A stretch of DNA of 64,000 nt, from assembly GCA_963827685.1 (NCBI GenBank), contig CAWHBU010000002.1:1056001-1120000 (forward strand), written 5' to 3'. The translations under genes and the position numbers were made by a program. The notes beneath the pieces were generated by a model. The model did no database searches. It was given only the letters and a program-made list of their open reading frames with translations, and was not told where the DNA came from. This DNA comes from an uncultured delta proteobacterium. GTDB lineage: Bacteria; Desulfobacterota; BSN033; UBA1163. Of this stretch, positions 1 to 64,000 are shown piece after piece (the first letter of the stretch is position 1; every line of letters starts with the position of its first letter).

Positions 1-51
1 AATAAGGGGTATATTGGGGTTTATTTCTTCTGGATGAGTGAAGGCCTTCGT

Positions 52-1227
52 TTACCTTTTTGACAATGATATGGCCTCTTTTCTCGCTTCTTCAAAGATC
101 TCTTTAAGAGGAACTCCTTTTTCTAACGCCAATTTCTTACAATCTTCATACTCCGGGGAAAGGTTGACGACTTTCCCTTCCCATCTGGCCAATTTGAAAC
201 GGATTTTTCCATACTTTGTTTGACGAGGTATGATTTCTCTGTCGGTCTTTGCCCTCTCCTCTTCATGCCACCTCAGACCAATAGTCGTTGTCTCTCTTAA
301 AAGAAATTTTGTGACAGAAGCCAGTTTTTCAGAGGGGCAAATCACGGTGAGCAGATGGCCTGGCCGATTCTTCTTCATCAGAATGGGAGTGACAAATACT
401 TCCAGAACTTCCATGGCCAAAAGTCTTTCCATCACATAGTCATAGAATTGAGGGTTCATGTCATCAATGTTCGTTTCGATGACTACGACCCGCTCTCTTC
501 CAGAAGTCGATTCCGAGGTCCCGATGATCAGCCTCAGGAGATTGGGATGGGGAAGGTCGTCTCGGCCAGCCCCATGCCCGATTCGCTCTACGTTGATCGG
601 AGGCATTGGGCCAAATTCAGATCCCAACGCGGTGAGGATTGCCGCTCCAGTGGGAGTGAAAAGTTCTCTCTCCACTCCTGATGAATAGATCGGTTTTCCT
701 TCCATCAATGCAAGTGTGGCAGGGGCAGGAACGGGAAGGATTCCATGCTCGCATTTTACAAACCCTGCTCCCACATTCACCTTGGAAACATAAATCTTTT
801 CAATCCCCAACTGTCGAATACCCCATACCGATCCAACAATGTCGACAATGGAATCCAGTCCACCCACTTCATGAAAGTGGATCTCCTCCATTGGCCTTCG
901 GTGGATCTTTCCCTCCACCGAAGCAATCCGCTTGAAAATTTCCCTGCTCTTCTCCTTTACGTCGGTCTCTACACCACTTCTTTCAATGATCCTTAGGATC
1001 TCTTTCAAATTGCGATGGGATCTTTTCTCCTCTCTCCCTTCTACGATGACTTGGGTTGCAGCGAGACCTGCCTTTAAGACCTTCCCAGTTCTTAAATGGA
1101 TCGTTGGGATTCGAAGTTTTCTCAACTCTTCCCTCAATCGTTGAGGGCTCAATCCGGCATCGATCAGCGAGCCGAGAATCATATCCCCACTGGCTCCGGA
1201 AAAGCAATCAAAATAGGCGATTCGCAT
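52..1227 (-). CDS. larC: Nickel pincer cofactor biosynthesis protein LarC
   Basis: N-terminal YFDCFSGASGDMILG, plus IHFHEVG.DS, CEHG.LPVPAPAT, ETNIDD, MKKNRPG, ETTTIG and PEYEDC motifs; single unsplit ORF. Confidence 0.93.
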   Translation of the reverse strand: MRIAYFDCFSGASGDMILGSLIDAGLSPQRLREELRKLRIPTIHLRTGKVLKAGLAATQVIVEGREEKRSHRNLKEILRIIERSGVETDVKEKSREIFKRIASVEGKIHRRPMEEIHFHEVGGLDSIVDIVGSVWGIRQLGIEKIYVSKVNVGAGFVKCEHGILPVPAPATLALMEGKPIYSSGVERELFTPTGAAILTALGSEFGPMPPINVERIGHGAGRDDLPHPNLLRLIIGTSESTSGRERVVVIETNIDDMNPQFYDYVMERLLAMEVLEVFVTPILMKKNRPGHLLTVICPSEKLASVTKFLLRETTTIGLRWHEEERAKTDREIIPRQTKYGKIRFKLARWEGKVVNLSPEYEDCKKLALEKGVPLKEIFEEARKEAISLSKR

Positions 1228-1230
1228 AAC

Positions 1231-1330
1231 CGCTCTCCCTGTCTCCCTATCTCCTTACCTGTCTATCTCCCCATCTCCTTATCGCCGTTTTTCCTTATAT
1301 CTTTCTATTAACCCGCCATCCCCTTATCTG
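1231..1330. repeat. Degenerate 8-nt periodic repeat (consensus about CYATCTCC)
   Basis: Units ctgtctcc/ctatctcc/ccatctcc/ttatcgcc at 8-nt spacing between larC and the peptidase gene. Confidence 0.55.
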
Positions 1331-4300
1331 CCCATCCGATCTGTCGGTTCTGTTAAAAATTCATACGCTGTCAGATAGACGAGTTTGGTCACATCTGCGA
1401 GCTTCTCAAAATCGATGGATTCCGGATGATTGCAGGGGGTATGCATCTTTTTGTAATCCGACGCAAAAAAGTCTAATGTTGGAATCCCCTTTTGATGGAA
1501 GGGGTAATGATCACTCCCGAACTCGAAGGAATATTGATCAATATTTCTTCCTTCTTTGATTCCTAAAGGCTCCAAAAATCTCCGGCTTATCTGTGCAAGA
1601 GAGGGTTGCATTGAACTTCCGATCAAAAAGACTTCTTTTTCATCCGTTGCCCCACCAATCGTATCCAAAGAGAACATGGCCTTTACCTGTGTCAGGGGAA
1701 CAAAGGGCCGATTGACAAAGTGACGGGATCCCCACAATCCCCACTCCTCTCCTCCAATGAAGAGCAAAATAACGCTTCTCTTCAAATCTGTATTTCTCTT
1801 CATCAGAGACCTTCCTATTTCTAAGAGGGCTGATACCCCTGATGCATTATCATCGGCTCCTGGATAGGTCACTCCACTCTTTTCATCTTTTCCCAGGTGA
1901 TCATAGTGCGCGCCCAATAGCAGAAACTCCTTTTGCTTATTTGGATCATGGCCCTCAATCATCCCTCCAATATTAACATCCTTAAACCGCCTTACCGTAA
2001 ACCGAAGGTTGATTTCAAAGGAAACATCCTTCTGATCGAAAATGTCCTTCGTCCACCCTTTTTCTACTTGGGTATAGGGAACGAAAAAGATTGGGATATG
2101 AATTGAGAAATCCGGTTCCTTGGCTCCTGCCGCCACTTTCGAAGCCTCGATCAAACGTGAGACACTTGTGCCTTCCCTTTCCCTTTTACTGAGCTTTTCA
2201 TTCAATTTCGGAGGAAAATAGGAGGGGTAAGTGAGATAAGGTGCCAAATAATCTAAATCCTCTTCCCTCATAAGGAAAAGAATAGCTTTGGCTCCTCTCC
2301 GTTGAAGTTCTTTTATCTTTTTTAAGAGCTGCTCATAGCGAAACTCTTCAGTGAGATCCAGAAAAATCACTGCACCTTTATCAGAGAGTTTGTCCATTTC
2401 ATCGATTTTTCTTTCACCCGTTAGTATAAAAGGACCTTCCCATTTTCCTTTTTTAGAAAACCGAAAGGGGATGGCCCTAATTTTCTCTTCTCTGTTGGAT
2501 GCCTTTAAAATTAACGTGGACTCCTTTATATCCTTTACGGTAATGGAGAAAGGTTGAGTAACAGGGGTCAACCCCATCCCTTCCAACTGCTTGATCAGGT
2601 AGGCCTGGGCTTTTTGATAACCTGGGGTTCCTGGAAATCGTCCAGCCAATTCAGATGAGGACAGATAGGAAACATGTTCCCTCAATCTCTGTGGATCAAT
2701 TTTAACGAAATCATCTTTGGATAGGAAGTTATAGAAGAGAAAGGAGCTTCTTGGAGGAAAATTTCCCCTCTCTTTTGGCTTTCCATTCTTAAAAAGAAGG
2801 TAACTATCCCAGCTATAGAAGAAGATGTACCGGGCTCGGGAAAGAGCACTGGCAGACCGTCCAAAGTAAACGGTCACCCACTTCCCAGGATGAAGCGGGT
2901 TGGGAAAGGTAAGAAGGAGGGATTCATCTCCTTCATCTACCCTTTCTCCCTTTATAAAAAATGAATCCTCTTTGTGATCAATGGGCTTTGGAAGATGTGA
3001 AATGAATTTAGAAAGGATTGGAGTCTTCCAGCTTTCACCTAAAAGCATCACTGAGGAATTTCTGAGTTTCTCTTCTGTCACCTCTTTGGCGGATAGAATC
3101 TCTCCGCCCTTTCGCTCTTTGACCATTCTGGCCAGTTCTAAATAGATTTTTCGACTCTCCTCATCGCCTTGATCTGAGACAATGAAGATCTTCTCACGGT
3201 CTTCCAGCAAGGCATTCAATCCGGGGACGATTTCTTCCGGGTATAACCTTCGAAAGAGATGATCATCAGGGTCCAAATTGACCTTCAGTGGCATTCTGGA
3301 AACTTCCACGGAAAAAGAGCTTCTTCTCTTTGAAACGTCCAAAATAAAGCGCTTCTTCCCCAAACCCTCATCGATTTCAATGAGAAGAGGAAGCTGGTAT
3401 ACATCCCCTTCCTGGACCACCTCCCCTGAGACGACGTAACCGTTTGAGGCAGTCTGAAATTTAACATTTTCCAGCTTTAGTTGAGGCCCGCCAGGACGAT
3501 CTAACCATTGAGAAAAGAAGTGATTCAATTGCATACCGCTCACTTCTTTAAAGATACTCTTAATATCCTCCCAGCTTGCCTGTTTGCCCCCGTATTGCAT
3601 TGCAAATTGTCTCAGGGCGGCGAAGAAGAGGTCCTTTCCAACGATCCTCCGGAGCATATGAAAGACCATGGAACCTTTCCCATAGCCGATCTGTGCGTCT
3701 AACTCCGTCTCTTTACCTTCGAACTTCCGAAGGGGGTAATCTTTTGAAAGAGGTACGTCAATGGCATATTTCTGCATCACATTCTGCCGATATTTGCGAG
3801 AAACCTCCTTTCCGATCTTCAACTCCTTATAGTAGTAATTGGCACAATAAGTGGTTAAGGCCTCCACCCAATTGCCTGTTCCGGGCTTCTCACTGACATA
3901 ATGCCCCCACCAGGAATGGACGATCTCATGATCCAGGGCACCCGGTCTGAGAAATTCTTTCCCCTGCCGGATCGCTTCCGGCGCGAGCAGGGTGAGGGTA
4001 GGAATCCCATAGCCGCTTGAGAAGAAGTTCTGGACAATATCAAACTTCTTGAAAGGGTACGGACCCAACAGGTCTGAGTAGATCTTTAGATATTCTTCGG
4101 CACTATTTAGAAATGCCTCTGAAAACCGGTCATCCTCGTGAAAAAAATAAGTGGAGATTTTGATGCCATTTACCTTCCGTGTTTTAACAGAATATTTCCC
4201 GGCTACGAGCGTGAGGCTTTCAGCCGGCAATTGATTCACCCACTTGCTTCTCCAGGTACCGTCTTTGAGATTTTCGGATACCAGTTCACCCTGGGTGACG

Positions 4301-4857
4301 ATTCGAAATGGGTCCGGAATGGTTGCCTCTATCTGGAATGTAGCCATTGAATCGGGCCTGTCAGGATACCAGTGTGTATCCGATGACAAATAGACCCCTT
4401 CCGAGCCAATGAGTCCAGAGGTCTTATCTCCTCTCACAAATTGAAGCTCTTTTTCTTTAACAATCGCATTATAGATGGGACCTTCATAAGAAACGGAGAG
4501 AAGCACAGGTTCTTCCACCTTTTCAAGAGAGATATCTAATCGATTGGCGTGTGGTGAAAAATTGGCCTCAGACCAATGGAGGGACTCTCCTGTCCTTTGG
4601 TCAACGATCCGGGTGATTTTCAGTTGAGGATGAAGGAGAAACGAAAGGGTTTGGAGCCTTCCCCCTCTTATATCTATTTCAAGCCGGTCTTCTGCTTTGA
4701 GGAGGTGTCGGGAGGGATCGATCTGGATGATCAGGTGATGGGATTGGATATTAAAATCAAAATGGGGGGATGAAGCAAATGCTTCCTCAGCCGCCCAAAG
4801 GATGGTCGCCAGACAAAATAAAAGAAAGAATGTTTTTTCCAGGCTCTTTCCATTCAT
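1324..4857 (-). CDS. Secreted M1 aminopeptidase-M28 peptidase fusion (PA-like insert)
   Basis: Signal peptide; M1 HEIVHSWWG..E zinc motif and YGKG..VFHML; C-terminal M28 motifs GAHYDHLG, GADDNASG, GEEWG, SDHYPF, HT. Confidence 0.85.
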   Translation of the reverse strand: MNGKSLEKTFFLLFCLATILWAAEEAFASSPHFDFNIQSHHLIIQIDPSRHLLKAEDRLEIDIRGGRLQTLSFLLHPQLKITRIVDQRTGESLHWSEANFSPHANRLDISLEKVEEPVLLSVSYEGPIYNAIVKEKELQFVRGDKTSGLIGSEGVYLSSDTHWYPDRPDSMATFQIEATIPDPFRIVTQGELVSENLKDGTWRSKWVNQLPAESLTLVAGKYSVKTRKVNGIKISTYFFHEDDRFSEAFLNSAEEYLKIYSDLLGPYPFKKFDIVQNFFSSGYGIPTLTLLAPEAIRQGKEFLRPGALDHEIVHSWWGHYVSEKPGTGNWVEALTTYCANYYYKELKIGKEVSRKYRQNVMQKYAIDVPLSKDYPLRKFEGKETELDAQIGYGKGSMVFHMLRRIVGKDLFFAALRQFAMQYGGKQASWEDIKSIFKEVSGMQLNHFFSQWLDRPGGPQLKLENVKFQTASNGYVVSGEVVQEGDVYQLPLLIEIDEGLGKKRFILDVSKRRSSFSVEVSRMPLKVNLDPDDHLFRRLYPEEIVPGLNALLEDREKIFIVSDQGDEESRKIYLELARMVKERKGGEILSAKEVTEEKLRNSSVMLLGESWKTPILSKFISHLPKPIDHKEDSFFIKGERVDEGDESLLLTFPNPLHPGKWVTVYFGRSASALSRARYIFFYSWDSYLLFKNGKPKERGNFPPRSSFLFYNFLSKDDFVKIDPQRLREHVSYLSSSELAGRFPGTPGYQKAQAYLIKQLEGMGLTPVTQPFSITVKDIKESTLILKASNREEKIRAIPFRFSKKGKWEGPFILTGERKIDEMDKLSDKGAVIFLDLTEEFRYEQLLKKIKELQRRGAKAILFLMREEDLDYLAPYLTYPSYFPPKLNEKLSKREREGTSVSRLIEASKVAAGAKEPDFSIHIPIFFVPYTQVEKGWTKDIFDQKDVSFEINLRFTVRRFKDVNIGGMIEGHDPNKQKEFLLLGAHYDHLGKDEKSGVTYPGADDNASGVSALLEIGRSLMKRNTDLKRSVILLFIGGEEWGLWGSRHFVNRPFVPLTQVKAMFSLDTIGGATDEKEVFLIGSSMQPSLAQISRRFLEPLGIKEGRNIDQYSFEFGSDHYPFHQKGIPTLDFFASDYKKMHTPCNHPESIDFEKLADVTKLVYLTAYEFLTEPTDRMGR

Positions 4858-5013
4858 TGAAAAGAATCATAACACAACCCGCATAAAAAAGGCATTTTCC
4901 ATCGATCTTTTTAACAACATAGCTCCCCTCCCCTTTATCCTTACCTGCGGCAGGCAGGAATTGAGGGGAAGAGACCCAAATTCCGATTTAGAGAACGAGA
5001 CCCTTTTCCCATT

Positions 5014-5160
5014 CTGTCATTGCGAGCACCTAAGGTGCGTGCCTGCACGCCGAAGTGCTTGCCTTTGTTGAAGCAGATATGTGCAGCCAAACGTTCCGGC
5101 ACGCAGGCGTGGCAATCTCATGGAAAAGGCGAGATTGCTTCGTTCCACTCGCAATGACAA
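5014..5160. repeat. REP-like palindromic element with a nested insertion
   Basis: TGTCATTGCGAG...CTCGCAATGACA arms, GCAATCTC/GAGATTGC inner arms, nested CCTGCACGCCG...CGGCACGCAGG segment. Confidence 0.7.
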
Positions 5161-5194
5161 TTCCCTAAATTGGGATTTTGGTTCCACAAAAATA

Positions 5195-5222
5195 TTGACA
5201 ATTGATTGGGATTCAGTAAAAT
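5195..5222 (+). promoter_or_regulatory. sigma70 promoter of tRNA-Met
   Basis: TTGACA-16 nt-TAAAAT ending 10 nt before the tRNA. Confidence 0.7.
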
Positions 5223-5232
5223 TTAGTAGTCT

Positions 5233-5309
5233 GGCGGTGTAGCTCAGTCGGTCAGAGCATGCGGCTCATATCCGCAGTGTCCGGGGTTCAAATCCCTGCA
5301 CCGCCACCA
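5233..5309 (+). tRNA. tRNA-Met(CAT), elongator type
   Basis: Full cloverleaf: GGCGGTG/CACCGCC acceptor stem, TGCGG-CTCATAT-CCGCA anticodon arm, GGTTCAAATCC T-arm, encoded CCA; paired G1-C72 argues against initiator (Ile2 not fully excluded). Confidence 0.93.
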
Positions 5310-5318
5310 AATTTCTTT

Positions 5319-5423
5319 TTAGTCAAATCTCACGACCAAGAACCCCATCGCCTTATCGGATCTTGCATCGTTAAGATACCACTTGGCTAACGCACTCGTA
5401 TCAAAGTAGATGACTTCGTTCAT
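5319..5423 (-). pseudogene. vapC: Truncated VapC/PIN toxin
   Basis: Manual translation MNEVIYFDTSALAKWYL... matches a PIN N-terminus; stops after 34 aa; ATG overlaps the antitoxin stop. Confidence 0.75.
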
Positions 5424-5647
5424 TGCCGATCTCTATCCTCACGGATAACCTTTTCGCTCCCCTTCCGCATGACAGGCATTCTTCTTCGAAGATCTCAATA
5501 CGATGGAATGGGCCTCTTCTTCCCGATTTGTGTTAAACGAGCAATGGCCTCTCCCAGGCGAGTGATGGTAACCTTACCGTCAATTTCCAGCAAACGGTCA
5601 AGGTGTGATAAGGATTGACGCATTTCCTTTATAGTAAGCTTTTTCAC
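5420..5647 (-). pseudogene. Phd/YefM-type antitoxin with internal stop
   Basis: Manual translation MKKLTIKEMRQSLSHLDRLL..VTITRLGEAIARL..PSY*DLR..IREDRD; in-frame TGA at 5495-5497. Confidence 0.75.
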
Positions 5648-5890
5648 TCCTCAACGTCCTTCTTATTATTGATGAGTACCCCCCATCGGGAAAATGGAAC
5701 TTGAACTGTTAATGACTGGAAATTTAAATGCCTTGTAACCGTTTGTTTATACATTATTTATTGAGAACCGTTCCCAGACTCGGTCCTACAAATCAATAAA
5801 TACCTAAAAGGACCCTCTTTTTTGCATCAGACTTATTCCAAACCCCATTTTAGAAGCTCAAAGGGAATTTAAGGCGATCAAAAATTTTTC

Positions 5891-5919
5891 TTGACAATCC
5901 TTTTTAAACTTTCTATAAT
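5891..5919 (+). promoter_or_regulatory. Consensus sigma70 promoter followed by TTCACCA direct repeats (putative RHH operator)
   Basis: TTGACA-17 nt-TATAAT exact; TTCACCA twice just downstream. Confidence 0.75.
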
Positions 5920-5963
5920 TCTTCACCAGATTTCACCATAATTAGTCACAACGGTGCACTAAT

Positions 5964-6173
5964 ATGGTAAACCAAAGATTGAGGCAACGGATTACCATAA
6001 GTCTTGATAAGGAGGCACTGGAAACCATCTCATCCATTGCTTCCGAAAATGACGTTTCAATAGCCCGTGTCATCCGATATGCGGTGGATAACTTGCTGAA
6101 AGAATGGAAAGAAGGCCGTCCAGATCAACTTCAACTTATTCTCCCTATGGGGAGAAAAAGGAGGTTGCAGTGA
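5964..6173 (+). CDS. CopG/ribbon-helix-helix DNA-binding protein
   Basis: RITISL beta-strand followed by two helices with VSIARVIRYAVD. Confidence 0.75.
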   Translation: MVNQRLRQRITISLDKEALETISSIASENDVSIARVIRYAVDNLLKEWKEGRPDQLQLILPMGRKRRLQ

Positions 6174-6174
6174 C

Positions 6175-6783
6175 ATGACAAATTTAATGGGAGGTTTTGA
6201 GAGAAATGCTCTCACCATAGAAGTGGAGCAGAAAAAACAGGAGGTTCCCAAAAAAGAGCAGGTGACAGCAACAGACCAGAAACATCTTGAAATGGCATCT
6301 GAATGGTTAAGGAGGAAAACAAAGGGAAGCCGATTTTATCCCTCAAGCGGTTTGGGGAAACGTGAAATTTTCGCAAACAGGGAGGCGATAGCAAGGGATT
6401 GGCAACATCTTGAATTGGTATATGAATGGTTAAGGATCAGAGGAAAAATTATGCCATTGATTCTTAAACGACGAATTTGGTGGGAACCCGTTGCCGAAGC
6501 TGCCAGCTATGTGGTGTACGTAAGCAAAGATAGAACAATTTTTGAGCCTACTAAATTCTTGCGGGAGGCTACTCATGGGATGATCTCTAAGGAAGTCACT
6601 GGGAAAATAGAGTTGATCATCCCAGATGAGTGGCCTGAGTTCCCCATAGAACCGGGAAGTTACCATATCGGGATTACTGTTCGAGACTGCGTGGGGAATG
6701 AAAGTGATCCTTTCTTATTGGTGGGGCAATTCAAATTCTTTGCCCCCCTTGCACCAGCAAAGGGTGGGATCCAGACTCTTTAG
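6175..6783 (+). CDS. Hypothetical protein: N-terminal duplicated helix motif plus FN3-like C-terminal domain (paralog of 61530-61862)
   Basis: WEPV..A.SYVVYVS...YHIGITVRD.VGNES pattern; close similarity to the 61530 ORF. Confidence 0.7.
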   Translation: MTNLMGGFERNALTIEVEQKKQEVPKKEQVTATDQKHLEMASEWLRRKTKGSRFYPSSGLGKREIFANREAIARDWQHLELVYEWLRIRGKIMPLILKRRIWWEPVAEAASYVVYVSKDRTIFEPTKFLREATHGMISKEVTGKIELIIPDEWPEFPIEPGSYHIGITVRDCVGNESDPFLLVGQFKFFAPLAPAKGGIQTL

Positions 6784-6824
6784 TTGAAATAATTCATCAC
6801 ACGGGTAATACAATTGTCGAAGAG

Positions 6825-6860
6825 CAAAGGCAGGGTCCAAAATGGCTCTGCCTTTTTTAT
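6825..6860 (+). terminator. Rho-independent terminator
   Basis: AAAGGCAGGGTC...GGCTCTGCCTTT stem followed by a T-run. Confidence 0.75.
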
Positions 6861-6958
6861 TATTACGTATAGCTACCAGCAATCGTCAACATTCAGGATC
6901 ATGCGCGCCCCCTTTTACAATCTATCAGACCAATTGATAGAGACCCCTAGTGGCCGAT

Positions 6959-7042
6959 GTGAAGCTCTTGATCGAGCTTCCGGAGAGGAATATTAATTCA
7001 TATTGTGTCCCTTCCAGGACCACAGGCCGGCCAAATCCCTGC
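6959..7042 (+). repeat. tRNA-Met 3'-end repeat, copy A (mini-element + CAAATCCCTGC)
   Basis: Near-identical to 21092-21175. Confidence 0.85.
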
Positions 7043-7203
7043 CCCTCATCTCCTCATCTTCATTTTAATGGAAATGGCCAAATTTCTCTATGGATGACAC
7101 TAAATTTCAAAGCCAAAGGCTAACTCTTTATCTTTATTTTGGCTTGACAATCATTTGATTATTTATTAAGAATGTATTACATTAATAGCAAATCGAGGAT
7201 ATC

Positions 7204-7479
7204 TTGAAAATAGAAAAAATCTCGTGGGATCAGGAAACATTTGATCATATTTCTAATCACCTGGTTTCGCCGGAAGAGGTTGAAGAGGTATTGTTTAATG
7301 ATGTAGACACAGCACTTATGATGCGGGGAAAAGAAGGCAAATATCTTGCTTATGGAAAAACTCATGGGGGACGGCTGTTATTCATCGTGTGGGCCTTAAA
7401 ATATAAAAAGACAAAAATCATTACTGCCAGAGACATGACCGAAAAGGAAAAACGATTTTATAGAAGGAGGAAAGAATGA
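7204..7479 (+). CDS. brnT: BrnT family toxin
   Basis: WD...HI..H.VS.EEVEEV, GRLLFIV, IITARDM...EKRFY. Confidence 0.85.
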   Translation: MKIEKISWDQETFDHISNHLVSPEEVEEVLFNDVDTALMMRGKEGKYLAYGKTHGGRLLFIVWALKYKKTKIITARDMTEKEKRFYRRRKE

Positions 7480-7730
7480 AAGTGCCGAAATTTAAGAGTT
7501 TAAAGGAAGAAAGGGAATTTTGGGATACCCATAATTCAATGGATTATCACGATGACTTCAAGACAACCAAAAATGTGGTTTTTGTTCGACCCAAGAAAGA
7601 AGTCATTTCATTACGTCTGGAGCCTAAGTTCATAAGGAGGTTAAGAGAGCTTGCTGATAAAGAAGGCCTACCTCCTACTACCTATGCCAGGATGTTAATT
7701 GTTAAGAGTATTCAGGCCCGTACAAAATAA
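7476..7730 (+). CDS. BrnA/CopG family antitoxin
   Basis: PKFKS..EEREFWDTH, C-terminal RHH ISLRL; ATGA overlap with the toxin. Confidence 0.85.
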   Translation: MKVPKFKSLKEEREFWDTHNSMDYHDDFKTTKNVVFVRPKKEVISLRLEPKFIRRLRELADKEGLPPTTYARMLIVKSIQARTK

Positions 7731-7886
7731 ACTCGCTTATAAATCCAGAAACGCACAAAAATTTCCTCCGGTTTTGACAAAACTGCACTCCAGATAATAG
7801 AAATTTTAAAATTAAAGATATTATTAAAATTTGCATTTTTGTTGAGAATTCGGCAGTTACTCAGTTAAAAGTTGCAGATTTGGTCC

Positions 7887-7903
7887 TTGGCACATGTTAT
7901 GCA
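7887..7903 (+). promoter_or_regulatory. sigma54 (-24/-12) promoter
   Basis: TTGGCACATGTTATGCA, GG-N10-GC. Confidence 0.65.
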
Positions 7904-8009
7904 CTAAAATCCTGAAAAACAAACCAACTTGGTGTCAAAATAGCGGCCTTAGTGGAAAAAGATATGCTACTCACTACTGCTCAGTGCGCACATGGAAAGG
8001 GGGAAACTA

Positions 8010-8519
8010 ATGAGAAAAACTAACGTGGGATCGGCGGTATTAATCGTGTTTCTTATGGCTATACTAACTGCAGGATGTGCCACAAGTGCTTACAAAGATG
8101 TTTATAAAGATGAAAATAGTCCTAATGTGAAAACCTTTAATGTATTGCCCGATGACTGCTATGTCGCAACGAAAAGGGCAGTATTAAGCCAAAATTTCAG
8201 GATTGAAAGAGAAGACTTGCAGGCAAGGTCATTTACAGCAGCAAGATATTTTGAGCATGGTAAAGATAGTACCGTTGTTACTGTCAATTCAAATGTCATC
8301 GCTGCAGGTAAAGACAAGTCCACCGTTTATGCCAGTGCTACCCAGCATGTAGAAAAAGTTAGAGTAAAAACTGACAGGACACTCCTTGGGATCGTCCCGG
8401 CTGGAAGTGAAGCTACGAAGGTGAAACAAGAGGAAAGGACAATTGAGGACAAGGATTTCTATAACAAACTTTTTGCAGCCATAGAAAAAGAGCTTAATAC
8501 TGTTGGAACAGGTAGATAA
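8010..8519 (+). CDS. DUF2242-like lipoprotein
   Basis: Lipobox LTAGC; ATKRAVLSQ and TIED.DFY..LF motifs; start chosen after the AAGGGGG RBS. Confidence 0.65.
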   Translation: MRKTNVGSAVLIVFLMAILTAGCATSAYKDVYKDENSPNVKTFNVLPDDCYVATKRAVLSQNFRIEREDLQARSFTAARYFEHGKDSTVVTVNSNVIAAGKDKSTVYASATQHVEKVRVKTDRTLLGIVPAGSEATKVKQEERTIEDKDFYNKLFAAIEKELNTVGTGR

Positions 8520-8577
8520 AAAAAATAAGGCTGTTCAATATCAGGCAATGTTTCTTAGGATACTGGATTCGGGCAGG

Positions 8578-8730
8578 GCTTCCGGAGAGGAAGCGTCGTT
8601 TATATTGTGTCCCTTCCAGGGCCACAGGCCGGCCAAATCCCTGCACCACCACCAATTTTTTTTGTTTCCTGGTTTGTATGTATAACCCCCGCGACTAAAC
8701 TTCGGTTATTTTCCATCAGACACGTTCTTA
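8578..8730 (+). repeat. tRNA-Met 3'-end repeat, copy B
   Basis: Mini-element tail, CAAATCCCTGCACCACCACCA, and ~75 nt of downstream sequence shared with 21186-21260. Confidence 0.85.
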
Positions 8731-8903
8731 CTCACAAAAAAACATAATAATTCAAGATATAGCCCCCTTTGTCTACGTTATAACTGTATCAGAAAAAACT
8801 CCTCATTGAATTGTTGTTATTCCGTTGAGCTTGAAAAGGGCAAGCGTACACCTTAACTGGGTATCCACTTTTTTGTGGTAAAGATCAATCCCAGCACAGT
8901 GGC

Positions 8904-10064
8904 TCAAATATTTAATCCCCTTCCTTTCAGTAACTGACGTGCTATGAATAGCTTCTCTACTTCCTTAGTCCCCTCATAGATTTCTACAATTTTAGCATCC
9001 CTATAAAAACGACTGATATCGTACTCGGCTAAATATCCATATCCTCCATGCAACTGCAAGGCCTCGTTGACGACCTTTACCCCGACTTCGCCAGCATACC
9101 ATTTAGCCATGGAGATGAGGGCAGGTTCAAACTGACCTTTATCTAAACTCCATGCTGCTTTGTATACTAAATTCCTTGCAGCTTCTGTCAAGGTCGCCAT
9201 CTCAGCCAATTTACCCTGTACCATCTGAAAGGATGAGAGGGGTTGCCCGAATTGCTTACGTTTCTTCACATGCTTTAACGCCAACTCCAGGGCCCCCTGA
9301 GCAATCCCCACACCTTGGGCAGCAGTGCCAGGCCTTGAACGATTAAAAAATTCCATGATGCAATTAAATCCTTTTCCCTCCTCCCCGACGAGATTCTCCT
9401 CAGGGACCCATACGTCGCTAAAGCTTATCTCTGCTGTGTCATGTGCCCGGATTCCCAGCTTTCCCTTCAATTTATTCCTTTCCAAGCCGGGTCGATCGGC
9501 TTCGATAATAATCACACTGTGCCTCTCATTGGGTGAGGCCGCATCGGGGTTACTCAGACAAAGGGTCACCATCATATTCGCAATATCTCCATTGGATATA
9601 AACATCTTTGATCCATTGATAAGATATCCATTCCCTTTCTTATCGGCTTTGGTGGAGACGGATAAGACATCACTGCCAGCATCAGGCTCCGTCACCGCAA
9701 CCGCACTGATCAACTCTCCTTTACATATAGGGGGAAGGTATTTCCTCTTCTGTTCTTCTGATCCCTTAAGGAGTATCATTTCACTTCCGAAGCATGTACA
9801 CATAAGCTGCCCACCCAGACCCGGGTCAACTCTCCAAAACTCCTCCATAATGATGGCATTCTCTAAAAATCCGAACCCTCCTCCTCCGTATTTTTCATCT
9901 ATAAAAATTCCGATGAATCCCAGTTTTGAGGCTTTCCTTAATAGTTCAAGATTAAAAGTTTCCTCCAGATCACATTCCTTGGCGATATTTGGAAACTCTC
10001 CCTCTGCAAACTCCCTCGCCGCCTTTCTTATATCCCGTTGGGCCGGCGTTAAACTAAAGTCCAT
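8904..10064 (-). CDS. Acyl-CoA dehydrogenase
   Basis: TEPDAGSD, NGSKMFISNG, RKQFG, QLHGGYG, IYEGT.E. Confidence 0.95.
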   Translation of the reverse strand: MDFSLTPAQRDIRKAAREFAEGEFPNIAKECDLEETFNLELLRKASKLGFIGIFIDEKYGGGGFGFLENAIIMEEFWRVDPGLGGQLMCTCFGSEMILLKGSEEQKRKYLPPICKGELISAVAVTEPDAGSDVLSVSTKADKKGNGYLINGSKMFISNGDIANMMVTLCLSNPDAASPNERHSVIIIEADRPGLERNKLKGKLGIRAHDTAEISFSDVWVPEENLVGEEGKGFNCIMEFFNRSRPGTAAQGVGIAQGALELALKHVKKRKQFGQPLSSFQMVQGKLAEMATLTEAARNLVYKAAWSLDKGQFEPALISMAKWYAGEVGVKVVNEALQLHGGYGYLAEYDISRFYRDAKIVEIYEGTKEVEKLFIARQLLKGRGLNI

Positions 10065-10115
10065 TTTTCCCTCCCATGAACCTCATGAAGATTATAAGAC
10101 ATTATCTCCGGCAGC

Positions 10116-11186
10116 CTATTTTTTAGTCCCTTCCCGATGGAGGTTCGCCTGACAAACTCTACAGTTTTTTCTTGTCGCGACATTGATGATCTTGCATCTT
10201 GGACATATGATTTCCAGCTTATCCCTGACCCATCGGGTAATGCCTTCGGGCATATAGAGAATCATCACGATAATAATGGCCGTAAAGAGAGCCATTCTTA
10301 TTTCAGGAACGATGACCAATAATTGCGTTGAAAGAAAGTAAAGCAGATAAGCCCCTATGACTGGACCGTAAATCGTCCCGGCCCCACCAAAGACCGTCCA
10401 TATTAATGGATAGATCGAAAAAATGAACTCCAGGGTTGTGGGACCTACCACCTTCATGGTGTGAGCATACAGCCCACCGGAAATTCCAGCAAAGAAACCG
10501 CTTAAGGCAAAGGCGAGTATTTTATATTTGACGGTGTTAATCCCCGTTGTCCGGGCTGAAATTTCATCTTCCCTGATAGCGCAGAAGATAATTCCAGTTC
10601 TAAGTATACGACTTTTTGTATCGGTCAGCTTCCACATAATGGCAACAGAAATCAACATAATCACGAGGCAAAAAAGATAAAGAAATATTGGGGAATCTGA
10701 AATACCCGGTAAGCCAAAGAGCCCCAATTCACCTCCAGTAAATTGAGGAAAAAGGAAGACAACTCCTTGCAGAATGACAGGCACAGCTAAGGTCACAATC
10801 GCGAGATAGGGGCCCCTTAGCCGAAGCGCAGGAATGGCTACAATGACCCCGATGATGACTCCGGCAATAGCACCCATCGGTATGGTCAACGAAACTGGCA
10901 AACCCACTTTTGAACTCAGGATCGCAGACGTATAAGCACTGACTCCGAAAAAAGCACCGTGGCCCAAGTTAAGTTGTCCGGAAAAAAATAATAGGTCCCA
11001 ACTGGCGGCTAAAAGAGCAAATATGGAAGAAAATACAAGTAGGTTCTTTAGATACGGACTGATGTTTAAAAAGCCCAGTAATAGAAGAAAAATAATTCCT
11101 ATGGACCCAATCGCCCTACCCGGGATCACCAATATTTCTTCTTCAAGTATTTTATAAAGACGCCAGAGATAATAGCGCATCTTCAC
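10116..11186 (-). CDS. Branched-chain amino acid-type ABC permease (LivM-like) with C-terminal double zinc ribbon
   Basis: GQLNLGHGAFFG, LRLRGPYLAI.TLA, AIREDE; ends CPRC...CRVC. Confidence 0.9.
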   Translation of the reverse strand: MKMRYYLWRLYKILEEEILVIPGRAIGSIGIIFLLLLGFLNISPYLKNLLVFSSIFALLAASWDLLFFSGQLNLGHGAFFGVSAYTSAILSSKVGLPVSLTIPMGAIAGVIIGVIVAIPALRLRGPYLAIVTLAVPVILQGVVFLFPQFTGGELGLFGLPGISDSPIFLYLFCLVIMLISVAIMWKLTDTKSRILRTGIIFCAIREDEISARTTGINTVKYKILAFALSGFFAGISGGLYAHTMKVVGPTTLEFIFSIYPLIWTVFGGAGTIYGPVIGAYLLYFLSTQLLVIVPEIRMALFTAIIIVMILYMPEGITRWVRDKLEIICPRCKIINVATRKNCRVCQANLHREGTKK

Positions 11187-12052
11187 AACCTTTCCTCTTC
11201 AAAGAACGCTCCAAACATTCCTTCGGGTTTTTTCGATAGCACAATCACCATCACCAACAAGGCAATCGCATTCTTGATGAAAGCTCCCATGGGGAGCCAG
11301 TTGACCACGGCCACTTCAGAAAACGCCAGGAGATAAGCTGCAATAAAACTTCCTTTCAGGCTACCCAACCCTCCTAGGACGACGATAGCCAATACCATGA
11401 TCATGGGATGTACCCACATCAAGGGCTCAACCACATAGATCGGGGAGACCAGAATGCTCGATATCGTTACAAACCCAATCCCTATACACATGGCGATCAG
11501 AGACAGCTTTTTTTCATTGATTCCCATGACATTGACTATTTCCCTGTCTTGAGAGGTTGCCCGAATGGCTATCCCCACTCTGGATCTTGACAAGAAGAGC
11601 CACAAACTAAGAATGAGAGCGATGCTCACACCGAATGCGAGAAAGTGCTGATTTAAAACCCTAACCTCTAAGAGTTCTTGATATCCTGAAATGAAAGGGG
11701 GAACCCGACGAAAATCCGTCCCAAAGATAGAAATGATGCATTCTTCAAAGAAGAAAGCTGAAGCGATGCTGATGAGAATCACCACTGTCTCATGGGAACG
11801 GATGGGTTCAAGAACAAATTTGTAGGTCGCCACCCCTATGAAGGAGGCGACCCCAATGGCGAGGATCGCTGAAATAAAGATGTTGAGGTGAACGAGGGAG
11901 CAAAAGACATAGAAAAAGTAGGCCGCTAACATATAAAAAGAGGTGTAGGCCAAATTGACGATTCTCGCCGCCCCCCAGATAAGAGAGAAGCCGAGAGCCA
12001 AAACGGCATAAACCGTTCCAAGAACAATTGAAATGATCAGAACCTGGATCAT
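11183..12052 (-). CDS. ABC permease (LivH-like)
   Basis: YAVLALGFSLIWG, GIAIRA, VVLGGLGS. Confidence 0.9.
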   Translation of the reverse strand: MIQVLIISIVLGTVYAVLALGFSLIWGAARIVNLAYTSFYMLAAYFFYVFCSLVHLNIFISAILAIGVASFIGVATYKFVLEPIRSHETVVILISIASAFFFEECIISIFGTDFRRVPPFISGYQELLEVRVLNQHFLAFGVSIALILSLWLFLSRSRVGIAIRATSQDREIVNVMGINEKKLSLIAMCIGIGFVTISSILVSPIYVVEPLMWVHPMIMVLAIVVLGGLGSLKGSFIAAYLLAFSEVAVVNWLPMGAFIKNAIALLVMVIVLSKKPEGMFGAFFEEERL

Positions 12053-12113
12053 CTATTTTCCTTTCAACCCCTCCCTCTCTCCCTTACGGGCAGAGGGAGG
12101 GATGTAAGGAGTC

Positions 12114-13406
12114 TCATTTCTTTTTCTTCCAATAGTCTACTACCCATGGTGGCAATAAATACTTTTCAGACCCTTCATACTTCACGCCCTGCCACTCGTA
12201 GGGCCAGACAACCACAACCTTTCCCGGACCGCGCCATTGATTGACCACCCAGGTGTTATATCCGGGACCGAATCTCAGATCATGAGGAAATTGGTGATCT
12301 CGAGGATAAAAGACCATCCTGCCGTAAGCTCCTTTATAATCTGTCTTTTCAAGCTCGGTGACCACTTTGTCGGAGTCGATGGTGCCTGCCCGCTCAATCG
12401 CTTCTTTCAATACATAGACCGCATCGTAGGTGACACTTACATAACCGGGAAAATCATCAAATGCCTTCAGATAGGCATTCCAAAAGGGCATCGTCTTTTC
12501 GCTCAACTTTGCAGGACCGATACCGATCATCGTCGAACTGTAATTACCATACCCACCTGTCGCGTCCCAGAAGGTTTTCACACAGGCAATGGCAGCTCCT
12601 CCAACCAAAGCAGCCGGAATTTTAAGCTCACCCCATTGCTTCCCAAGAACAGATCCCATCGTGCCGGAGACTGATTGGAAGATAATCTGAGCTCCGCTCG
12701 CCTTGATCGCCGAAAGTTCAGCCGTCACATCGCTGGCTGTTGCAGAAGGTCTCCAAGCTCCGACCACTTCGAGGCCCATTCCTGGGGCCTTCGTTTCGAC
12801 CGCCTTTACAATCGGATCGGCCCACATAAGTTTATCAGCCAAGATGGCCACCTTCGGCTTTGCAATCCCTATCTGTTCTTTTACGATCTTGGCAACATCC
12901 TCCAGATGAGCGAAAAGGACTTGCCCCTGGGCAATAGAGTTGATGGTCATTCTAAAAGTATATTTGTACTTGTCATAATCCTTTGCAACCCGAGCCAAGA
13001 GATCCGGATGAACGGCACCGCATAGAACGAAGATTTTCTTGTACTTCATCGCCACATCCTGCATGGCAAGCGCTGATTCTGACCTCTGTGTGCCGATGAA
13101 AAAATGAACTTCATCCGCCGCTCTTTCCACTGCGACGACCGCATCGGAAACACTGGCGATCTCGTTTGTATCCACCCTGATGAGCTTGATTGGCACCTTG
13201 GCGCCTCCCAAAGTCACCCCGCCGGCTTTATTGATCTCTTCCTGTGCTATGGAAGCTCCCCGCCAATGATCCCGTCCAAACACAGCTTTCATAGGCCCTG
13301 CAACTCCAATCCTGACCTCTTTGACAGCTTGCTGTGCCAGCCCCCCGCCTGCCAAAAAAGAAAGCAAACACAGACTCACCACACCTACGATCATTCCCTT
13401 TCTCAT
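12114..13406 (-). CDS. ABC substrate-binding protein (LivJ/K-like)
   Basis: Signal peptide; IGVAGPM, EEINKAGG, YDAVYVLKEAIERAGT. Confidence 0.9.
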   Translation of the reverse strand: MRKGMIVGVVSLCLLSFLAGGGLAQQAVKEVRIGVAGPMKAVFGRDHWRGASIAQEEINKAGGVTLGGAKVPIKLIRVDTNEIASVSDAVVAVERAADEVHFFIGTQRSESALAMQDVAMKYKKIFVLCGAVHPDLLARVAKDYDKYKYTFRMTINSIAQGQVLFAHLEDVAKIVKEQIGIAKPKVAILADKLMWADPIVKAVETKAPGMGLEVVGAWRPSATASDVTAELSAIKASGAQIIFQSVSGTMGSVLGKQWGELKIPAALVGGAAIACVKTFWDATGGYGNYSSTMIGIGPAKLSEKTMPFWNAYLKAFDDFPGYVSVTYDAVYVLKEAIERAGTIDSDKVVTELEKTDYKGAYGRMVFYPRDHQFPHDLRFGPGYNTWVVNQWRGPGKVVVVWPYEWQGVKYEGSEKYLLPPWVVDYWKKKK

Positions 13407-13546
13407 CGTAAAGCCCTCCTTTCCTTCAAAGTTTTCTTACTCACAGAATAGCCCCATTTTAAAGATGATTGACCCCTCCCTTCTCCTCAACCTTCAGGCC
13501 GGAGGAGATCGCACTGTATTTTTGTGGCTCCTCGGCGCCATCCGAG

Positions 13547-14302
13547 CTATAAACCCAGGTAGGTCTTCCTGATCCGCTCATCGTCTTGTAGTGCTTCAGA
13601 TGTTCCTTCGAAGACGACCTTCCCTTGGGAAAGCACGTAATTTCTTTGAGCTAAAGCAAGTGCAAGACTCACATCCTGTTCCACTAAAATGATCGTCACC
13701 CCAGTCTGATAAACATCCTTAATACGCTTAAATACTTCATCTTTTATCATAGGGGCGAGCCCAAGAGAGGGTTCGTCGATCAATAGAAGCTTGGGCTCGG
13801 ACATCAATGCCCTTCCGATAGCCAGCATGGTTCGCTCTCCCCCGGAGAGGGTACCGGACATTTGTCTTTTTCTCTCTTCTAATATTGGAAAGAGTTTGAA
13901 AACTGCTTCTAATCTTTGCCTTATTTTTTCTCTTTCTTTAATCAAAAAAGCCCCCGTTATTAAATTATCAAAGACGGTCAATTCCCGAAATGGCCTTCCC
14001 CCTTCTGGACAGAGAATTAACCCTTTTTCTGCTCTCTGATGAGCTGGCACGGAATTGATCGGCTCCCCTTCAAAGACGATCTCGCCTTCGATAATAATAT
14101 TAGAGACTTCTTTCCTCATTCCCCTCTTCATCTCTCTTTCCCAGCTCATCAGTCCGCATATGGTTCGAAGAAGAGTCGTTTTTCCAGCACCGTTTGGGCC
14201 TACAATACTGAGGAGCTCCCCTGTATGAACCCCTAAACTTACCCCATCTAATACCACCGCAGTATCATAGGCAACGGTGACATTCTTTGCCTCAAGGAGC
14301 AT
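13547..14302 (-). CDS. ABC ATP-binding protein (LivF-like)
   Basis: GPNGAGKT, LSGGE, DEPSLGLAP. Confidence 0.92.
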   Translation of the reverse strand: MLLEAKNVTVAYDTAVVLDGVSLGVHTGELLSIVGPNGAGKTTLLRTICGLMSWEREMKRGMRKEVSNIIIEGEIVFEGEPINSVPAHQRAEKGLILCPEGGRPFRELTVFDNLITGAFLIKEREKIRQRLEAVFKLFPILEERKRQMSGTLSGGERTMLAIGRALMSEPKLLLIDEPSLGLAPMIKDEVFKRIKDVYQTGVTIILVEQDVSLALALAQRNYVLSQGKVVFEGTSEALQDDERIRKTYLGL

Positions 14303-15071
14303 TTCTATCTCCTCTTGATCGGTGCCCTATATAAATTTCAATGACCTTTGGGTTGTGTACGATTTCCTGAGGCGTGTCTTCGGCAATCAGTTCACCGTAG
14401 TTTAGCACAATCACGCGGTCGACTATTTTCATCAGCTCCGATAACTTGTGTTCCACGATCAACATCGCCGGGCCTTCGCTATGTAATCGACCAAACCTCC
14501 CGCCCTTGTGCAACCTTTTTAGGGACTTCGCCATCAGATCCGTTTCATAGGGGTTCAAACCCCCGAATGGTTCATCGAGTATGAGCAACTCGGGTTCAGT
14601 AGCAAGGGCCCGTGCAATTTCAAGGCGCGTAAGATCTCCGTGAGAGAGAATGGAAGCTTTTTCCTTGGCCAGATCTGAAATTCCACAAAACTCCAGCGCA
14701 TCCATTGCCATACTTTCTACTCTTTTTACCCATTCCCCTCCCTTTCTTCCTGAGCCAAGGCACCCGATCATCGCATTGGCAATAATAGGCAACTCCCGAA
14801 ATGGCCTTACGACCTGATGGGTCATGGCTATCCCTTTTTTTACGATATCCCAGGGTGGATGGCCTATAATCTCCTCGCCATTGAACCGAATTGTCCCAGA
14901 ATCAGCTTTTAACATGCCTATGATAAGGCGCACCAAAGTCGTTTTTCCCGAACCATTTGGACCAATCAGCCCTACCATTTCATTTCTTCCCATGCTAAAG
15001 TTAAGTTTTTTGACTGCCATCAGGCCACCAAAAGACTTCGTTAAGTTCTCAATCTCGAGAAAAGATGCCAT
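14292..15071 (-). CDS. ABC ATP-binding protein (LivG-like)
   Basis: FGGLMAV, GPNGSGKT, LDEP, VEH. Confidence 0.92.
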   Translation of the reverse strand: MASFLEIENLTKSFGGLMAVKKLNFSMGRNEMVGLIGPNGSGKTTLVRLIIGMLKADSGTIRFNGEEIIGHPPWDIVKKGIAMTHQVVRPFRELPIIANAMIGCLGSGRKGGEWVKRVESMAMDALEFCGISDLAKEKASILSHGDLTRLEIARALATEPELLILDEPFGGLNPYETDLMAKSLKRLHKGGRFGRLHSEGPAMLIVEHKLSELMKIVDRVIVLNYGELIAEDTPQEIVHNPKVIEIYIGHRSRGDRNAP

Positions 15072-15072
15072 T

Positions 15073-16830
15073 TTAGCCTTCCCTCTCCTCCCTTAACTCC
15101 CTTCGCGATACTTTTCCGACATCCGTCCTCGGGATCTCTCCTCGAAACTCTATAATCTTCGGAACCTTGTAATGAGCCAATTTTTCTTGGCAGTGACTGA
15201 CAATTTCCTCTTCCGACATTTTCCCTCTTGCATCAGCCTCTAATACGATCACCGCTTTAATGTTTGCACCGACCTTCGGGTCAGGAACCCCTATGACCGC
15301 AGCTTCCTTTATCTTAGGATGGGTTTTTAGAACCTCTTCTATTTCTCGGGCAAAGATGGAATACCCCTTGTATTTGATCAAATCTCTTTTTCTATCGTAG
15401 AAATGAACATAACCCTCATTATCCATTCGGACTAAGTCACCTGTCATAAGCCACTTTTCTCCCGCGATTTCCAGAAAAATTTTTCCTGTTTCTTCCGGCC
15501 TGTTCCAATAACCCTTCATCACCTGGGGACCCCTTACCACCAGTTCACCTATTTCTCCGAGCGGAACCATTTCTGCCGTGTCAGGATGGACAATGGCTAC
15601 CACCGTGTTAGGCAATGGAACTCCGAAGGAACCCATCTTAGGCCTTCCAACCGGGCTAACGCAGATTCCTGAAGAGGTCTCGGTTTGCCCATAACCTTCG
15701 TGGATAAAAGTACCTGTCCGCCTCTCCCAAATCTTAGCTGTATCTTCAAGAAGCGAGTCAGCACCAGAAACGAGGAACTTGAGTCGTTTCCAGTCCACTC
15801 TACCCGTCCTGTCATAATCTTTAAGAAGTTCGAATAAACCCGGTACACCCATAAAAAATGTTGCGTCATATCCTCCGACACTGCTTAAAACGTCATCGAT
15901 GTCAGGGGTGGTTAATATGACGAGTGTATATCCTCGAACAATACCACTGATTAAAAGTACCACCTGGCCGTAGATATGGTAAAAGGGCAAAAAGGCGATC
16001 ACAGTCTCTTTTCCTTCTTCGAGATTCTTCCCCTTTTCAAAGCTGTAGGAATAGAAAGTTTGGTTGATGGCTTGCATCGCAAAAATATTAAAATGAGTTA
16101 GCATCGCACCCTTTGGAGGGCCTGTCGTCCCACCCGTATAGGGGAGTGCAGCTAAGTCTTCCTTTGGATTAATCTCGATCTTTGGTGGATTCGGTTGACT
16201 TTTTTTAATCAAATCCTGAAACCAGTGAATATTCTTACCCTCTTGAATCTTAATCTTTGGAACCTCCATTTTTTGGTATACAGCTTTCAAAATGCTTTTT
16301 CCAAAAACCTTCTTTAGGCTTGGTAAGTACTCATCGATACTTGTTAAAATAATTCTTTTTAATCCCACGTTCGTTTTCTCAACAAAGTGATGGAGTATAT
16401 CCAGGCAAATGATCGTTTCGGCGTGGCTGTCTTCAAGCTGGTGTTTCACCTCCGGGGTAACATAGACCGGACTGATGGGTGTCAGGATAGCTCCTATTCT
16501 AAGAGCTCCGAAATAGGCTATAACGAATTGGGGACAGTTCAATAGAAACAAGGCTACGGTATCTCCTTTTCTGATTCCCAAATCATAGAGACCCGTGGCA
16601 AATCTATCAACTTGATCCTTTAATTCCAAATAGCTTATTTTTTTGCCATAAAAGATTAAGGCGGGTTTATTTTTCCATTTCTCTACCGCTCTATCAAAAG
16701 CTTGAATTAACGAGATGTTGGGGATGTCGATTTCGTGAGGGAGCCCCTCAGGATAAAATTTAAGCCAAGGTTTATTGAGATATAAATTTTCCCTCTCCTT
16801 TTCCGTTCCAACCTTACTTTCCATAAACAA
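15073..16830 (-). CDS. Long-chain fatty acid/acyl-CoA ligase
   Basis: YTGGTTGPPKG, EGYGQTE, TGD, DRKRDLI. Confidence 0.92.
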   Translation of the reverse strand: MFMESKVGTEKERENLYLNKPWLKFYPEGLPHEIDIPNISLIQAFDRAVEKWKNKPALIFYGKKISYLELKDQVDRFATGLYDLGIRKGDTVALFLLNCPQFVIAYFGALRIGAILTPISPVYVTPEVKHQLEDSHAETIICLDILHHFVEKTNVGLKRIILTSIDEYLPSLKKVFGKSILKAVYQKMEVPKIKIQEGKNIHWFQDLIKKSQPNPPKIEINPKEDLAALPYTGGTTGPPKGAMLTHFNIFAMQAINQTFYSYSFEKGKNLEEGKETVIAFLPFYHIYGQVVLLISGIVRGYTLVILTTPDIDDVLSSVGGYDATFFMGVPGLFELLKDYDRTGRVDWKRLKFLVSGADSLLEDTAKIWERRTGTFIHEGYGQTETSSGICVSPVGRPKMGSFGVPLPNTVVAIVHPDTAEMVPLGEIGELVVRGPQVMKGYWNRPEETGKIFLEIAGEKWLMTGDLVRMDNEGYVHFYDRKRDLIKYKGYSIFAREIEEVLKTHPKIKEAAVIGVPDPKVGANIKAVIVLEADARGKMSEEEIVSHCQEKLAHYKVPKIIEFRGEIPRTDVGKVSRRELREEREG

Positions 16831-16857
16831 TCCCCTTTCGCGGAATTAGAAGTTTGT

Positions 16858-18348
16858 TTAGATTTTTGGCGGAAACTCCGGCAACTGGCTGTATAGTCCA
16901 TCCTCTGTCCCATCCTTAATCCTTGCTGCTCGCTTCGCGGCTGCTCTATATTTTTCAAAGTCAGCCAGCGCATAGATGGAAAGCCTCTGTGCGGCCAGGG
17001 ATCCTTCGGCATGAAGCGTCAGAACATCTTCATAGGAAGAAGTGAGTTCTCTGATTAGCTTAATTAGCCGGAGTCTATATTCTGTCGGTATGCCTGCCTT
17101 CCCTCCAAGGTACTTATCGATGAGGTCGTGAATCTCAGGATTGAGGTAATCTTTCGAAGAAGGGGCTGTGGCGACAATGCCTCCGGCGATATCCTGAAGA
17201 TACTTCGTCGCCTGATGCCAGTTATCCGCGAAGAAAAGCTTTGCAATATTTGCGTACATAGGATTTGGATAAACCAACTTTGAATCATGTTCAGAAACAC
17301 AGTGTTCGCAAGCCGCCCTGCCCATCACTTCGGTTGCCTCCGCATAGAGAACGAGCCAAGCCAGCTTATCCTGGATATGTGAGACTTTCTCAACGCCATT
17401 ATATTCGGCCATCAATGCGGCAGCGCCAGCAACCAGCTCAAGTTCCACGGCCTTATAGGTCTCAGCACTAAGGCGGTGAAAATTGCCAAACATGTAGGCG
17501 ATGTCACCGGCAAATGGCCACTCGCCTTTCATAAAGACCCGCTCATTGGGGATAAAGACGTCATCAAAGATAACCATGGCATCGTTCAGATAGATACTCG
17601 CGGTAATGGGATTATCGAAAAAATTGCCCGATTCTTTGATCTCGGGTTCAGCAGAGATCAGGGTAAGACCTTTTGCATTGGCCTGCACGGCAAACGAAAC
17701 AGCATAGGCCTTATCATCTTCACGCATTGCCCGACATGGCAAGATGATGATCTCGTTGGCCAGCGGCGCCTCACTGATATGCGCTTTGGCCCCTCGGACG
17801 ACTATGCCATCCTTACGCTCCTCCACAATCCTTACGTAGTAGTCTTGGTGGGGTTGCTGCTTTGAGGGACGCAGACTTCTATCTCCTTTGACATCGGTCA
17901 TCCCCAAAGCAATGGAGGCATCGGTTTTAAGAAGGTACTTTCGATAGGCCTCCACTCGCCCGGCATAATTTGTCCCATGTTCCTTATCGATGCGTTGGGT
18001 GACCACCGTGACAGCATTCAGTCCGTCTTTGCCGACAAATTTAGCTCCGGACGGCTTTCCATAGCAAACCCTTGCCCAGAGCTTAACGATTTCCCTCAAC
18101 CTCAGCAGGTCCTCAACACTCGTTTGCGGCATAAAGACAAAACTGCCTAACTCCCCCTCTTCCGTCTTCTCGGTGACAAGGCGCTGGTAGCGTGGATCCT
18201 GCTGCAGCACATAATCCATCGCCATCCAGTCTATACAAATCCTCAAGATTGGGTGCTGCGTCACATCCTTCACCCTCTCCCCCAGACAATAGACCGCTCG
18301 ACCATCCTTCAGACTTTCTACATATTGTTGCGGTGTTCTAATAGCCAT
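16858..18348 (-). CDS. 4-hydroxybutyryl-CoA dehydratase / HpaB family flavoprotein, divergent
   Basis: TDVKGDRS.RPS.Q, GIVVRGAKAHI, FDDVFIPNERVF, LHAEGS. Confidence 0.85.
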   Translation of the reverse strand: MAIRTPQQYVESLKDGRAVYCLGERVKDVTQHPILRICIDWMAMDYVLQQDPRYQRLVTEKTEEGELGSFVFMPQTSVEDLLRLREIVKLWARVCYGKPSGAKFVGKDGLNAVTVVTQRIDKEHGTNYAGRVEAYRKYLLKTDASIALGMTDVKGDRSLRPSKQQPHQDYYVRIVEERKDGIVVRGAKAHISEAPLANEIIILPCRAMREDDKAYAVSFAVQANAKGLTLISAEPEIKESGNFFDNPITASIYLNDAMVIFDDVFIPNERVFMKGEWPFAGDIAYMFGNFHRLSAETYKAVELELVAGAAALMAEYNGVEKVSHIQDKLAWLVLYAEATEVMGRAACEHCVSEHDSKLVYPNPMYANIAKLFFADNWHQATKYLQDIAGGIVATAPSSKDYLNPEIHDLIDKYLGGKAGIPTEYRLRLIKLIRELTSSYEDVLTLHAEGSLAAQRLSIYALADFEKYRAAAKRAARIKDGTEDGLYSQLPEFPPKI

Positions 18349-18433
18349 CCAAGTCCCTTTCGTATTCGGCCATGCCGAGTTAACATTTCCCGATTCAGTG
18401 GGCCACTGTCCCTACCGTCCCTTTGCGACCTTC

Positions 18434-19885
18434 TTACCGGCCAATATACTTTAGCGCATTCTCCCCAGCAATGCGCCCCGAGTTGAGTGCAAAACCGCTG
18501 CTAGCCCCGGACGCGATGACGTCATAGCTATCACCGTACAAGCCGCCCGCGTCATTGCCAACGGCATACAGGCCAGGTATCACCTTGTCGTTCCTGTCGA
18601 GGACTTCCGTCTTCTCATTGATCTTGATGCCGCCAAGCGTGCCCAGAAAGTTCATATAGCACTTGAAGGCATAGAACCTGGGGGTCTTGACCGGACGGAG
18701 ATACTCTGGATCTTTCGCAAACTGATCGTCGTGTCCTTTTTCACAGAACCTGTTGTACTCTTCTACGGTCTTTTTGAAAATAGCGCAGTCAATGCGCATT
18801 TTGTTCGCCAGTTCATCGAGGGTGTCGGCCACAAATATGAAGGGGCTCTTTTTCTCGACAGCAGCCTTAATCTTAGTATCCAGGTCCGTCAGAGGTGTTC
18901 TCGGCGGCACATACATGCCGACACCGATACCCCCGTTTTCTGCCAACTGGATCTTTGTTTCCTCATCGAATATCCTGAAGACATAGCCTCCCTTCTGCTT
19001 CGACATGGCGTTCCCGGCATAAGCGATGTTCTCGACGATCGTCTCGTCACAGAACCGGACTCCATCCTGGTTCACCCAGAGCGTGGGCTGACCCACGGCT
19101 CCCCAGATATGGCTGCGGGCTCCGATTTTGGGCGGCGAGCCGATGTTAAGGTGGATAACGCCGACCCCCTCCTCTGCAGCTCCCGCTTCCCAGGCCATCT
19201 GGATGCCCTCACCCGTTTTGTTGTATCTGCCTAAAGGGAAAAGGTTTACCTCAAGGTCGAAGCCCGAGTATTTCTTGATCCACTCCTTGTTGTTTGGGTA
19301 GCCGCCCGTGGCGATGATGACCACTTTAGCCTGCACCTTGATCTGTTTACCCGTTTTATCCTCGACAACAGCCCCCGTGACTGGTCCGTTTCCTTCACGC
19401 AGGAGATGCTTAACGGTAGTCTCGTACCGAACTTCGACGCCTTTCTTGACCGCATTGGCCACAAGGACGTTGATCGCGACTCCGCCCAACCCCTTGAACA
19501 GGTGCCATGTCCTGGGGCCTCCCAACAATACCCCTCTTGGCTCGGTGAATTCAACGCCCTGCTTCTCCAACCAGTCAATGGTGCTGGCTGATTTATCGAC
19601 GAAGGCCCGTACAAGAGCAGCATTAGCCTTCCAGTGACTGTATTCCATGATACCCCTAAAGGCTTCATCCCGCGTCACCTTGATGTTTGTCTTCCGTTGC
19701 ATATCGCTATCGGCTGCAAAGGTACCTTCCACGAATAGGAAGCTGCCTCCTGCAAACGGCATCTTCTCAAAGATAACAACCTTGGCTCCGCCCACAGCAA
19801 GGGTCAGGGCGGCTGCAAGACCCGAACCCCCGGCGCCCGCGACGATCACATCCTTCGTTTCTGGGAACAAATCCCGATTTTTCAT
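18434..19885 (-). CDS. FAD-dependent oxidoreductase (fumarate reductase flavoprotein-like family)
   Basis: GAGGSG FAD motif, IIATGGY, GTLGGIKIN, GLYAVGND, SGRIAG. Confidence 0.88.
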   Translation of the reverse strand: MKNRDLFPETKDVIVAGAGGSGLAAALTLAVGGAKVVIFEKMPFAGGSFLFVEGTFAADSDMQRKTNIKVTRDEAFRGIMEYSHWKANAALVRAFVDKSASTIDWLEKQGVEFTEPRGVLLGGPRTWHLFKGLGGVAINVLVANAVKKGVEVRYETTVKHLLREGNGPVTGAVVEDKTGKQIKVQAKVVIIATGGYPNNKEWIKKYSGFDLEVNLFPLGRYNKTGEGIQMAWEAGAAEEGVGVIHLNIGSPPKIGARSHIWGAVGQPTLWVNQDGVRFCDETIVENIAYAGNAMSKQKGGYVFRIFDEETKIQLAENGGIGVGMYVPPRTPLTDLDTKIKAAVEKKSPFIFVADTLDELANKMRIDCAIFKKTVEEYNRFCEKGHDDQFAKDPEYLRPVKTPRFYAFKCYMNFLGTLGGIKINEKTEVLDRNDKVIPGLYAVGNDAGGLYGDSYDVIASGASSGFALNSGRIAGENALKYIGR

Positions 19886-20062
19886 TTTACCCTTTTTCTA
19901 CTCTCCATTTCTTGGTTCATTTTAGACCCCTTGTTGTCATACACACCCCCATCTCTCTAATGGCGATCGTCCTGTCCTTATACCCGCAATGATGCCTACT
20001 GCGCACTAGCACCGCCATCCAGAATCACACCCGGCCATGCCGAGCAGATATTTCCCGGATAG

Positions 20063-20731
20063 TCACTCCATGACGCCCAATCCTCTTAAGATAAAGTCAA
20101 CTGACGAATCGACATTCTTCCTTGTCGGTCTATCCCTCAAGGTCCAACCCCTCAAAGACAGAAAGACCACGAGGTAAGCAATCAAACTTGCCAAAAAATC
20201 TAAATCACCTTTAACTGATTTTGGTTTCTTTATCTCCCTCAATAAGGTGCGCCAGAAGCCAATCACATTGTTGTAATCCATTTCCAGAACGATCCGTAAG
20301 TGCTTCTTGTCCAGATACTTGCTTTCTGTATAAATAAATTGGATTAGTTTTCTATTTTCAATGATAAATTGTAAGTTACAATGGAGAGCCTTAATCAACT
20401 TTTGCAGGGGATCTTCGATTTGTTCCAAGTTAGACTTTTTTAAGTATTCGTACCAGACCTTCTGCATGTGTCTATGTACCAAATACAACACGTCATCTTT
20501 CGAAGAGATATAATGATAGAGCTGCCCCATGGACATGCCGCAAGATTTTGCTATCTCGCGGATAGTCGTCGGATGGTATCCCTTTCTGAAAAATGTTCTA
20601 CAGGCCCCGTCCACGATTTGCCGATGCTTACTTTCAACCAGTGGAACATTCTTAGTAGAAACCCTAATCAGATGATTCGGAAAAACCTCACTCTGATTTG
20701 CAGTAGTTGATTCCTTCTTAGTGCTCGTCAT
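20063..20731 (-). CDS. TetR/AcrR family regulator
   Basis: KGYHPTTIREIA...GMSMGQLYHYISSKDD HTH. Confidence 0.9.
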   Translation of the reverse strand: MTSTKKESTTANQSEVFPNHLIRVSTKNVPLVESKHRQIVDGACRTFFRKGYHPTTIREIAKSCGMSMGQLYHYISSKDDVLYLVHRHMQKVWYEYLKKSNLEQIEDPLQKLIKALHCNLQFIIENRKLIQFIYTESKYLDKKHLRIVLEMDYNNVIGFWRTLLREIKKPKSVKGDLDFLASLIAYLVVFLSLRGWTLRDRPTRKNVDSSVDFILRGLGVME

Positions 20732-21070
20732 GGTCCCCTAAATGCGTCGCAAAATAAATATAGAGCAAGCGCTCGATTTACCTTCTATCTAAAACAAAAT
20801 ATTTTGTCAAGTATTTTCTTACCGCGACTACAAAAAATTTGGAAAGGCTATATTTCCATATAGTTATATGCCGAAAGGAGAGGTCAGTCTGACATTGTCC
20901 TGCCAAGGCAAGTTTCTCGTTTCAATGAAGAGAGGGGGATGAATCACCTAAAATTTTTTTATGTAGACGCCGCCTGATAATATCCGATTTGTCCCAGGTA
21001 AAAATGTCCGCTTGGGCCTAAGGGCAGAGAACTCTTCGTTGAGATAAGGAAGTCTCAAAGCGGGTTCAAA

Positions 21071-21260
21071 CTCATATCCGCAGTGTCCGGGGTGAAGCTC
21101 TTGATCGAGCTTCCGGAGAGGAAGCGTCGTTTATATTGTGTCCCTTCCAGGACCACAGGCCAGCCAAATCCCTGCACCGCTACCAAATTTCTTTTTTCCT
21201 GGTTTGTATGTAAAACCCCTGCCCCTAAACTTCGGGCGATTTTCATCCGAGACGTTCTTA
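21071..21260 (+). repeat. tRNA-Met 3' half (attR-like) interrupted in the T-loop by a 71-nt element, copy C
   Basis: 21071-21093 matches tRNA 5265-5287; insert 21094-21164; 21165-21196 matches the tRNA end plus its downstream AATTTCTTTTT. Confidence 0.9.
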
Positions 21261-21775
21261 TGGCCCCTTTCCTTTCTTCTTTTCATAAGCACTTGCAACT
21301 ACTTTTATCCCGTTGAGATATGGCACTATTGACAAGCCCAAGGAACCACTGGCTCGCCTTTGCTCCCATGAGCATGAGTACCTCCAAATCAATGGATCTA
21401 TAAACGCCTGAATGACGATTCCCCCCTTGAAACACGCTCCGCTAAGGGAACCCCCCATCAGATACGTGAGTGCCTTCGTTTATCTCTGCCTCCTCCCGTA
21501 AAGGAAGGGGCACTCGCGTTCTCTCTTCGCGCCCTTCCCCCTATCAGCGTCTTTATCTCTTTGAATTTGTCCAACACCACCTTGCTCCCTCTGCTTCAAT
21601 CAGGGCTAAAATTCTGATCTCACCTTACCTTTACTTCTCCCTTACCTCTTATCCAAACTCACCATTGACAGCTCCCCTACAAGCATGTACAGTACTTCCT
21701 GAAGTAAATTTTGAGAGCTTGGTACAAAAGGTGTAGACTTCAACTAGAAATCGTTTTGGAAGGGAGACGACCCAC

Positions 21776-22285
21776 ATGAAATCATTGTCGGTTAAGTTGG
21801 GAGTTGTCCTCGTAGTTATCGGATTCCCTATTCTCTGCTATGGGGCGAACATGATCGCGAGGATCGGGGAATACCATCTTGGTCAAGACATCAAAACTGT
21901 TCGCGGTTTGGTAGAGTTTACGCCCGAAGAGTACGCGGCCCTATGGTCGTTTCAAGGCGGGGTTGGTTTGCCAGGTGAACAGGTTTTCAATGCTCCGAAA
22001 GTAACCTTCAATCGGCATCTCTGGGATCTGGTTGTCGGCACCCTTAACGGGAGGATCTATAAATTGGCACTTCAGTACATCAGTAGCGACCGAGCGGAAG
22101 CCCGCAGCATATTTGAGGAAACGTTGAAGTTTGTTAAGTCACAGATGGGCGCACCCGCAGAACAAACAAAGACACCCAAGCGGTACCTATGGGACTCCAC
22201 GGATGGGAACGTGGTCCTAGCTGAGCGGGAGGCGATGGCCTCCTGGTGTATAAACCTCTTACTTACATCACGTGCTGTCAAATAG
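21776..22285 (+). CDS. Hypothetical exported protein
   Basis: GGGAG RBS, signal-like N-terminus, TTGACA-17-TACAGT promoter at 21665-21693. Confidence 0.6.
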   Translation: MKSLSVKLGVVLVVIGFPILCYGANMIARIGEYHLGQDIKTVRGLVEFTPEEYAALWSFQGGVGLPGEQVFNAPKVTFNRHLWDLVVGTLNGRIYKLALQYISSDRAEARSIFEETLKFVKSQMGAPAEQTKTPKRYLWDSTDGNVVLAEREAMASWCINLLLTSRAVK

Positions 22286-22365
22286 TTAAATTCCAGAAAC
22301 AGCAACAATATGTGGATGAAAGGCACACCGCAAACGGTGTAAAGCTACAGAACCAGGAGGATAAT

Positions 22366-22602
22366 ATGAGAAATTCGTTTGAACTCCTATTTCTTAAACC
22401 CCCAAAGGGAGCGCTTGCTGGCCCACCGATTGCTTACATATATGTTAAGACACATACGAGCGATGAAAAAGGGAACCATATTTTTATAACACGTCGTTGT
22501 GATTCTTCTTGGGAACTGGGCCTGGAGATCAATCGCCTTAAACATGAACTCGATGTTATAAGAAAAAAAGCTAAACAGAAATTTGCGAAAGCTGACAAAT
22601 GA
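22366..22602 (+). CDS. Small hypothetical protein
   Basis: AGGAGG RBS before ATG 22366 (the track start at 22246 is probably too early). Confidence 0.55.
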   Translation: MRNSFELLFLKPPKGALAGPPIAYIYVKTHTSDEKGNHIFITRRCDSSWELGLEINRLKHELDVIRKKAKQKFAKADK

Positions 22603-22931
22603 TACTCCATCGACTGCGGCTAACATAGCACAAAAAACCTCCATCGAAACCCTAACGCGCTTCTTTTTGTGCAACACATGATATCCCTATTTCTACTCCT
22701 AATCCTTAACTTTCTTTTTTTATGAAATCTCTTAGTTGTAAGTATAACATTTTTTTTCGCCTATAGTATTGCTAGGCCCCCGTGTTACCTAAACGGGGGC
22801 TACTCTGCTCTTCCTTTTTCTCTAAAATTCCTCATTGCTGCATTCCAACAAAAGGTTTATGATTTATTTCGGAATGTTTAAGAGACCTTTAACATAATTC
22901 AGCAGAAGAATAGTGGGGAGCATAAACTCTC

Positions 22932-23798
22932 ATGAACCAGGTCAAACCAAAACCCATGCCTAAGCGCGAAGAAGAAAATGCTATATTCAAAGCTTTCCTC
23001 CAAGAGAGACCTGGATTTGCAGGCGAACCCCTCAAAAAATGGGAACAGCCGAAGGACGAGAAGGAATTCCCTGATGTCAAGTGCATTACAATAACTGGAC
23101 GAAGAATCGGAGTAGAATTGTCCAAATGGCTCAATGAGGCGCAGGTTCGCGACGCAAAAAAGATCGAACGAATTCACGGCTCTATTCGTTCAGCGGTGGG
23201 TTACCAAGGTGATAACACGACAAAGAACATCTATTACCTGCTTTTATCCCCGAAATCAAATGCGTGTGTCAAGCCAAATGATGAGGATCCATTGCGTAAA
23301 GAATTGTTCCGCTGTATCGAGGAAGTAGATGCCCGCTGGCTAAGCGAACCCTTATGGCATAACCCACCAGGTTACCGCGCCACATCTGATAAATTGTCAA
23401 TCTTCCCTATACTGCAAAAGTATCTTGATTCAATATTGTTCGTTCCGCGGAAGAGGCATACAGGGTGGCCGAATATACGGCTTGTCGAAGAGACATGGCC
23501 GCATGGACAAAACTGGATTCTCTTTCGAAATCGTAGCGGTTCCTACTCCGTTGACGACATGCTCCAACCCCTCATTGACTCGATAGCTCGAAAAAAGAAG
23601 CGGTACAGCCGTATCGGAACCGGGTTTGACAGTCTCTATCTCATCGTTTATTACAACAACTTAGCGGCAATTTGCAACACCCCAATCGAAACACCAGACT
23701 CCGAAAGTCTTAAGTTGCATTTTATTGAACATGGCCCTCAGCCCTTTAAGCAAATATTTATTTTTGTTGCTCCTGGTTCGGTCTTGACAGTTGTATAG
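22932..23798 (+). CDS. Hypothetical protein with a possible PD-(D/E)xK nuclease-like motif
   Basis: FPDV...IGVELSKW; 288-aa ORF with RBS. Confidence 0.55.
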   Translation: MNQVKPKPMPKREEENAIFKAFLQERPGFAGEPLKKWEQPKDEKEFPDVKCITITGRRIGVELSKWLNEAQVRDAKKIERIHGSIRSAVGYQGDNTTKNIYYLLLSPKSNACVKPNDEDPLRKELFRCIEEVDARWLSEPLWHNPPGYRATSDKLSIFPILQKYLDSILFVPRKRHTGWPNIRLVEETWPHGQNWILFRNRSGSYSVDDMLQPLIDSIARKKKRYSRIGTGFDSLYLIVYYNNLAAICNTPIETPDSESLKLHFIEHGPQPFKQIFIFVAPGSVLTVV

Positions 23799-24260
23799 TG
23801 AAGAATTTCCATAGATATATTCCTCACTACTTGGGTACTATAATTTAGTGGACACTTCCCAGTGCCCAGCTTCGTCACTTTTGGGGAGCCAGACATTCCA
23901 CCTCAAACCCAATGCCCCATCATCTCTTCGACATCAACAACAAGGTAGTCAAGTTAAGAAGGAAGAGCAAGTCTGAGTGTATATACCAGGACGAGTGAGT
24001 TTGATCTCTCTCTTAAGAGGAAAGTAGTTTTTGACTCCGGGAACTCACGGCCTACCGGGTGATCTTGAATCATCTCCCTCGTTCGGAGGAATGATCGTTC
24101 CGACTGCTGGGAGCGTTAGCATCCGGCGGCGTCGGTCCGCTCTTCCCTCCGCCGCCCGCCCGTGCCTTTTGATCTGTGTGCCGGTGGGGACACCCTCTCC
24201 CCACAGATACACTTTTTACCTGGTCAATTCTCGCTCTCACGAGTCAAAGGAGTTAAGCTT

Positions 24261-24310
24261 CACCGGCTCTCATGTCGGTAACACGGGTTCGAACCCCGTT
24301 GGGACCACCA
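24261..24310 (+). pseudogene. tRNA-Glu(CTC)-like 3' fragment (att scar)
   Basis: CCGGC-TCTCAT-GTCGG anticodon arm with a 6-nt loop, GGGTTCGAACCC T-arm, GGGACCACCA end; no 5' half. Confidence 0.7.
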
Positions 24311-24420
24311 ATTATGCAGCCAAAAGCTCAGATTAGGGCTTTTTCTACGGTAGAATTTTTTCTTATTTAGGTAAAATCAGCGAACAGTAACAATGCAAGA
24401 CCTGGCCCCCCAGATCCCCC

Positions 24421-25116
24421 TTAAACTGGTGAGTACCATTTTCGCTCCGACATTTTTCGCAGTTTTTCTGCGGCAGGCGTATTATATAAAAACTCCACAC
24501 TCAGTGACACATCTGCAAGAAGCTGTATCGTAATAAGCTCTCCTCTAGTTGGATTTTCAACAATTGTGACAACTTGACGTTGCGTAATTTGTTGGGGACC
24601 ACCTTCTTCCGGTAAGGGGGACTGACCAGTTGTGAGAACTTGACGTTGCGTAATTTGTTGGGGACCACCTTCTTCCGGTAAGAGGGACTGACCAGTAACA
24701 GAAGGTGATGGTGCTGGGTTCACCGGAGTGGCTGCTTCACGTAGATTAGTTTTCTGCTTTGACCGTTCCATAATTAAAGAATCAATATAATTTGCTTTCG
24801 AGTAAAATGCACTAATCACATCTATCTCTGTTTCTGTTAAATCTTTAACAAAAAAATGTATATTGTTGTTCCAGCTATTTGTTGGTAATAGCTTGGATGC
24901 CAAGGAATAAGTCTGAGCATTTCTAAAGTTCCTAATTTGCTGTTCCGCATATCTAATTTCTTGCAATATTAATCTAGCAGCATCTCTCTTTCTGTCCTTC
25001 TTCTGCCTAAGGTAAATATAAATAGCTGAAAAACCTACAACAAACGTCACTAATCCTAAATTATCATTTAAGAATTTTAAAATCATCTTGATCCAAGTCA
25101 TACCAATTATTTCCAA
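24421..25116 (-). CDS. Membrane-anchored hypothetical protein with an internal 22-aa duplication
   Basis: N-terminal TM helix; overlaps the stop of the upstream protease gene. Confidence 0.7.
   Translation of the reverse strand: MEIIGMTWIKMILKFLNDNLGLVTFVVGFSAIYIYLRQKKDRKRDAARLILQEIRYAEQQIRNFRNAQTYSLASKLLPTNSWNNNIHFFVKDLTETEIDVISAFYSKANYIDSLIMERSKQKTNLREAATPVNPAPSPSVTGQSLLPEEGGPQQITQRQVLTTGQSPLPEEGGPQQITQRQVVTIVENPTRGELITIQLLADVSLSVEFLYNTPAAEKLRKMSERKWYSPV
24565..24696. repeat. 66-bp tandem duplication, in frame
   Basis: 24565-24630 versus 24631-24696, near identical. Confidence 0.9.
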
Positions 25117-26132
25117 CCTTGACCAATAATCCTAAACGCTACCTGTTCCTGTGGAACTTGAACCGGTCCATGTGGTGTCTGTTGCACCACATTCACTTGC
25201 TGTTTCCGATATTCAGCAGAAATCTCATAAAAATTTGACATTTGTCCACTTTCAATAAAAGCGATTTTGTAATCCTTCACAGTTAGTACTGCATTTGACC
25301 CGATTTCGTTTTGCGGATTCCAAATTTTTCCGAATTCTAATTCTTTGTTGTATTCCTCATATAGGTCAGTCATTCCTTTTGAAAGAACGTCATTCGCGTC
25401 CACAACCGTTTCGACACCTAAATCTTCTTTTGCTTCTTTCCTTCCGATGTAATACTGATGGGAATACAGCCTTTCAGTAAAATAATCAACGATCTTCACA
25501 ATTTCATCTTCCTTGAGTTGTATTTTGTGGCTCTTAAGGAGTCGTTTCGCGAGGATACGGATAAGGTTGTGAATACGATTTACGTTTCCAAGTGATAATG
25601 GATGGATTTGTGGGTTGGATTCAATAAATTTTGCGAATATATGTGAAAGCTCTTCATCGCCTTTAATTCCAAATTTATTTTTTGCTAAGTCGAAATATGC
25701 CATCACGTCTTCGACACTTATTGGAATTCTATTTTGCGGATTCGTGGGATCAGGAGGGTTAAATACATTAGCGGCTGCAGGATCAATGGGTGAAAGCTCA
25801 GATAGGTTGCTCATCACAATTTCGTCGGCACCAAGTGCAATCATGCTTGCAGCACTGTGGGCTTTGTAAGGAACTAGCACCGAGAACTTGTCGCAATAAT
25901 CACGGATCATCGAGACCAGTCTCCACGGGACCATTGTGTCCCCTCCCGCACTATAGAGTAAGAAATCGATATTTTTTGTTTTCCCGATAGTCTGGAGCTG
26001 CTTGTTTATTAGAGGTATCACGTCCATTGCAATCCGTGCGCTAAGTGGCCCCTGTCGATCACTTGTCAAGTAGGTGATTATTCGTGACTGCCGTAAGCCT
26101 TCAATTTGTTGTATTAGTTGTTTTCTATCCAT
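25107..26132 (-). CDS. SDH family Clp-fold serine proteinase (DUF114-like)
   Basis: LLYSAGGD, AHSAASMIALGADEIVM, ELSPIDP, SHQY. Confidence 0.82.
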   Translation of the reverse strand: MDRKQLIQQIEGLRQSRIITYLTSDRQGPLSARIAMDVIPLINKQLQTIGKTKNIDFLLYSAGGDTMVPWRLVSMIRDYCDKFSVLVPYKAHSAASMIALGADEIVMSNLSELSPIDPAAANVFNPPDPTNPQNRIPISVEDVMAYFDLAKNKFGIKGDEELSHIFAKFIESNPQIHPLSLGNVNRIHNLIRILAKRLLKSHKIQLKEDEIVKIVDYFTERLYSHQYYIGRKEAKEDLGVETVVDANDVLSKGMTDLYEEYNKELEFGKIWNPQNEIGSNAVLTVKDYKIAFIESGQMSNFYEISAEYRKQQVNVVQQTPHGPVQVPQEQVAFRIIGQGWK

Positions 26133-26448
26133 CTTTCCTCCTTTTTACTTATCTCCCGCTTTTTCAATGATAAAAACTTGCTTTGCCCTGAGTTAAATAT
26201 ATGAAAAACAACGGTAATATGTCAAGAAAAATTGCCGCCCATGATTACCAATTTAAATCAAGTATGTTTCCCTAAAATGGTAGGCTCCGAACTTCAGCAA
26301 GAAGTCAACACTCAACTGGAACCAAATACCCCTCCATAGCCCACTCTCAACCTTACCAAACCAATATCGAATATGTAATAACCCCCACCCATGTACCTTT
26401 GGATAGCATCCTCTAAACTTTCTAGCCCTCACCCCTTCTGGGCGAGGT

Positions 26449-26570
26449 TGTTGATTAAGTCGAATGACCATTTTATTCTCTTCCCTTTCTCCTTCGACTA
26501 ACTCCGCCTCCCCTCATTATCAACTTGTGTTAGAACCTACATCCCCTGATTTCCCTATTTCGTGCGCCCC
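26449..26570. repeat. Diverged ~120-bp direct repeat, also at 31330-31451
   Basis: Shared TTGTTGATTAAGT.GAAT.ACC...ACTCCGCCTC...TTAGAACCT.CATCCCCT...CGCCC. Confidence 0.7.
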
Positions 26571-26711
26571 GCCCTTGCCTTTTGATCTATATGCTTGTAG
26601 GGACATCCTCTGCCCAGGACTAGATTTCTTTCCTAGTCAATTCTCGCCTTCACCTACTTATCTTCCCATCAGGTGAGTAAAGTTTACTGAAGATTTACGA
26701 TTGAAATAAAC

Positions 26712-26746
26712 AAACAAGGCAGAGCCGAATTGGCCCTGCCTTGTTT
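26712..26746. terminator. Bidirectional terminator-like hairpin
   Basis: AAACAAGGCAG...CTGCCTTGTTT. Confidence 0.6.
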
Positions 26747-27408
26747 TCAGAAAATGGAAGACTACTAACCTATTTTTTCTCTTCCAAAAATCAAGATAAT
26801 TCTCTCTGCAGTGTTTGCTACCCTCAAAGCCCAAGCTTTCCCAATTCTTTGTTTGAGCCAATAATAGAGGGATAGGTTTTTGTTAATCAGGAAATTCCTC
26901 ATTCATATCTCCGCTGAATAATGAATACAAATTACTTTCTAACTTTCTGAGACAAAACCTAAAAAAAATAGTATAGACCATTTCTGTTTCTACCCTATTC
27001 AAAGAAATTTAAGCAGGAATTTACGTTTTTAATTTCCTCCTGAGTCCGACGAGGCTAAGCAGACCAGAGCCCAGATGGCTATAAATACAAAAAATCGGTC
27101 TTTTGTCAAGCGAAAAATAGATTTATGAAAATTATCTTTTGTAGTGAGTCTTAGGAGAGGTATTGGTATAGGTTGAGACAAAGATTATTGATTTCAATTT
27201 GAAAGGCTATACCGTGGGACAAGAATGAACAATCAATGTTTCAGGAAGGAAGAGTTAGAAAAAGCGATTGTTTCTCCCACTTCCAAAGTTCCACTCTAAG
27301 GTGGCACTGGAAGGTAACGAATATTGATAAAAATGTGCAGATTTCGCAACTTCTTTTCTGAGGTGACTACAAAATTGTAAAGAAAAAATACTGCATTTGC
27401 ATTAAAGC

Positions 27409-27810
27409 CTATTTACAGGGGCCGATGCGTTTGCCTTTCATCGTGCTCTTCATCGTCATAGTTTGTCCGCCGGTCTTCACGGTCGTTTCGATAACGCCGT
27501 CCATGGTGGTACCTGCATAAGTAACTTTACCCGTACTCGTACTCATTCCCTCCCTGCAGACCACTGTCCACGTGACAGTGTTGCCCTGGGTCTTCATGTC
27601 CTTGATCGTGCATCCCGACTGAGCCGTTTGAGGCACAGCTTTTTCCTTGGTTAAACAGGTAGTGTGGGTGAAGGATTTTGCAGGCATGCCAGGCATATCG
27701 ACCGTGCTTGTAATCTCCCAGAGACCATCCTCCATGTTCGGTGCTGCAAATGAAATCCCTGTAAAAAAGACGAACACTACTGCAACGATGATCCAGATGC
27801 TTCTCTTCAT
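27409..27810 (-). CDS. DUF3617 family exported protein
   Basis: GLWEITS, C..C..C pattern, GKRIGPC C-terminus. Confidence 0.8.
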   Translation of the reverse strand: MKRSIWIIVAVVFVFFTGISFAAPNMEDGLWEITSTVDMPGMPAKSFTHTTCLTKEKAVPQTAQSGCTIKDMKTQGNTVTWTVVCREGMSTSTGKVTYAGTTMDGVIETTVKTGGQTMTMKSTMKGKRIGPCK

Positions 27811-27908
27811 AGCGCACTCCTTTTGATAAGAATTGGCTTTTAGGATGAATTAACAATATAAAAGAAGGGAGTTCTATGTCAAGAATAAAAATATCTCCGA
27901 TGATTACC

Positions 27909-28144
27909 AGTCAAGTATGAGGAAGTCTATCTTCATGATTACTCCATGGTCTCGGAGGCACGGAACGGCCTGGCAAGGCATTTTCTTTTTTACAACGGGG
28001 AGAGGCTGCATACCTCTTTGGGAAATCGAACTCCTTAATGAGGTCTATTTCAAGCAACCGATCCCTCTAAATCCGGGGCAGGCTTCTCAAACCATGCACC
28101 AAATACAACCCACTTTTTTGTCTTGACAATGGGGAGGGGTTCAT
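27909..28144 (+). mobile_element. IS3-family remnant (transposase C-terminus plus right IR)
   Basis: Frameshifted VKYEEVYLHDY..VSEAR.GLAR.F.FYN..LHTSLG.RTP; ends TGTCTTGACAATGGGG...TCA. Confidence 0.7.
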
Positions 28145-28171
28145 AATACATTCTCAATAAGGAGGAGTAAG

Positions 28172-28861
28172 ATGAAAAAGTTCGGTGTAATGTTGGCTAT
28201 AGTGATGGCGCTTTTTATTGTCCCCTGTTTAGCTCAGGCTCGGCTGGTGATCCCTCTTCCGCCACCTATTCCATTCTTAGCACCACCTCCGATGGTAGTC
28301 CTGCCTGAAACTGAGGTATACGTTGCGCCTGATTGCGATCAAGACCTCTATTTCTATCAAGGTTTCTGGTGGAGACCTTGGGGTGGTCGATGGTATCGAT
28401 CATTAAACTATGATTCAGGATGGGAGTTTTACAATGGTGTGCCAGGATGGTATGGTGGAGTGTATCCCCACTGGAGAGAAAACTACCGCAACCACATGTG
28501 GGGAGGCCAGAGATGGGATTATCGTCCAATGCCTTATGATCGCGTCAGAAGCAATTGGAAAAGCTGGCAAAGCAGTGGCCATTGGAGGAATGAACAGAAT
28601 CGAGGCACTACTGGCAGCTACCGTAAGGGAGCGGAGACCCGTCGGGACTTCCGAGGCTTTGGACAGGAAACAAAGGGCCTAAAGGCTTCAGGAGTTCCTC
28701 GACAAAGCCTTGATCTTAGTAAGAATAAAAGTGCCTTTGCAGGCGTGGAACGAGGAAGCAATGTTCGAATGCAGAGCAACCGTGGTCTCCAAAGCCGCCA
28801 GAGCATGTCTTCAAAAGGGGGAGGCGGTGCGGGTAAGGGCAATGTTGGCCGTCCCCGTTAA
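28172..28861 (+). CDS. Exported Pro/Trp-rich protein with a DUF3300-like C-terminal tail
   Basis: Signal peptide, PPP..APPP, W-rich middle, SAF.G..RG....QSNRG..SR tail. Confidence 0.65.
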   Translation: MKKFGVMLAIVMALFIVPCLAQARLVIPLPPPIPFLAPPPMVVLPETEVYVAPDCDQDLYFYQGFWWRPWGGRWYRSLNYDSGWEFYNGVPGWYGGVYPHWRENYRNHMWGGQRWDYRPMPYDRVRSNWKSWQSSGHWRNEQNRGTTGSYRKGAETRRDFRGFGQETKGLKASGVPRQSLDLSKNKSAFAGVERGSNVRMQSNRGLQSRQSMSSKGGGGAGKGNVGRPR

Positions 28862-28909
28862 GGGTTGAGCAAACGATTTAAACATCATAGTTCGATGGAG
28901 GAAAAAGCG

Positions 28910-29872
28910 ATGTTTATCAATACATGGGATCAAAAGAAGCGTTCGATGTGCCGTTTTGGTTTTGCAATCATAGCGGCAGCGATGATGTTAGCTGGATTTT
29001 ATCAGAGTGGTTTTGCAGCAGAGGCTAAGCAAAAAAGTTTCAAATCTCCTGAAGAGGCCGTTAAAGCGCTGGTTGGTGCGGTGAAGGGAAATGATACAAA
29101 GGAATTACTGACGATCCTTGGTCCTGCAGGGAAAGAGCTTATTTTTTCTGGTGATGAGGTTGCCGATAAAGCAGGGAGAGATCGTTTTGTTAAGGCTTAT
29201 GAGGAAATGAACAAACTGGTGAGTGAGAATGACAAGAAAGTCATCCTCCATGTGGGAAATGAAGAATGGCCTTATCCACTTCCTGTTGTTAAGAAGGGTG
29301 AAAACTGGTTCTTCGATACAAAGGCAGGGAAGGAAGAGATCCTCAACCGCAGAATCGGCCGCAACGAACTCAATGCCATCCAGGTGTGTCTGGCCTATGT
29401 GGATGCACAGCGTGAATACATACTGAAGGACCGGGATGAAGACAAGTTACTGGAATACGCCCAGAGGTTTATCAGTAGAAAAGGGGAAAAGAATGGCCTT
29501 TACTGGGAGGCGAAAGAGGGAGAAGAACAAAGTCCTCTTGGTCCCTTAATCGCCAAGGCTGCCAAGGAGGGATACACTGGAAAGGAGCCCGGTGGAAAAC
29601 GAAACCCTTATCATGGATATTACTATAGGATTCTGAAGTCCCAGGGAAAGAATGCACCAGGAGGGGAATACGATTATGTAGCGAATGGCAAGATGATTGG
29701 CGGATTTGCCCTGGTTGCCTACCCTGCGGAATACGGTGACTCCGGAGTGATGACCTTTATCGTGAACCAGGATGGTGTGGTATACGAAAAGCATCTGGGT
29801 AAAGATACTGAGAAAATTGCAACGGCCATGAAGAAATTCGATCCAGACAAAACCTGGAAGAAAGTGGAATAA
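28910..29872 (+). CDS. DUF2950 family protein
   Basis: F.SPEEAV.AL, RRIGRNEL, YVDAQREY, PYHGYYYRIL, AYPAEYG.SGVMTFIVN. Confidence 0.9.
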   Translation: MFINTWDQKKRSMCRFGFAIIAAAMMLAGFYQSGFAAEAKQKSFKSPEEAVKALVGAVKGNDTKELLTILGPAGKELIFSGDEVADKAGRDRFVKAYEEMNKLVSENDKKVILHVGNEEWPYPLPVVKKGENWFFDTKAGKEEILNRRIGRNELNAIQVCLAYVDAQREYILKDRDEDKLLEYAQRFISRKGEKNGLYWEAKEGEEQSPLGPLIAKAAKEGYTGKEPGGKRNPYHGYYYRILKSQGKNAPGGEYDYVANGKMIGGFALVAYPAEYGDSGVMTFIVNQDGVVYEKHLGKDTEKIATAMKKFDPDKTWKKVE

Positions 29873-30225
29873 TCCTTTCAGAGAGTATTGTCTGCAATAT
29901 GCCGATTTTTCAATTTAGAATGGGGAAGGTTTTCCCCATTTTTTTTATCCATCCATCCTCTTTTCCGATTTAATTTTTCCTTATTGATTTCCATTAGCTA
30001 TTGTATTGCCTGACGAGATTCAAAAACAAGGATTACAGGAAGGAGTCCTCTTTTTGCAAATCCCGCTGGTCAAAAAAGCGTTAAGGCTTTCACCACAAGT
30101 CTTCACTCCGAGATAACTTTGAAAGCACCGATTACGGGGTGATCTTCAAGGCTGCAAAAATCGCCAGAAGCGGTAATAAGAACCTTACCCTTCACATAAT
30201 TCGTGGTGATTACCCATCAAGGGAG

Positions 30226-30741
30226 TTATTTGGGAGCGATACGTTCTTTTATGGGGAGACCCATTTCCTTAGTCCGGCCAAAAAGGTCGATATAAAGGAC
30301 CTTGGGTAGTCCGGCCGATTTTTCTTCGGATTTTATGTAGATTTTTTCAAGGATACTCTCCCTACCGTTGATGGAAACCATAGCTTTAAAAGAATCGTTC
30401 ATTCTTTCGACAACAATCTCCAAACCCTTAAGACCAGCCAGAATGACCTTGAACCGGTTCTTGTCGAGCTTCTCTTGACGAACAATTCCGTAAGCATACT
30501 CCCTCTCAATCAGATTAAGTTCCTCACGCCTGCCGTTTTCCAAAATCCAGTAAACATTAATGGGGCTTGGATCAGGAAGATCACTATTCTCTGATAGGCG
30601 GATGTCATACTGAACAAGGTTCTTGTTTTTACTCCGCTCAATAAAGAAAAGATGACTGGCTTTTTCCTCGGAAACAGCAAAAATCGACTGGGGGAAAAGG
30701 CTCAGGATTACTAACAATAAGACAATAACGAATGATCTCAT
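30226..30741 (-). CDS. DUF4833 family exported protein
   Basis: LFFIERSKNKN.V.YD, VYW, ERE.AYG. Confidence 0.75.
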   Translation of the reverse strand: MRSFVIVLLLVILSLFPQSIFAVSEEKASHLFFIERSKNKNLVQYDIRLSENSDLPDPSPINVYWILENGRREELNLIEREYAYGIVRQEKLDKNRFKVILAGLKGLEIVVERMNDSFKAMVSINGRESILEKIYIKSEEKSAGLPKVLYIDLFGRTKEMGLPIKERIAPK

Positions 30742-30937
30742 ACAATCCTCCTCCCAGTTTTCGCCCGATAAGGAATTATTTTCTTAGCTCTCTGCTTTTG
30801 GCACTTGCAACAGATTCAACCCGCAATCAATATTCCGATCCAGCCAAACCTCCATAGCTCTTGACACTAACGTTGAAGGCCCCTATCCGGATGGTCTGAT
30901 GCGGTCTTCTCTCCATCCAGACTCTTGCGGTATAAAT

Positions 30938-30982
30938 TAAAAACCGGATTACCTGCTTAAGAAAGCCACGGTGATCCGGTTC
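30938..30982 (-). terminator. Riboswitch-controlled intrinsic terminator
   Basis: Minus strand ACCGGATCACC...GGTAATCCGGT followed by TTTT. Confidence 0.7.
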
Positions 30983-30990
30983 GTCTATCC

Positions 30991-31063
30991 TCGGCAACCC
31001 GGCTATCCCATCGGGACCCGTGGCTTTCCGTCCCACGATTACTCGTGGTTTGGCTTTATCGGT
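30991..31063 (-). ncRNA. c-di-GMP-I (GEMM-I) riboswitch
   Basis: Minus strand CGATAAAGCCAAACC..GTAA..GGGACGGAAAGCC.CGGGTC..GATAGCCGGGTTGCCGA fits the GEMM-I consensus. Confidence 0.9.
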
Positions 31064-31100
31064 AGTCTCTTTTTAAGAAAATTGTCTTAAGTCAGCTATC

Positions 31101-31117
31101 AGCAATTTCAATGCCAA
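31101..31117 (-). promoter_or_regulatory. sigma54 promoter upstream of the riboswitch
   Basis: Minus strand TTGGCATTGAAATTGCT, GG-N10-GC. Confidence 0.75.
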
Positions 31118-31601
31118 TGGACCTCTATCGCGGCAACCACTTGATTGTTAAAAGAATCATTAACGAATTAAGCTTAAATGAAAATAAAGGAAGTGACACT
31201 TCTTGTTACAGGGAGAAAAAAATTTGGTGATTACTCTCTAAGAGAATGGGGGGACATCCTATATTGCCCCTGTCAAGAGGGAAAAACAAAAAAATTCATC
31301 TTTTATAAAAACAGCAAGTTAGAAAGCCGTTGTTGATTAAGTTGAATAACCACTTTATCCTCTTCCCTTCTTCCTCCAACTCACTCCGCCTCCTCTCATT
31401 GTCAAGTTGTTTTAGAACCTGCATCCCCTAATCTCCCTATCTCGCGCGCCCAACCAAAAAGTTATTTAGGGGGATAAGATCGCTCCCGAAAGGCGGTCAC
31501 CTCTACCCCAGAGCAAATGTGCATAATTAAACGCAAAGATATCCGCTTGATTTCTTTAGACGCTATGACTATCTTTAAATCAGGAAACGGGGAATATTGA
31601 A

Positions 31602-31916
31602 ATGAAGGTGTTTAAAAGAATTTTTATCTTCACACTTATTGCTCTATGGGTAATGCTGGAGGCAAATGCATTGTTTTCACAGCAACACTATTCTACATTT
31701 ATAGGCACCGTAGTGGGAATTCAGGGAGGTTTTAGAAAGTGGTTAGATGTGAAAAGTAATAGGGACGAATTAATTGTCAATTTCAGGATTGGGAGAGATA
31801 CAATCTATACTCCCCGTAGATACCCTTATCCCGGGGAGAAGGTGAAGGTGGAATATTTACCAAACCGAGGGGTTGATGTAGCTTACAGAGTCACTGTCTT
31901 AGGAGGGCCAGAGTAA
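31602..31916 (+). CDS. Exported hypothetical protein (OB-fold-like)
   Basis: Signal peptide; GTVV...GEKVKVEY...VAYRV pattern. Confidence 0.55.
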   Translation: MKVFKRIFIFTLIALWVMLEANALFSQQHYSTFIGTVVGIQGGFRKWLDVKSNRDELIVNFRIGRDTIYTPRRYPYPGEKVKVEYLPNRGVDVAYRVTVLGGPE

Positions 31917-31951
31917 GAAGGCTCAAAGAAAAAGAGAGGAGATGAGAAGAG

Positions 31952-32332
31952 ATGGAAAAAAAGAGGACCATCTGTCTATTTTTGTTTGCTGTTCTTATTC
32001 TCGTTCTTTCTTCATGCCACCCTCGTCATGTTTCAGATATCAAAACTAACATGACGAAAGAAGAAGTGGTCTCTACGTGGGGGAAAACAGACCATATCAC
32101 TTATAAGACTGTTAACGGGAAGACTGCTGAAACTTGGCAATATCATTTTTCAAACACCAATTCTATTTGTTCGGTCACTTTTATTCAAGATAGAGTGGTT
32201 AGTACCCAATGCTATCGGCAACCCCATCCTGAACCATATTATTACAGATACCCATACTACCCATACTATTATCCATATCCATACCGATATTACTACCCTT
32301 ACTACTATCCCTATGGCCCTTATTGGAGGTAA
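31952..32332 (+). CDS. Lipoprotein, SmpA/BamE-like, with Tyr/Pro-rich tail
   Basis: Lipobox LSSC; MTKEEVVS.WG, ETWQY; YYP repeats. Confidence 0.65.
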   Translation: MEKKRTICLFLFAVLILVLSSCHPRHVSDIKTNMTKEEVVSTWGKTDHITYKTVNGKTAETWQYHFSNTNSICSVTFIQDRVVSTQCYRQPHPEPYYYRYPYYPYYYPYPYRYYYPYYYPYGPYWR

Positions 32333-32881
32333 CAAATGGCTTATACGTCCATAAATGTTTCAGACCGCAATCTTCCACATTAAGATCTGAATTGGATCGC
32401 GGACAAGTAGGTGAAAGTTTCAAATTCGCCTTGTGACCGGCAAGATTTTCAAAAAATGCGGACTTCTTCCTGTAGTCAACGCCTGACAGATTTCGACCCT
32501 AATGCAAAACTTCATTTGGTAATCGTTATCTGCAATACTGGCCTAAAATTGTCCTTCATATCTTGTGGTCATTGTTGCTTGACATACAACGCCGTTTTTC
32601 GTATTATCAAACCACCCAAAAGAGAGTTCTTATCAAATCTTATCAAAAAAATTATCAAATCTCGAAAAAGAAAGCAAAGGAGTAGACTGGTTTTTTACAA
32701 CAGGGAAGGATACAGTAAAATTAATGGAATTCAATATCAGCCATCTTCCCATTCGAGCCCTTCACATCGAAATGAAGATCTGGGAGGAGGAAAAATTTTA
32801 TCAAAAGGTGATGGAAATGTTTTTGGCAAAAAAGAAAGATACGGATGAAATTAAATAGAATCAGTTCAAAAAGAGAAAAAT

Positions 32882-33115
32882 ATGGAAGGTAGAACTCCCT
32901 TAAAAACTGACGGCTCCAGGTGTGCCCAATGTCTGAACTGCCAGCTCGTTTGCTCTATTACCCATGCAGGAATCTTTAACCCGGGGATGGCCAGGTTGAG
33001 AATTTCCGCAAGGGAGCCCCGCCAGATCGCATTCGAACCAGAATGCACTCAGTGTGGTCTATGCGCCCGCCATTGCCTTTACGGTGCGATTATCGCAGCG
33101 AAGGAGGAAGGATGA
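32882..33115 (+). CDS. 4Fe-4S dicluster ferredoxin
   Basis: CxxCxxCxxxC twice. Confidence 0.88.
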   Translation: MEGRTPLKTDGSRCAQCLNCQLVCSITHAGIFNPGMARLRISAREPRQIAFEPECTQCGLCARHCLYGAIIAAKEEG

Positions 33116-35010
33116 ACGGAGGATATGCAGGCCAGATTCTGCTGATCGACCTCTTTTCTGGCTCCTCAGAGAAACGACCCTTGGACCCAAGAAATTGTCA
33201 TCAATTTATCGGCGGCTTCGGTCTGAACAATCAGCTCTTTGCCGATTTGGCATTCGCAGGAAAAGATCCTTTCTCACCAGACAATCCGGTCGTCATCGGT
33301 GCCGGCCCCCTCATCGGCACGATGGCACCGGGAGCTTCTCGAATCATGGCCACAACGAAGTATCCTATGACGGGTGCAGTGGCTTCAGCTTCCGGATCCA
33401 TGACCTTCGGCGCGCAGATGAAGTGGGCCGGATACGACCACATCGTCGTCCGGGGACAATCGGACCGGCCGATTTATCTCTACATCCAGGACGAAACCCT
33501 GCAGGTTTGTGATGCCTCCGCGCTCTGGGGCAAGGATATTCTTCAAACAACCGAGGCTCTATGGGATAAGTATGGACCCTGCGGCATCATCGCCATCGGC
33601 CCAGCCGGTGAGAACCTTGTGAAATTTTCACTGGCCTTGGTGGATGGCACTGCAACGATCGGCCGCGGGGGTCTGGCTGCGGTCATGGGCTCCAAGCGAC
33701 TCAAGGCCATCGCGGTCAAAGGAACGAAGGGAATCCGAGTGGCCGACCCGAAAGGGTTCTTGAAAATAGTGGATGGGCTTTACAATAGGGCTAACAAATT
33801 CCCCCAGAGGGAAAATGTGGTCAAGTTTGGCATGATGTCCGGATGGCTGCCTGCGTTGGAGAGGGAGTTCCCTCACGCGCCAGAAAAGATTCAAATCCTT
33901 ACCCATCTCTATGGACCATCGGTTTATCAAAAATTCAAAAAGGCTCGAAGAGCCTGCCCTTCCTGTTTCATCGCAGATAAAGATGTCTTAGAGCTAAAAG
34001 AGAGTTGTGGCGAAACCTTCACCACTTACCCGACGAGCTTTGCCCTTATCCTACCCCTCTCCCATTATTTGTCTCAAATTTCCCCGGAGCATCTTCTTGA
34101 GATTTTCGACCAACTCAACCGTCAAGGAATAGACCTCTTCACCTTCGTGAAAATGGCCGATCTTCTGGTAAAGGTCTATGAAAAAGGAGGGATCGGGGAG
34201 AAACAAACCCAGGGGCTAGTTCCCACGAGGACATACGAATTTTTTCTTCAGCTTATCGATTTGATTTCCAGACGAGAGGGAATGGGTGATCTCATGGCCG
34301 AAGGGTGGAACAACATCCTGGAGGTCTTTGGGGAAACAGCCCGGAATGAAGTCGTCATTATCAAGGGACTGGAAACGATCTATGACCCCAGGGTCGCCGG
34401 GTTAGGCACGATGGAGTTTGAACAAGTCGTCTGCCCACGGGGCCCTACTTCAGCAACCTCTGGTTCACCCACGTATTTGCCCAATGCTCCGCTGGAAATG
34501 TTCGCCAGGCACGCCGAGCGCATGGGAGCTTCTAAAGAAGCGGTGGCCCGCATCTTACCCACGGCAGTGAACGTAAACATGGGGCGCCTTTCCCGGTACT
34601 CGGAAGACTGGTATGCTGTTCTCAGTTCCCTCGGTATTTGTAACCGTGCTCAGAACAATCGCTTCTACCATATTGGTCTTTGCAGCGAATTCTACGAGAA
34701 GGCAACGGGAATGGAGATGTCCCGCGAAGCGATGATGGAAGCTGCCGACCGTTCGTGGACCCTCCAACGGCTGCTCAACGCCCGCGAAGGGTTCTCAAAA
34801 AGAGATGATCTCATTCCCGACCAATGGTTCCAGCCACTGGAGTCGGAAGGAAAAAAGTTGCGAATGATGGACTACTTCGGGGGCAGACCATTGAGCCGGG
34901 AGGATCTATATCAGACCCTCGAGGACTATTACCAAGAAAGAGGTTGGGATCCAATCACAGGATATCCTTCCAAAGAGAAGCTCAAATCCTTGTGCCTGCC
35001 TACCACCTGA
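33112..35010 (+). CDS. Aldehyde:ferredoxin oxidoreductase family (W/Mo)
   Basis: GYAGQIL.IDL, AGYD, IGPAGENLV, GRGGLAAVMGSKRLKAI, CxxC, YYQERGWD; start after the AAGGAGG RBS. Confidence 0.9.
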   Translation: MNGGYAGQILLIDLFSGSSEKRPLDPRNCHQFIGGFGLNNQLFADLAFAGKDPFSPDNPVVIGAGPLIGTMAPGASRIMATTKYPMTGAVASASGSMTFGAQMKWAGYDHIVVRGQSDRPIYLYIQDETLQVCDASALWGKDILQTTEALWDKYGPCGIIAIGPAGENLVKFSLALVDGTATIGRGGLAAVMGSKRLKAIAVKGTKGIRVADPKGFLKIVDGLYNRANKFPQRENVVKFGMMSGWLPALEREFPHAPEKIQILTHLYGPSVYQKFKKARRACPSCFIADKDVLELKESCGETFTTYPTSFALILPLSHYLSQISPEHLLEIFDQLNRQGIDLFTFVKMADLLVKVYEKGGIGEKQTQGLVPTRTYEFFLQLIDLISRREGMGDLMAEGWNNILEVFGETARNEVVIIKGLETIYDPRVAGLGTMEFEQVVCPRGPTSATSGSPTYLPNAPLEMFARHAERMGASKEAVARILPTAVNVNMGRLSRYSEDWYAVLSSLGICNRAQNNRFYHIGLCSEFYEKATGMEMSREAMMEAADRSWTLQRLLNAREGFSKRDDLIPDQWFQPLESEGKKLRMMDYFGGRPLSREDLYQTLEDYYQERGWDPITGYPSKEKLKSLCLPTT

Positions 35011-35019
35011 AAACAGCCC

Positions 35020-35215
35020 TACAGAGAAGAGGAATCCATGGAAAAGTTAGGCCGTTACATCATTCGGACCTCTTTTTTCCAGGAGAGGATGACCTATCTT
35101 CCTGAGGAGTCCAAGGTGAGTTATGAATCCAAGGCCTGTCCTCGTCGGCGATCCAGGAACGGCCAAAGGGAGAAGGTCTTTGACGCTTTAGAATGGTTGG
35201 CTGCCATGGACATCC
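35020..35215 (+). mobile_element. IS91-like (Y2) transposase remnant carrying a 24-nt palindromic insert
   Basis: LGRYIIR..F.QERMTY...KV.YESK[insert]DG..EKVFDALEWLAAM. Confidence 0.6.
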
Positions 35216-35318
35216 ATAGCCGTACAAGGTAAGAACTGGTGGTGAGGCTGCAATCGTTCACCGTGGCGTAGGCTACTTGATTTCAAGTTGACCTTCCCCT
35301 GAAAAAGTGGACATATAG

Positions 35319-36176
35319 TTAAGTTTCATTAAGGAGCTTTTCATACTGCTCTGGGCTCCTGTACCCTAATGCCGAATGACTCCTCTGACGATTATAAAAC
35401 ACTTCCACGTACTCAAAAATACTAAGCCTCGCCTCCAGCCTTGAACGGTACCGCTCACCATGGACCAACTCCGTCTTGAGCGTGCCAAAGAAAGACTCCA
35501 CATAGGCATTATCATAACAATTGCCACTTCTGCTCATACTAGGAGTCATGCCGTATTCTCTTAAAAGCTCCTGATAGGCATAGCTTGCATACTGCCTGCC
35601 TCGATCAGAATGGTGGATCAACCCTTCAGAGGGGCTTTGCCTGCCCACCGCGTCCCTGAGCGCAGCAGAAGCTAGCTCCTGAGAGAGCTTATCGCTCATG
35701 GACAGCCCAATGATCTTTCTGCTTTTCACATTCATCACTGCTGCCACATAGAGCCATCCCTCAGAAGTGGGCACAAACGTAATATCAGATGCCCATACCC
35801 CCTCTGTCTGCCTCTGGTCAATCAGTAAGTTTGCAGCCAAGGCATAATGATGCCGTGAATCGGTAGTCCGCCTGAATCTCTTTTTCTTCACTTCTGCCCA
35901 TATGGAGTGCTCTTTCATGATCCTGGCTACCCGGTTCTTCCCACATCTAAGACCCTGCTTATTGAGCTCCGCTGCGATCCGCGGACTCCCATAGAGCCTT
36001 CTGCTTTGAGTGTGGATCTCCCGTATGTGCCCCAGCAACTCCTCATCGTCTTTCTGACGTGTGCTCGGTTGACGCGTCTTCCACGCATAATAACCACTTC
36101 TGGATACCTTCAACACTTCACTCATACTCCTTATCTTGTAGGTCTCTCTGTGCTCTTCTATCAACCGATACTTCAT
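35319..36176 (-). CDS. IS3 transposase OrfB (DDE)
   Basis: WASDITF, HSDRG.QY, DNA..ESFF. Confidence 0.95.
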   Translation of the reverse strand: MKYRLIEEHRETYKIRSMSEVLKVSRSGYYAWKTRQPSTRQKDDEELLGHIREIHTQSRRLYGSPRIAAELNKQGLRCGKNRVARIMKEHSIWAEVKKKRFRRTTDSRHHYALAANLLIDQRQTEGVWASDITFVPTSEGWLYVAAVMNVKSRKIIGLSMSDKLSQELASAALRDAVGRQSPSEGLIHHSDRGRQYASYAYQELLREYGMTPSMSRSGNCYDNAYVESFFGTLKTELVHGERYRSRLEARLSIFEYVEVFYNRQRSHSALGYRSPEQYEKLLNET

Positions 36177-36475
36177 CTGTTTCGTTTGGAGAATACGGCC
36201 AAGGCTTTTTTTAAAATGTCCCTCTCTTCCTTCACCTTTTCTAATTCCTTCCGGAGCCCCTTTATTTCCGCTTCCTCTGGCGTTACACGGCCCTTCCCTA
36301 CGAAGGCTTTATCCCCTTTAGCTAAGAACCTCCTCCTCCATAGATGAAGAAGATTGGGATGGATATCAAGCTCTCGGGCCACCTTGCCTACCGGCATCCC
36401 TTTCTCTGTGACCAACTGCACTGCATCTCGTTTGAACTCACGGCTGAAATGACGATTCTTTTCCCCCATACGCAC
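36173..36475 (-). CDS. IS3 transposase OrfA (HTH)
   Basis: FSREFK.DAV, ERDILKKA; A-run slippery site. Confidence 0.95.
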   Translation of the reverse strand: MRMGEKNRHFSREFKRDAVQLVTEKGMPVGKVARELDIHPNLLHLWRRRFLAKGDKAFVGKGRVTPEEAEIKGLRKELEKVKEERDILKKALAVFSKRNR

Positions 36476-36812
36476 CTCCTGTCCAATGATACAAATTCTC
36501 AGGTGTGTCCATCAACTCGGGGGAAGGTCAAGTGGTAATCTACAATCGTCCTTAATGAAGAGATTTGAAGACTTGTAGATGGAACAAACATCCCACTTCT
36601 TTGACCCTTTCTGAAAGTTTCGGTTGACCAATTTTCATAAAATAGATATATTCCAATCAGGAATCAACAGGGTGGTGGTGCAGATATTTCTTCGTTTCCA
36701 GGAAAAAAAGCCTGGGGTCACAAAGAAACTTTCGTGAAATATAGGCAAAACCAAGGATAAAGATTCGACCCCGGAGCGCCACACTCAAGACATAAAACCG
36801 ACCGGATACTCA

Positions 36813-37130
36813 CTACCATTCAAAATTATAGTAACCCAGAGCTACATCTAAGAGCGCCCGCTGCGGCCCCCCCAGCCACAGTTGGAGTATCTTGACATCC
36901 CGCAGGTATTTCTCCACGTGATAATCAAAGGAATATCCGTATGAACCCATCAATTCCATGGTTTTGTGCGCAACCCAGATAGCTACGTTACAAACATATG
37001 CTTTTGCTCCAGAGCATTTCGAGAGCATAAATGGCTCTCCTGGACGGCCATAGAGCGCCACATTCTTGGACATCTTGAACACGTGCATGGCGTAAGCCCT
37101 TGCCGACTCAATCCTGTCAACCGGACGGTC
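36813..37130 (-). pseudogene. Acyl-CoA dehydrogenase C-terminal fragment
   Basis: MELMGSYGYS...VEKYLRDVK..QLWLGG; 5' part missing. Confidence 0.75.
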
Positions 37131-37184
37131 AATAAACGTGGCTCTCGGTGAGCAGCAACGTTTAGGCTGAAGGAAGGAGGACTT

Positions 37185-37421
37185 ATGAAACAATGTTACC
37201 TATGCGGGGCAAGCTCAGATATACAGGAAGAATTCGACGGTTTCTTCGTCAAATGCACAGGCTCTTGTGGTCCATACATCATCACTCGGATAGCGCTGGG
37301 CGACCTCACCAAAATTTTTGGAAGGAAACAAAGCGTCATCGACGGGGTCAAGGTACTGCGGGAACAAGACAAGGTGCGTCGGATCAGAATTAGTCACGAT
37401 TCAGAATCATTCGTTCCCTGA
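37185..37421 (+). CDS. Small Cys-rich hypothetical protein
   Basis: AAGGAGG RBS; CxxC...CxxxC. Confidence 0.55.
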   Translation: MKQCYLCGASSDIQEEFDGFFVKCTGSCGPYIITRIALGDLTKIFGRKQSVIDGVKVLREQDKVRRIRISHDSESFVP

Positions 37422-37639
37422 TCGTGGTTCTCGAAGACGCAGTTGAATAAGGTCGTTACCCTCTCTTTCAAACCGTAATCTTCAATTCCTGAATATGGTT
37501 CTTACTATTGACTTGTAGGTGGAGTCCGCAACCGGTTTTCCGGGGATTCCTTCCTGCAGAGAGATTGAAATCCTGATGGTCGAGTTAAAAAACGAATTCG
37601 ATAAAAATCTTTTAGGAGGGACTACCTTCCCAATTCTCA

Positions 37640-37668
37640 TTGACACCATGTTCCTAATCTAATACACT
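37640..37668 (+). promoter_or_regulatory. sigma70 promoter of amrS
   Basis: TTGACA-17 nt-TACACT. Confidence 0.6.
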
Positions 37669-37718
37669 TCAATTAGTAGAAAAGTCTCTCGAGGCCTGAT
37701 ATGAAGGAGAATATGGCT

Positions 37719-38927
37719 ATGAGCGAACTTTGCACGAATCATTCCACCTTATTCAGTAAAGGAAGTGGGATATGGGGTGAGCACATTCCAGATCCGAAAC
37801 TGACAAAACGGGAGTTCTTGAAGTTTTGCGGGGCGAGTTTCTGTGTGCTCTCGGCCTCTCAACTCTTCGGTTTTCCGGAAACCTTGCGGGCGCAAACTGC
37901 TCAAAAGGGTCTCATTAAGACAAAGCTCTCTCCCTATTTCACTTCCCTGAGTGGAGGAGAAATCCAGTGTGAACTGTGCCCTAAGCGGTGTCATGTTTCC
38001 AAGGGGAAAAGAGGTTTTTGCAGAGTGCGAGAGAACCGGGATGGAAAATATTACAGTCTGGTCTACGGAAACCCCTGCGCAGTTCATTTGGACCCCATTG
38101 AGAAGAAGCCTTTTTTCCATGTACTTCCTGCCACTACTTCATTCTCCCTTGCAACGGCGGGGTGCAATTTCCAGTGCAAGTATTGCCAGAATTGGGAGAT
38201 TTCCCAAGCCTCCCCAGAAGAAGTGTATAGTTATGAGGTGCCCCCGGAAATTGTGGTGCAAAAGGCTAAGGAGATGGGTTGCCATTCTGTCGCTTACACT
38301 TATGTGGAACCTATGATCTTTTATGAGTACATGTGGGACATTGGACAACTTCTAAAGAAAGAGGGCCTTCTGAGCGTCTGCCATTCTAATGGCTTCATCA
38401 ATCCCGATCCACTTAGAAACCTGTGCAAGGTAATAGATGCAGCCAATATTGATCTGAAGGGGTTCACGGAGGCGTTTTATCGTGAAATGTGTAGTGGCGG
38501 GTTGGCTCCGGTGCTTGAAACCTTGAAGACCCTTAAGAAGGAGAAGATCCACCTGGAGATTACAAACCTCATCATCCCCACACAGAATGATGATATGTCG
38601 GTAGTGAGGGAAATGTGCCTTTGGGTGAAGAAAGAGTTGGGTGCAGATACTCCCGTACATTTCTCAAGGTTCTTTCCCCTGTACAAACTCAAAACCCTTC
38701 CCCCAACACCGGTTTCGACACTGGAGAAGGCCCGGACAGTGGCTTTATCTTCTGGCCTAGAATATGTGTATATTGGAAACGTACCAGGCCACGAGGGTGA
38801 AAACACTTTCTGCCCGGCATGCAAAAAAATGATCATCCAGCGGACAGGATTTATGGTTGGAGAGGTACATCTGAAAGGAGGGAAGTGCGGGTATTGCGGA
38901 AGACCGATACCGGGTATTTGGACGTGA
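37719..38927 (+). CDS. amrS: AmmeMemoRadiSam radical SAM enzyme with Tat-like signal
   Basis: CELCP..C, DPIEKKP, GCNFQCKYCQNWEISQ, AYTY.EP, YVYIGN; TKREFLK signal; start uncertain (37701-37719). Confidence 0.92.
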   Translation: MSELCTNHSTLFSKGSGIWGEHIPDPKLTKREFLKFCGASFCVLSASQLFGFPETLRAQTAQKGLIKTKLSPYFTSLSGGEIQCELCPKRCHVSKGKRGFCRVRENRDGKYYSLVYGNPCAVHLDPIEKKPFFHVLPATTSFSLATAGCNFQCKYCQNWEISQASPEEVYSYEVPPEIVVQKAKEMGCHSVAYTYVEPMIFYEYMWDIGQLLKKEGLLSVCHSNGFINPDPLRNLCKVIDAANIDLKGFTEAFYREMCSGGLAPVLETLKTLKKEKIHLEITNLIIPTQNDDMSVVREMCLWVKKELGADTPVHFSRFFPLYKLKTLPPTPVSTLEKARTVALSSGLEYVYIGNVPGHEGENTFCPACKKMIIQRTGFMVGEVHLKGGKCGYCGRPIPGIWT

Positions 38928-39262
38928 GTACGAAAGGATCGAAAATAAATATCGAGAAAGGTTCTCAGGGAAAAATGGATAAGTTTTTACAATTTTATAT
39001 AGATTGATGTTCTTTAATTAACATCCTAAAAAACGGGTTTAAGTAAGGAATTCCATATGCAAATTTTCTGGAAGCAGGTCATCTATTGATGTTTTCATGA
39101 TCTCTAAAAGATCATTAGTAATGAAAGTAATGAAGGTCATTTTTTTTCCAATTATGGTTTAATGGCTGCCCCAAATATTCACTTCCAACAGTAAATAGGG
39201 CTTGGTATCAAAAAGAGGGAGTGCCATTTCCCTCATCCACTCTGACCCCTGGAGGTATAACG

Positions 39263-40756
39263 ATGGTCACCTGGAAACATATGCTCCTTCTTCTCCTGCT
39301 GCTCCTCTTTGTCTCTGTCTGCAATTCGCAGAATCGCTCCGAGGACCGTCAGCCCGCCGTCGCGGGCCAGTTCTATCCGGGCAGACCGGACGAGCTGAAA
39401 CGGATGCTCGACGAGCTGTTCTCCAAAGCCGTCGCACGCAAGGCCCTGCCGGATGTCGTTGCGATCATTGTCCCGCACGCAGGGTATGTCTACTCGGGGG
39501 AAGTTGCGGCTTCAGGGTTCAACCAGATCGATCCCGATAAGGTGTACGACAACGTCTTCGTCCTCGGGCCGAGCCACCATGTAGGGTTCGAAGGAGCTTC
39601 GGTCTATTGCTCTGGAAATTTCATTACTCCGCTCGGTACGGTGGAGGTGAATCGTGAATTGGGAGAGGAACTGATAAAAAAGAACACAATGTTCACGCGG
39701 CGGACCGATGCTCACGCCTACGAACACAGCGTCGAAGTGGAGATACCGTTTCTCCAGCATCAGCTGAAGAAGCACTTCCGGATCGTGCCGATCGTTCTTG
39801 GTGCCAACAGGCCGGAAACCTGTCGGAAGATCGGCGAGGTACTTCGGCCCTTCCTGAATGAGAAGAATCTCTTCGTGATCAGCACGGATTTCTCGCACTA
39901 TCCTAGGTACGACAACGCGGTCACCGTCGACAAGGCGACCGCCGACGCGATTGTTTCCAATTCGCCGGACAACCTGATAAAAACCGTGCGAAGGTATGAG
40001 GAGTCCGGCATGCCCAACCTCGCAACCTGCCTCTGCGGTGTGTCAGGGGTGCTGACGCTCCTGTCCATGACCTCACCGAGTGCGGATGTCATTTACCATC
40101 CAATCCAGTACAAGAATTCGGGCGATGTCCCGGTCGGCGACAAGGAACACGTGGTCGGTTACTATGCCATCGTAGTCACGAAGCAGGCGAAGCCGGACAA
40201 GGCCGCGTTTAAACTCGACTCAAAGGAAAAAACAGCGTTGCTGGCGATCGCGCGGCGCACGGTCGAAGGTTACATCCGCACACGCTCGGTTCCGGAGGCT
40301 GATCCTGCCATGCTGAGTGACGCACTCAAGACGCCGTGCGGGGCCTTTGTCACTCTCAATAAGCGCGGCATGCTGCGAGGGTGCATCGGCAGGTTCGATG
40401 CTAGTGAGCCGCTATACAAGGTCGTGCAGGAGATGGCGGTTGCGTCGGCGACGCAGGATTACCGGTTCAGGTCTGTAGAGGAAGGCGAGGTAAAGGATTT
40501 GAAGATCGAGATTTCGGTCCTGACGCCGATGAGAAAGATTAGCTCGATCGATGAATTCCAACTTGGCAAACATGGCATCTACATCCGGAAGGGATTCCGT
40601 TCGGGGACATTCCTCCCGCAGGTCGCACAGGAGACCGGATGGACGAAGGAAGAGTTCCTTGGCCATTGTGCGCAGGACAAAGCGGGAATAGGGTGGGAGG
40701 GATGGAAGGACGCAGACCTGTACGTGTACGAAGCACTTGTCTTCGGTGAAAAGTAA
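39263..40756 (+). CDS. amrB: AmmeMemoRadiSam protein B (MEMO1) - protein A (AMMECR1) fusion with signal peptide
   Basis: RQPAVAGQFYP, PHAGYVYSG, EHSVEV, STDFSHY; GAFVTL..LRGCIG, IEISVL, TFLPQVA; GGAGG RBS before ATG 39263. Confidence 0.92.
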   Translation: MVTWKHMLLLLLLLLFVSVCNSQNRSEDRQPAVAGQFYPGRPDELKRMLDELFSKAVARKALPDVVAIIVPHAGYVYSGEVAASGFNQIDPDKVYDNVFVLGPSHHVGFEGASVYCSGNFITPLGTVEVNRELGEELIKKNTMFTRRTDAHAYEHSVEVEIPFLQHQLKKHFRIVPIVLGANRPETCRKIGEVLRPFLNEKNLFVISTDFSHYPRYDNAVTVDKATADAIVSNSPDNLIKTVRRYEESGMPNLATCLCGVSGVLTLLSMTSPSADVIYHPIQYKNSGDVPVGDKEHVVGYYAIVVTKQAKPDKAAFKLDSKEKTALLAIARRTVEGYIRTRSVPEADPAMLSDALKTPCGAFVTLNKRGMLRGCIGRFDASEPLYKVVQEMAVASATQDYRFRSVEEGEVKDLKIEISVLTPMRKISSIDEFQLGKHGIYIRKGFRSGTFLPQVAQETGWTKEEFLGHCAQDKAGIGWEGWKDADLYVYEALVFGEK

Positions 40757-41212
40757 CGCCGAGTACCGTGGGAATGACACTGAATTGCCTTTTTTATACA
40801 TATTACAAACAGTAATCGTTGACCTCCAGGTTTGTATCAGGGCGAAGACTTGGTAGGTGAAAGCTTTAACACGGCTTTTTTGATCGGCGGGATCTTGGGA
40901 AAATGAAGACTCCTTCCTGTAGTCAATGAAACGCCCCTCTTCCCTTCCAATGCAGATTTCAACCAGATACCTTCAGTTTGGGCAAAGTGCAGGTATTGGC
41001 AAGATATCCGCAGTTTAGAGTTTGAAATTCTCCATCGCCAGCTTATTTGTTTCTTCCTCCTGAAGTTGTGTATTTTAAATTTCGGCCCGGAATACTATAT
41101 CCCTAATATAAGTCAACAAATTCTCGCATTAAACTCCTTCAAGGTGGGTCTCATAAATTCACCTGAACAAACTTGCGAACAAAAAGATAATTTTTACAAT
41201 TAAAAATTTTTC

Positions 41213-41249
41213 TTGACAAATTAGTTTACTTCTGGTAAACCAAGTTTAC
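41213..41249 (+). promoter_or_regulatory. Promoter/operator of the XRE-cupin gene, now separated from it by IS630
   Basis: TTGACA-17 nt-TAAACC overlapping a GTTTAC-N5-GTAAAC palindrome and a third GTTTAC. Confidence 0.6.
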
Positions 41250-41251
41250 TA

Positions 41252-42356
41252 ATACAAACGCATTAAGTAATGTTACATAGCCTACGAATCTTTTGACAAG
41301 ACCATGAGCGAGTTGTTTTACAAACGACAGACCAAAGATTATCAAGGTTTTCAAACCAACGGTTGGTGGTGGATTCATAGCGAACACTGCGCCAAATCCG
41401 TTCTTGCACGTTTAATCCCGGTTGATACGGGGGTAAATATTCGATATGGAGCCTCGGATGTTTTTTAAGAAATTGTTCGATGGGATCGCCTCTGTGCCAG
41501 CGGGCCCTGTCGACATAAAGCCAAATGGTATATTCTTTAAACCTTCCATAGAGGTGGCGCAAAAGTTTGAGAAACCCTTCTCTATCCCCCCGTTTTGTCT
41601 GAATCATGCCATAGCGTCCAAGCAAAGGATTGACCCACCCAGAGATATTCAAACGGATACGATGCTGGCTGGTCGTGGGAATCTTAAGACGCTTTCCTTT
41701 TTTCGCCCAGCCCCGGCTAAGCCTGGGGTGCATCGTAAAGCCTGTCTCATCCTGGAATACAATTGTCTCTTTTGGCCCCAGGGACTCAAGTTTTTTTTAA
41801 AGCCCGCTGGAACTTTCGGGCTTCTTGGCTTTGTGCTTGAAGATAAGAATAACTCGCTCTCTTTAACCGATAACCCAAATGATGCATCCAGCGTTGGGCT
41901 TGCCGCACCTTCAGGTTTATCCCGAAAGACCGTTTCAGATGAATCGCAACCGTTGGCCCATCCCATTGAGTCCGGTTTAAACCAAATTCCCGCGGAGACT
42001 TCTCTAAGTGTCCCTCCAGCACCCTTTGAATCTTTGTCTCTAACCGTGGAGGCCTTCCCGATCTTGGCTTGGATTTTAAGAACTCTAAGCCGTCTTTGTT
42101 CACCCCGTGAATCCATCGGCTTAAACTCATCCGGGTCAACCCTAACACCTCGGTTATCCATCCCGGACGTTGCCCTTCAAGCACCAGGAGTAAGGCGGCT
42201 ATCTTTATGCCTATCCAAGCCCCTGATATTTGTTCGGCTAATGCTAATAAACGCTCTTTATTGGCCTCTTTATGCTCTAAGATTAATGTGGGATTTTTCA
42301 TGCCCACATATTAACATAAATAAACTGTTATGTCACTTTATTTAGGACGTTTGTAT
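41252..42356 (-). mobile_element. IS630-family element, TA target duplication
   Basis: Imperfect IRs ATACAAACG...; TA at 41250-41251 and 42357-42358. Confidence 0.88.
41263..42307 (-). CDS. IS630 transposase split into two frames at an A8 run (41791-41798)
   Basis: HTH ORF 41786-42307; +1 frame continues VFQDETGF...DRARWH...LPPYQP.LN..E. Confidence 0.85.
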
Positions 42357-42361
42357 TAATT

Positions 42362-42916
42362 ATGGATGAACTAAAAATCTGTAGAAAGATCCATCAGATT
42401 CGTCTTCAAAATAAACTCACTCTCCTGGAGATTGCTCAAAGGACAGGTTTTACTAAAGGTTATCTTTCCTTGATTGAACGGGGGAAGAAATCTCCTCCCA
42501 TCGCCACACTGAGCAAAATTGCCCAGGCCATTGGTGTGGATATCGGGGCCTTTTTTGAACAAAGAAAACCCGAAAACAGTATCATTATTGCGAAGAAAGG
42601 AGAGGGGGAGATTGTTGTTCGGGATGGGACCATCTTTGGATACCGCTATGAGTCCATCGCTCCCACCAAAAGGTTGAAAACAATGGAACCTTTTATAATC
42701 ACCCTCCCATCTAAAAGCAAGGAGGAGAATCGATTTGATCATGAGGGAGAAGAGCTCTTTTATGTATTGGAAGGCCGGATTAATTTTTTCTATGGAGAGA
42801 AAAAATATTTTTTGGTAGAGGGAGATTGCATTTACTTCGATTCCAGTATTCCTCATCGGGGCGAAGGGGTTGGGAAAAAAAGTGCAAAAGCTTTAGTCGT
42901 CATTTATACGCCTTAA
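42362..42916 (+). CDS. XRE-family HTH + cupin regulator
   Basis: GFTKGYLSLIERG, HEGEE..YVLEG, GD.IYFDS..PH. Confidence 0.9.
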   Translation: MDELKICRKIHQIRLQNKLTLLEIAQRTGFTKGYLSLIERGKKSPPIATLSKIAQAIGVDIGAFFEQRKPENSIIIAKKGEGEIVVRDGTIFGYRYESIAPTKRLKTMEPFIITLPSKSKEENRFDHEGEELFYVLEGRINFFYGEKKYFLVEGDCIYFDSSIPHRGEGVGKKSAKALVVIYTP

Positions 42917-42968
42917 AAGGTCTGTGTAGAGAAAGGCGAAAATCAACTTTAAAAAAGGAGGTGCGGTC

Positions 42969-44189
42969 ATGAAGAAAAAAGGATTTCGATTTGTTTTGGG
43001 ATTGTTTGGAATAGGACTGATACTGGGAGGGTTTCTAAACGGAGGGTCGGTGATGGCTCAGGATACAATCAAGATCGGAGCAGTACTCCCTCTCAGCAAG
43101 GCTGCTTTTGCTCAGGCAGGCGAGGAGCAGAGGCGGGGACTTCTGATGGCGTTGGAGGAGATCAATCAAGCTGGGGGCGTTCTAGGGAAAAAGTTGGAAC
43201 TGATTATCGAAGATGACACTGGAGAACCCTCTGTAGGTATTGCTGCCGCAGAGAAACTCCTTACTCGGGATAAGGTTGTGGCCTTGATCGGAGGCTATTC
43301 CAGCACCATTACATTCGCACAGCTCAATGCGATTCAACGGCTGGAGCCCTTCGTTGCATGGGTAGGGGCTTCTTCGACCAAGGTGGAGCACGAGTTCGGA
43401 CCAAAGCGATGGTTTTTTCATTATCATCCATGGGATTACCATCGTCAATCGACCATCCGGGATTTTCTCCTCACAATTTCACCTGGGCCCAAGACTGTTG
43501 CCGTAGCCTATGAGGACGGAATCTATGGTACGACTAGCCGTGACTATGTAGTGAAATATTTAAAGGAGAAGGGTTTCGAGATCGTCTTCGACAAACGTTT
43601 CAAGAGCGGCTCCTCCGATTTTACCCCAATGCTCACCAAGATTAAGAAGGCCAACCCAGATGTCTTCTATTGGGTGGCTTATGCTGGTGATACCACCCTG
43701 ATCATGAAACAGGCAAAGGAGATTGACTTAAACCTCAAACTCTTTCTTTCGGTAGCAATCAATTTCCCGCAATACAAAGAATCCCTTGGGGCAACCGGAG
43801 ACTATGTGGCGGGTGTTGATGTATGGATTCCAGGTATAAAACTCTCGGAGACGATTAAGTGGATGGAAAAGTTCAAGAAGGCCTACCCGGGACGGACCCC
43901 TGAGTATTGGGCCCCTCTTGCCTATACCAATTTAATGACTGTGGTGGATGCCATCAAGAGGGCAAGGTCGACGGAGAAGGAAAAACTGATCGCCGCAATG
44001 GAGAAAACCGACTATAACTCACCTTTGGGAAGAATGACCTTCAAGAAGAGCGAGGAAGGTGGGCTGCATCAGGCTATTGATGAACAGATCATTACCCAAT
44101 GGCAGGCGGGAGTTTCACAAGTGGTATATCCTGCCAATAAAGCGACTGGTAAATTGATCTATCCAACACCGAACTGGAAAAATCGCTAG
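42969..44189 (+). CDS. ABC substrate-binding protein (LivJ/K-like)
   Basis: Signal peptide; IKIGAVLPLS, EINQAGGVLG, GGYSS. Confidence 0.9.
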   Translation: MKKKGFRFVLGLFGIGLILGGFLNGGSVMAQDTIKIGAVLPLSKAAFAQAGEEQRRGLLMALEEINQAGGVLGKKLELIIEDDTGEPSVGIAAAEKLLTRDKVVALIGGYSSTITFAQLNAIQRLEPFVAWVGASSTKVEHEFGPKRWFFHYHPWDYHRQSTIRDFLLTISPGPKTVAVAYEDGIYGTTSRDYVVKYLKEKGFEIVFDKRFKSGSSDFTPMLTKIKKANPDVFYWVAYAGDTTLIMKQAKEIDLNLKLFLSVAINFPQYKESLGATGDYVAGVDVWIPGIKLSETIKWMEKFKKAYPGRTPEYWAPLAYTNLMTVVDAIKRARSTEKEKLIAAMEKTDYNSPLGRMTFKKSEEGGLHQAIDEQIITQWQAGVSQVVYPANKATGKLIYPTPNWKNR

Positions 44190-44207
44190 AAGGCCGCGCT
44201 CGTTGAG

Positions 44208-44733
44208 TAAAGAACCCCGCAGCAGAGCTGCGGGGCATTAAAATTCAAAACTTAATTGCTCCTGTTGCTGATACTTTATATAGCGACGTATGACTTCAGA
44301 GGTAACTTTGTCTCCAACAGACCGAACAAAATACCCATCACTCCAAAACTCTCCACCCCAAAGCTCTTTCTTCACCTCTGGAAACTGCTTGAACACCATT
44401 TTCGCCGAGATACTCTTTATGATCTGCACAATCTCTGCCGGACAATACCGAGGAGGGGCAGACAAAAATAAATGAACATGATCATCCTTTACCTCCATCG
44501 TATCTATCTCAAACTCGTACCTCTCCGATATTTGCTCAAAACTCATCTTAAGCCTTTTTGCCAACTCACCTCCCAATATCATCTTCCGATATTTGGGAAC
44601 CCATACCATATGATATTTCAAATCGTAGACCGCATGGCTTGTTCTTTTTATCGAGCTCATGCAGTACTTATACCATGTCTTATCGCTTCGCGAACCTGTT
44701 TTCATCCGCCCAGCAGAGCTGGGCGGTATTCAA
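44208..44733 (-). mobile_element. IS200/IS605-family element (tnpA only)
   Basis: Subterminal hairpins 44215-44235 and 44706-44726; TTGA and TCAA at the ends; boundaries approximate. Confidence 0.85.
44238..44660 (-). CDS. tnpA: IS200 Y1 transposase TnpA
   Basis: YHMVWVPKYR, DHVH, FWSDGYF, YI..Q. Confidence 0.93.
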   Translation of the reverse strand: MSSIKRTSHAVYDLKYHMVWVPKYRKMILGGELAKRLKMSFEQISERYEFEIDTMEVKDDHVHLFLSAPPRYCPAEIVQIIKSISAKMVFKQFPEVKKELWGGEFWSDGYFVRSVGDKVTSEVIRRYIKYQQQEQLSFEF

Positions 44734-44824
44734 CAGGTATTTTTTATAAATTCTAACTTTACCTAACTCTCTCTATTGTTAGGAAGAATAATGGGGTAAG
44801 GGGGAGAACGGAAAAGAGTTTATT

Positions 44825-45703
44825 ATGGACTGGGCTAGTTTCTTTCAGAGTCTTGCGAATGGAATTCTAATCGCAGGACTTTATGCGACAGTAACTTTGG
44901 GTTTAACCCTTGTTCTTGGAGTGATGGGAATTGTCAATTTTGCCCATGGTGAACTGGTCATGCTGGGGGCCTACAGCACCTTCTGGTTATATACCTTACT
45001 AGGAATTGATCCAATGCTGTCGATCGCCATGAGTGGTCTCATCCTCTTCTTCATCGGACTTTCCATCTACCGTTTCACCATCAGGCCGATCCTGAAGGAT
45101 CCTCCACTCAATCAGCTCCTCCTCACCCTTGGCATCTCCATCTTTCTTCAGAACTTAGCAATGATCCTCTGGAAGACGGATTCGAGGTCGGTCATCACCT
45201 CCTATTCCGGCATGTCACTCCATCTGGGAATGGTCCATGTCGGATTGACGCGTTTGATCACATTTTTGATTGCTGTAGTGTTGACGGTTTTCCTTGTCTT
45301 CTTTCTCTATAAGGCAAGGCCGGGGAGGGCAATGAGAGCAGTCAGTGAGAACAATACTGCTTCCTGGTTGATCGGAGTCAATGTTCAAAAAACGTATATG
45401 TTGGCTTTTGGGGTGGCGGCCGCCATAGCTGGAGCTTCAGGTGCATTGGTCAGTACCATCATGTATACATTTCCAATGGTAGGTTTTAAGTTGGGTCTGA
45501 AGGCTTTTTGTATTCTGATACTGGGAGGATTGGGAAATATCCCAGGCGCTCTTTTTGGAAGCCTAATATTGGGCTTGACCGAATCTTTTGTTGGGACCTA
45601 TGTTCCAGAAGGGTCTGGATGGGCTGAAGGGATCTCTTTTATTCTTATCATGATCATTCTCATCATTAAACCTACAGGGCTAGCTGGGACCCGGAGGGAG
45701 TGA
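44825..45703 (+). CDS. ABC permease (LivH-like)
   Basis: VNFAHGE..MLGAY, GRAMRA, LGGLG. Confidence 0.9.
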   Translation: MDWASFFQSLANGILIAGLYATVTLGLTLVLGVMGIVNFAHGELVMLGAYSTFWLYTLLGIDPMLSIAMSGLILFFIGLSIYRFTIRPILKDPPLNQLLLTLGISIFLQNLAMILWKTDSRSVITSYSGMSLHLGMVHVGLTRLITFLIAVVLTVFLVFFLYKARPGRAMRAVSENNTASWLIGVNVQKTYMLAFGVAAAIAGASGALVSTIMYTFPMVGFKLGLKAFCILILGGLGNIPGALFGSLILGLTESFVGTYVPEGSGWAEGISFILIMIILIIKPTGLAGTRRE

Positions 45704-46653
45704 AAGAAATGAAGCGTTCATTCTCTTTGAAAACAATGATTTTGCTGATAGCCCTGGCCATTTTTATGATCTTCTATCCCAAGCTGGTTGATTCCTATTT
45801 TCTCCATCTCACTGTAGCAACCTTCTTGGCGATGATTATGGCAAGCAGTTGGGATATTCTAGCAAGGACTGGACAGGTCTCGGTAGGTCAGGCCGGGCTT
45901 TTTGGGATAGGCGCTTATACAGCTGCCCTTCTCTACCAAAGAGTTCACCTTCCCCCTGTGCTGGGGATGCTGGCTGGAGCAATCTTGGCTATGATCGTTG
46001 CTGTTTTCCTTGGATATCTGACCTTACGTCTCCGGGGAATCTACTTCGCCATTACGACCATTGCATTTGCCGAGGCCTTGTCTGTGATCTGGTTAATGAC
46101 CCCAAGGGTAACAGGGGGAGCAATGGGTGTTTCCACCCCTCCTCTTTTTAATGGCAATCGAGAACACGCCTACTATCTCATTTTGCTTATCCTTGCTCTT
46201 GTTATTTTTGTAGTCTGGTTGATTGAAACATCGAGGCTTAATTTTGCCTTTACAGCGATTCGCGAGAATGAAGAGGTAGCGAATGTCATGGGCATCAATC
46301 CGACCCGGTATAAGGTTCTGGCCTTCATGATCAGCGCCTTTTTTACGGGATTTGCGGGAGGATTTTACAGTCACTATAACACCTATATCATCCCTTATGA
46401 AGTATTCGGCTTAGGCATCTCCATTGCCTGTCTCGTCATGCCGATCTTTGGAGGTCTCTATACCATTGCTGGACCAATCATTGGCACAATCTTGATCAAG
46501 GCGATTGAAGAATATTTGAGGGTTACTTTTTCTTATGGACATCAAATTGCTTACGGTCTGATTCTGGTGGCGGTCGTATTATTTATGCCAGAAGGGTTGC
46601 TCGGACTTTGGAAGGGAAAGATTCTTCCGTTCTTTGGCCGTGTTCGCCAATGA
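45700..46653 (+). CDS. ABC permease (LivM-like)
   Basis: GQVSVGQA.LFGIGAY, LRLRGIYFAI.T, AIRENE. Confidence 0.9.
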   Translation: MKEMKRSFSLKTMILLIALAIFMIFYPKLVDSYFLHLTVATFLAMIMASSWDILARTGQVSVGQAGLFGIGAYTAALLYQRVHLPPVLGMLAGAILAMIVAVFLGYLTLRLRGIYFAITTIAFAEALSVIWLMTPRVTGGAMGVSTPPLFNGNREHAYYLILLILALVIFVVWLIETSRLNFAFTAIRENEEVANVMGINPTRYKVLAFMISAFFTGFAGGFYSHYNTYIIPYEVFGLGISIACLVMPIFGGLYTIAGPIIGTILIKAIEEYLRVTFSYGHQIAYGLILVAVVLFMPEGLLGLWKGKILPFFGRVRQ

Positions 46654-46702
46654 TGGAAATAAAAAGAACTTTGTTGTTATTGAAAGGGAACGTTCGCGAA
46701 CA

Positions 46703-47461
46703 ATGGAGAACATATTTTTACTTCAGGTAAAAAAGCTCACCAAACATTTTGGCGGCCTTGCTGCAGTTCAGAATGTCAGTTTTGAGATTCGTCGTGGAGA
46801 GATTGTGAGCCTGATTGGCCCTAATGGTGCGGGCAAGACAACGATCTTCAATCTCATCTCAGGGGTCTACGCCCCGGATTCAGGAGAAATTCTGCTCGAC
46901 AATGAAAACCTTTTAGGCCGAAGACCTTTTGAGGTCTGCCAGAAGGGGATCGGGCGAACTTTCCAAATTATGCAACCCTTTCCACACATGACAGTTCTCG
47001 AAAATGTTATGACCAGTGGCTTATTCGGGAGAGTGCCGAAGATCTCTATGAGTCAAACAGAAGAGGAGAGCATGGAACTCTGCCAACTCGTGGGGTTGGG
47101 TGATAAACAAAAGGTCCTCCCAAGGAATCTTACCGTGGCAGACCAGAAGAGAATCGAAATTGCTCGGGCCCTTGCCGTCAAACCCAAACTCCTTTTACTC
47201 GATGAAGTAATGTCCGGCCTTACTCCCACCGAAACTGGTGAGGCGATTAAGTTGGTTCGTCGGCTGAGAGAAATTGGGACAACGATCTTTTTGATCGAAC
47301 ATGTGATGAAGGTCGTTATGGACATTTCGGACCGGGTCATTGTCCTTCATCATGGAGAAAAGATTTCAGAGGGAACGTCTACAGAAGTGGCAAATGATCA
47401 AAAAGTAATTGAAGCCTATTTGGGAGAGCATATAGATGAGTCAGGGGAGGCATCGTGCTAG
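46703..47461 (+). CDS. ABC ATP-binding protein (LivG-like)
   Basis: FGGLAAV, GPNGAGKT, LLDE, IEH. Confidence 0.92.
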   Translation: MENIFLLQVKKLTKHFGGLAAVQNVSFEIRRGEIVSLIGPNGAGKTTIFNLISGVYAPDSGEILLDNENLLGRRPFEVCQKGIGRTFQIMQPFPHMTVLENVMTSGLFGRVPKISMSQTEEESMELCQLVGLGDKQKVLPRNLTVADQKRIEIARALAVKPKLLLLDEVMSGLTPTETGEAIKLVRRLREIGTTIFLIEHVMKVVMDISDRVIVLHHGEKISEGTSTEVANDQKVIEAYLGEHIDESGEASC

Positions 47462-48162
47462 CTTTAGAACGAATTGATGTCTATTATGGGAATATTCAAG
47501 CCCTATGGCAAGTGAGCCTAAGTGTAAAAGAGGGAGAAATGATCGGGATTGTCGGATCGAATGGCGCTGGAAAATCGACGATCCTTCGAACAATCTCAGG
47601 ACTGATTAAACCCAAAAAGGGGTCCATCGAGTTTGACTCAAAACGGATTGATCCACTCAGCCCAGACGAGATTGTCCGCCGAGGAATCTCGATGGTTCCT
47701 GAGGGGAGAGAGCTCTTCCCGAGAATGAGCGTTCTTGAAAACCTTGAGCTGGGAGCTGCTTATATCAATAGGGCCTACACTCAAACAAAGGAGTCTTTAG
47801 GGTGGGTTCATTCTCTCTTCCCTATTCTTCAGGAAAGATCAAGTCAACTTGCAGGAACCCTGAGCGGCGGGGAGCAGCAGATGGTTGCTATTGGCAGGGC
47901 GCTGATGTCTCGACCCAAGATTCTCATGCTCGATGAACCGTCTTTAGGATTAGCTCCCCTTATGGTCGCCGAAGTCTTTAAAACAACTGCCAAAGTCAGT
48001 CATGAGGGAGTGACGATCCTTTTGGTCGAGCAAAATGTAAGGCAGAGTCTGAAAATGGCACACCGGGCCTATGTCCTTGAGAATGGCCGAATTGTTATGG
48101 AAGGAATGGGAAAGGATCTGATGACCAATAAGCATGTAAAGGAAGCCTACTTAGGATTATAA
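47455..48162 (+). CDS. ABC ATP-binding protein (LivF-like)
   Basis: GSNGAGKS, LSGGEQQM, DEPSLGLAP. Confidence 0.92.
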   Translation: MLALERIDVYYGNIQALWQVSLSVKEGEMIGIVGSNGAGKSTILRTISGLIKPKKGSIEFDSKRIDPLSPDEIVRRGISMVPEGRELFPRMSVLENLELGAAYINRAYTQTKESLGWVHSLFPILQERSSQLAGTLSGGEQQMVAIGRALMSRPKILMLDEPSLGLAPLMVAEVFKTTAKVSHEGVTILLVEQNVRQSLKMAHRAYVLENGRIVMEGMGKDLMTNKHVKEAYLGL

Positions 48163-48190
48163 TTCTTTTTATTTTTTCAGGAGGTTTACA

Positions 48191-49459
48191 ATGGAGAAGA
48201 CCAGCCGGATTTCAGGATTTCACAAAATGGGTTTGGAGGAAAGGCTAAAGATCGTTCAAGGTTTCTCTGATTTAAAAGGAGAAGATCTTAAGACCTTGAC
48301 GAAAGAAGGGGCACTTAACTTTGAGACAGCCGACCGAATGATCGAAAATGTAATCGGAACCATACAGCTTCCGATCGGAATTGCCATGAATTTTCTAATT
48401 AATGGGAAGGAATACCTTATCCCAATGGCTATCGAGGAGCCTTCTGTTGTTGCTGCAGCAAGCAATGCTGCCAGGTTTGCAAGAAGCGGCGGAGGATTTT
48501 TTGTGACGAATACTGGTCCTGTTATGATCGCACAGATTCAGTTGGTCCACATCCCTAATGCCTATGCCACACGGATGGTTCTTTTTGAGAGGAAAGAGGA
48601 AATCTTGGAGGTAGCAAATACTCAGGATCCTATGCTGGTCAGCGTTGGAGGAGGTGCAAAAGATGTTGAGATCAGGGTCCTCGATACACCACTTGGTGAG
48701 ATGGTAATCATCCACCTGATCGTTGATACCCGTGACGCCATGGGTGCCAATGCTGTCAACACCATGGCCGAAGCATTGGCTCCCTTCATTGAGGAATGGA
48801 CAGGAGGAAGGGTCTATTTAAGAATCCTCTCTAACCTTGCAGATAAGAGGCTGGTCAGAGCCAGGACAAAGGTGACGAAAGAGGCTTTGGGTGGTGAAGA
48901 TGCTATTGACGGCATCGTCTATGCACAGGCTTTTGCCGAGGCTGATCCATACCGTGCAGCAACTCACAATAAAGGCATCATGAACGGAGTTATTGCGGTT
49001 ATTATCGCCACTGGAAATGATACCCGCGCCATCGAGGCAGGAGCCCATACCTATGCCGCAAGGTCAGGTCAATATAGCCCATTGACGACCTGGGAAAAAG
49101 ATGTTGATGGAAATCTTGTGGGAACCTTAGAACTTCCTATGGCTGTCGGACTGGTCGGCGGAGCGACAAAAGTGAATCCGGTCTCACAAGTCGCAGTTAG
49201 AATACTCGGTGTGAAATCAGCTGTAGAATTAGGAGAGATCATTGGCGCAGTAGGATTGGCTCAGAATCTGGCAGCCTTAAGAGTTTTAGCGACTGAGGGA
49301 GTTCAGAGAGGGCATATGTCACTTCATGCTAAAAACATAGCTGTGATGGCCGGGGCAACAGGGACTCTCATTGATGAAGTGGCAAAAAGGTTGGTCGAAG
49401 AGAAAAAGGTGAGGGTGGATCGGGCCAAAGAGATTTTAAAAGAGTTCAAGAAAGGTTAA
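48191..49459 (+). CDS. mvaA: Class II (degradative-type) HMG-CoA reductase
   Basis: ENVIG, EEPSVVAA, DAMGAN, RAATHNKG, GHMSLH. Confidence 0.93.
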   Translation: MEKTSRISGFHKMGLEERLKIVQGFSDLKGEDLKTLTKEGALNFETADRMIENVIGTIQLPIGIAMNFLINGKEYLIPMAIEEPSVVAAASNAARFARSGGGFFVTNTGPVMIAQIQLVHIPNAYATRMVLFERKEEILEVANTQDPMLVSVGGGAKDVEIRVLDTPLGEMVIIHLIVDTRDAMGANAVNTMAEALAPFIEEWTGGRVYLRILSNLADKRLVRARTKVTKEALGGEDAIDGIVYAQAFAEADPYRAATHNKGIMNGVIAVIIATGNDTRAIEAGAHTYAARSGQYSPLTTWEKDVDGNLVGTLELPMAVGLVGGATKVNPVSQVAVRILGVKSAVELGEIIGAVGLAQNLAALRVLATEGVQRGHMSLHAKNIAVMAGATGTLIDEVAKRLVEEKKVRVDRAKEILKEFKKG

Positions 49460-49480
49460 GAAAGAGGGGTTAAGAAATAA

Positions 49481-50392
49481 ATGAAGCTTCCAAAATCAGT
49501 CGCTATCGTTGAGGTAGGACCTCGTGATGGACTTCAGAACGAGGGCCGTTTTGTTCCGACAGACCAGAAGATTGAATTGATCGAACGGCTCTCCGAGACC
49601 GGTCTCAAGCGGATTGAGATCACCTCTTTTGTTCATCCCAAAGCAATCCCCCAGCTTCAAGATTCAGAGGAGGTCGTAAGAAGAATCCGGCGAAAGCCGG
49701 GCATCATTTACTCCACCCTTGTCCCAAATGAGAAGGGTTTGGAAAGGGCATTAGCTTCAGGAGTTCAGGAGATTGCTTTCTTCGTCTCTGCTTCTGAAAC
49801 CCACAATCAAAAGAACGTCAAAATGTCTGTGAGCGAATCCCTCAGAGGATTTCGAAATATTGCTGAAAGGGCACTCGCCCATGGGATTCGAATGAGAGGA
49901 TATGTGGTGACGGCCTTCGGGTGTCCCTATGAGGGGAGGATAAAACCCGAAAGGGTTGAGTTCATTGTTGATGAATATAGGACTTTAGGCGTTCATGAAA
50001 TTGCATTAGGAGATACAACTGGAATGGCTAATCCAGTCCAGGTGAGTCGGACGGTGAGCAGAATTAGTCCCAGATTAGAGAAGACAGGCCTTGCCGTTCA
50101 TTTTCATGATACCCGCGGTGTTGCTCTGGCAAATATTCTGGCCGCTCTTCAGGAGGGAGTGACGGTTTTCGATGGGTCAATTGGGGGGCTGGGGGGGTGT
50201 CCTTATGCTCCAGGGGCTTCGGGAAATGTTGCGACTGAAGATTTAGTTAATATGCTGGAGGAAATGGGAATTGAGACAGGTATTGATCTCCAAAAATTGA
50301 TCGGTTGTGCCGAGTATGCCAGAACAATTACGCAAAAAGACCTTCGAAGTCATCTTCTCAGTGCAGGAACAATTTGCTGGGAAGGGACTTAA
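49481..50392 (+). CDS. mvaB: HMG-CoA lyase
   Basis: EVGPRDGLQNE, HFHDT, GGCPYAPGASGN. Confidence 0.93.
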   Translation: MKLPKSVAIVEVGPRDGLQNEGRFVPTDQKIELIERLSETGLKRIEITSFVHPKAIPQLQDSEEVVRRIRRKPGIIYSTLVPNEKGLERALASGVQEIAFFVSASETHNQKNVKMSVSESLRGFRNIAERALAHGIRMRGYVVTAFGCPYEGRIKPERVEFIVDEYRTLGVHEIALGDTTGMANPVQVSRTVSRISPRLEKTGLAVHFHDTRGVALANILAALQEGVTVFDGSIGGLGGCPYAPGASGNVATEDLVNMLEEMGIETGIDLQKLIGCAEYARTITQKDLRSHLLSAGTICWEGT

Positions 50393-50669
50393 TCTTTCCT
50401 CTTTTCCAGATTGTGGTGGGGATCTTTTTATCAGGGATTGACAATCCACATAGCAGGTGAAAGGGATAACCGAAGGGAACGAGGAGAAATTTATAGGTCG
50501 CGAATTACGATATCGAAGGAGTTTCAATATCTGCTATCTATCATCTGTTTCCGATATTTCAAAAAAGCCACGATCTGATTTTCATAAACTCAGCTGGGAT
50601 ACGTGATTTCTACCTGACCTTCCCCCGAGTTGATGGACACACCTGAGAATTTGTATCATTGGACAGGAG

Positions 50670-50972
50670 GTGCGTATGGGGGAAAAGAATCGTCATTTCA
50701 GCCGTGAGTTCAAACGAGATGCAGTGCAGTTGGTCACAGAGAAAGGGATGCCGGTAGGCAAGGTGGCCCGAGAGCTTGATATCCATCCCAATCTTCTTCA
50801 TCTATGGAGGAGGAGGTTCTTAGCTAAAGGGGATAAAGCCTTCGTAGGGAAGGGCCGTGTAACGCCAGAGGAAGCGGAAATAAAGGGGCTCCGGAAGGAA
50901 TTAGAAAAGGTGAAGGAAGAGAGGGACATTTTAAAAAAAGCCTTGGCCGTATTCTCCAAACGAAACAGATGA
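50670..50972 (+). CDS. IS3 transposase OrfA
   Basis: Protein identical to 36173-36475. Confidence 0.95.
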   Translation: MRMGEKNRHFSREFKRDAVQLVTEKGMPVGKVARELDIHPNLLHLWRRRFLAKGDKAFVGKGRVTPEEAEIKGLRKELEKVKEERDILKKALAVFSKRNR

Positions 50973-51826
50973 AGTATCGGTTGATAGAAGAGCACAGAGA
51001 GACCTACAAGATAAGGAGTATGAGTGAAGTGTTGAAGGTATCCAGAAGTGGTTATTATGCGTGGAAGACGCGTCAACCGAGCACACGTCAGAAAGACGAT
51101 GAGGAGTTGCTGGGGCACATACGGGAGATCCACACTCAAAGCAGAAGGCTCTATGGGAGTCCGCGGATCGCAGCGGAGCTCAATAAGCAGGGTCTTAGAT
51201 GTGGGAAGAACCGGGTAGCCAGGATCATGAAAGAGCACTCCATATGGGCAGAAGTGAAGAAAAAGAGATTCAGGCGGACTACCGATTCACGGCATCATTA
51301 TGCCTTGGCTGCAAACTTACTGATTGACCAGAGGCAGACAGAGGGGGTATGGGCATCTGATATTACGTTTGTGCCCACTTCTGAGGGATGGCTCTATGTG
51401 GCAGCAGTGATGAATGTGAAAAGCAGAAAGATCATTGGGCTGTCCATGAGCGATAAGCTCTCTCAGGAGCTAGCTTCTGCTGCGCTCAGGGACGCGGTGG
51501 GCAGGCAAAGCCCCTCTGAAGGGTTGATCCACCATTCTGATCGAGGCAGGCAGTATGCAAGCTATGCCTATCAGGAGCTTTTAAGAGAATACGGCATGAC
51601 TCCTAGTATGAGCAGAAGTGGCAATTGTTATGATAATGCCTATGTGGAGTCTTTCTTTGGCACGCTCAAGACGGAGTTGGTCCATGGTGAGCGGTACCGT
51701 TCAAGGCTGGAGGCGAGGCTTAGTATTTTTGAGTACGTGGAAGTGTTTTATAATCGTCAGAGGAGTCATTCGGCATTAGGGTACAGGAGCCCAGAGCAGT
51801 ATGAAAAGCTCCTTAATGAAACTTAA
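50969..51826 (+). CDS. IS3 transposase OrfB
   Basis: Protein identical to 35319-36176. Confidence 0.95.
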   Translation: MKYRLIEEHRETYKIRSMSEVLKVSRSGYYAWKTRQPSTRQKDDEELLGHIREIHTQSRRLYGSPRIAAELNKQGLRCGKNRVARIMKEHSIWAEVKKKRFRRTTDSRHHYALAANLLIDQRQTEGVWASDITFVPTSEGWLYVAAVMNVKSRKIIGLSMSDKLSQELASAALRDAVGRQSPSEGLIHHSDRGRQYASYAYQELLREYGMTPSMSRSGNCYDNAYVESFFGTLKTELVHGERYRSRLEARLSIFEYVEVFYNRQRSHSALGYRSPEQYEKLLNET

Positions 51827-52133
51827 TCATGTGTCCACTTTTTCAGGGGAAGGTCAACCAGTAATCCTCAGCCCAAGATGTTATCGTTAAGCGATGACTT
51901 GTAGGTACTCCTCAATTTGGGGTTTCTCCAAATATCTTCGTCTGTCCTATCCAATTAAGGTTCCCCTTTCAATTCTCATTGACAGTCTTATCACAAGAAT
52001 CAAGACACTGTCTGAAAAAAATTCCTATAACCTCGACAAAATGTCACCTCACATTAAGACCTACCCTTAAACATATTTAAGATTAAGCGTTGAGCTTCAA
52101 ATAGTTATGTAACTCCCGTAATTAGGCTTCTTG

Positions 52134-52150
52134 TGGGCATACTTATTGCT
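52134..52150 (+). promoter_or_regulatory. sigma54 promoter
   Basis: TGGGCATACTTATTGCT, GG-N10-GC. Confidence 0.6.
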
Positions 52151-52385
52151 CTGCAATCCTGGTAATCGCAATTTAGGAAGGGAGCAATTGGTGGCAATGG
52201 AAGCAAAGGCGAGAAGGGCTGAAAATTCTTTTTTGGAAACTAATTATTATCGGGAAACGGTTAAGGTCGCTTCCTTTTCAATTTTCATTGTGACCTTTTT
52301 TCTTATAGTCTTGCTCTCTCGTCTTATTTCTTCTCTATTCTTTATTCTGGAATATGCTTCCCGGCTATTAAGAAAAGTAAGACTC

Positions 52386-52778
52386 ATGGAGAGAGAAGAA
52401 AAGGAGATTAACTCCCATTCTGAGACAGACCCCGACCATGAAAGAAGAAAATATCCCAGGTTTAATGTGTATTGGCCGATCCAGTATAATCAAATTGGCT
52501 CATCCATCAGCCATGATGGTCGAGTAACGAATCTTAGCGAAGGTGGGATGTTAATCCGGTCTCCTAAGCAGATGAAGATTGGTCAACATCTAAAGTCAAA
52601 ACTTTCTTTCATTTCAGGTTCTCAAATTAATACAATCGAAATGCAGGCTGAGGTGGTGTGGAGGGACATTTATCCGAAGGAAGCGTGGGGAGATTATCGG
52701 TGCGGAGCGAAATTTCTCGATATCTCTGCAAGGGATAAGACTGAGCTGAATAATCTCTTGATGAGCGTTCCACAATAA
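52386..52778 (+). CDS. PilZ domain protein (c-di-GMP receptor)
   Basis: RRKYPR (RxxxR) and NLSEGG (D/NxSxxG); start uncertain, ORF open from 52131. Confidence 0.85.
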   Translation: MEREEKEINSHSETDPDHERRKYPRFNVYWPIQYNQIGSSISHDGRVTNLSEGGMLIRSPKQMKIGQHLKSKLSFISGSQINTIEMQAEVVWRDIYPKEAWGDYRCGAKFLDISARDKTELNNLLMSVPQ

Positions 52779-52870
52779 TCACCTTATTCTCCCTAATGCT
52801 TGTTTTACCGAACGGTATTTCCATACCTCGGTTTTAGTGCGCGATAAGGGGAACGGCGATGCGCGATACG

Positions 52871-52953
52871 GGGGACGTAGTTCAAAATTAATACTTATTC
52901 CTCTCTCCTTCCATATTCTGAATGGGTTTAGCAATTGCTGTAGTGCGTCCCCC
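52871..52953. repeat. Inverted-repeat REP-like element GGGGACG...CGTCCCC
   Basis: GGGGACGTAGT...AGTGCGTCCCC arms. Confidence 0.55.
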
Positions 52954-53462
52954 GAATGGCCGGGCGATCTCAGCCCTCGAAATCCCGAACTCATGACTTA
53001 AATCCTAATAATATGAGGGGTCGTAGGTTCTAAAGCAATTTGTTGGTAATTGCTTTCGATGGATTATCGGAATTAGTAAAATATGGATAAAGTGCTTCAG
53101 AACCCACGGCCCCTTTTTCTACATCCAGGAGCCTTTTGACGGCATCCTCTAAACTTTCCAGTCCTCTGCCCTTACCCTTTCCTCTATACAAAAACTCCCA
53201 TTCATTACGCACTCTATCCTCACTTTATTGACTTCTTGCAGCAACTGCAATACTATTAAAATTGTTAGGTCCTTGGATGGAGTGTGTCGGCTGGTCCGTC
53301 TTGGATAGCAGGAGGTTAGTATCAAAAACAAAATCAAAAGGTGTGGAAAAAGTAGGAAAGGCGGCGCATCCTTTCAGAGGACAACAACTCAGGCGGACCC
53401 AGGCTCTAAAACATTTTAAGACATATTAAATACCATCATGTTAATTCTTCCAAAATAGAGAG

Positions 53463-55121
53463 ATGCAAATCTGGAATCGTATCTGCGTTTGGCTGGACAA
53501 TCGTGAAAACCTGCTGCTGCTTGCCCTCATTCTGGCCCACCTGATTCCCATTTGGGTATTCCAATACTTTCCATCCCAGGATGGACCCACCCACATTGAA
53601 AACGCCAGTATTATCTTCGATTACTTTCATCCAGATCGGGCCGTTTTCCGAGAATACTACCTATTCAATAAAAACCTCGAACCCACTTGGCTCGGGCATC
53701 TCGTCCTGGTGGGCCTGATGGTTATCGTGCCGGTCTTCATCGTCGAGAAGATCTTCTTGAGCGGCTATATCATTCTCTTGCCTTTGTCGATTCGTTATGC
53801 GCTGGGTGCAGTTCGACCCGGCTCGGGATTCCTCACGCTCCTGATGTTCCCATTTATCTATAATTACCCATTGCATATGGGTTTCTACTCTTTCTCTTAC
53901 AGCCTGCCAGTATTCTTTTTTTCAATGGGCTACTGGATGAGGTACCGCGAGCAGTTCACACTGCGAAAGACGGTAAAGCTGGCCTTTCTTTCGTTGTTGC
54001 TCTACTTTTCTCACATCGTATCATTGGTGATGGCCTATGCAGGTATGACACTACTGACGTTGTGGCTTATGTCGTTTGACCTGATTCAAGATAAGCGTAC
54101 GCGGCAATTTGACTTCCAGGTGCCCTGGAAAGCATTCAGGAGACGAGTCATTCCTCTGGTTTTAGCATTTTTGCCGACGATTATTTTGGTCGTGTTTTTT
54201 CTTTTCAAGCAGGGATTGGAATCTCCAGAGATAGGAATAAGAAGGTCTTTTTATTGGCTATTTAAAGATCTGACACAAATTGAATCGCTGGTATCGTTCC
54301 AGAGAGAGGAGTCTTTCTGTTCTATAGGACTGGGGATTCTTTTTGCGGCTGTCTTCATCTACCTTGCAGTGTCGAAAATAAGGCATAGACGGTCAGATCG
54401 TTGGGACGGTCTTCTCACGGTAGTTCTTGGGTATGTCTTGATTTACCTTTTTGTTCCTAATGCAATGTCTGAAGGTTCTTTCATTACTGACAGGCTCAAC
54501 CTCTATCCTTTTTTTGCATTAGTTCTCTGGTTCGGGGTCCAGCCTTATCCTGGAAGCGTGAAGCGGGGAATCGTGCTCGTTGCGATGGTCATCACGGTGG
54601 CCTCATTAGGGTTGCACGCATTGAAATACTCGGAGCTCAATGATTATTTGGCAGAATACCTTTCGGGAATGCACCTTATCAAGCCCAACACAACTCTTTT
54701 GCCCCTGGCTTTCGACTCCCGGGGGCACGCGCCCGACGGAAGGGTTCTCTCACTGAAGGTCCGGCCTTTCCTCCATGCCTCGGGTCATATAGCAGCCCAA
54801 AGGCATGTCGTAGAATTCACCAATTACGAAGCCGGGACGTACAACTATTTTCCGACAATCTTCCGGTCAAATCTTAATCCGTATCTACATATTGGAATTA
54901 AGGACAGATCCATCGTATGGGAACCTCCTCAAGTAGATTTCCTCACCTACGCAGAACGTACCGGGGGACAAGTCGACTACGTACTTATTTGGGGTATTCA
55001 AGAACGTCAGCGAAATCATGAAGCGACAAAGTCGATATATCAACAACTCAAGAAGGGTTATGACTTAATTTATACCTCTCCAAGAACAGGATTGATGCAG
55101 TTATATAGACAAAAAAATTGA
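53463..55121 (+). CDS. Polytopic membrane protein, possible GT-C glycosyltransferase
   Basis: About 12 TM segments, SQDGPTH in the first loop, periplasmic C-terminus. Confidence 0.6.
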   Translation: MQIWNRICVWLDNRENLLLLALILAHLIPIWVFQYFPSQDGPTHIENASIIFDYFHPDRAVFREYYLFNKNLEPTWLGHLVLVGLMVIVPVFIVEKIFLSGYIILLPLSIRYALGAVRPGSGFLTLLMFPFIYNYPLHMGFYSFSYSLPVFFFSMGYWMRYREQFTLRKTVKLAFLSLLLYFSHIVSLVMAYAGMTLLTLWLMSFDLIQDKRTRQFDFQVPWKAFRRRVIPLVLAFLPTIILVVFFLFKQGLESPEIGIRRSFYWLFKDLTQIESLVSFQREESFCSIGLGILFAAVFIYLAVSKIRHRRSDRWDGLLTVVLGYVLIYLFVPNAMSEGSFITDRLNLYPFFALVLWFGVQPYPGSVKRGIVLVAMVITVASLGLHALKYSELNDYLAEYLSGMHLIKPNTTLLPLAFDSRGHAPDGRVLSLKVRPFLHASGHIAAQRHVVEFTNYEAGTYNYFPTIFRSNLNPYLHIGIKDRSIVWEPPQVDFLTYAERTGGQVDYVLIWGIQERQRNHEATKSIYQQLKKGYDLIYTSPRTGLMQLYRQKN

Positions 55122-55148
55122 CGGGATATAGGGGACGGCTTCTCTTAT

Positions 55149-55301
55149 GAAGGCCCCCGACCACAAGCCGGGGCTTCCCGGGCACGTAGTGGCGAGCGGA
55201 AAGCGAGCAAAGGAAATATCGTTTTAATTGTGCCCCTTGAGCCCGCCTACCTGCCTACCGCAGGCAGGCAAGGCGGGGCTTGCGGGGCACTTGCCTGTCA
55301 A
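55149..55301. mobile_element. Non-autonomous IS200/IS605-like palindromic mini-element with a nested 19-nt insert
   Basis: GAAGGCCCC...GGGCTTC and GCCCC..GAGCCCGCC...GGCGGGGCTT..GGGGCAC hairpins; ends TCAA; insert at 55250-55268. Confidence 0.65.
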
Positions 55302-55476
55302 AGCAATCATTGCGAGGTGTCCCACTTTACCGGGACGGTGCAGAGGCTTCGTTCGCAATGACGCCTTGCCATGGCAACTGATATATAACATTTGCCATAA
55401 TTCTGGTACCATTTGCATATTTTCAACGGGATGGTTAAGATTTTCAGATATCTCCCTTGGCACATGGAGGCGAAGT

Positions 55477-56118
55477 ATGGTCAAGAAAAAAGGTCTGCTT
55501 ATTATTCTCATTTTCGGTCTCCTGATGGGATGCAACGGAGCTCCTGTCCGTGAGGAGGTCAAAGTTGATCGCAGTCTTCCCGTAGGTAAGATTGAAAGGA
55601 ATCAATTTGTTGGGATTCGGTATCCATTTAAGATCTCGGGTCTTCCCCATTGGAAAGTAACGACTGAGATTCCAGATTTTATGGAGGGATTGGGTTACTC
55701 AAGACAAGGATTGGAATCGTCGCAGCTCTTCATTTTCAATCCCTCAACCCACTCGAACCTTCAGATTGATTTCCAACCAGCCGGCAGACGTGCAAAGTTT
55801 AGCCAGGCTATGATCGAAGCGCTGACAGGCATGGTGACAGAAGGGGTGAAATCCGAATTGGAGGAAGATTACGGAAAGGATCTTCGGGTGGAGTCCGATC
55901 CCACAGAACCGATCTCACTCAAGGGGGTCCAGTATGCAGCCAAGAAATACGTGACTTTCACCCTAAACGGGGTGAAGCGAGAGCAAGGATGGATTTATGC
56001 TTTTACAGAGCCGTACCAGATCTTTATCCTTTACGTGATATTGGAGAAAGAGACGACAAACGATCGCGCGGATATGAAGAAGATCTTAGATTCCTTCGAG
56101 GTCATACCGAAAAAATAG
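55477..56118 (+). CDS. Lipoprotein of unknown function (PsbP-like fold possible)
   Basis: GGAGG RBS; KKK + hydrophobic stretch + LMGC lipobox. Confidence 0.7.
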   Translation: MVKKKGLLIILIFGLLMGCNGAPVREEVKVDRSLPVGKIERNQFVGIRYPFKISGLPHWKVTTEIPDFMEGLGYSRQGLESSQLFIFNPSTHSNLQIDFQPAGRRAKFSQAMIEALTGMVTEGVKSELEEDYGKDLRVESDPTEPISLKGVQYAAKKYVTFTLNGVKREQGWIYAFTEPYQIFILYVILEKETTNDRADMKKILDSFEVIPKK

Positions 56119-56287
56119 AAAAGAAGGAGATCATGTTCTCATCCACACAAGGATGAAACATGTGTGTAGGGTGGGTTCAGATAACGCACCGTTTAAAGGC
56201 GTCGCCCTTCACCATACGTCCGCGGCCCAAGACGTTGGCTTTCTGCCGCTTTTTCCCCCCTCAAATTGATGAAGATTGAGGTGGGAT

Positions 56288-57478
56288 TCACGTCCAAATA
56301 CCGGGGATAGGCTTTCCACAGTACTTGCACTTTCCAGCCTTCAAGTTGATTTCTCCAACCATATATCCTGTCCGCTGGATGACCATTTTTTTGCACTTTG
56401 GGCAAAAGGTGTTTTCGCCCTCGTGACCCGGTACATTCCCAACATAGACATATTCAAGACCCACAGATAAGGCTACTGCCCGGGCTTTATCCAATGTCGA
56501 AACTGGGGTTGGGGGAAGGGTCTTGAGCTTGTACAAAGGATAGAACCGCGAGAAATGGACAGGAGTATCCGCTCCCAATTCCTTTTTTATCCAGAGGCAC
56601 ATCTCTTTTATCACTGACATCTCATCATTCTTTGTAGGAATAACGAGGTTTGTGATCTCCAGGTGGACTTTTTTCCGCCTCAGCGTCTTCAATGTCTCAA
56701 GCACCGGAGAAAGTTCCCCACTACACAATTCGTGATAAAAATTCTCCGTAAATCCCTTCAAATCGATATTCGCTGCATCTAACACGTTGCACAGATTTTT
56801 GAGAGGGTCTGGATTGATAAAACCATTCGAGTGGTAGACATTCAGAAGTCCTGACTTCTTAGCGAGCGTACCAATGTCTATCATGTATTCATAAAAGATG
56901 GTCGGCTCCACATAGGTGTAAGCAACCGAACGGGCTCCTATCTCTTTCGCCCTCTTCACCGTCAACTCTGGTGGGACCTCGTAACTATCGACACCTTCCG
57001 GAGCGGCCTGGGAGATCTCCCAATTCTGGCAGAACTTGCACTGGAAATTGCATCCTGCTGTGGCGAGGGAGAAGGAAGTTGTGCCAGGAAGGAGATGAAA
57101 AAAAGGTTTCTTCTCAATCGGGTCTAAATGGACCGCACAGGGATTTCCATAGACCAGGCTGTAATATTTTCCATCCCGGTTTTCGCGCACCCTGCAAATG
57201 CCTCTCTTTCCCTTAGCCACGCGACAGCGATGAGGGCACAGTTCACACCGGATTTCTCCTCCATCGAGCGAAGTGAAATAGGGGGACAGCTTTGTCTTGA
57301 TGAGCCCCTTCTTAGCCATTTGTGCACGGGAGGTATCCGGAAGGCCGAGGAGATATCCAGCGGACAGTAGACAGAAACTTGTTCCACAGAGTCGAAGAAA
57401 ATCACGTTTTGAAAGTTGGAGATCGGGCCCAGGTTGGTCCCACCTCGATCTTCTATTGCTGATAATCGGTTCACTCAT
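56288..57478 (-). CDS. amrS: AmmeMemoRadiSam radical SAM enzyme, second paralog, with Tat-like signal
   Basis: Same motifs as 37719-38927; SKRDFLR signal. Confidence 0.92.
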   Translation of the reverse strand: MSEPIISNRRSRWDQPGPDLQLSKRDFLRLCGTSFCLLSAGYLLGLPDTSRAQMAKKGLIKTKLSPYFTSLDGGEIRCELCPHRCRVAKGKRGICRVRENRDGKYYSLVYGNPCAVHLDPIEKKPFFHLLPGTTSFSLATAGCNFQCKFCQNWEISQAAPEGVDSYEVPPELTVKRAKEIGARSVAYTYVEPTIFYEYMIDIGTLAKKSGLLNVYHSNGFINPDPLKNLCNVLDAANIDLKGFTENFYHELCSGELSPVLETLKTLRRKKVHLEITNLVIPTKNDEMSVIKEMCLWIKKELGADTPVHFSRFYPLYKLKTLPPTPVSTLDKARAVALSVGLEYVYVGNVPGHEGENTFCPKCKKMVIQRTGYMVGEINLKAGKCKYCGKPIPGIWT

Positions 57479-57588
57479 GGTTTAGTCCCCTTCACGGATC
57501 ACGGGTGCACATACAGTTTAAATTACTTAGAATGGATTTGCCAGTCAATATTTTTTTCAATGGGCATTGTTCCTCAAAGGAGGACAGT

Positions 57589-57950
57589 TTAACTCTTCGG
57601 ACGAATGGTTTGCTCCTCCTCGTATCCTTGTTGAGATTCGATGATGACCTTCATGGCCGATTCACGGTTCTCCCAGCCTTCCACATCGGTTTTTTTCCGC
57701 TCCAATTCTTTATAAATTGAGAAGAAGTGTTCTATCTCCTTCAGTAAATGGGGTGGAACATCGGAAAGCTCTCCATGGTATTCCAGAATGGATCAGAAAC
57801 AGGAACCCAGAGAATCTTTTCATCCGGTCCCTTTTCGTCCTACACCGCAAACAACCCTACAGGGGTGGCTTCAACGATACAGCCGGGAAAGGTAGGCTCC
57901 CACACCAATACAAGGGCATCAAGGACTTCTCCATCCTTCGCTAAGGTTTT
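57589..57950 (-). pseudogene. ppa: Family I inorganic pyrophosphatase pseudogene
   Basis: Manual translation [18 protein letters not shown]...*DEKGPDEKIL..[frameshift]..EIEHFFSIYKELE; 5' part lost. Confidence 0.8.
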
Positions 57951-58198
57951 TCAAAATAAAAAAGTTGGTCCTGTCAAACGTAATAAAGCGCATAGCAAAT
58001 AGATATTGCCCATGGCGCATAGACCAAAGAGCATAGCGACCATTGCCCACAAAGCGGAGGTCTTACTTAATAATTGGTTCTTTCCAAATGATGATGATTG
58101 GGCAAATCGGTGAATAGGTGACTTCGTTATCAGACAAATCTTCTTTCTAATTGGTAAAACTCCATTGTGTTGAATCAGGTTTCATGTTATAAAAGAAC

Positions 58199-58969
58199 AT
58201 GTTTTTGCCAATACTTCTTAGCTTCCTATTATTATTTTCGGTTCTCCCCGCTGGCTATTCCTATGGATTTGAAGCAAGGGGGCAAGAGTGCTCTAAGTGT
58301 CACACGCTTCAAAAAGAGGAAGCGAAGGATCTTCTCAAAAATACCATCCCCAATGTTGTCATTCTTGATATCCAATTAAGTCCTGCAAAGGGTTTCTGGG
58401 AGGTTTACGTAGAATCCATGGGCCGGAAGGGGTTGATCTATGTTGATTTCCGTAAGAAACATTTCTTCTCCGGGGCATTGATATCCATTGCTGAAAAGAA
58501 AAACCTTACTCAAGAGCGGCTCACGGACCTTAATAAGATCGATGTATCGCAAATACCCCTTGAGAATGCTCTGGTGATGGGCGATCAAAAGGCCAGAATT
58601 CGGGTCGTTCTCTTTACTGACCCTGACTGTCCCTACTGTGCCAAACTTCATCAGGAGATGAAGAAGATCATCGAAGAGAGGAAAGAGATCGCCTTTTATA
58701 TTAAGCTGTTTCCCCTGGTGAAGATCCATCCCGGAGCCTATGAAAAAGCAAAGGCGATCGTGTGTGAGAAATCGTTACCCTTTCTTGAGGATGCGTTTGG
58801 AGGGAAACCGTTGCCAAAACCAAAGTGCGAGACAACCGTCGTTGATGAAAATATAAGACTGGCTGAAAAACTGGGTATTTCAAGCTTGCCTGCCTTGGTC
58901 TTTCCTGACGGAAGGGTTATCTCGGGATACAAAGATGCTAAAACCCTACTCACCTTGATTGACAAATAA
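58199..58969 (+). CDS. DsbC/DsbG-family thiol-disulfide isomerase with N-terminal CxxCH
   Basis: FTDPDCPYC, cis-Pro SLP..VFPDG; CSKCH after the signal peptide. Confidence 0.88.
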   Translation: MFLPILLSFLLLFSVLPAGYSYGFEARGQECSKCHTLQKEEAKDLLKNTIPNVVILDIQLSPAKGFWEVYVESMGRKGLIYVDFRKKHFFSGALISIAEKKNLTQERLTDLNKIDVSQIPLENALVMGDQKARIRVVLFTDPDCPYCAKLHQEMKKIIEERKEIAFYIKLFPLVKIHPGAYEKAKAIVCEKSLPFLEDAFGGKPLPKPKCETTVVDENIRLAEKLGISSLPALVFPDGRVISGYKDAKTLLTLIDK

Positions 58970-59186
58970 GGCTGATTTGGATTTCAATCCTCTTTTTCCC
59001 ACCCCGATTTGAGATTGTCCATTACTTAAGAAATAACGTGACCGTGTCCGTGTTGCGTGTCCGTGAGAAATCAATTTTCACGGTTCGTGCCTGCACGCCG
59101 AGTGTCAAGCGTGGGTGATGAACCCGTCATGAAAAATTTCTCAGAAGGGAGAAGATAGGGAGAAAGCGTTTGTATCCCCTGGCTCT

Positions 59187-59822
59187 TCAGGGTATCAGGA
59201 TTCCGATCAGCGTCCCGATAACCCACCCAAAGAGTCCGATGAGTGGGTCCAAGATACCCAGAAAAAGGAAACCGATGATGATAAAGAACCCGTAAGGTTC
59301 TAGGCGGGTGAGGAAATGCGGGGTTTTTTCCCATAGGATTCCCATCAGTATCTTTGAGCCGTCCAGGGGGGGAATGGGAATCAAATTGAGAGCAGCCAGC
59401 GTGATGTTGATGCGGCTTACAATGTAACACACTTTGTAGACGAGGATGATGGCAATCCCCGAAGAAGATGCGGAAAAAAGTCGAATAAGCAACTGAGCGA
59501 CGAAGGCCAAGAGGATATTAGCGAGGATTCCGGCTGAGGAGACTAAGATGACACCCTTCCGCTGGTCCCTGAGATTGAGGAAGTTGACCGGAACCGGTTT
59601 GGCCCATCCAAAGCCCGCCACAAAGAGCGCGAGTGTTCCGATGGGATCGAGGTGGCTAAGCGGGTTGAATGTCAGCCGACCCGACCATTTGGCGGTCGAG
59701 TCGCCCATCCTGTAAGCCACCCAGCCGTGGGCCACCTCATGGATGATAATGGAAAAAAGGAGGGGAATGGCAACAAGAGCAAAAGTCAATGGATCTTGGG
59801 TCAGCAGCTTCAGAAGTCCCAT
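59187..59822 (-). CDS. Site-2 protease (M50)
   Basis: HEVAH and NLIPIPPLDG. Confidence 0.92.
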   Translation of the reverse strand: MGLLKLLTQDPLTFALVAIPLLFSIIIHEVAHGWVAYRMGDSTAKWSGRLTFNPLSHLDPIGTLALFVAGFGWAKPVPVNFLNLRDQRKGVILVSSAGILANILLAFVAQLLIRLFSASSSGIAIILVYKVCYIVSRINITLAALNLIPIPPLDGSKILMGILWEKTPHFLTRLEPYGFFIIIGFLFLGILDPLIGLFGWVIGTLIGILIP

Positions 59823-60031
59823 TTAACTTACCCCACTGTTTGACGTTTCAGTTTTCTGCCTCTCTATCAAACATTCTTCCTGGCCCTCCAACCCTTAGAG
59901 CAGCAGAGAGCTTTCTACAATAATACTTAAAATTTTACAACATACTGTGGCATAAATAAAGATGACCTCCTGTGCCATATGGCAACTTAGGTTAATGGTA
60001 GACAGCAGGTGGGAAATAGGAACAGGGTGGT

Positions 60032-61000
60032 TTAAGGGGCGTCCCTTCGCAGGGCTGCGGTGGAAGGGTTGAGCAAGACGTTCACGGCCCCTGGCATCAC
60101 AACAAAATGAAGTTCCTGTCCCAACTCCTCCTCGCCGTCAAAGTCAAGTTTTAAAGGTCCCTCCTCCGAACGCACCAGCACCGAGGCCGCGCGCGTGTGT
60201 TTGACATCCTCTCGTTCAAGGTGTGTCCCCCGATAAACGGCTTTAAAGGCGAGGAGAATACGAAGGCGGGACATCCCCTCGACCGTAATCACGTCGAACA
60301 TCCCGTCATTGATCAGAGCCTTGGGAGCGATCCACATCCCTCTTCCGAAATATTGCCCGTTGGCCACCACGACGAGATAGCAGGTTCCAGAATAAAATGG
60401 TTTACCGTCACAAAGAACGCTGACCCGTTGCGGTCTGTACTTCATGAGCGTGGCAATCGTGGCCTTGAGAAAGGTCAGAGAAGAGCGGCGGCGTGCCCGG
60501 TTCACCCGGTGATCCACCTCACCGCTGACGCCGGCGCTGGCGATGTTGAGAAACAGGCGCGCTGAAAGCTTGCCACCCGTTTGCATATCGAGATATTCAA
60601 CCCTTCCGAGGTCGCAGGGAACCGGATGGGCATGAGCCAGCCAGTCGACCGCCTCATGCGGGTTTTCGGGCATACCCAATGACCGCGACCAGTCGTGGCC
60701 GGTTCCTAAAGGGATACTGCCGAAGGCGACCTTCAGGTCAGGCCGCTCCGCCAAAGCATTAAGCACGAAGTGATTAGTTCCATCGCCGCCCAGGGTGATC
60801 AGGCGGCGGATGTCAGCCTTAGCAGCTGCATCGAGATGTCCGGCCAAGTCCTGCGGCCTGTGGGTGACCGCAATCAAGAGCTCCCCAAAGGCATCGAACA
60901 GCCTCCCTTCGATCTTCCTAAATACCCTTTGAGCGCTGCCGTTAGCCGAATGCGGGTTGATGACAATCAGTGTCCTCATTTTTCCTCCCGACCCTTTCAA
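60032..61000 (-). CDS. Diacylglycerol/lipid kinase family protein
   Basis: INPHS, GGDGT, PLGTG.D, DGE. Confidence 0.9.
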   Translation of the reverse strand: MKGSGGKMRTLIVINPHSANGSAQRVFRKIEGRLFDAFGELLIAVTHRPQDLAGHLDAAAKADIRRLITLGGDGTNHFVLNALAERPDLKVAFGSIPLGTGHDWSRSLGMPENPHEAVDWLAHAHPVPCDLGRVEYLDMQTGGKLSARLFLNIASAGVSGEVDHRVNRARRRSSLTFLKATIATLMKYRPQRVSVLCDGKPFYSGTCYLVVVANGQYFGRGMWIAPKALINDGMFDVITVEGMSRLRILLAFKAVYRGTHLEREDVKHTRAASVLVRSEEGPLKLDFDGEEELGQELHFVVMPGAVNVLLNPSTAALRRDAP

Positions 61001-61529
61001 TCACTTCTCAGATCATTCTTCCAGACCAAAGCTATTCCTTGGGCACATTAGCAGATTCGCCTAAACTTTTCAACTTCTGCGGATGAGATTCAAGGCCCCC
61101 TCTTCGCAGGCCATCGGTTTCCGATGATATGAGTGATTTAGTGATGGAGTGATCCTGTTTATTTTCTGCAAACTTGTCGTTTTTCTTGGTTTCTGCCAAA
61201 TCAAAAGAACTTTTTTTATTTGTATTTCTTTTTAAATCGCATATAATAATGGCGTAACTTCCAAGGACATGGAAGTTGTTCGTACAAGAACGTTGAAAGA
61301 AATCAAAAGCTGGAGAGACCCAATATCGGTGAAACTCCTAAAAGTCATCCGTGGAGGGCAAGATCATTGGGAAAGGTTTTTCCCCGCCTCTGAATTCATT
61401 TTTGAGCCAATCTTTTAGAAAGAAGATTGAGAGCAGGAGATCAATTTGCTTTTAAAATATTTTATGCTGTAATATAATAGACAAGCCAAGACCAAGGAGT
61501 CTGGCGATCACCAGAAAGGGGGAAGGACT

Positions 61530-61862
61530 ATGGCCTTTATTCGCAAACGACGGATTTGGTGGGAACCTGTTCCCGAAGCAACAAGCTATGTGGTGTATGT
61601 AAGCCAGGACCGCACAGACTTTGATCCCAATCACTTCTCGTGGGAGTCGACTCCTGGAATCATCTCAAAACCCGTTAATGGGGGGACCGAGTTAATCATT
61701 CCCGATGACTGGCCGGAGTTTCCCGCGGAACCGGGAACTTACTATATCGGGATTACCTCCAGAGATGAGGTGGGGAATCAAAGCGACCCTTTTTTATCCT
61801 TTGGCCAGTTCAAATTCCTTGCTTCGCCGGCCCCATCGAAGGGCGGGATCGAGAGCCTTTAG
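61530..61862 (+). CDS. FN3-like hypothetical protein
   Basis: Paralog of the C-terminal half of 6175-6783; strong RBS. Confidence 0.7.
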   Translation: MAFIRKRRIWWEPVPEATSYVVYVSQDRTDFDPNHFSWESTPGIISKPVNGGTELIIPDDWPEFPAEPGTYYIGITSRDEVGNQSDPFLSFGQFKFLASPAPSKGGIESL

Positions 61863-62587
61863 AGGAACGGGCGTTACTGGTCGGATGGATTCATTACACA
61901 AAGAGCACTCTGGACTCCATCAAAACGCTTACAGAACTCTCTCAGGATAGATTTAGCGATCAGGAACTTGGTAGATTTCTTTACCGGATGATTGCCCAGG
62001 ATATCCACAAGACTGATCTGTTGGTGAACGGCCTTCTCAATTATTTCCAGGTCACCTCCCCGATCAAAAAAACGAATACCGTGAACCTTCTCATCGAGGA
62101 GGTGTTGAAGAAGCATCAGGTCCAACTGGAAGAAAAGGGAGTGAAGTTAATCAAAAAACTTGAAAAGGATCTTCCCGAAATCATCGTTCCCGATAAACAG
62201 TTGAGATTTATTCTGAATTCGATTCTTCAATATGCGGTGACCTCGATGCCTTCCCATGAGACGCTTGGATTTTTGACCCAATCCTTTGTTCTTCAAGAAC
62301 CCCATCCGAAACAAACCTTGCTCAGAAAAAGTGAGCCCTATGTGAAAACTACCCTATTTTTTACAGGTCTTGAGAAGCCAGTGGAACCCTTTGGGAGAGG
62401 AACGGGAATCGAAGGGATGCCAAAAGAGGATAGCCTGGACCTCATATTAAAATTGGTTAAGGATTTGGTTCATAGAAATCGAGGCGTGATGACATTACAG
62501 GGAGATGAAAAGGAGGCAAGGCAATCTATTTCCTTGGAATTCCCTGTCGAGAGAAGAACGGTGTTACATGATCCAAACAACAACTGA
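61862..62587 (+). CDS. Degenerate histidine kinase-like protein (HisKA/HATPase-like); start unresolved
   Basis: Frame is open upstream of ATG 61988 with the H-box-like WIHYTKSTLDSIK; QLRFILNSILQYA N-box-like; G-boxes degenerate. Confidence 0.6.
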   Translation, partial: EERALLVGWIHYTKSTLDSIKTLTELSQDRFSDQELGRFLYRMIAQDIHKTDLLVNGLLNYFQVTSPIKKTNTVNLLIEEVLKKHQVQLEEKGVKLIKKLEKDLPEIIVPDKQLRFILNSILQYAVTSMPSHETLGFLTQSFVLQEPHPKQTLLRKSEPYVKTTLFFTGLEKPVEPFGRGTGIEGMPKEDSLDLILKLVKDLVHRNRGVMTLQGDEKEARQSISLEFPVERRTVLHDPNNN

Positions 62588-62643
62588 GTTTATCCTGAGG
62601 GAGATCCTATCTTTTTCGCCGGGAAGTTGAGAAGGGGAAATTC

Positions 62644-63273
62644 ATGGCTGAGTCGACAATCCTTGAAATGTTTTCCGATTATGTTTGACCCTGGTGTTAT
62701 TTCAGTACCGTGCGTATTGGGCAACTCAAGAAGCATTTTGATATCGACGTTCGCTGGACTGCTTTTCCTCTTCATCCGGAAACACCGGAACAGGGGCTTA
62801 CCCTTGAAGAGCTCTTCGCCGGGCAGCCCATTGATATTCAGAAAATCATTTCCCGTTTGAGACAGGTGGCTGACGGATTAGGCTTGCCTCTCGGAGATCG
62901 GAAAAAGACTTATAACAGCCGCCTGGCTCAGGAATTGGCGAAATGGGCAGAATCGAAGGGGAAGGGCGATCCCTTTCATGAAGCTGTCTTTCGCACTTAT
63001 TTTGTCAATGGGAAAAATATCGGCAGGGTGGATGAACTGGTGACTCTCGCGAAATCCATAGGTCTTCCGGAAGGGGAAGCCAGGTCAGTCCTGGAATCGA
63101 GAATCTTTAAGGAAGCCGTCGACTCCGACTGGTCGCGTTCTCGTGCCCTGGGAATTACGGCGGTCCCCACTTTCGTAGTCGACTATCGGTCTGTGGTGGG
63201 ATTTCAATCCTATGAGGTTCTCGAGCAATTCCTGAAAACCTGCGGTGTCAAGCAAGGCAAGGGCCCTGATTGA
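62644..63273 (+). CDS. FrnE/DsbA-family oxidoreductase, selenoprotein (UPWC active site)
   Basis: RBS, then ATG 62644 reads MAESTILEMFSDYV-TGA-PWCYF in frame with the 62710 ORF; SECIS-like hairpin follows; GITAVPTF. Confidence 0.88.
62701..62721 (+). promoter_or_regulatory. Bacterial SECIS-like hairpin
   Basis: TTCAGTAC-CGTGC-GTATTGGG stem-loop starting 12 nt after the UGA. Confidence 0.6.
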
Positions 63274-63356
63274 TCATCCCAATTTAACTGAATCCTTCCA
63301 GGCAATGAAATAGCATATCGTCAGAAATATCAGAGACACGAACTTGGCAATCACTC

Positions 63357-64000
63357 ATGGGGAATAAGACGTTACGAGATCAGTCCACCATCGATCGAAA
63401 GGCCGGCTATTCAATATGGTTCGTATTCGTTGTGGCGATTTTCATTACCTGCTTGATCACGGCTAACATCGTAGCGGTAAAATTAGTTGAAGTATTCGGG
63501 TTCGTGTTACCTGCTGGGACGATCATTTTCCCTATTAGTTATATTTTTGGCGATGTGCTGACTGAGGTTTACGGCTACCGTCAGGCAAGAAAGGTGATAT
63601 GGTTGGGTTTCTCCTGCAACGTTATCGTGGTCGTTGCCATATGGATTGGACAGATGCTTCCTCCCGCTTCGTTTTGGGACGGACAGAAAGCCTATGAGTG
63701 TATCCTGGGTTACACTCCTCGGTTACTCGTAGCTTCCTTCCTTGCGTACCTTGTAGGAGAATTTGCTAACTCATTTGTTTTGGCGAAAATGAAAATGGCG
63801 ACAAAAGGACGCTGGTTGTGGACCCGTACCATTGGCTCAACGCTGGTAGGACAGGCATTGGATTCCTTAGTGTTTATGACCCTTGCCTTTGTGGGGACGA
63901 TACCTGGGGTGGCCCTTCTATTGGCTATTTTAACCCAGTGGCTTGTGAAATCAGCCTATGAGGCGGTGGTCACCCCCCTCACTTACGTCGTGGTGAGTTT
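63357..64000 (+). CDS. yhhQ: Queuosine precursor transporter (YhhQ/VUT family), runs off the window end
   Basis: Manual translation ANIVAVK...PAG.IIFPISYIFGDVLTEVYG...AS..AYLVGE..N...RTIGST.VGQ..DS; absent from the ORF track. Confidence 0.9.
   Translation, partial: MGNKTLRDQSTIDRKAGYSIWFVFVVAIFITCLITANIVAVKLVEVFGFVLPAGTIIFPISYIFGDVLTEVYGYRQARKVIWLGFSCNVIVVVAIWIGQMLPPASFWDGQKAYECILGYTPRLLVASFLAYLVGEFANSFVLAKMKMATKGRWLWTRTIGSTLVGQALDSLVFMTLAFVGTIPGVALLLAILTQWLVKSAYEAVVTPLTYVVVS

Follow-up and report, generated by a model that had tools for sequence, protein, structure and literature searches.

A probable tRNA-Met island array in an uncultured delta proteobacterium whose displaced tRNA ends carry a trimmed MITE-like repeat

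In the window analysed here, the whole stretch of 64,000 nucleotides from an uncultured delta proteobacterium (genome G000 in what follows), the single tRNA-Met (CAT) gene is followed by three copies of its 3' part, A, B and C, all on the same strand as the tRNA and separated by blocks of unrelated genes. Each copy contains, whole or for the most part, a 71-nt insert in the T-loop. The arrangement is probably that of a decayed, integrase-less tandem island array (CIME-like) at the tRNA-Met 3' end, the att site of which had absorbed a MITE. The repeat search, together with reading of the sequence, confirmed the three insert-bearing copies described in an initial annotation of this DNA, as well as its statement that no integrase gene lies in the window; indeed, the nearest of the 19 PF00589 matches in the genome is some 346 kb away. 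The features are collected in Table 1.

Table 1. Features of the tRNA-Met array, with positions in the window
Feature	Position	Strand	Basis
Intact tRNA-Met (CAT), attachment site	5233-5309	+	ARAGORN; Rfam RF00005, 69.3 bits
Identity block common to the downstream copies, from anticodon loop to 11 nt past CCA	5265-5320	+	Repeat search
Cargo block 1: unannotated stretch, RHH gene and 202-aa ORF	5321-6948	.	Pfam, NCBIfam
RHH gene, block 1	5964-6173	+	Pfam
202-aa ORF, block 1, no known family	6175-6783	+	Pfam, NCBIfam
Copy A: decayed tRNA piece, full insert, decayed core	6949-7045	+	Repeat search
Cargo block 2: BrnT (7204-7479), BrnA (7476-7730, CopG type), DUF2242 protein (7992-8519)	7204-8519	+	Pfam
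Copy B: insert from about its 16th base, core (8634-8665), diverged copy of native flank (8666-8730)	8578-8730	+	
Cargo block 3: ten-gene catabolic/transport operon with TetR regulator	8904-20731	-	Pfam
Copy C tRNA piece, anticodon loop to T-loop, 23/23 identical to tRNA	21071-21093	+	
Copy C 71-nt insert, trimmed copy of the genome-wide repeat of about 108 nt	21094-21164	+	Alignment to long copies
Copy C core (21165-21196) and native flank, the latter directly adjoining the tRNA in G009	21165-21260	+	
Diverged long copy of the repeat, no tRNA link	55148-55302	+	Three blastn pieces, about 85%

The tRNA segment 5265-5287, which extends from two bases 5' of the anticodon into the T-loop, is matched by copy C at every one of its 23 bases. 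The 3' part of the identity block (5289-5320), referred to below as the core, comprises the tRNA end and the 11 nt beyond it, and is 97% identical to its counterpart in copy C and 88% identical to that in copy B. The insert of copy C recurs in copy A (89% over 97 nt) and in copy B, where only the part from about base 16 onwards is present; moreover, B and C have 73 nt of downstream flank in common (8658-8730 against 21188-21260, 82%). These similarities among the tRNA and the three copies are far above chance. Since the displaced copies are mutually 82-92% alike, collapsed-repeat misassembly of the array appears unlikely. One further copy of the 71-nt form occurs in the genome, inverted and about 4.3 kb beyond the window end (G000:C2:1124297-1124408). 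No second tRNA was called in the window by ARAGORN or Rfam, and a single riboswitch is the only other match to Rfam there at the gathering threshold.

For the cargo between the copies, Pfam upheld the RHH, BrnT, BrnA, DUF2242 and operon assignments that had been proposed. Two further assignments were not borne out: neither Pfam nor NCBIfam gave a match for the 202-aa ORF, for which FN3 had been proposed, and the supposed vapBC relic amounts to five short frames with no Pfam match at E<=1. The operon of block 3 encodes an acyl-CoA dehydrogenase, two Liv-type permeases, a binding protein, two ABC ATPases, an AMP ligase, an HpaB-like protein, an FAD protein and TetR (Pfam). Among the large ORFs of 5964-20731 there are no recombination or transfer genes by the same scan. 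The earlier suggestion that each block was acquired separately, at a hotspot next to a tRNA, is supported.

The insert, rightly recognised in the initial annotation as a mini-element, is by alignment a trimmed copy of a MITE-like repeat of about 108 nt. The version in copy C is identical to the repeat consensus at 56 of 68 aligned bases (z 7.4; 0/1000 shuffles), and has lost the tips of both hairpins while keeping the basal stems. The full repeat is short and non-coding, with two GC-rich hairpins; it gives 74 nhmmer matches in G000, 59 of them full length, and is found in 45 of the 55 family genomes. Its presence varies at orthologous sites, two filled sites of G000 being empty in G005 and in G006 and G002. 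These two empty sites leave 0-2 nt ambiguous at the repeat ends, where no inverted termini are seen by eye; a T stands at position -1 in 46 of 58 copies, and the As at +1 and +2 in 51 and 39 of the 58. Neither terminal inverted repeats, nor a clear target duplication, nor a parent transposase was found, and six long-repeat loci gave no Rfam match at E<=1. No description of the unit (that is, insert plus tRNA end) or of the repeat family was found in the papers searched, PMC13685792 included. The parent family is genome-wide and has no tRNA link. In this regard, an objection that the initial annotation had raised against its own reading, namely that the insert might occur throughout the genome independently of tRNAs, holds for the parent family; of the 71-nt form only the one extra copy was found.

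Beyond this genome, the unit is present at tRNA-Met in 8 of the 55 family genomes (Syntrophaceae-type MAGs; 3 of 21 genera), in 44 of 51 pattern matches of metagenome contigs and in 6 of 9 of the genome-contig collection. The metagenome set was gathered with a pattern inside the insert, and therefore conservation at those positions is partly built in and units lacking the insert lie outside the sample. Where a contig carries both a unit and a tRNA, the latter is always tRNA-Met, in the same orientation. Between genera the tRNA-derived parts and the insert are 81-92% alike and the flanks are unalignable; across three genera and the 44 metagenome contigs the same trimmed insert is bordered by six or more different arms on its left and by many flanks on its right. 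The cargo beside the recurring units keeps changing among genomes and metagenome contigs: a scan of 20 flanking proteins gave unrelated functions of metabolic, transport, regulatory or defence type and no recombinase, and no recurrent neighbour gene was found. In G009 the site is empty, the tRNA being followed directly by the flank of copies B and C (87% over 87 nt against copy C). In other words, direct repeats of the tRNA 3' part enclose the inserted DNA, and a relative has the empty site. In G010, positions 5674-6987 are missing, with about 100 nt in their place, and 6988-7732 occurs twice, at 93%; in G003, block 1 sits elsewhere in the array. The suggestion that the unit serves as a junction between changing cargo is borne out by its recurrence across species.

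Some of the rearrangements can be located closely. G010 contains two blocks of 1,360 nt that are 98.97% identical and have different outer flanks. Each stretches from one core to the following one, the first beginning at the core behind the tRNA and the second at the core behind a full unit, such that the duplicated block lies exactly between copies of the 21-nt tRNA end. On metagenome contig L085 a C-type unit is followed by the RHH/202-aa/A-type module, an order unlike that of G000, and homology to the window ends at 21201, 5 nt beyond the core. Moreover, flank families that follow the tRNA in some genomes follow units in others, a pattern that a crossover fixed 5' of the insert could not yield. 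Judged by the changing cargo, the one empty site and the exact duplication in G010, the unit indeed acts as a recombination joint. The expectation that breakpoints among strains fall in the repeats is borne out at the core in G010 and L085, but not at about 5673, 6861 and 7732, where cargo breakpoints lie outside the repeats and look like illegitimate events. Partial copies also start at varied points of the insert, at about base 16 in copy B and about bases 38 and 58 in G010. Among assembled short Logan contigs of four DNA runs no junction is decisive: a weak joint of 5310 to 21306 appears in 2 of the 4 runs, with 22 letters on its shorter side, and a back-joint of 21235 to 8723 in 1 of 4; parts such as 7804-8437 are without contig cover in three of the four runs, from which no absence is inferred.

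An integrase at this tRNA was found in relatives. In G004 the conserved upstream gene and tRNA-Met are followed by a 398-aa integrase (Phage_int_SAM_5 and Phage_integrase), and on a second contig an uninterrupted tRNA half, starting at the anticodon loop, leads into the flank that follows the tRNA in G000. G015 has in the same place a pseudogene integrase with stop codons, 59-61% identical to that of G004. An integrase inside the island beside the att site is, then, present in G004, decayed in G015 and absent in G000; the recombinase tied to the tRNA-Met site is an ordinary, classical tyrosine integrase. The arm to the left of the G004 tRNA half is homologous to the left arm of all 12 metagenome units tested (z 3.9-14.2; 0/500 shuffles for 11 units and 2/500 for one), and a left arm of this type is carried by 20 of 41 aligned units. 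At the arrays themselves, PF00589 finds no tyrosine recombinase in G000, G003, G004 (contig C93), G010, G012 or G019. By tblastn no unit-bearing locus holds a remnant of the G004 integrase, a close homologue of which is absent from 7 of the 8 unit-bearing genomes; its best match in G000 is 32% identical and lies elsewhere in the genome. A blastp comparison of 11 G000 integrases with 478 flank ORFs returned a single 48-aa fragment, and viral contigs contain neither the unit nor a relative of the G004 integrase. No element was seen that combines an integrase with a MITE-bearing att site, the site of G004 itself being without the insert. Links of the unit or repeat to IS200 TnpA, IS110 or serine recombinases were considered and rejected, none having been found; the genome has no detectable serine recombinase.

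The sequence of events that would underlie the decayed array starts with an element family which integrates, by means of a tyrosine integrase, at the tRNA-Met 3' end, and whose attP would contain the tRNA sequence between the anticodon loop and a point just beyond CCA. A MITE-like repeat of about 108 nt may, in one lineage, have landed at the T-loop position of the tRNA-like block of attP and been trimmed to 71 nt. We infer, in other words, a mobile attP of which the MITE-bearing unit formed a part. An attP of this kind spares the essential tRNA only if exchange takes place 3' of the insert, and strand exchange would therefore fall in the core, within the last 21-32 nt. Each integration would leave a distal junction consisting of element arm, tRNA piece, insert and core, and the present array could then have arisen through repeated integration, core-core exchange, deletions and loss of the integrase. 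G000 is now without the cognate integrase, and its blocks would be fixed unless an integrase were supplied in trans, as for cis-mobilizable elements. The native flank of about 73 nt in B and C, 82% alike, counts against this account, since it is unexpected in a minimal attP, and the core-bounded duplication could also be the work of RecA on 22-32 nt.

The same observations bear on an explanation which we consider distinctly less probable, albeit a serious one, in which the copies are passive scars: a single displaced tRNA half with its MITE would have been inherited vertically and then copied and reshuffled by homologous recombination, segmental duplication and deletion, without ever having been a mobile attP or having any role in recombination. 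The rarity of close integrase homologues in unit-bearing genomes and the lack of remnants beside units fit this explanation, as do the varied truncation points inside the insert, the breakpoints outside the repeats and the diverged native flank in B and C; moreover, congeneric genomes again show the A, B and C types, as they might if an old array had been passed on vertically. Passive inheritance is harder to reconcile with the same trimmed insert standing beside so many left arms in three genera and in metagenome contigs, with tRNA parts and insert that stay alike across genera where flanks do not align, with flank families that exchange between tRNA and units, and with a 99% identical block in G010 bounded exactly by cores.

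A more ambitious version of the decayed-island reading is doubtful. It holds that the trimmed MITE would be a domesticated, working part of the att site in a mobile attP, with hairpins under selection, crossover confined to the last 21 nt or so, and junctions acting as landing pads at which integrase-less cargo is shuffled by a passing integrase-bearing relative. If so, MITE-bearing junctions would be harmless secondary landing pads, and a tRNA half and a domesticated MITE would together make up a cassette platform.

That the unit is instead a small structured RNA gene or terminator, put together from a tRNA half and a MITE and retained for what it does as RNA, with island junctions coincidental, is improbable. 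Hairpin 3 does show compensatory change (160 of 184 cells paired in 23 distinct stems, against 151.1 +/- 2.3 with shuffled partners, 0/2000 of which reach 160), and RNAalifold gives 20 pairs, four with double changes; nevertheless, the hairpins are inherited from the MITE, whose copies covary alike. The minus strand of hairpin 3 is the more stable in 35 of 41 cases, perfect stems already differing by about 1.7 kcal, with both G-U and A-C cases. By eye, the left arm common to many loci resembles a -35/-10 pair with a variable spacer, but a promoter scan is silent on that arm in L111 and finds nothing upstream of copy C; the arm is, moreover, homologous to the att arm beside an integrase-bearing element, but not to the promoter or the 5' half of the tRNA (z about 0). 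Inside the insert of L111 and copy C a hairpin followed by a T-rich tail is called as terminator-like, yet terminator-like counts are within the shuffle range, and there is no Rfam match. A separate candidate, in which the unit would be a paralogue of the entire tRNA gene, promoter included, was rejected, since the common left arm does not resemble the tRNA promoter plus 5' half (z -1.0 to 1.6 in 20 comparisons).

Least probable is the integron-like cassette platform that the initial annotation favoured, in which a dedicated recombinase, possibly a Y1 transposase, would act in trans on the unit as its specific site: module order does vary, a block is duplicated between cores and G000 holds 21 high-scoring IS200-type TnpA copies, but no intI-like gene was found at the array in the six genomes scanned with PF00589, the unit is conserved in sequence rather than an imperfect palindrome of attC type, the cargo, on either strand, has its own regulators and includes the opposite-strand operon, the site-linked recombinase of relatives is an ordinary tyrosine integrase, and, for the Y1 version, no repeat match lies within 3 kb of 25 PF01797 TnpA loci checked in G000, which has only four units against at least 21 IS copies.

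Taken as a decayed island array, the locus would provide a marker for where strand exchange must fall in a tRNA-targeting integrase system, and an example of a MITE that became fixed in an att site and travelled with it across genera. It would also be a hotspot at which catabolic operons, toxin-antitoxin pairs and defence-type genes are exchanged among uncultured syntrophic wetland and peat bacteria, for the most part in the absence of a resident integrase. A by-product is the abundant, structured repeat family, which has no Rfam entry.

The closest known systems are the tandem islands made by tyrosine integrases at ssrA in Dehalococcoides (PMC3146451) and at asn-tDNA in Klebsiella (PMC4891358). 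In such islands, direct repeats of the 3' part of an RNA gene separate islands of varying cargo, a relative has an empty site and some relatives keep an integrase beside the gene, all as here; in contrast, every displaced copy here except the newest, that of G004, carries the trimmed MITE in its tRNA block, and nearly all arrays seen are without an integrase. The cargo, an att-flanked block with no recombination or transfer genes, is also like a CIME. CIMEs are att-flanked blocks without recombination genes of their own, which are stacked next to a conserved target and could in principle be moved by an integrase in trans. They are treated, with site-specific accretion in streptococcal ICE/IME systems, in a review (PMC5704250). 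Unlike in those systems, no ICE or conjugation genes were seen, the clade is an uncultured Syntrophaceae-type one and mobilisation is putative. The parent of the insert resembles bacterial repeats of the MITE/REP type, of which Correia, ERIC, RUP and REPIN are examples, in being of about 108 nt and non-coding, with two GC-rich hairpins, dozens of copies per genome and variable occupancy of orthologous sites; it differs from them in its ends, target and transposase, as described above, and in that the att-site copy has lost both hairpin tips. Repeats of this type are the subject of a review (PMC10969869). With integrons the array has in common that cargo units are divided by a recurring structured site beside a fixed anchor, but intI is lacking, the site is sequence-conserved and not palindromic overall, and the cargo is neither promoterless nor all in one orientation. 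The locus is, in other words, an unusual variant of an ordinary island hotspot, and current models of island integration stand.

The tRNA-Met gene with its partial copies and their insert is a real feature of the window, as the initial annotation held. This gene is the only tRNA gene of the window and is followed downstream by three partial 3' copies (A, B and C), all on the same strand, with a fourth, copy D, beyond the window end (table). The tRNA piece of copy C starts two bases before the anticodon and ends within the T-loop; a complete unit consists of a tRNA piece, the 71-nt T-loop insert and a core equivalent to positions 5289-5320. The similarity of copies B and C extends into their downstream flank, over 73 nt at 82% identity. 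In the 5.2-Mb genome (G000), where only three of the 49 tRNAs found, this tRNA-Met included, are CAT tRNAs, the 71-nt form of the insert has no occurrences beyond copies A-D. Upstream of the tRNA lies a palindromic element with inverted ends (4974-5170), a related copy of which is found at L045:13744-13832; contigs of all four DNA runs compared skip ~34 nt of it at 5057-5092, and the element is thus length-polymorphic among related strains.

Features of the tRNA-Met array, its insert and the parent repeat (window positions unless a genome or contig is named; G000:C2 is the contig that holds the window)
Feature	Position	Strand	Remark
tRNA-Met (CAT)	5233-5309	+	
Copy A	6949-7045	+	complete insert flanked by decayed tRNA pieces
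Copy B	8578-8730	+	begins at ~base 16 of the insert
Copy C	21071-21260	+	first 23 bases match tRNA positions 33-55 exactly
Copy C, insert	21094-21164	+	71 nt, after the tRNA piece
Copy C, tRNA remainder plus the 11 bases found after the real gene	21165-21196	+	97% to 5289-5320
Copy D	G000:C2:1124297-1124408	inverted	just past the window
~108-nt repeat, inside window	55148-55302		
~108-nt repeat, just outside window	G000:C2:1120837-1120946; 1124508-1124556		
G010 duplicated block	L036 (G010:C1) 9774-11133; 16675-18034		both sides bounded by the 21-nt tRNA end

Weak side matches of the insert lead to longer relatives at loci with no tRNA-Met link. These relatives, of ~105-110 nt, keep the two basal stems and linker of the insert and carry an extra GC-rich hairpin tip on each stem. 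The abundant MITE-like family that they form, of ~108 nt with two GC-rich hairpins and a conserved linker, is matched in 45 of the 55 family genomes (at a first look, as many as 98-182 candidates in a genome) and in G000 gives 90 blastn pieces and 74 nhmmer matches, 59 of them full length. Against the family consensus the three window inserts score z 7.4-10.9 (0/1000 shuffles), with 56 of 68 aligned bases identical for copy C. Two G000 copies are missing at orthologous sites, one in comparison with G005 and the other with G006 and G002, from which it follows that the repeat is, or was, mobile. In the flanks of 58 copies, T occupies position -1 in 46, and A occupies +1 in 51 and +2 in 39; a T...AA site of this type is present in the T-loop sequence, the target being placed to within 0-2 nt. 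Neither an Rfam match nor a parent element or transposase was found for the repeat. Compensatory changes keep the pairing of hairpin 3 of the unit, 160 of 184 cells being paired over 23 distinct stems (shuffled partners, 151.1 ± 2.3 cells; 160 reached in 0/2000), and the long copies of the parent repeat, judged by eye, likewise show paired stem changes. Within hairpin 2 of some repeat copies lies a second palindrome, smaller and also GC-rich (G000:C2:987560-987690, C2:500727-500856, C7:206420-206550 and C4:~298357), which suggests that the ~108-nt repeat is itself the target of another REP-like mobile sequence.

The insert-bearing unit occurs in 8 of the 55 genomes and 3 of the 21 genera. A wider search used a pattern from within the insert. 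Its nine records in genome contigs (genome_contigs) comprise six true units and three chance matches lacking the remaining unit; of 51 metagenome contigs 44 are true units, in a set whose sampling covers insert-bearing units and whose conservation at the pattern positions is built in by the search itself. L068, L069, L072, L088, L101 and L106 (unrelated) and L076 (a long-form repeat) were left out. Any tRNA that shares a piece of sequence with a unit is tRNA-Met, upstream, in the same orientation and 0.2 to 5.8 kb distant. The site in G009 is empty, the flank of copies B and C directly following the tRNA. Genes beside units vary between contigs: the 20 neighbours scanned by Pfam contain no recombinase and include FMN oxidoreductase, M24 peptidase, PrpD, MFS transporters and GntR/IclR regulators, further scanned neighbours being SDR, SIR2-like and AAA_21 proteins and FtsH, and no gene recurs beside the units when the 478 flank ORFs are clustered.

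An integrase is tied to the site in G004: behind the conserved gene for a 1177-aa peptidase and tRNA-Met comes a tyrosine integrase of 398 aa (Phage_int_SAM_5 and Phage_integrase domains), the end of whose ORF overlaps the sequence immediately after the tRNA. The same flank type in G015 lies between tRNA-Met and an integrase with stop codons, 59-61% identical to that of G004; the flank family alone, with no integrase gene, is found behind the tRNA of G019 and behind copy D of G000 and several metagenome units. The integrase has few close homologues: matches at E<=1e-40 are present in 5 of the 55 genomes, and it is intact at the tRNA only in G004. On a second G004 contig an uninterrupted tRNA half, starting at the anticodon loop, precedes the flank that in G000 and G010 comes after the tRNA, and looks like the half displaced by G004's own element. 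The 125 nt to its left are homologous to the left arm in 12 of 12 metagenome units tested (z 3.9-14.2), and 20 of 41 aligned units carry a left arm of this type. Taken together, arm and flank homology with the G004 integrase site indicates that the units are att-type junctions of that integrase's element family.

Three comparative observations point to strand exchange 3' of the insert. Flank families found behind clean tRNA in some genomes are behind insert-bearing units in others. G010 contains two 1,360-nt blocks, 98.97% identical and each exactly core-to-core, one with the tRNA and the other with a full unit in front of it, and with unlike outer flanks; the block contains BrnTA, a partial unit of A type and the counterpart, by homology, of window 5321-5673. 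Contig L085 places the C-type unit before the RHH/202-aa/A-type module, an order different from that of G000, and its homology to the window stops at 21201, 5 nt beyond the core; module order differs again in G003. If the insert-bearing block was part of a mobile attP, only crossover in the last 21-32 nt would spare the tRNA. It is plausible, from comparison between genomes, that the unit was propagated as a recombination joint, as had been proposed. The left boundaries of intact units, clustered at the anticodon loop, and the right boundaries, at the core end, are no more than the limits of the block identical to the tRNA.

Several points stand against clean site-specific exchange. Partial copies begin at varied points within the insert, breakpoints occur outside the repeats (~5673, ~6861 and ~7732), and no element combining an integrase with an insert-bearing site was seen; RecA acting on 22-32 nt could produce the core-bounded events. 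Moreover, copy D appears to be the old terminal unit. The region beside D in G000 adjoins a unit of A/D type in G003, an arrangement by which the ~47 kb between C and D (window 21197-64000, on to G000:C2:1124296) seems inverted in G000.

Among the cargo, Pfam bears out RHH, BrnT/BrnA, DUF2242 and the ten-gene minus-strand operon, while the labels 'FN3' and 'vapBC relic' (the latter on 5321-5673) have no family match. A 79-nt direct repeat (6235-6313 and 6358-6436, 71% identity) lies within a 202-aa ORF of no known family, and a c-di-GMP-I-GGC riboswitch is found at 30989-31063 (-; 70.8 bits). G010 has 95 nt in place of the DUF2242 gene (7804-8437), after BrnA and before the following unit; in one DNA run, X2, the sequence beyond a loose end at 7732 looks by eye like that of G010.

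Recombinases are indeed absent nearby, the closest of 19 PF00589 matches in G000 being ~346 kb off; the genome has no serine recombinase, and its closest match to the G004 integrase (32% identity) is elsewhere. IS200 and IS110 copies are located away from the array. An IS200-type Y1 transposase gene lies at 44268-44630 (-), with 20 more high-scoring PF01797 loci in G000; one score is common to 18 loci and another to three, suggesting an active IS. This transposase is unrelated to the tRNA-linked unit, and its proposed role as driver is unsupported since the ~108-nt repeat family has no match beside the IS200 TnpA genes of G000. The integron-like reading is likewise unsupported.

As a whole, the array is an island hotspot at tRNA-Met, of a type already known, from which the integrase is now gone. 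Its peculiar feature is a trimmed MITE fixed within the att block and carried along with it across genera.
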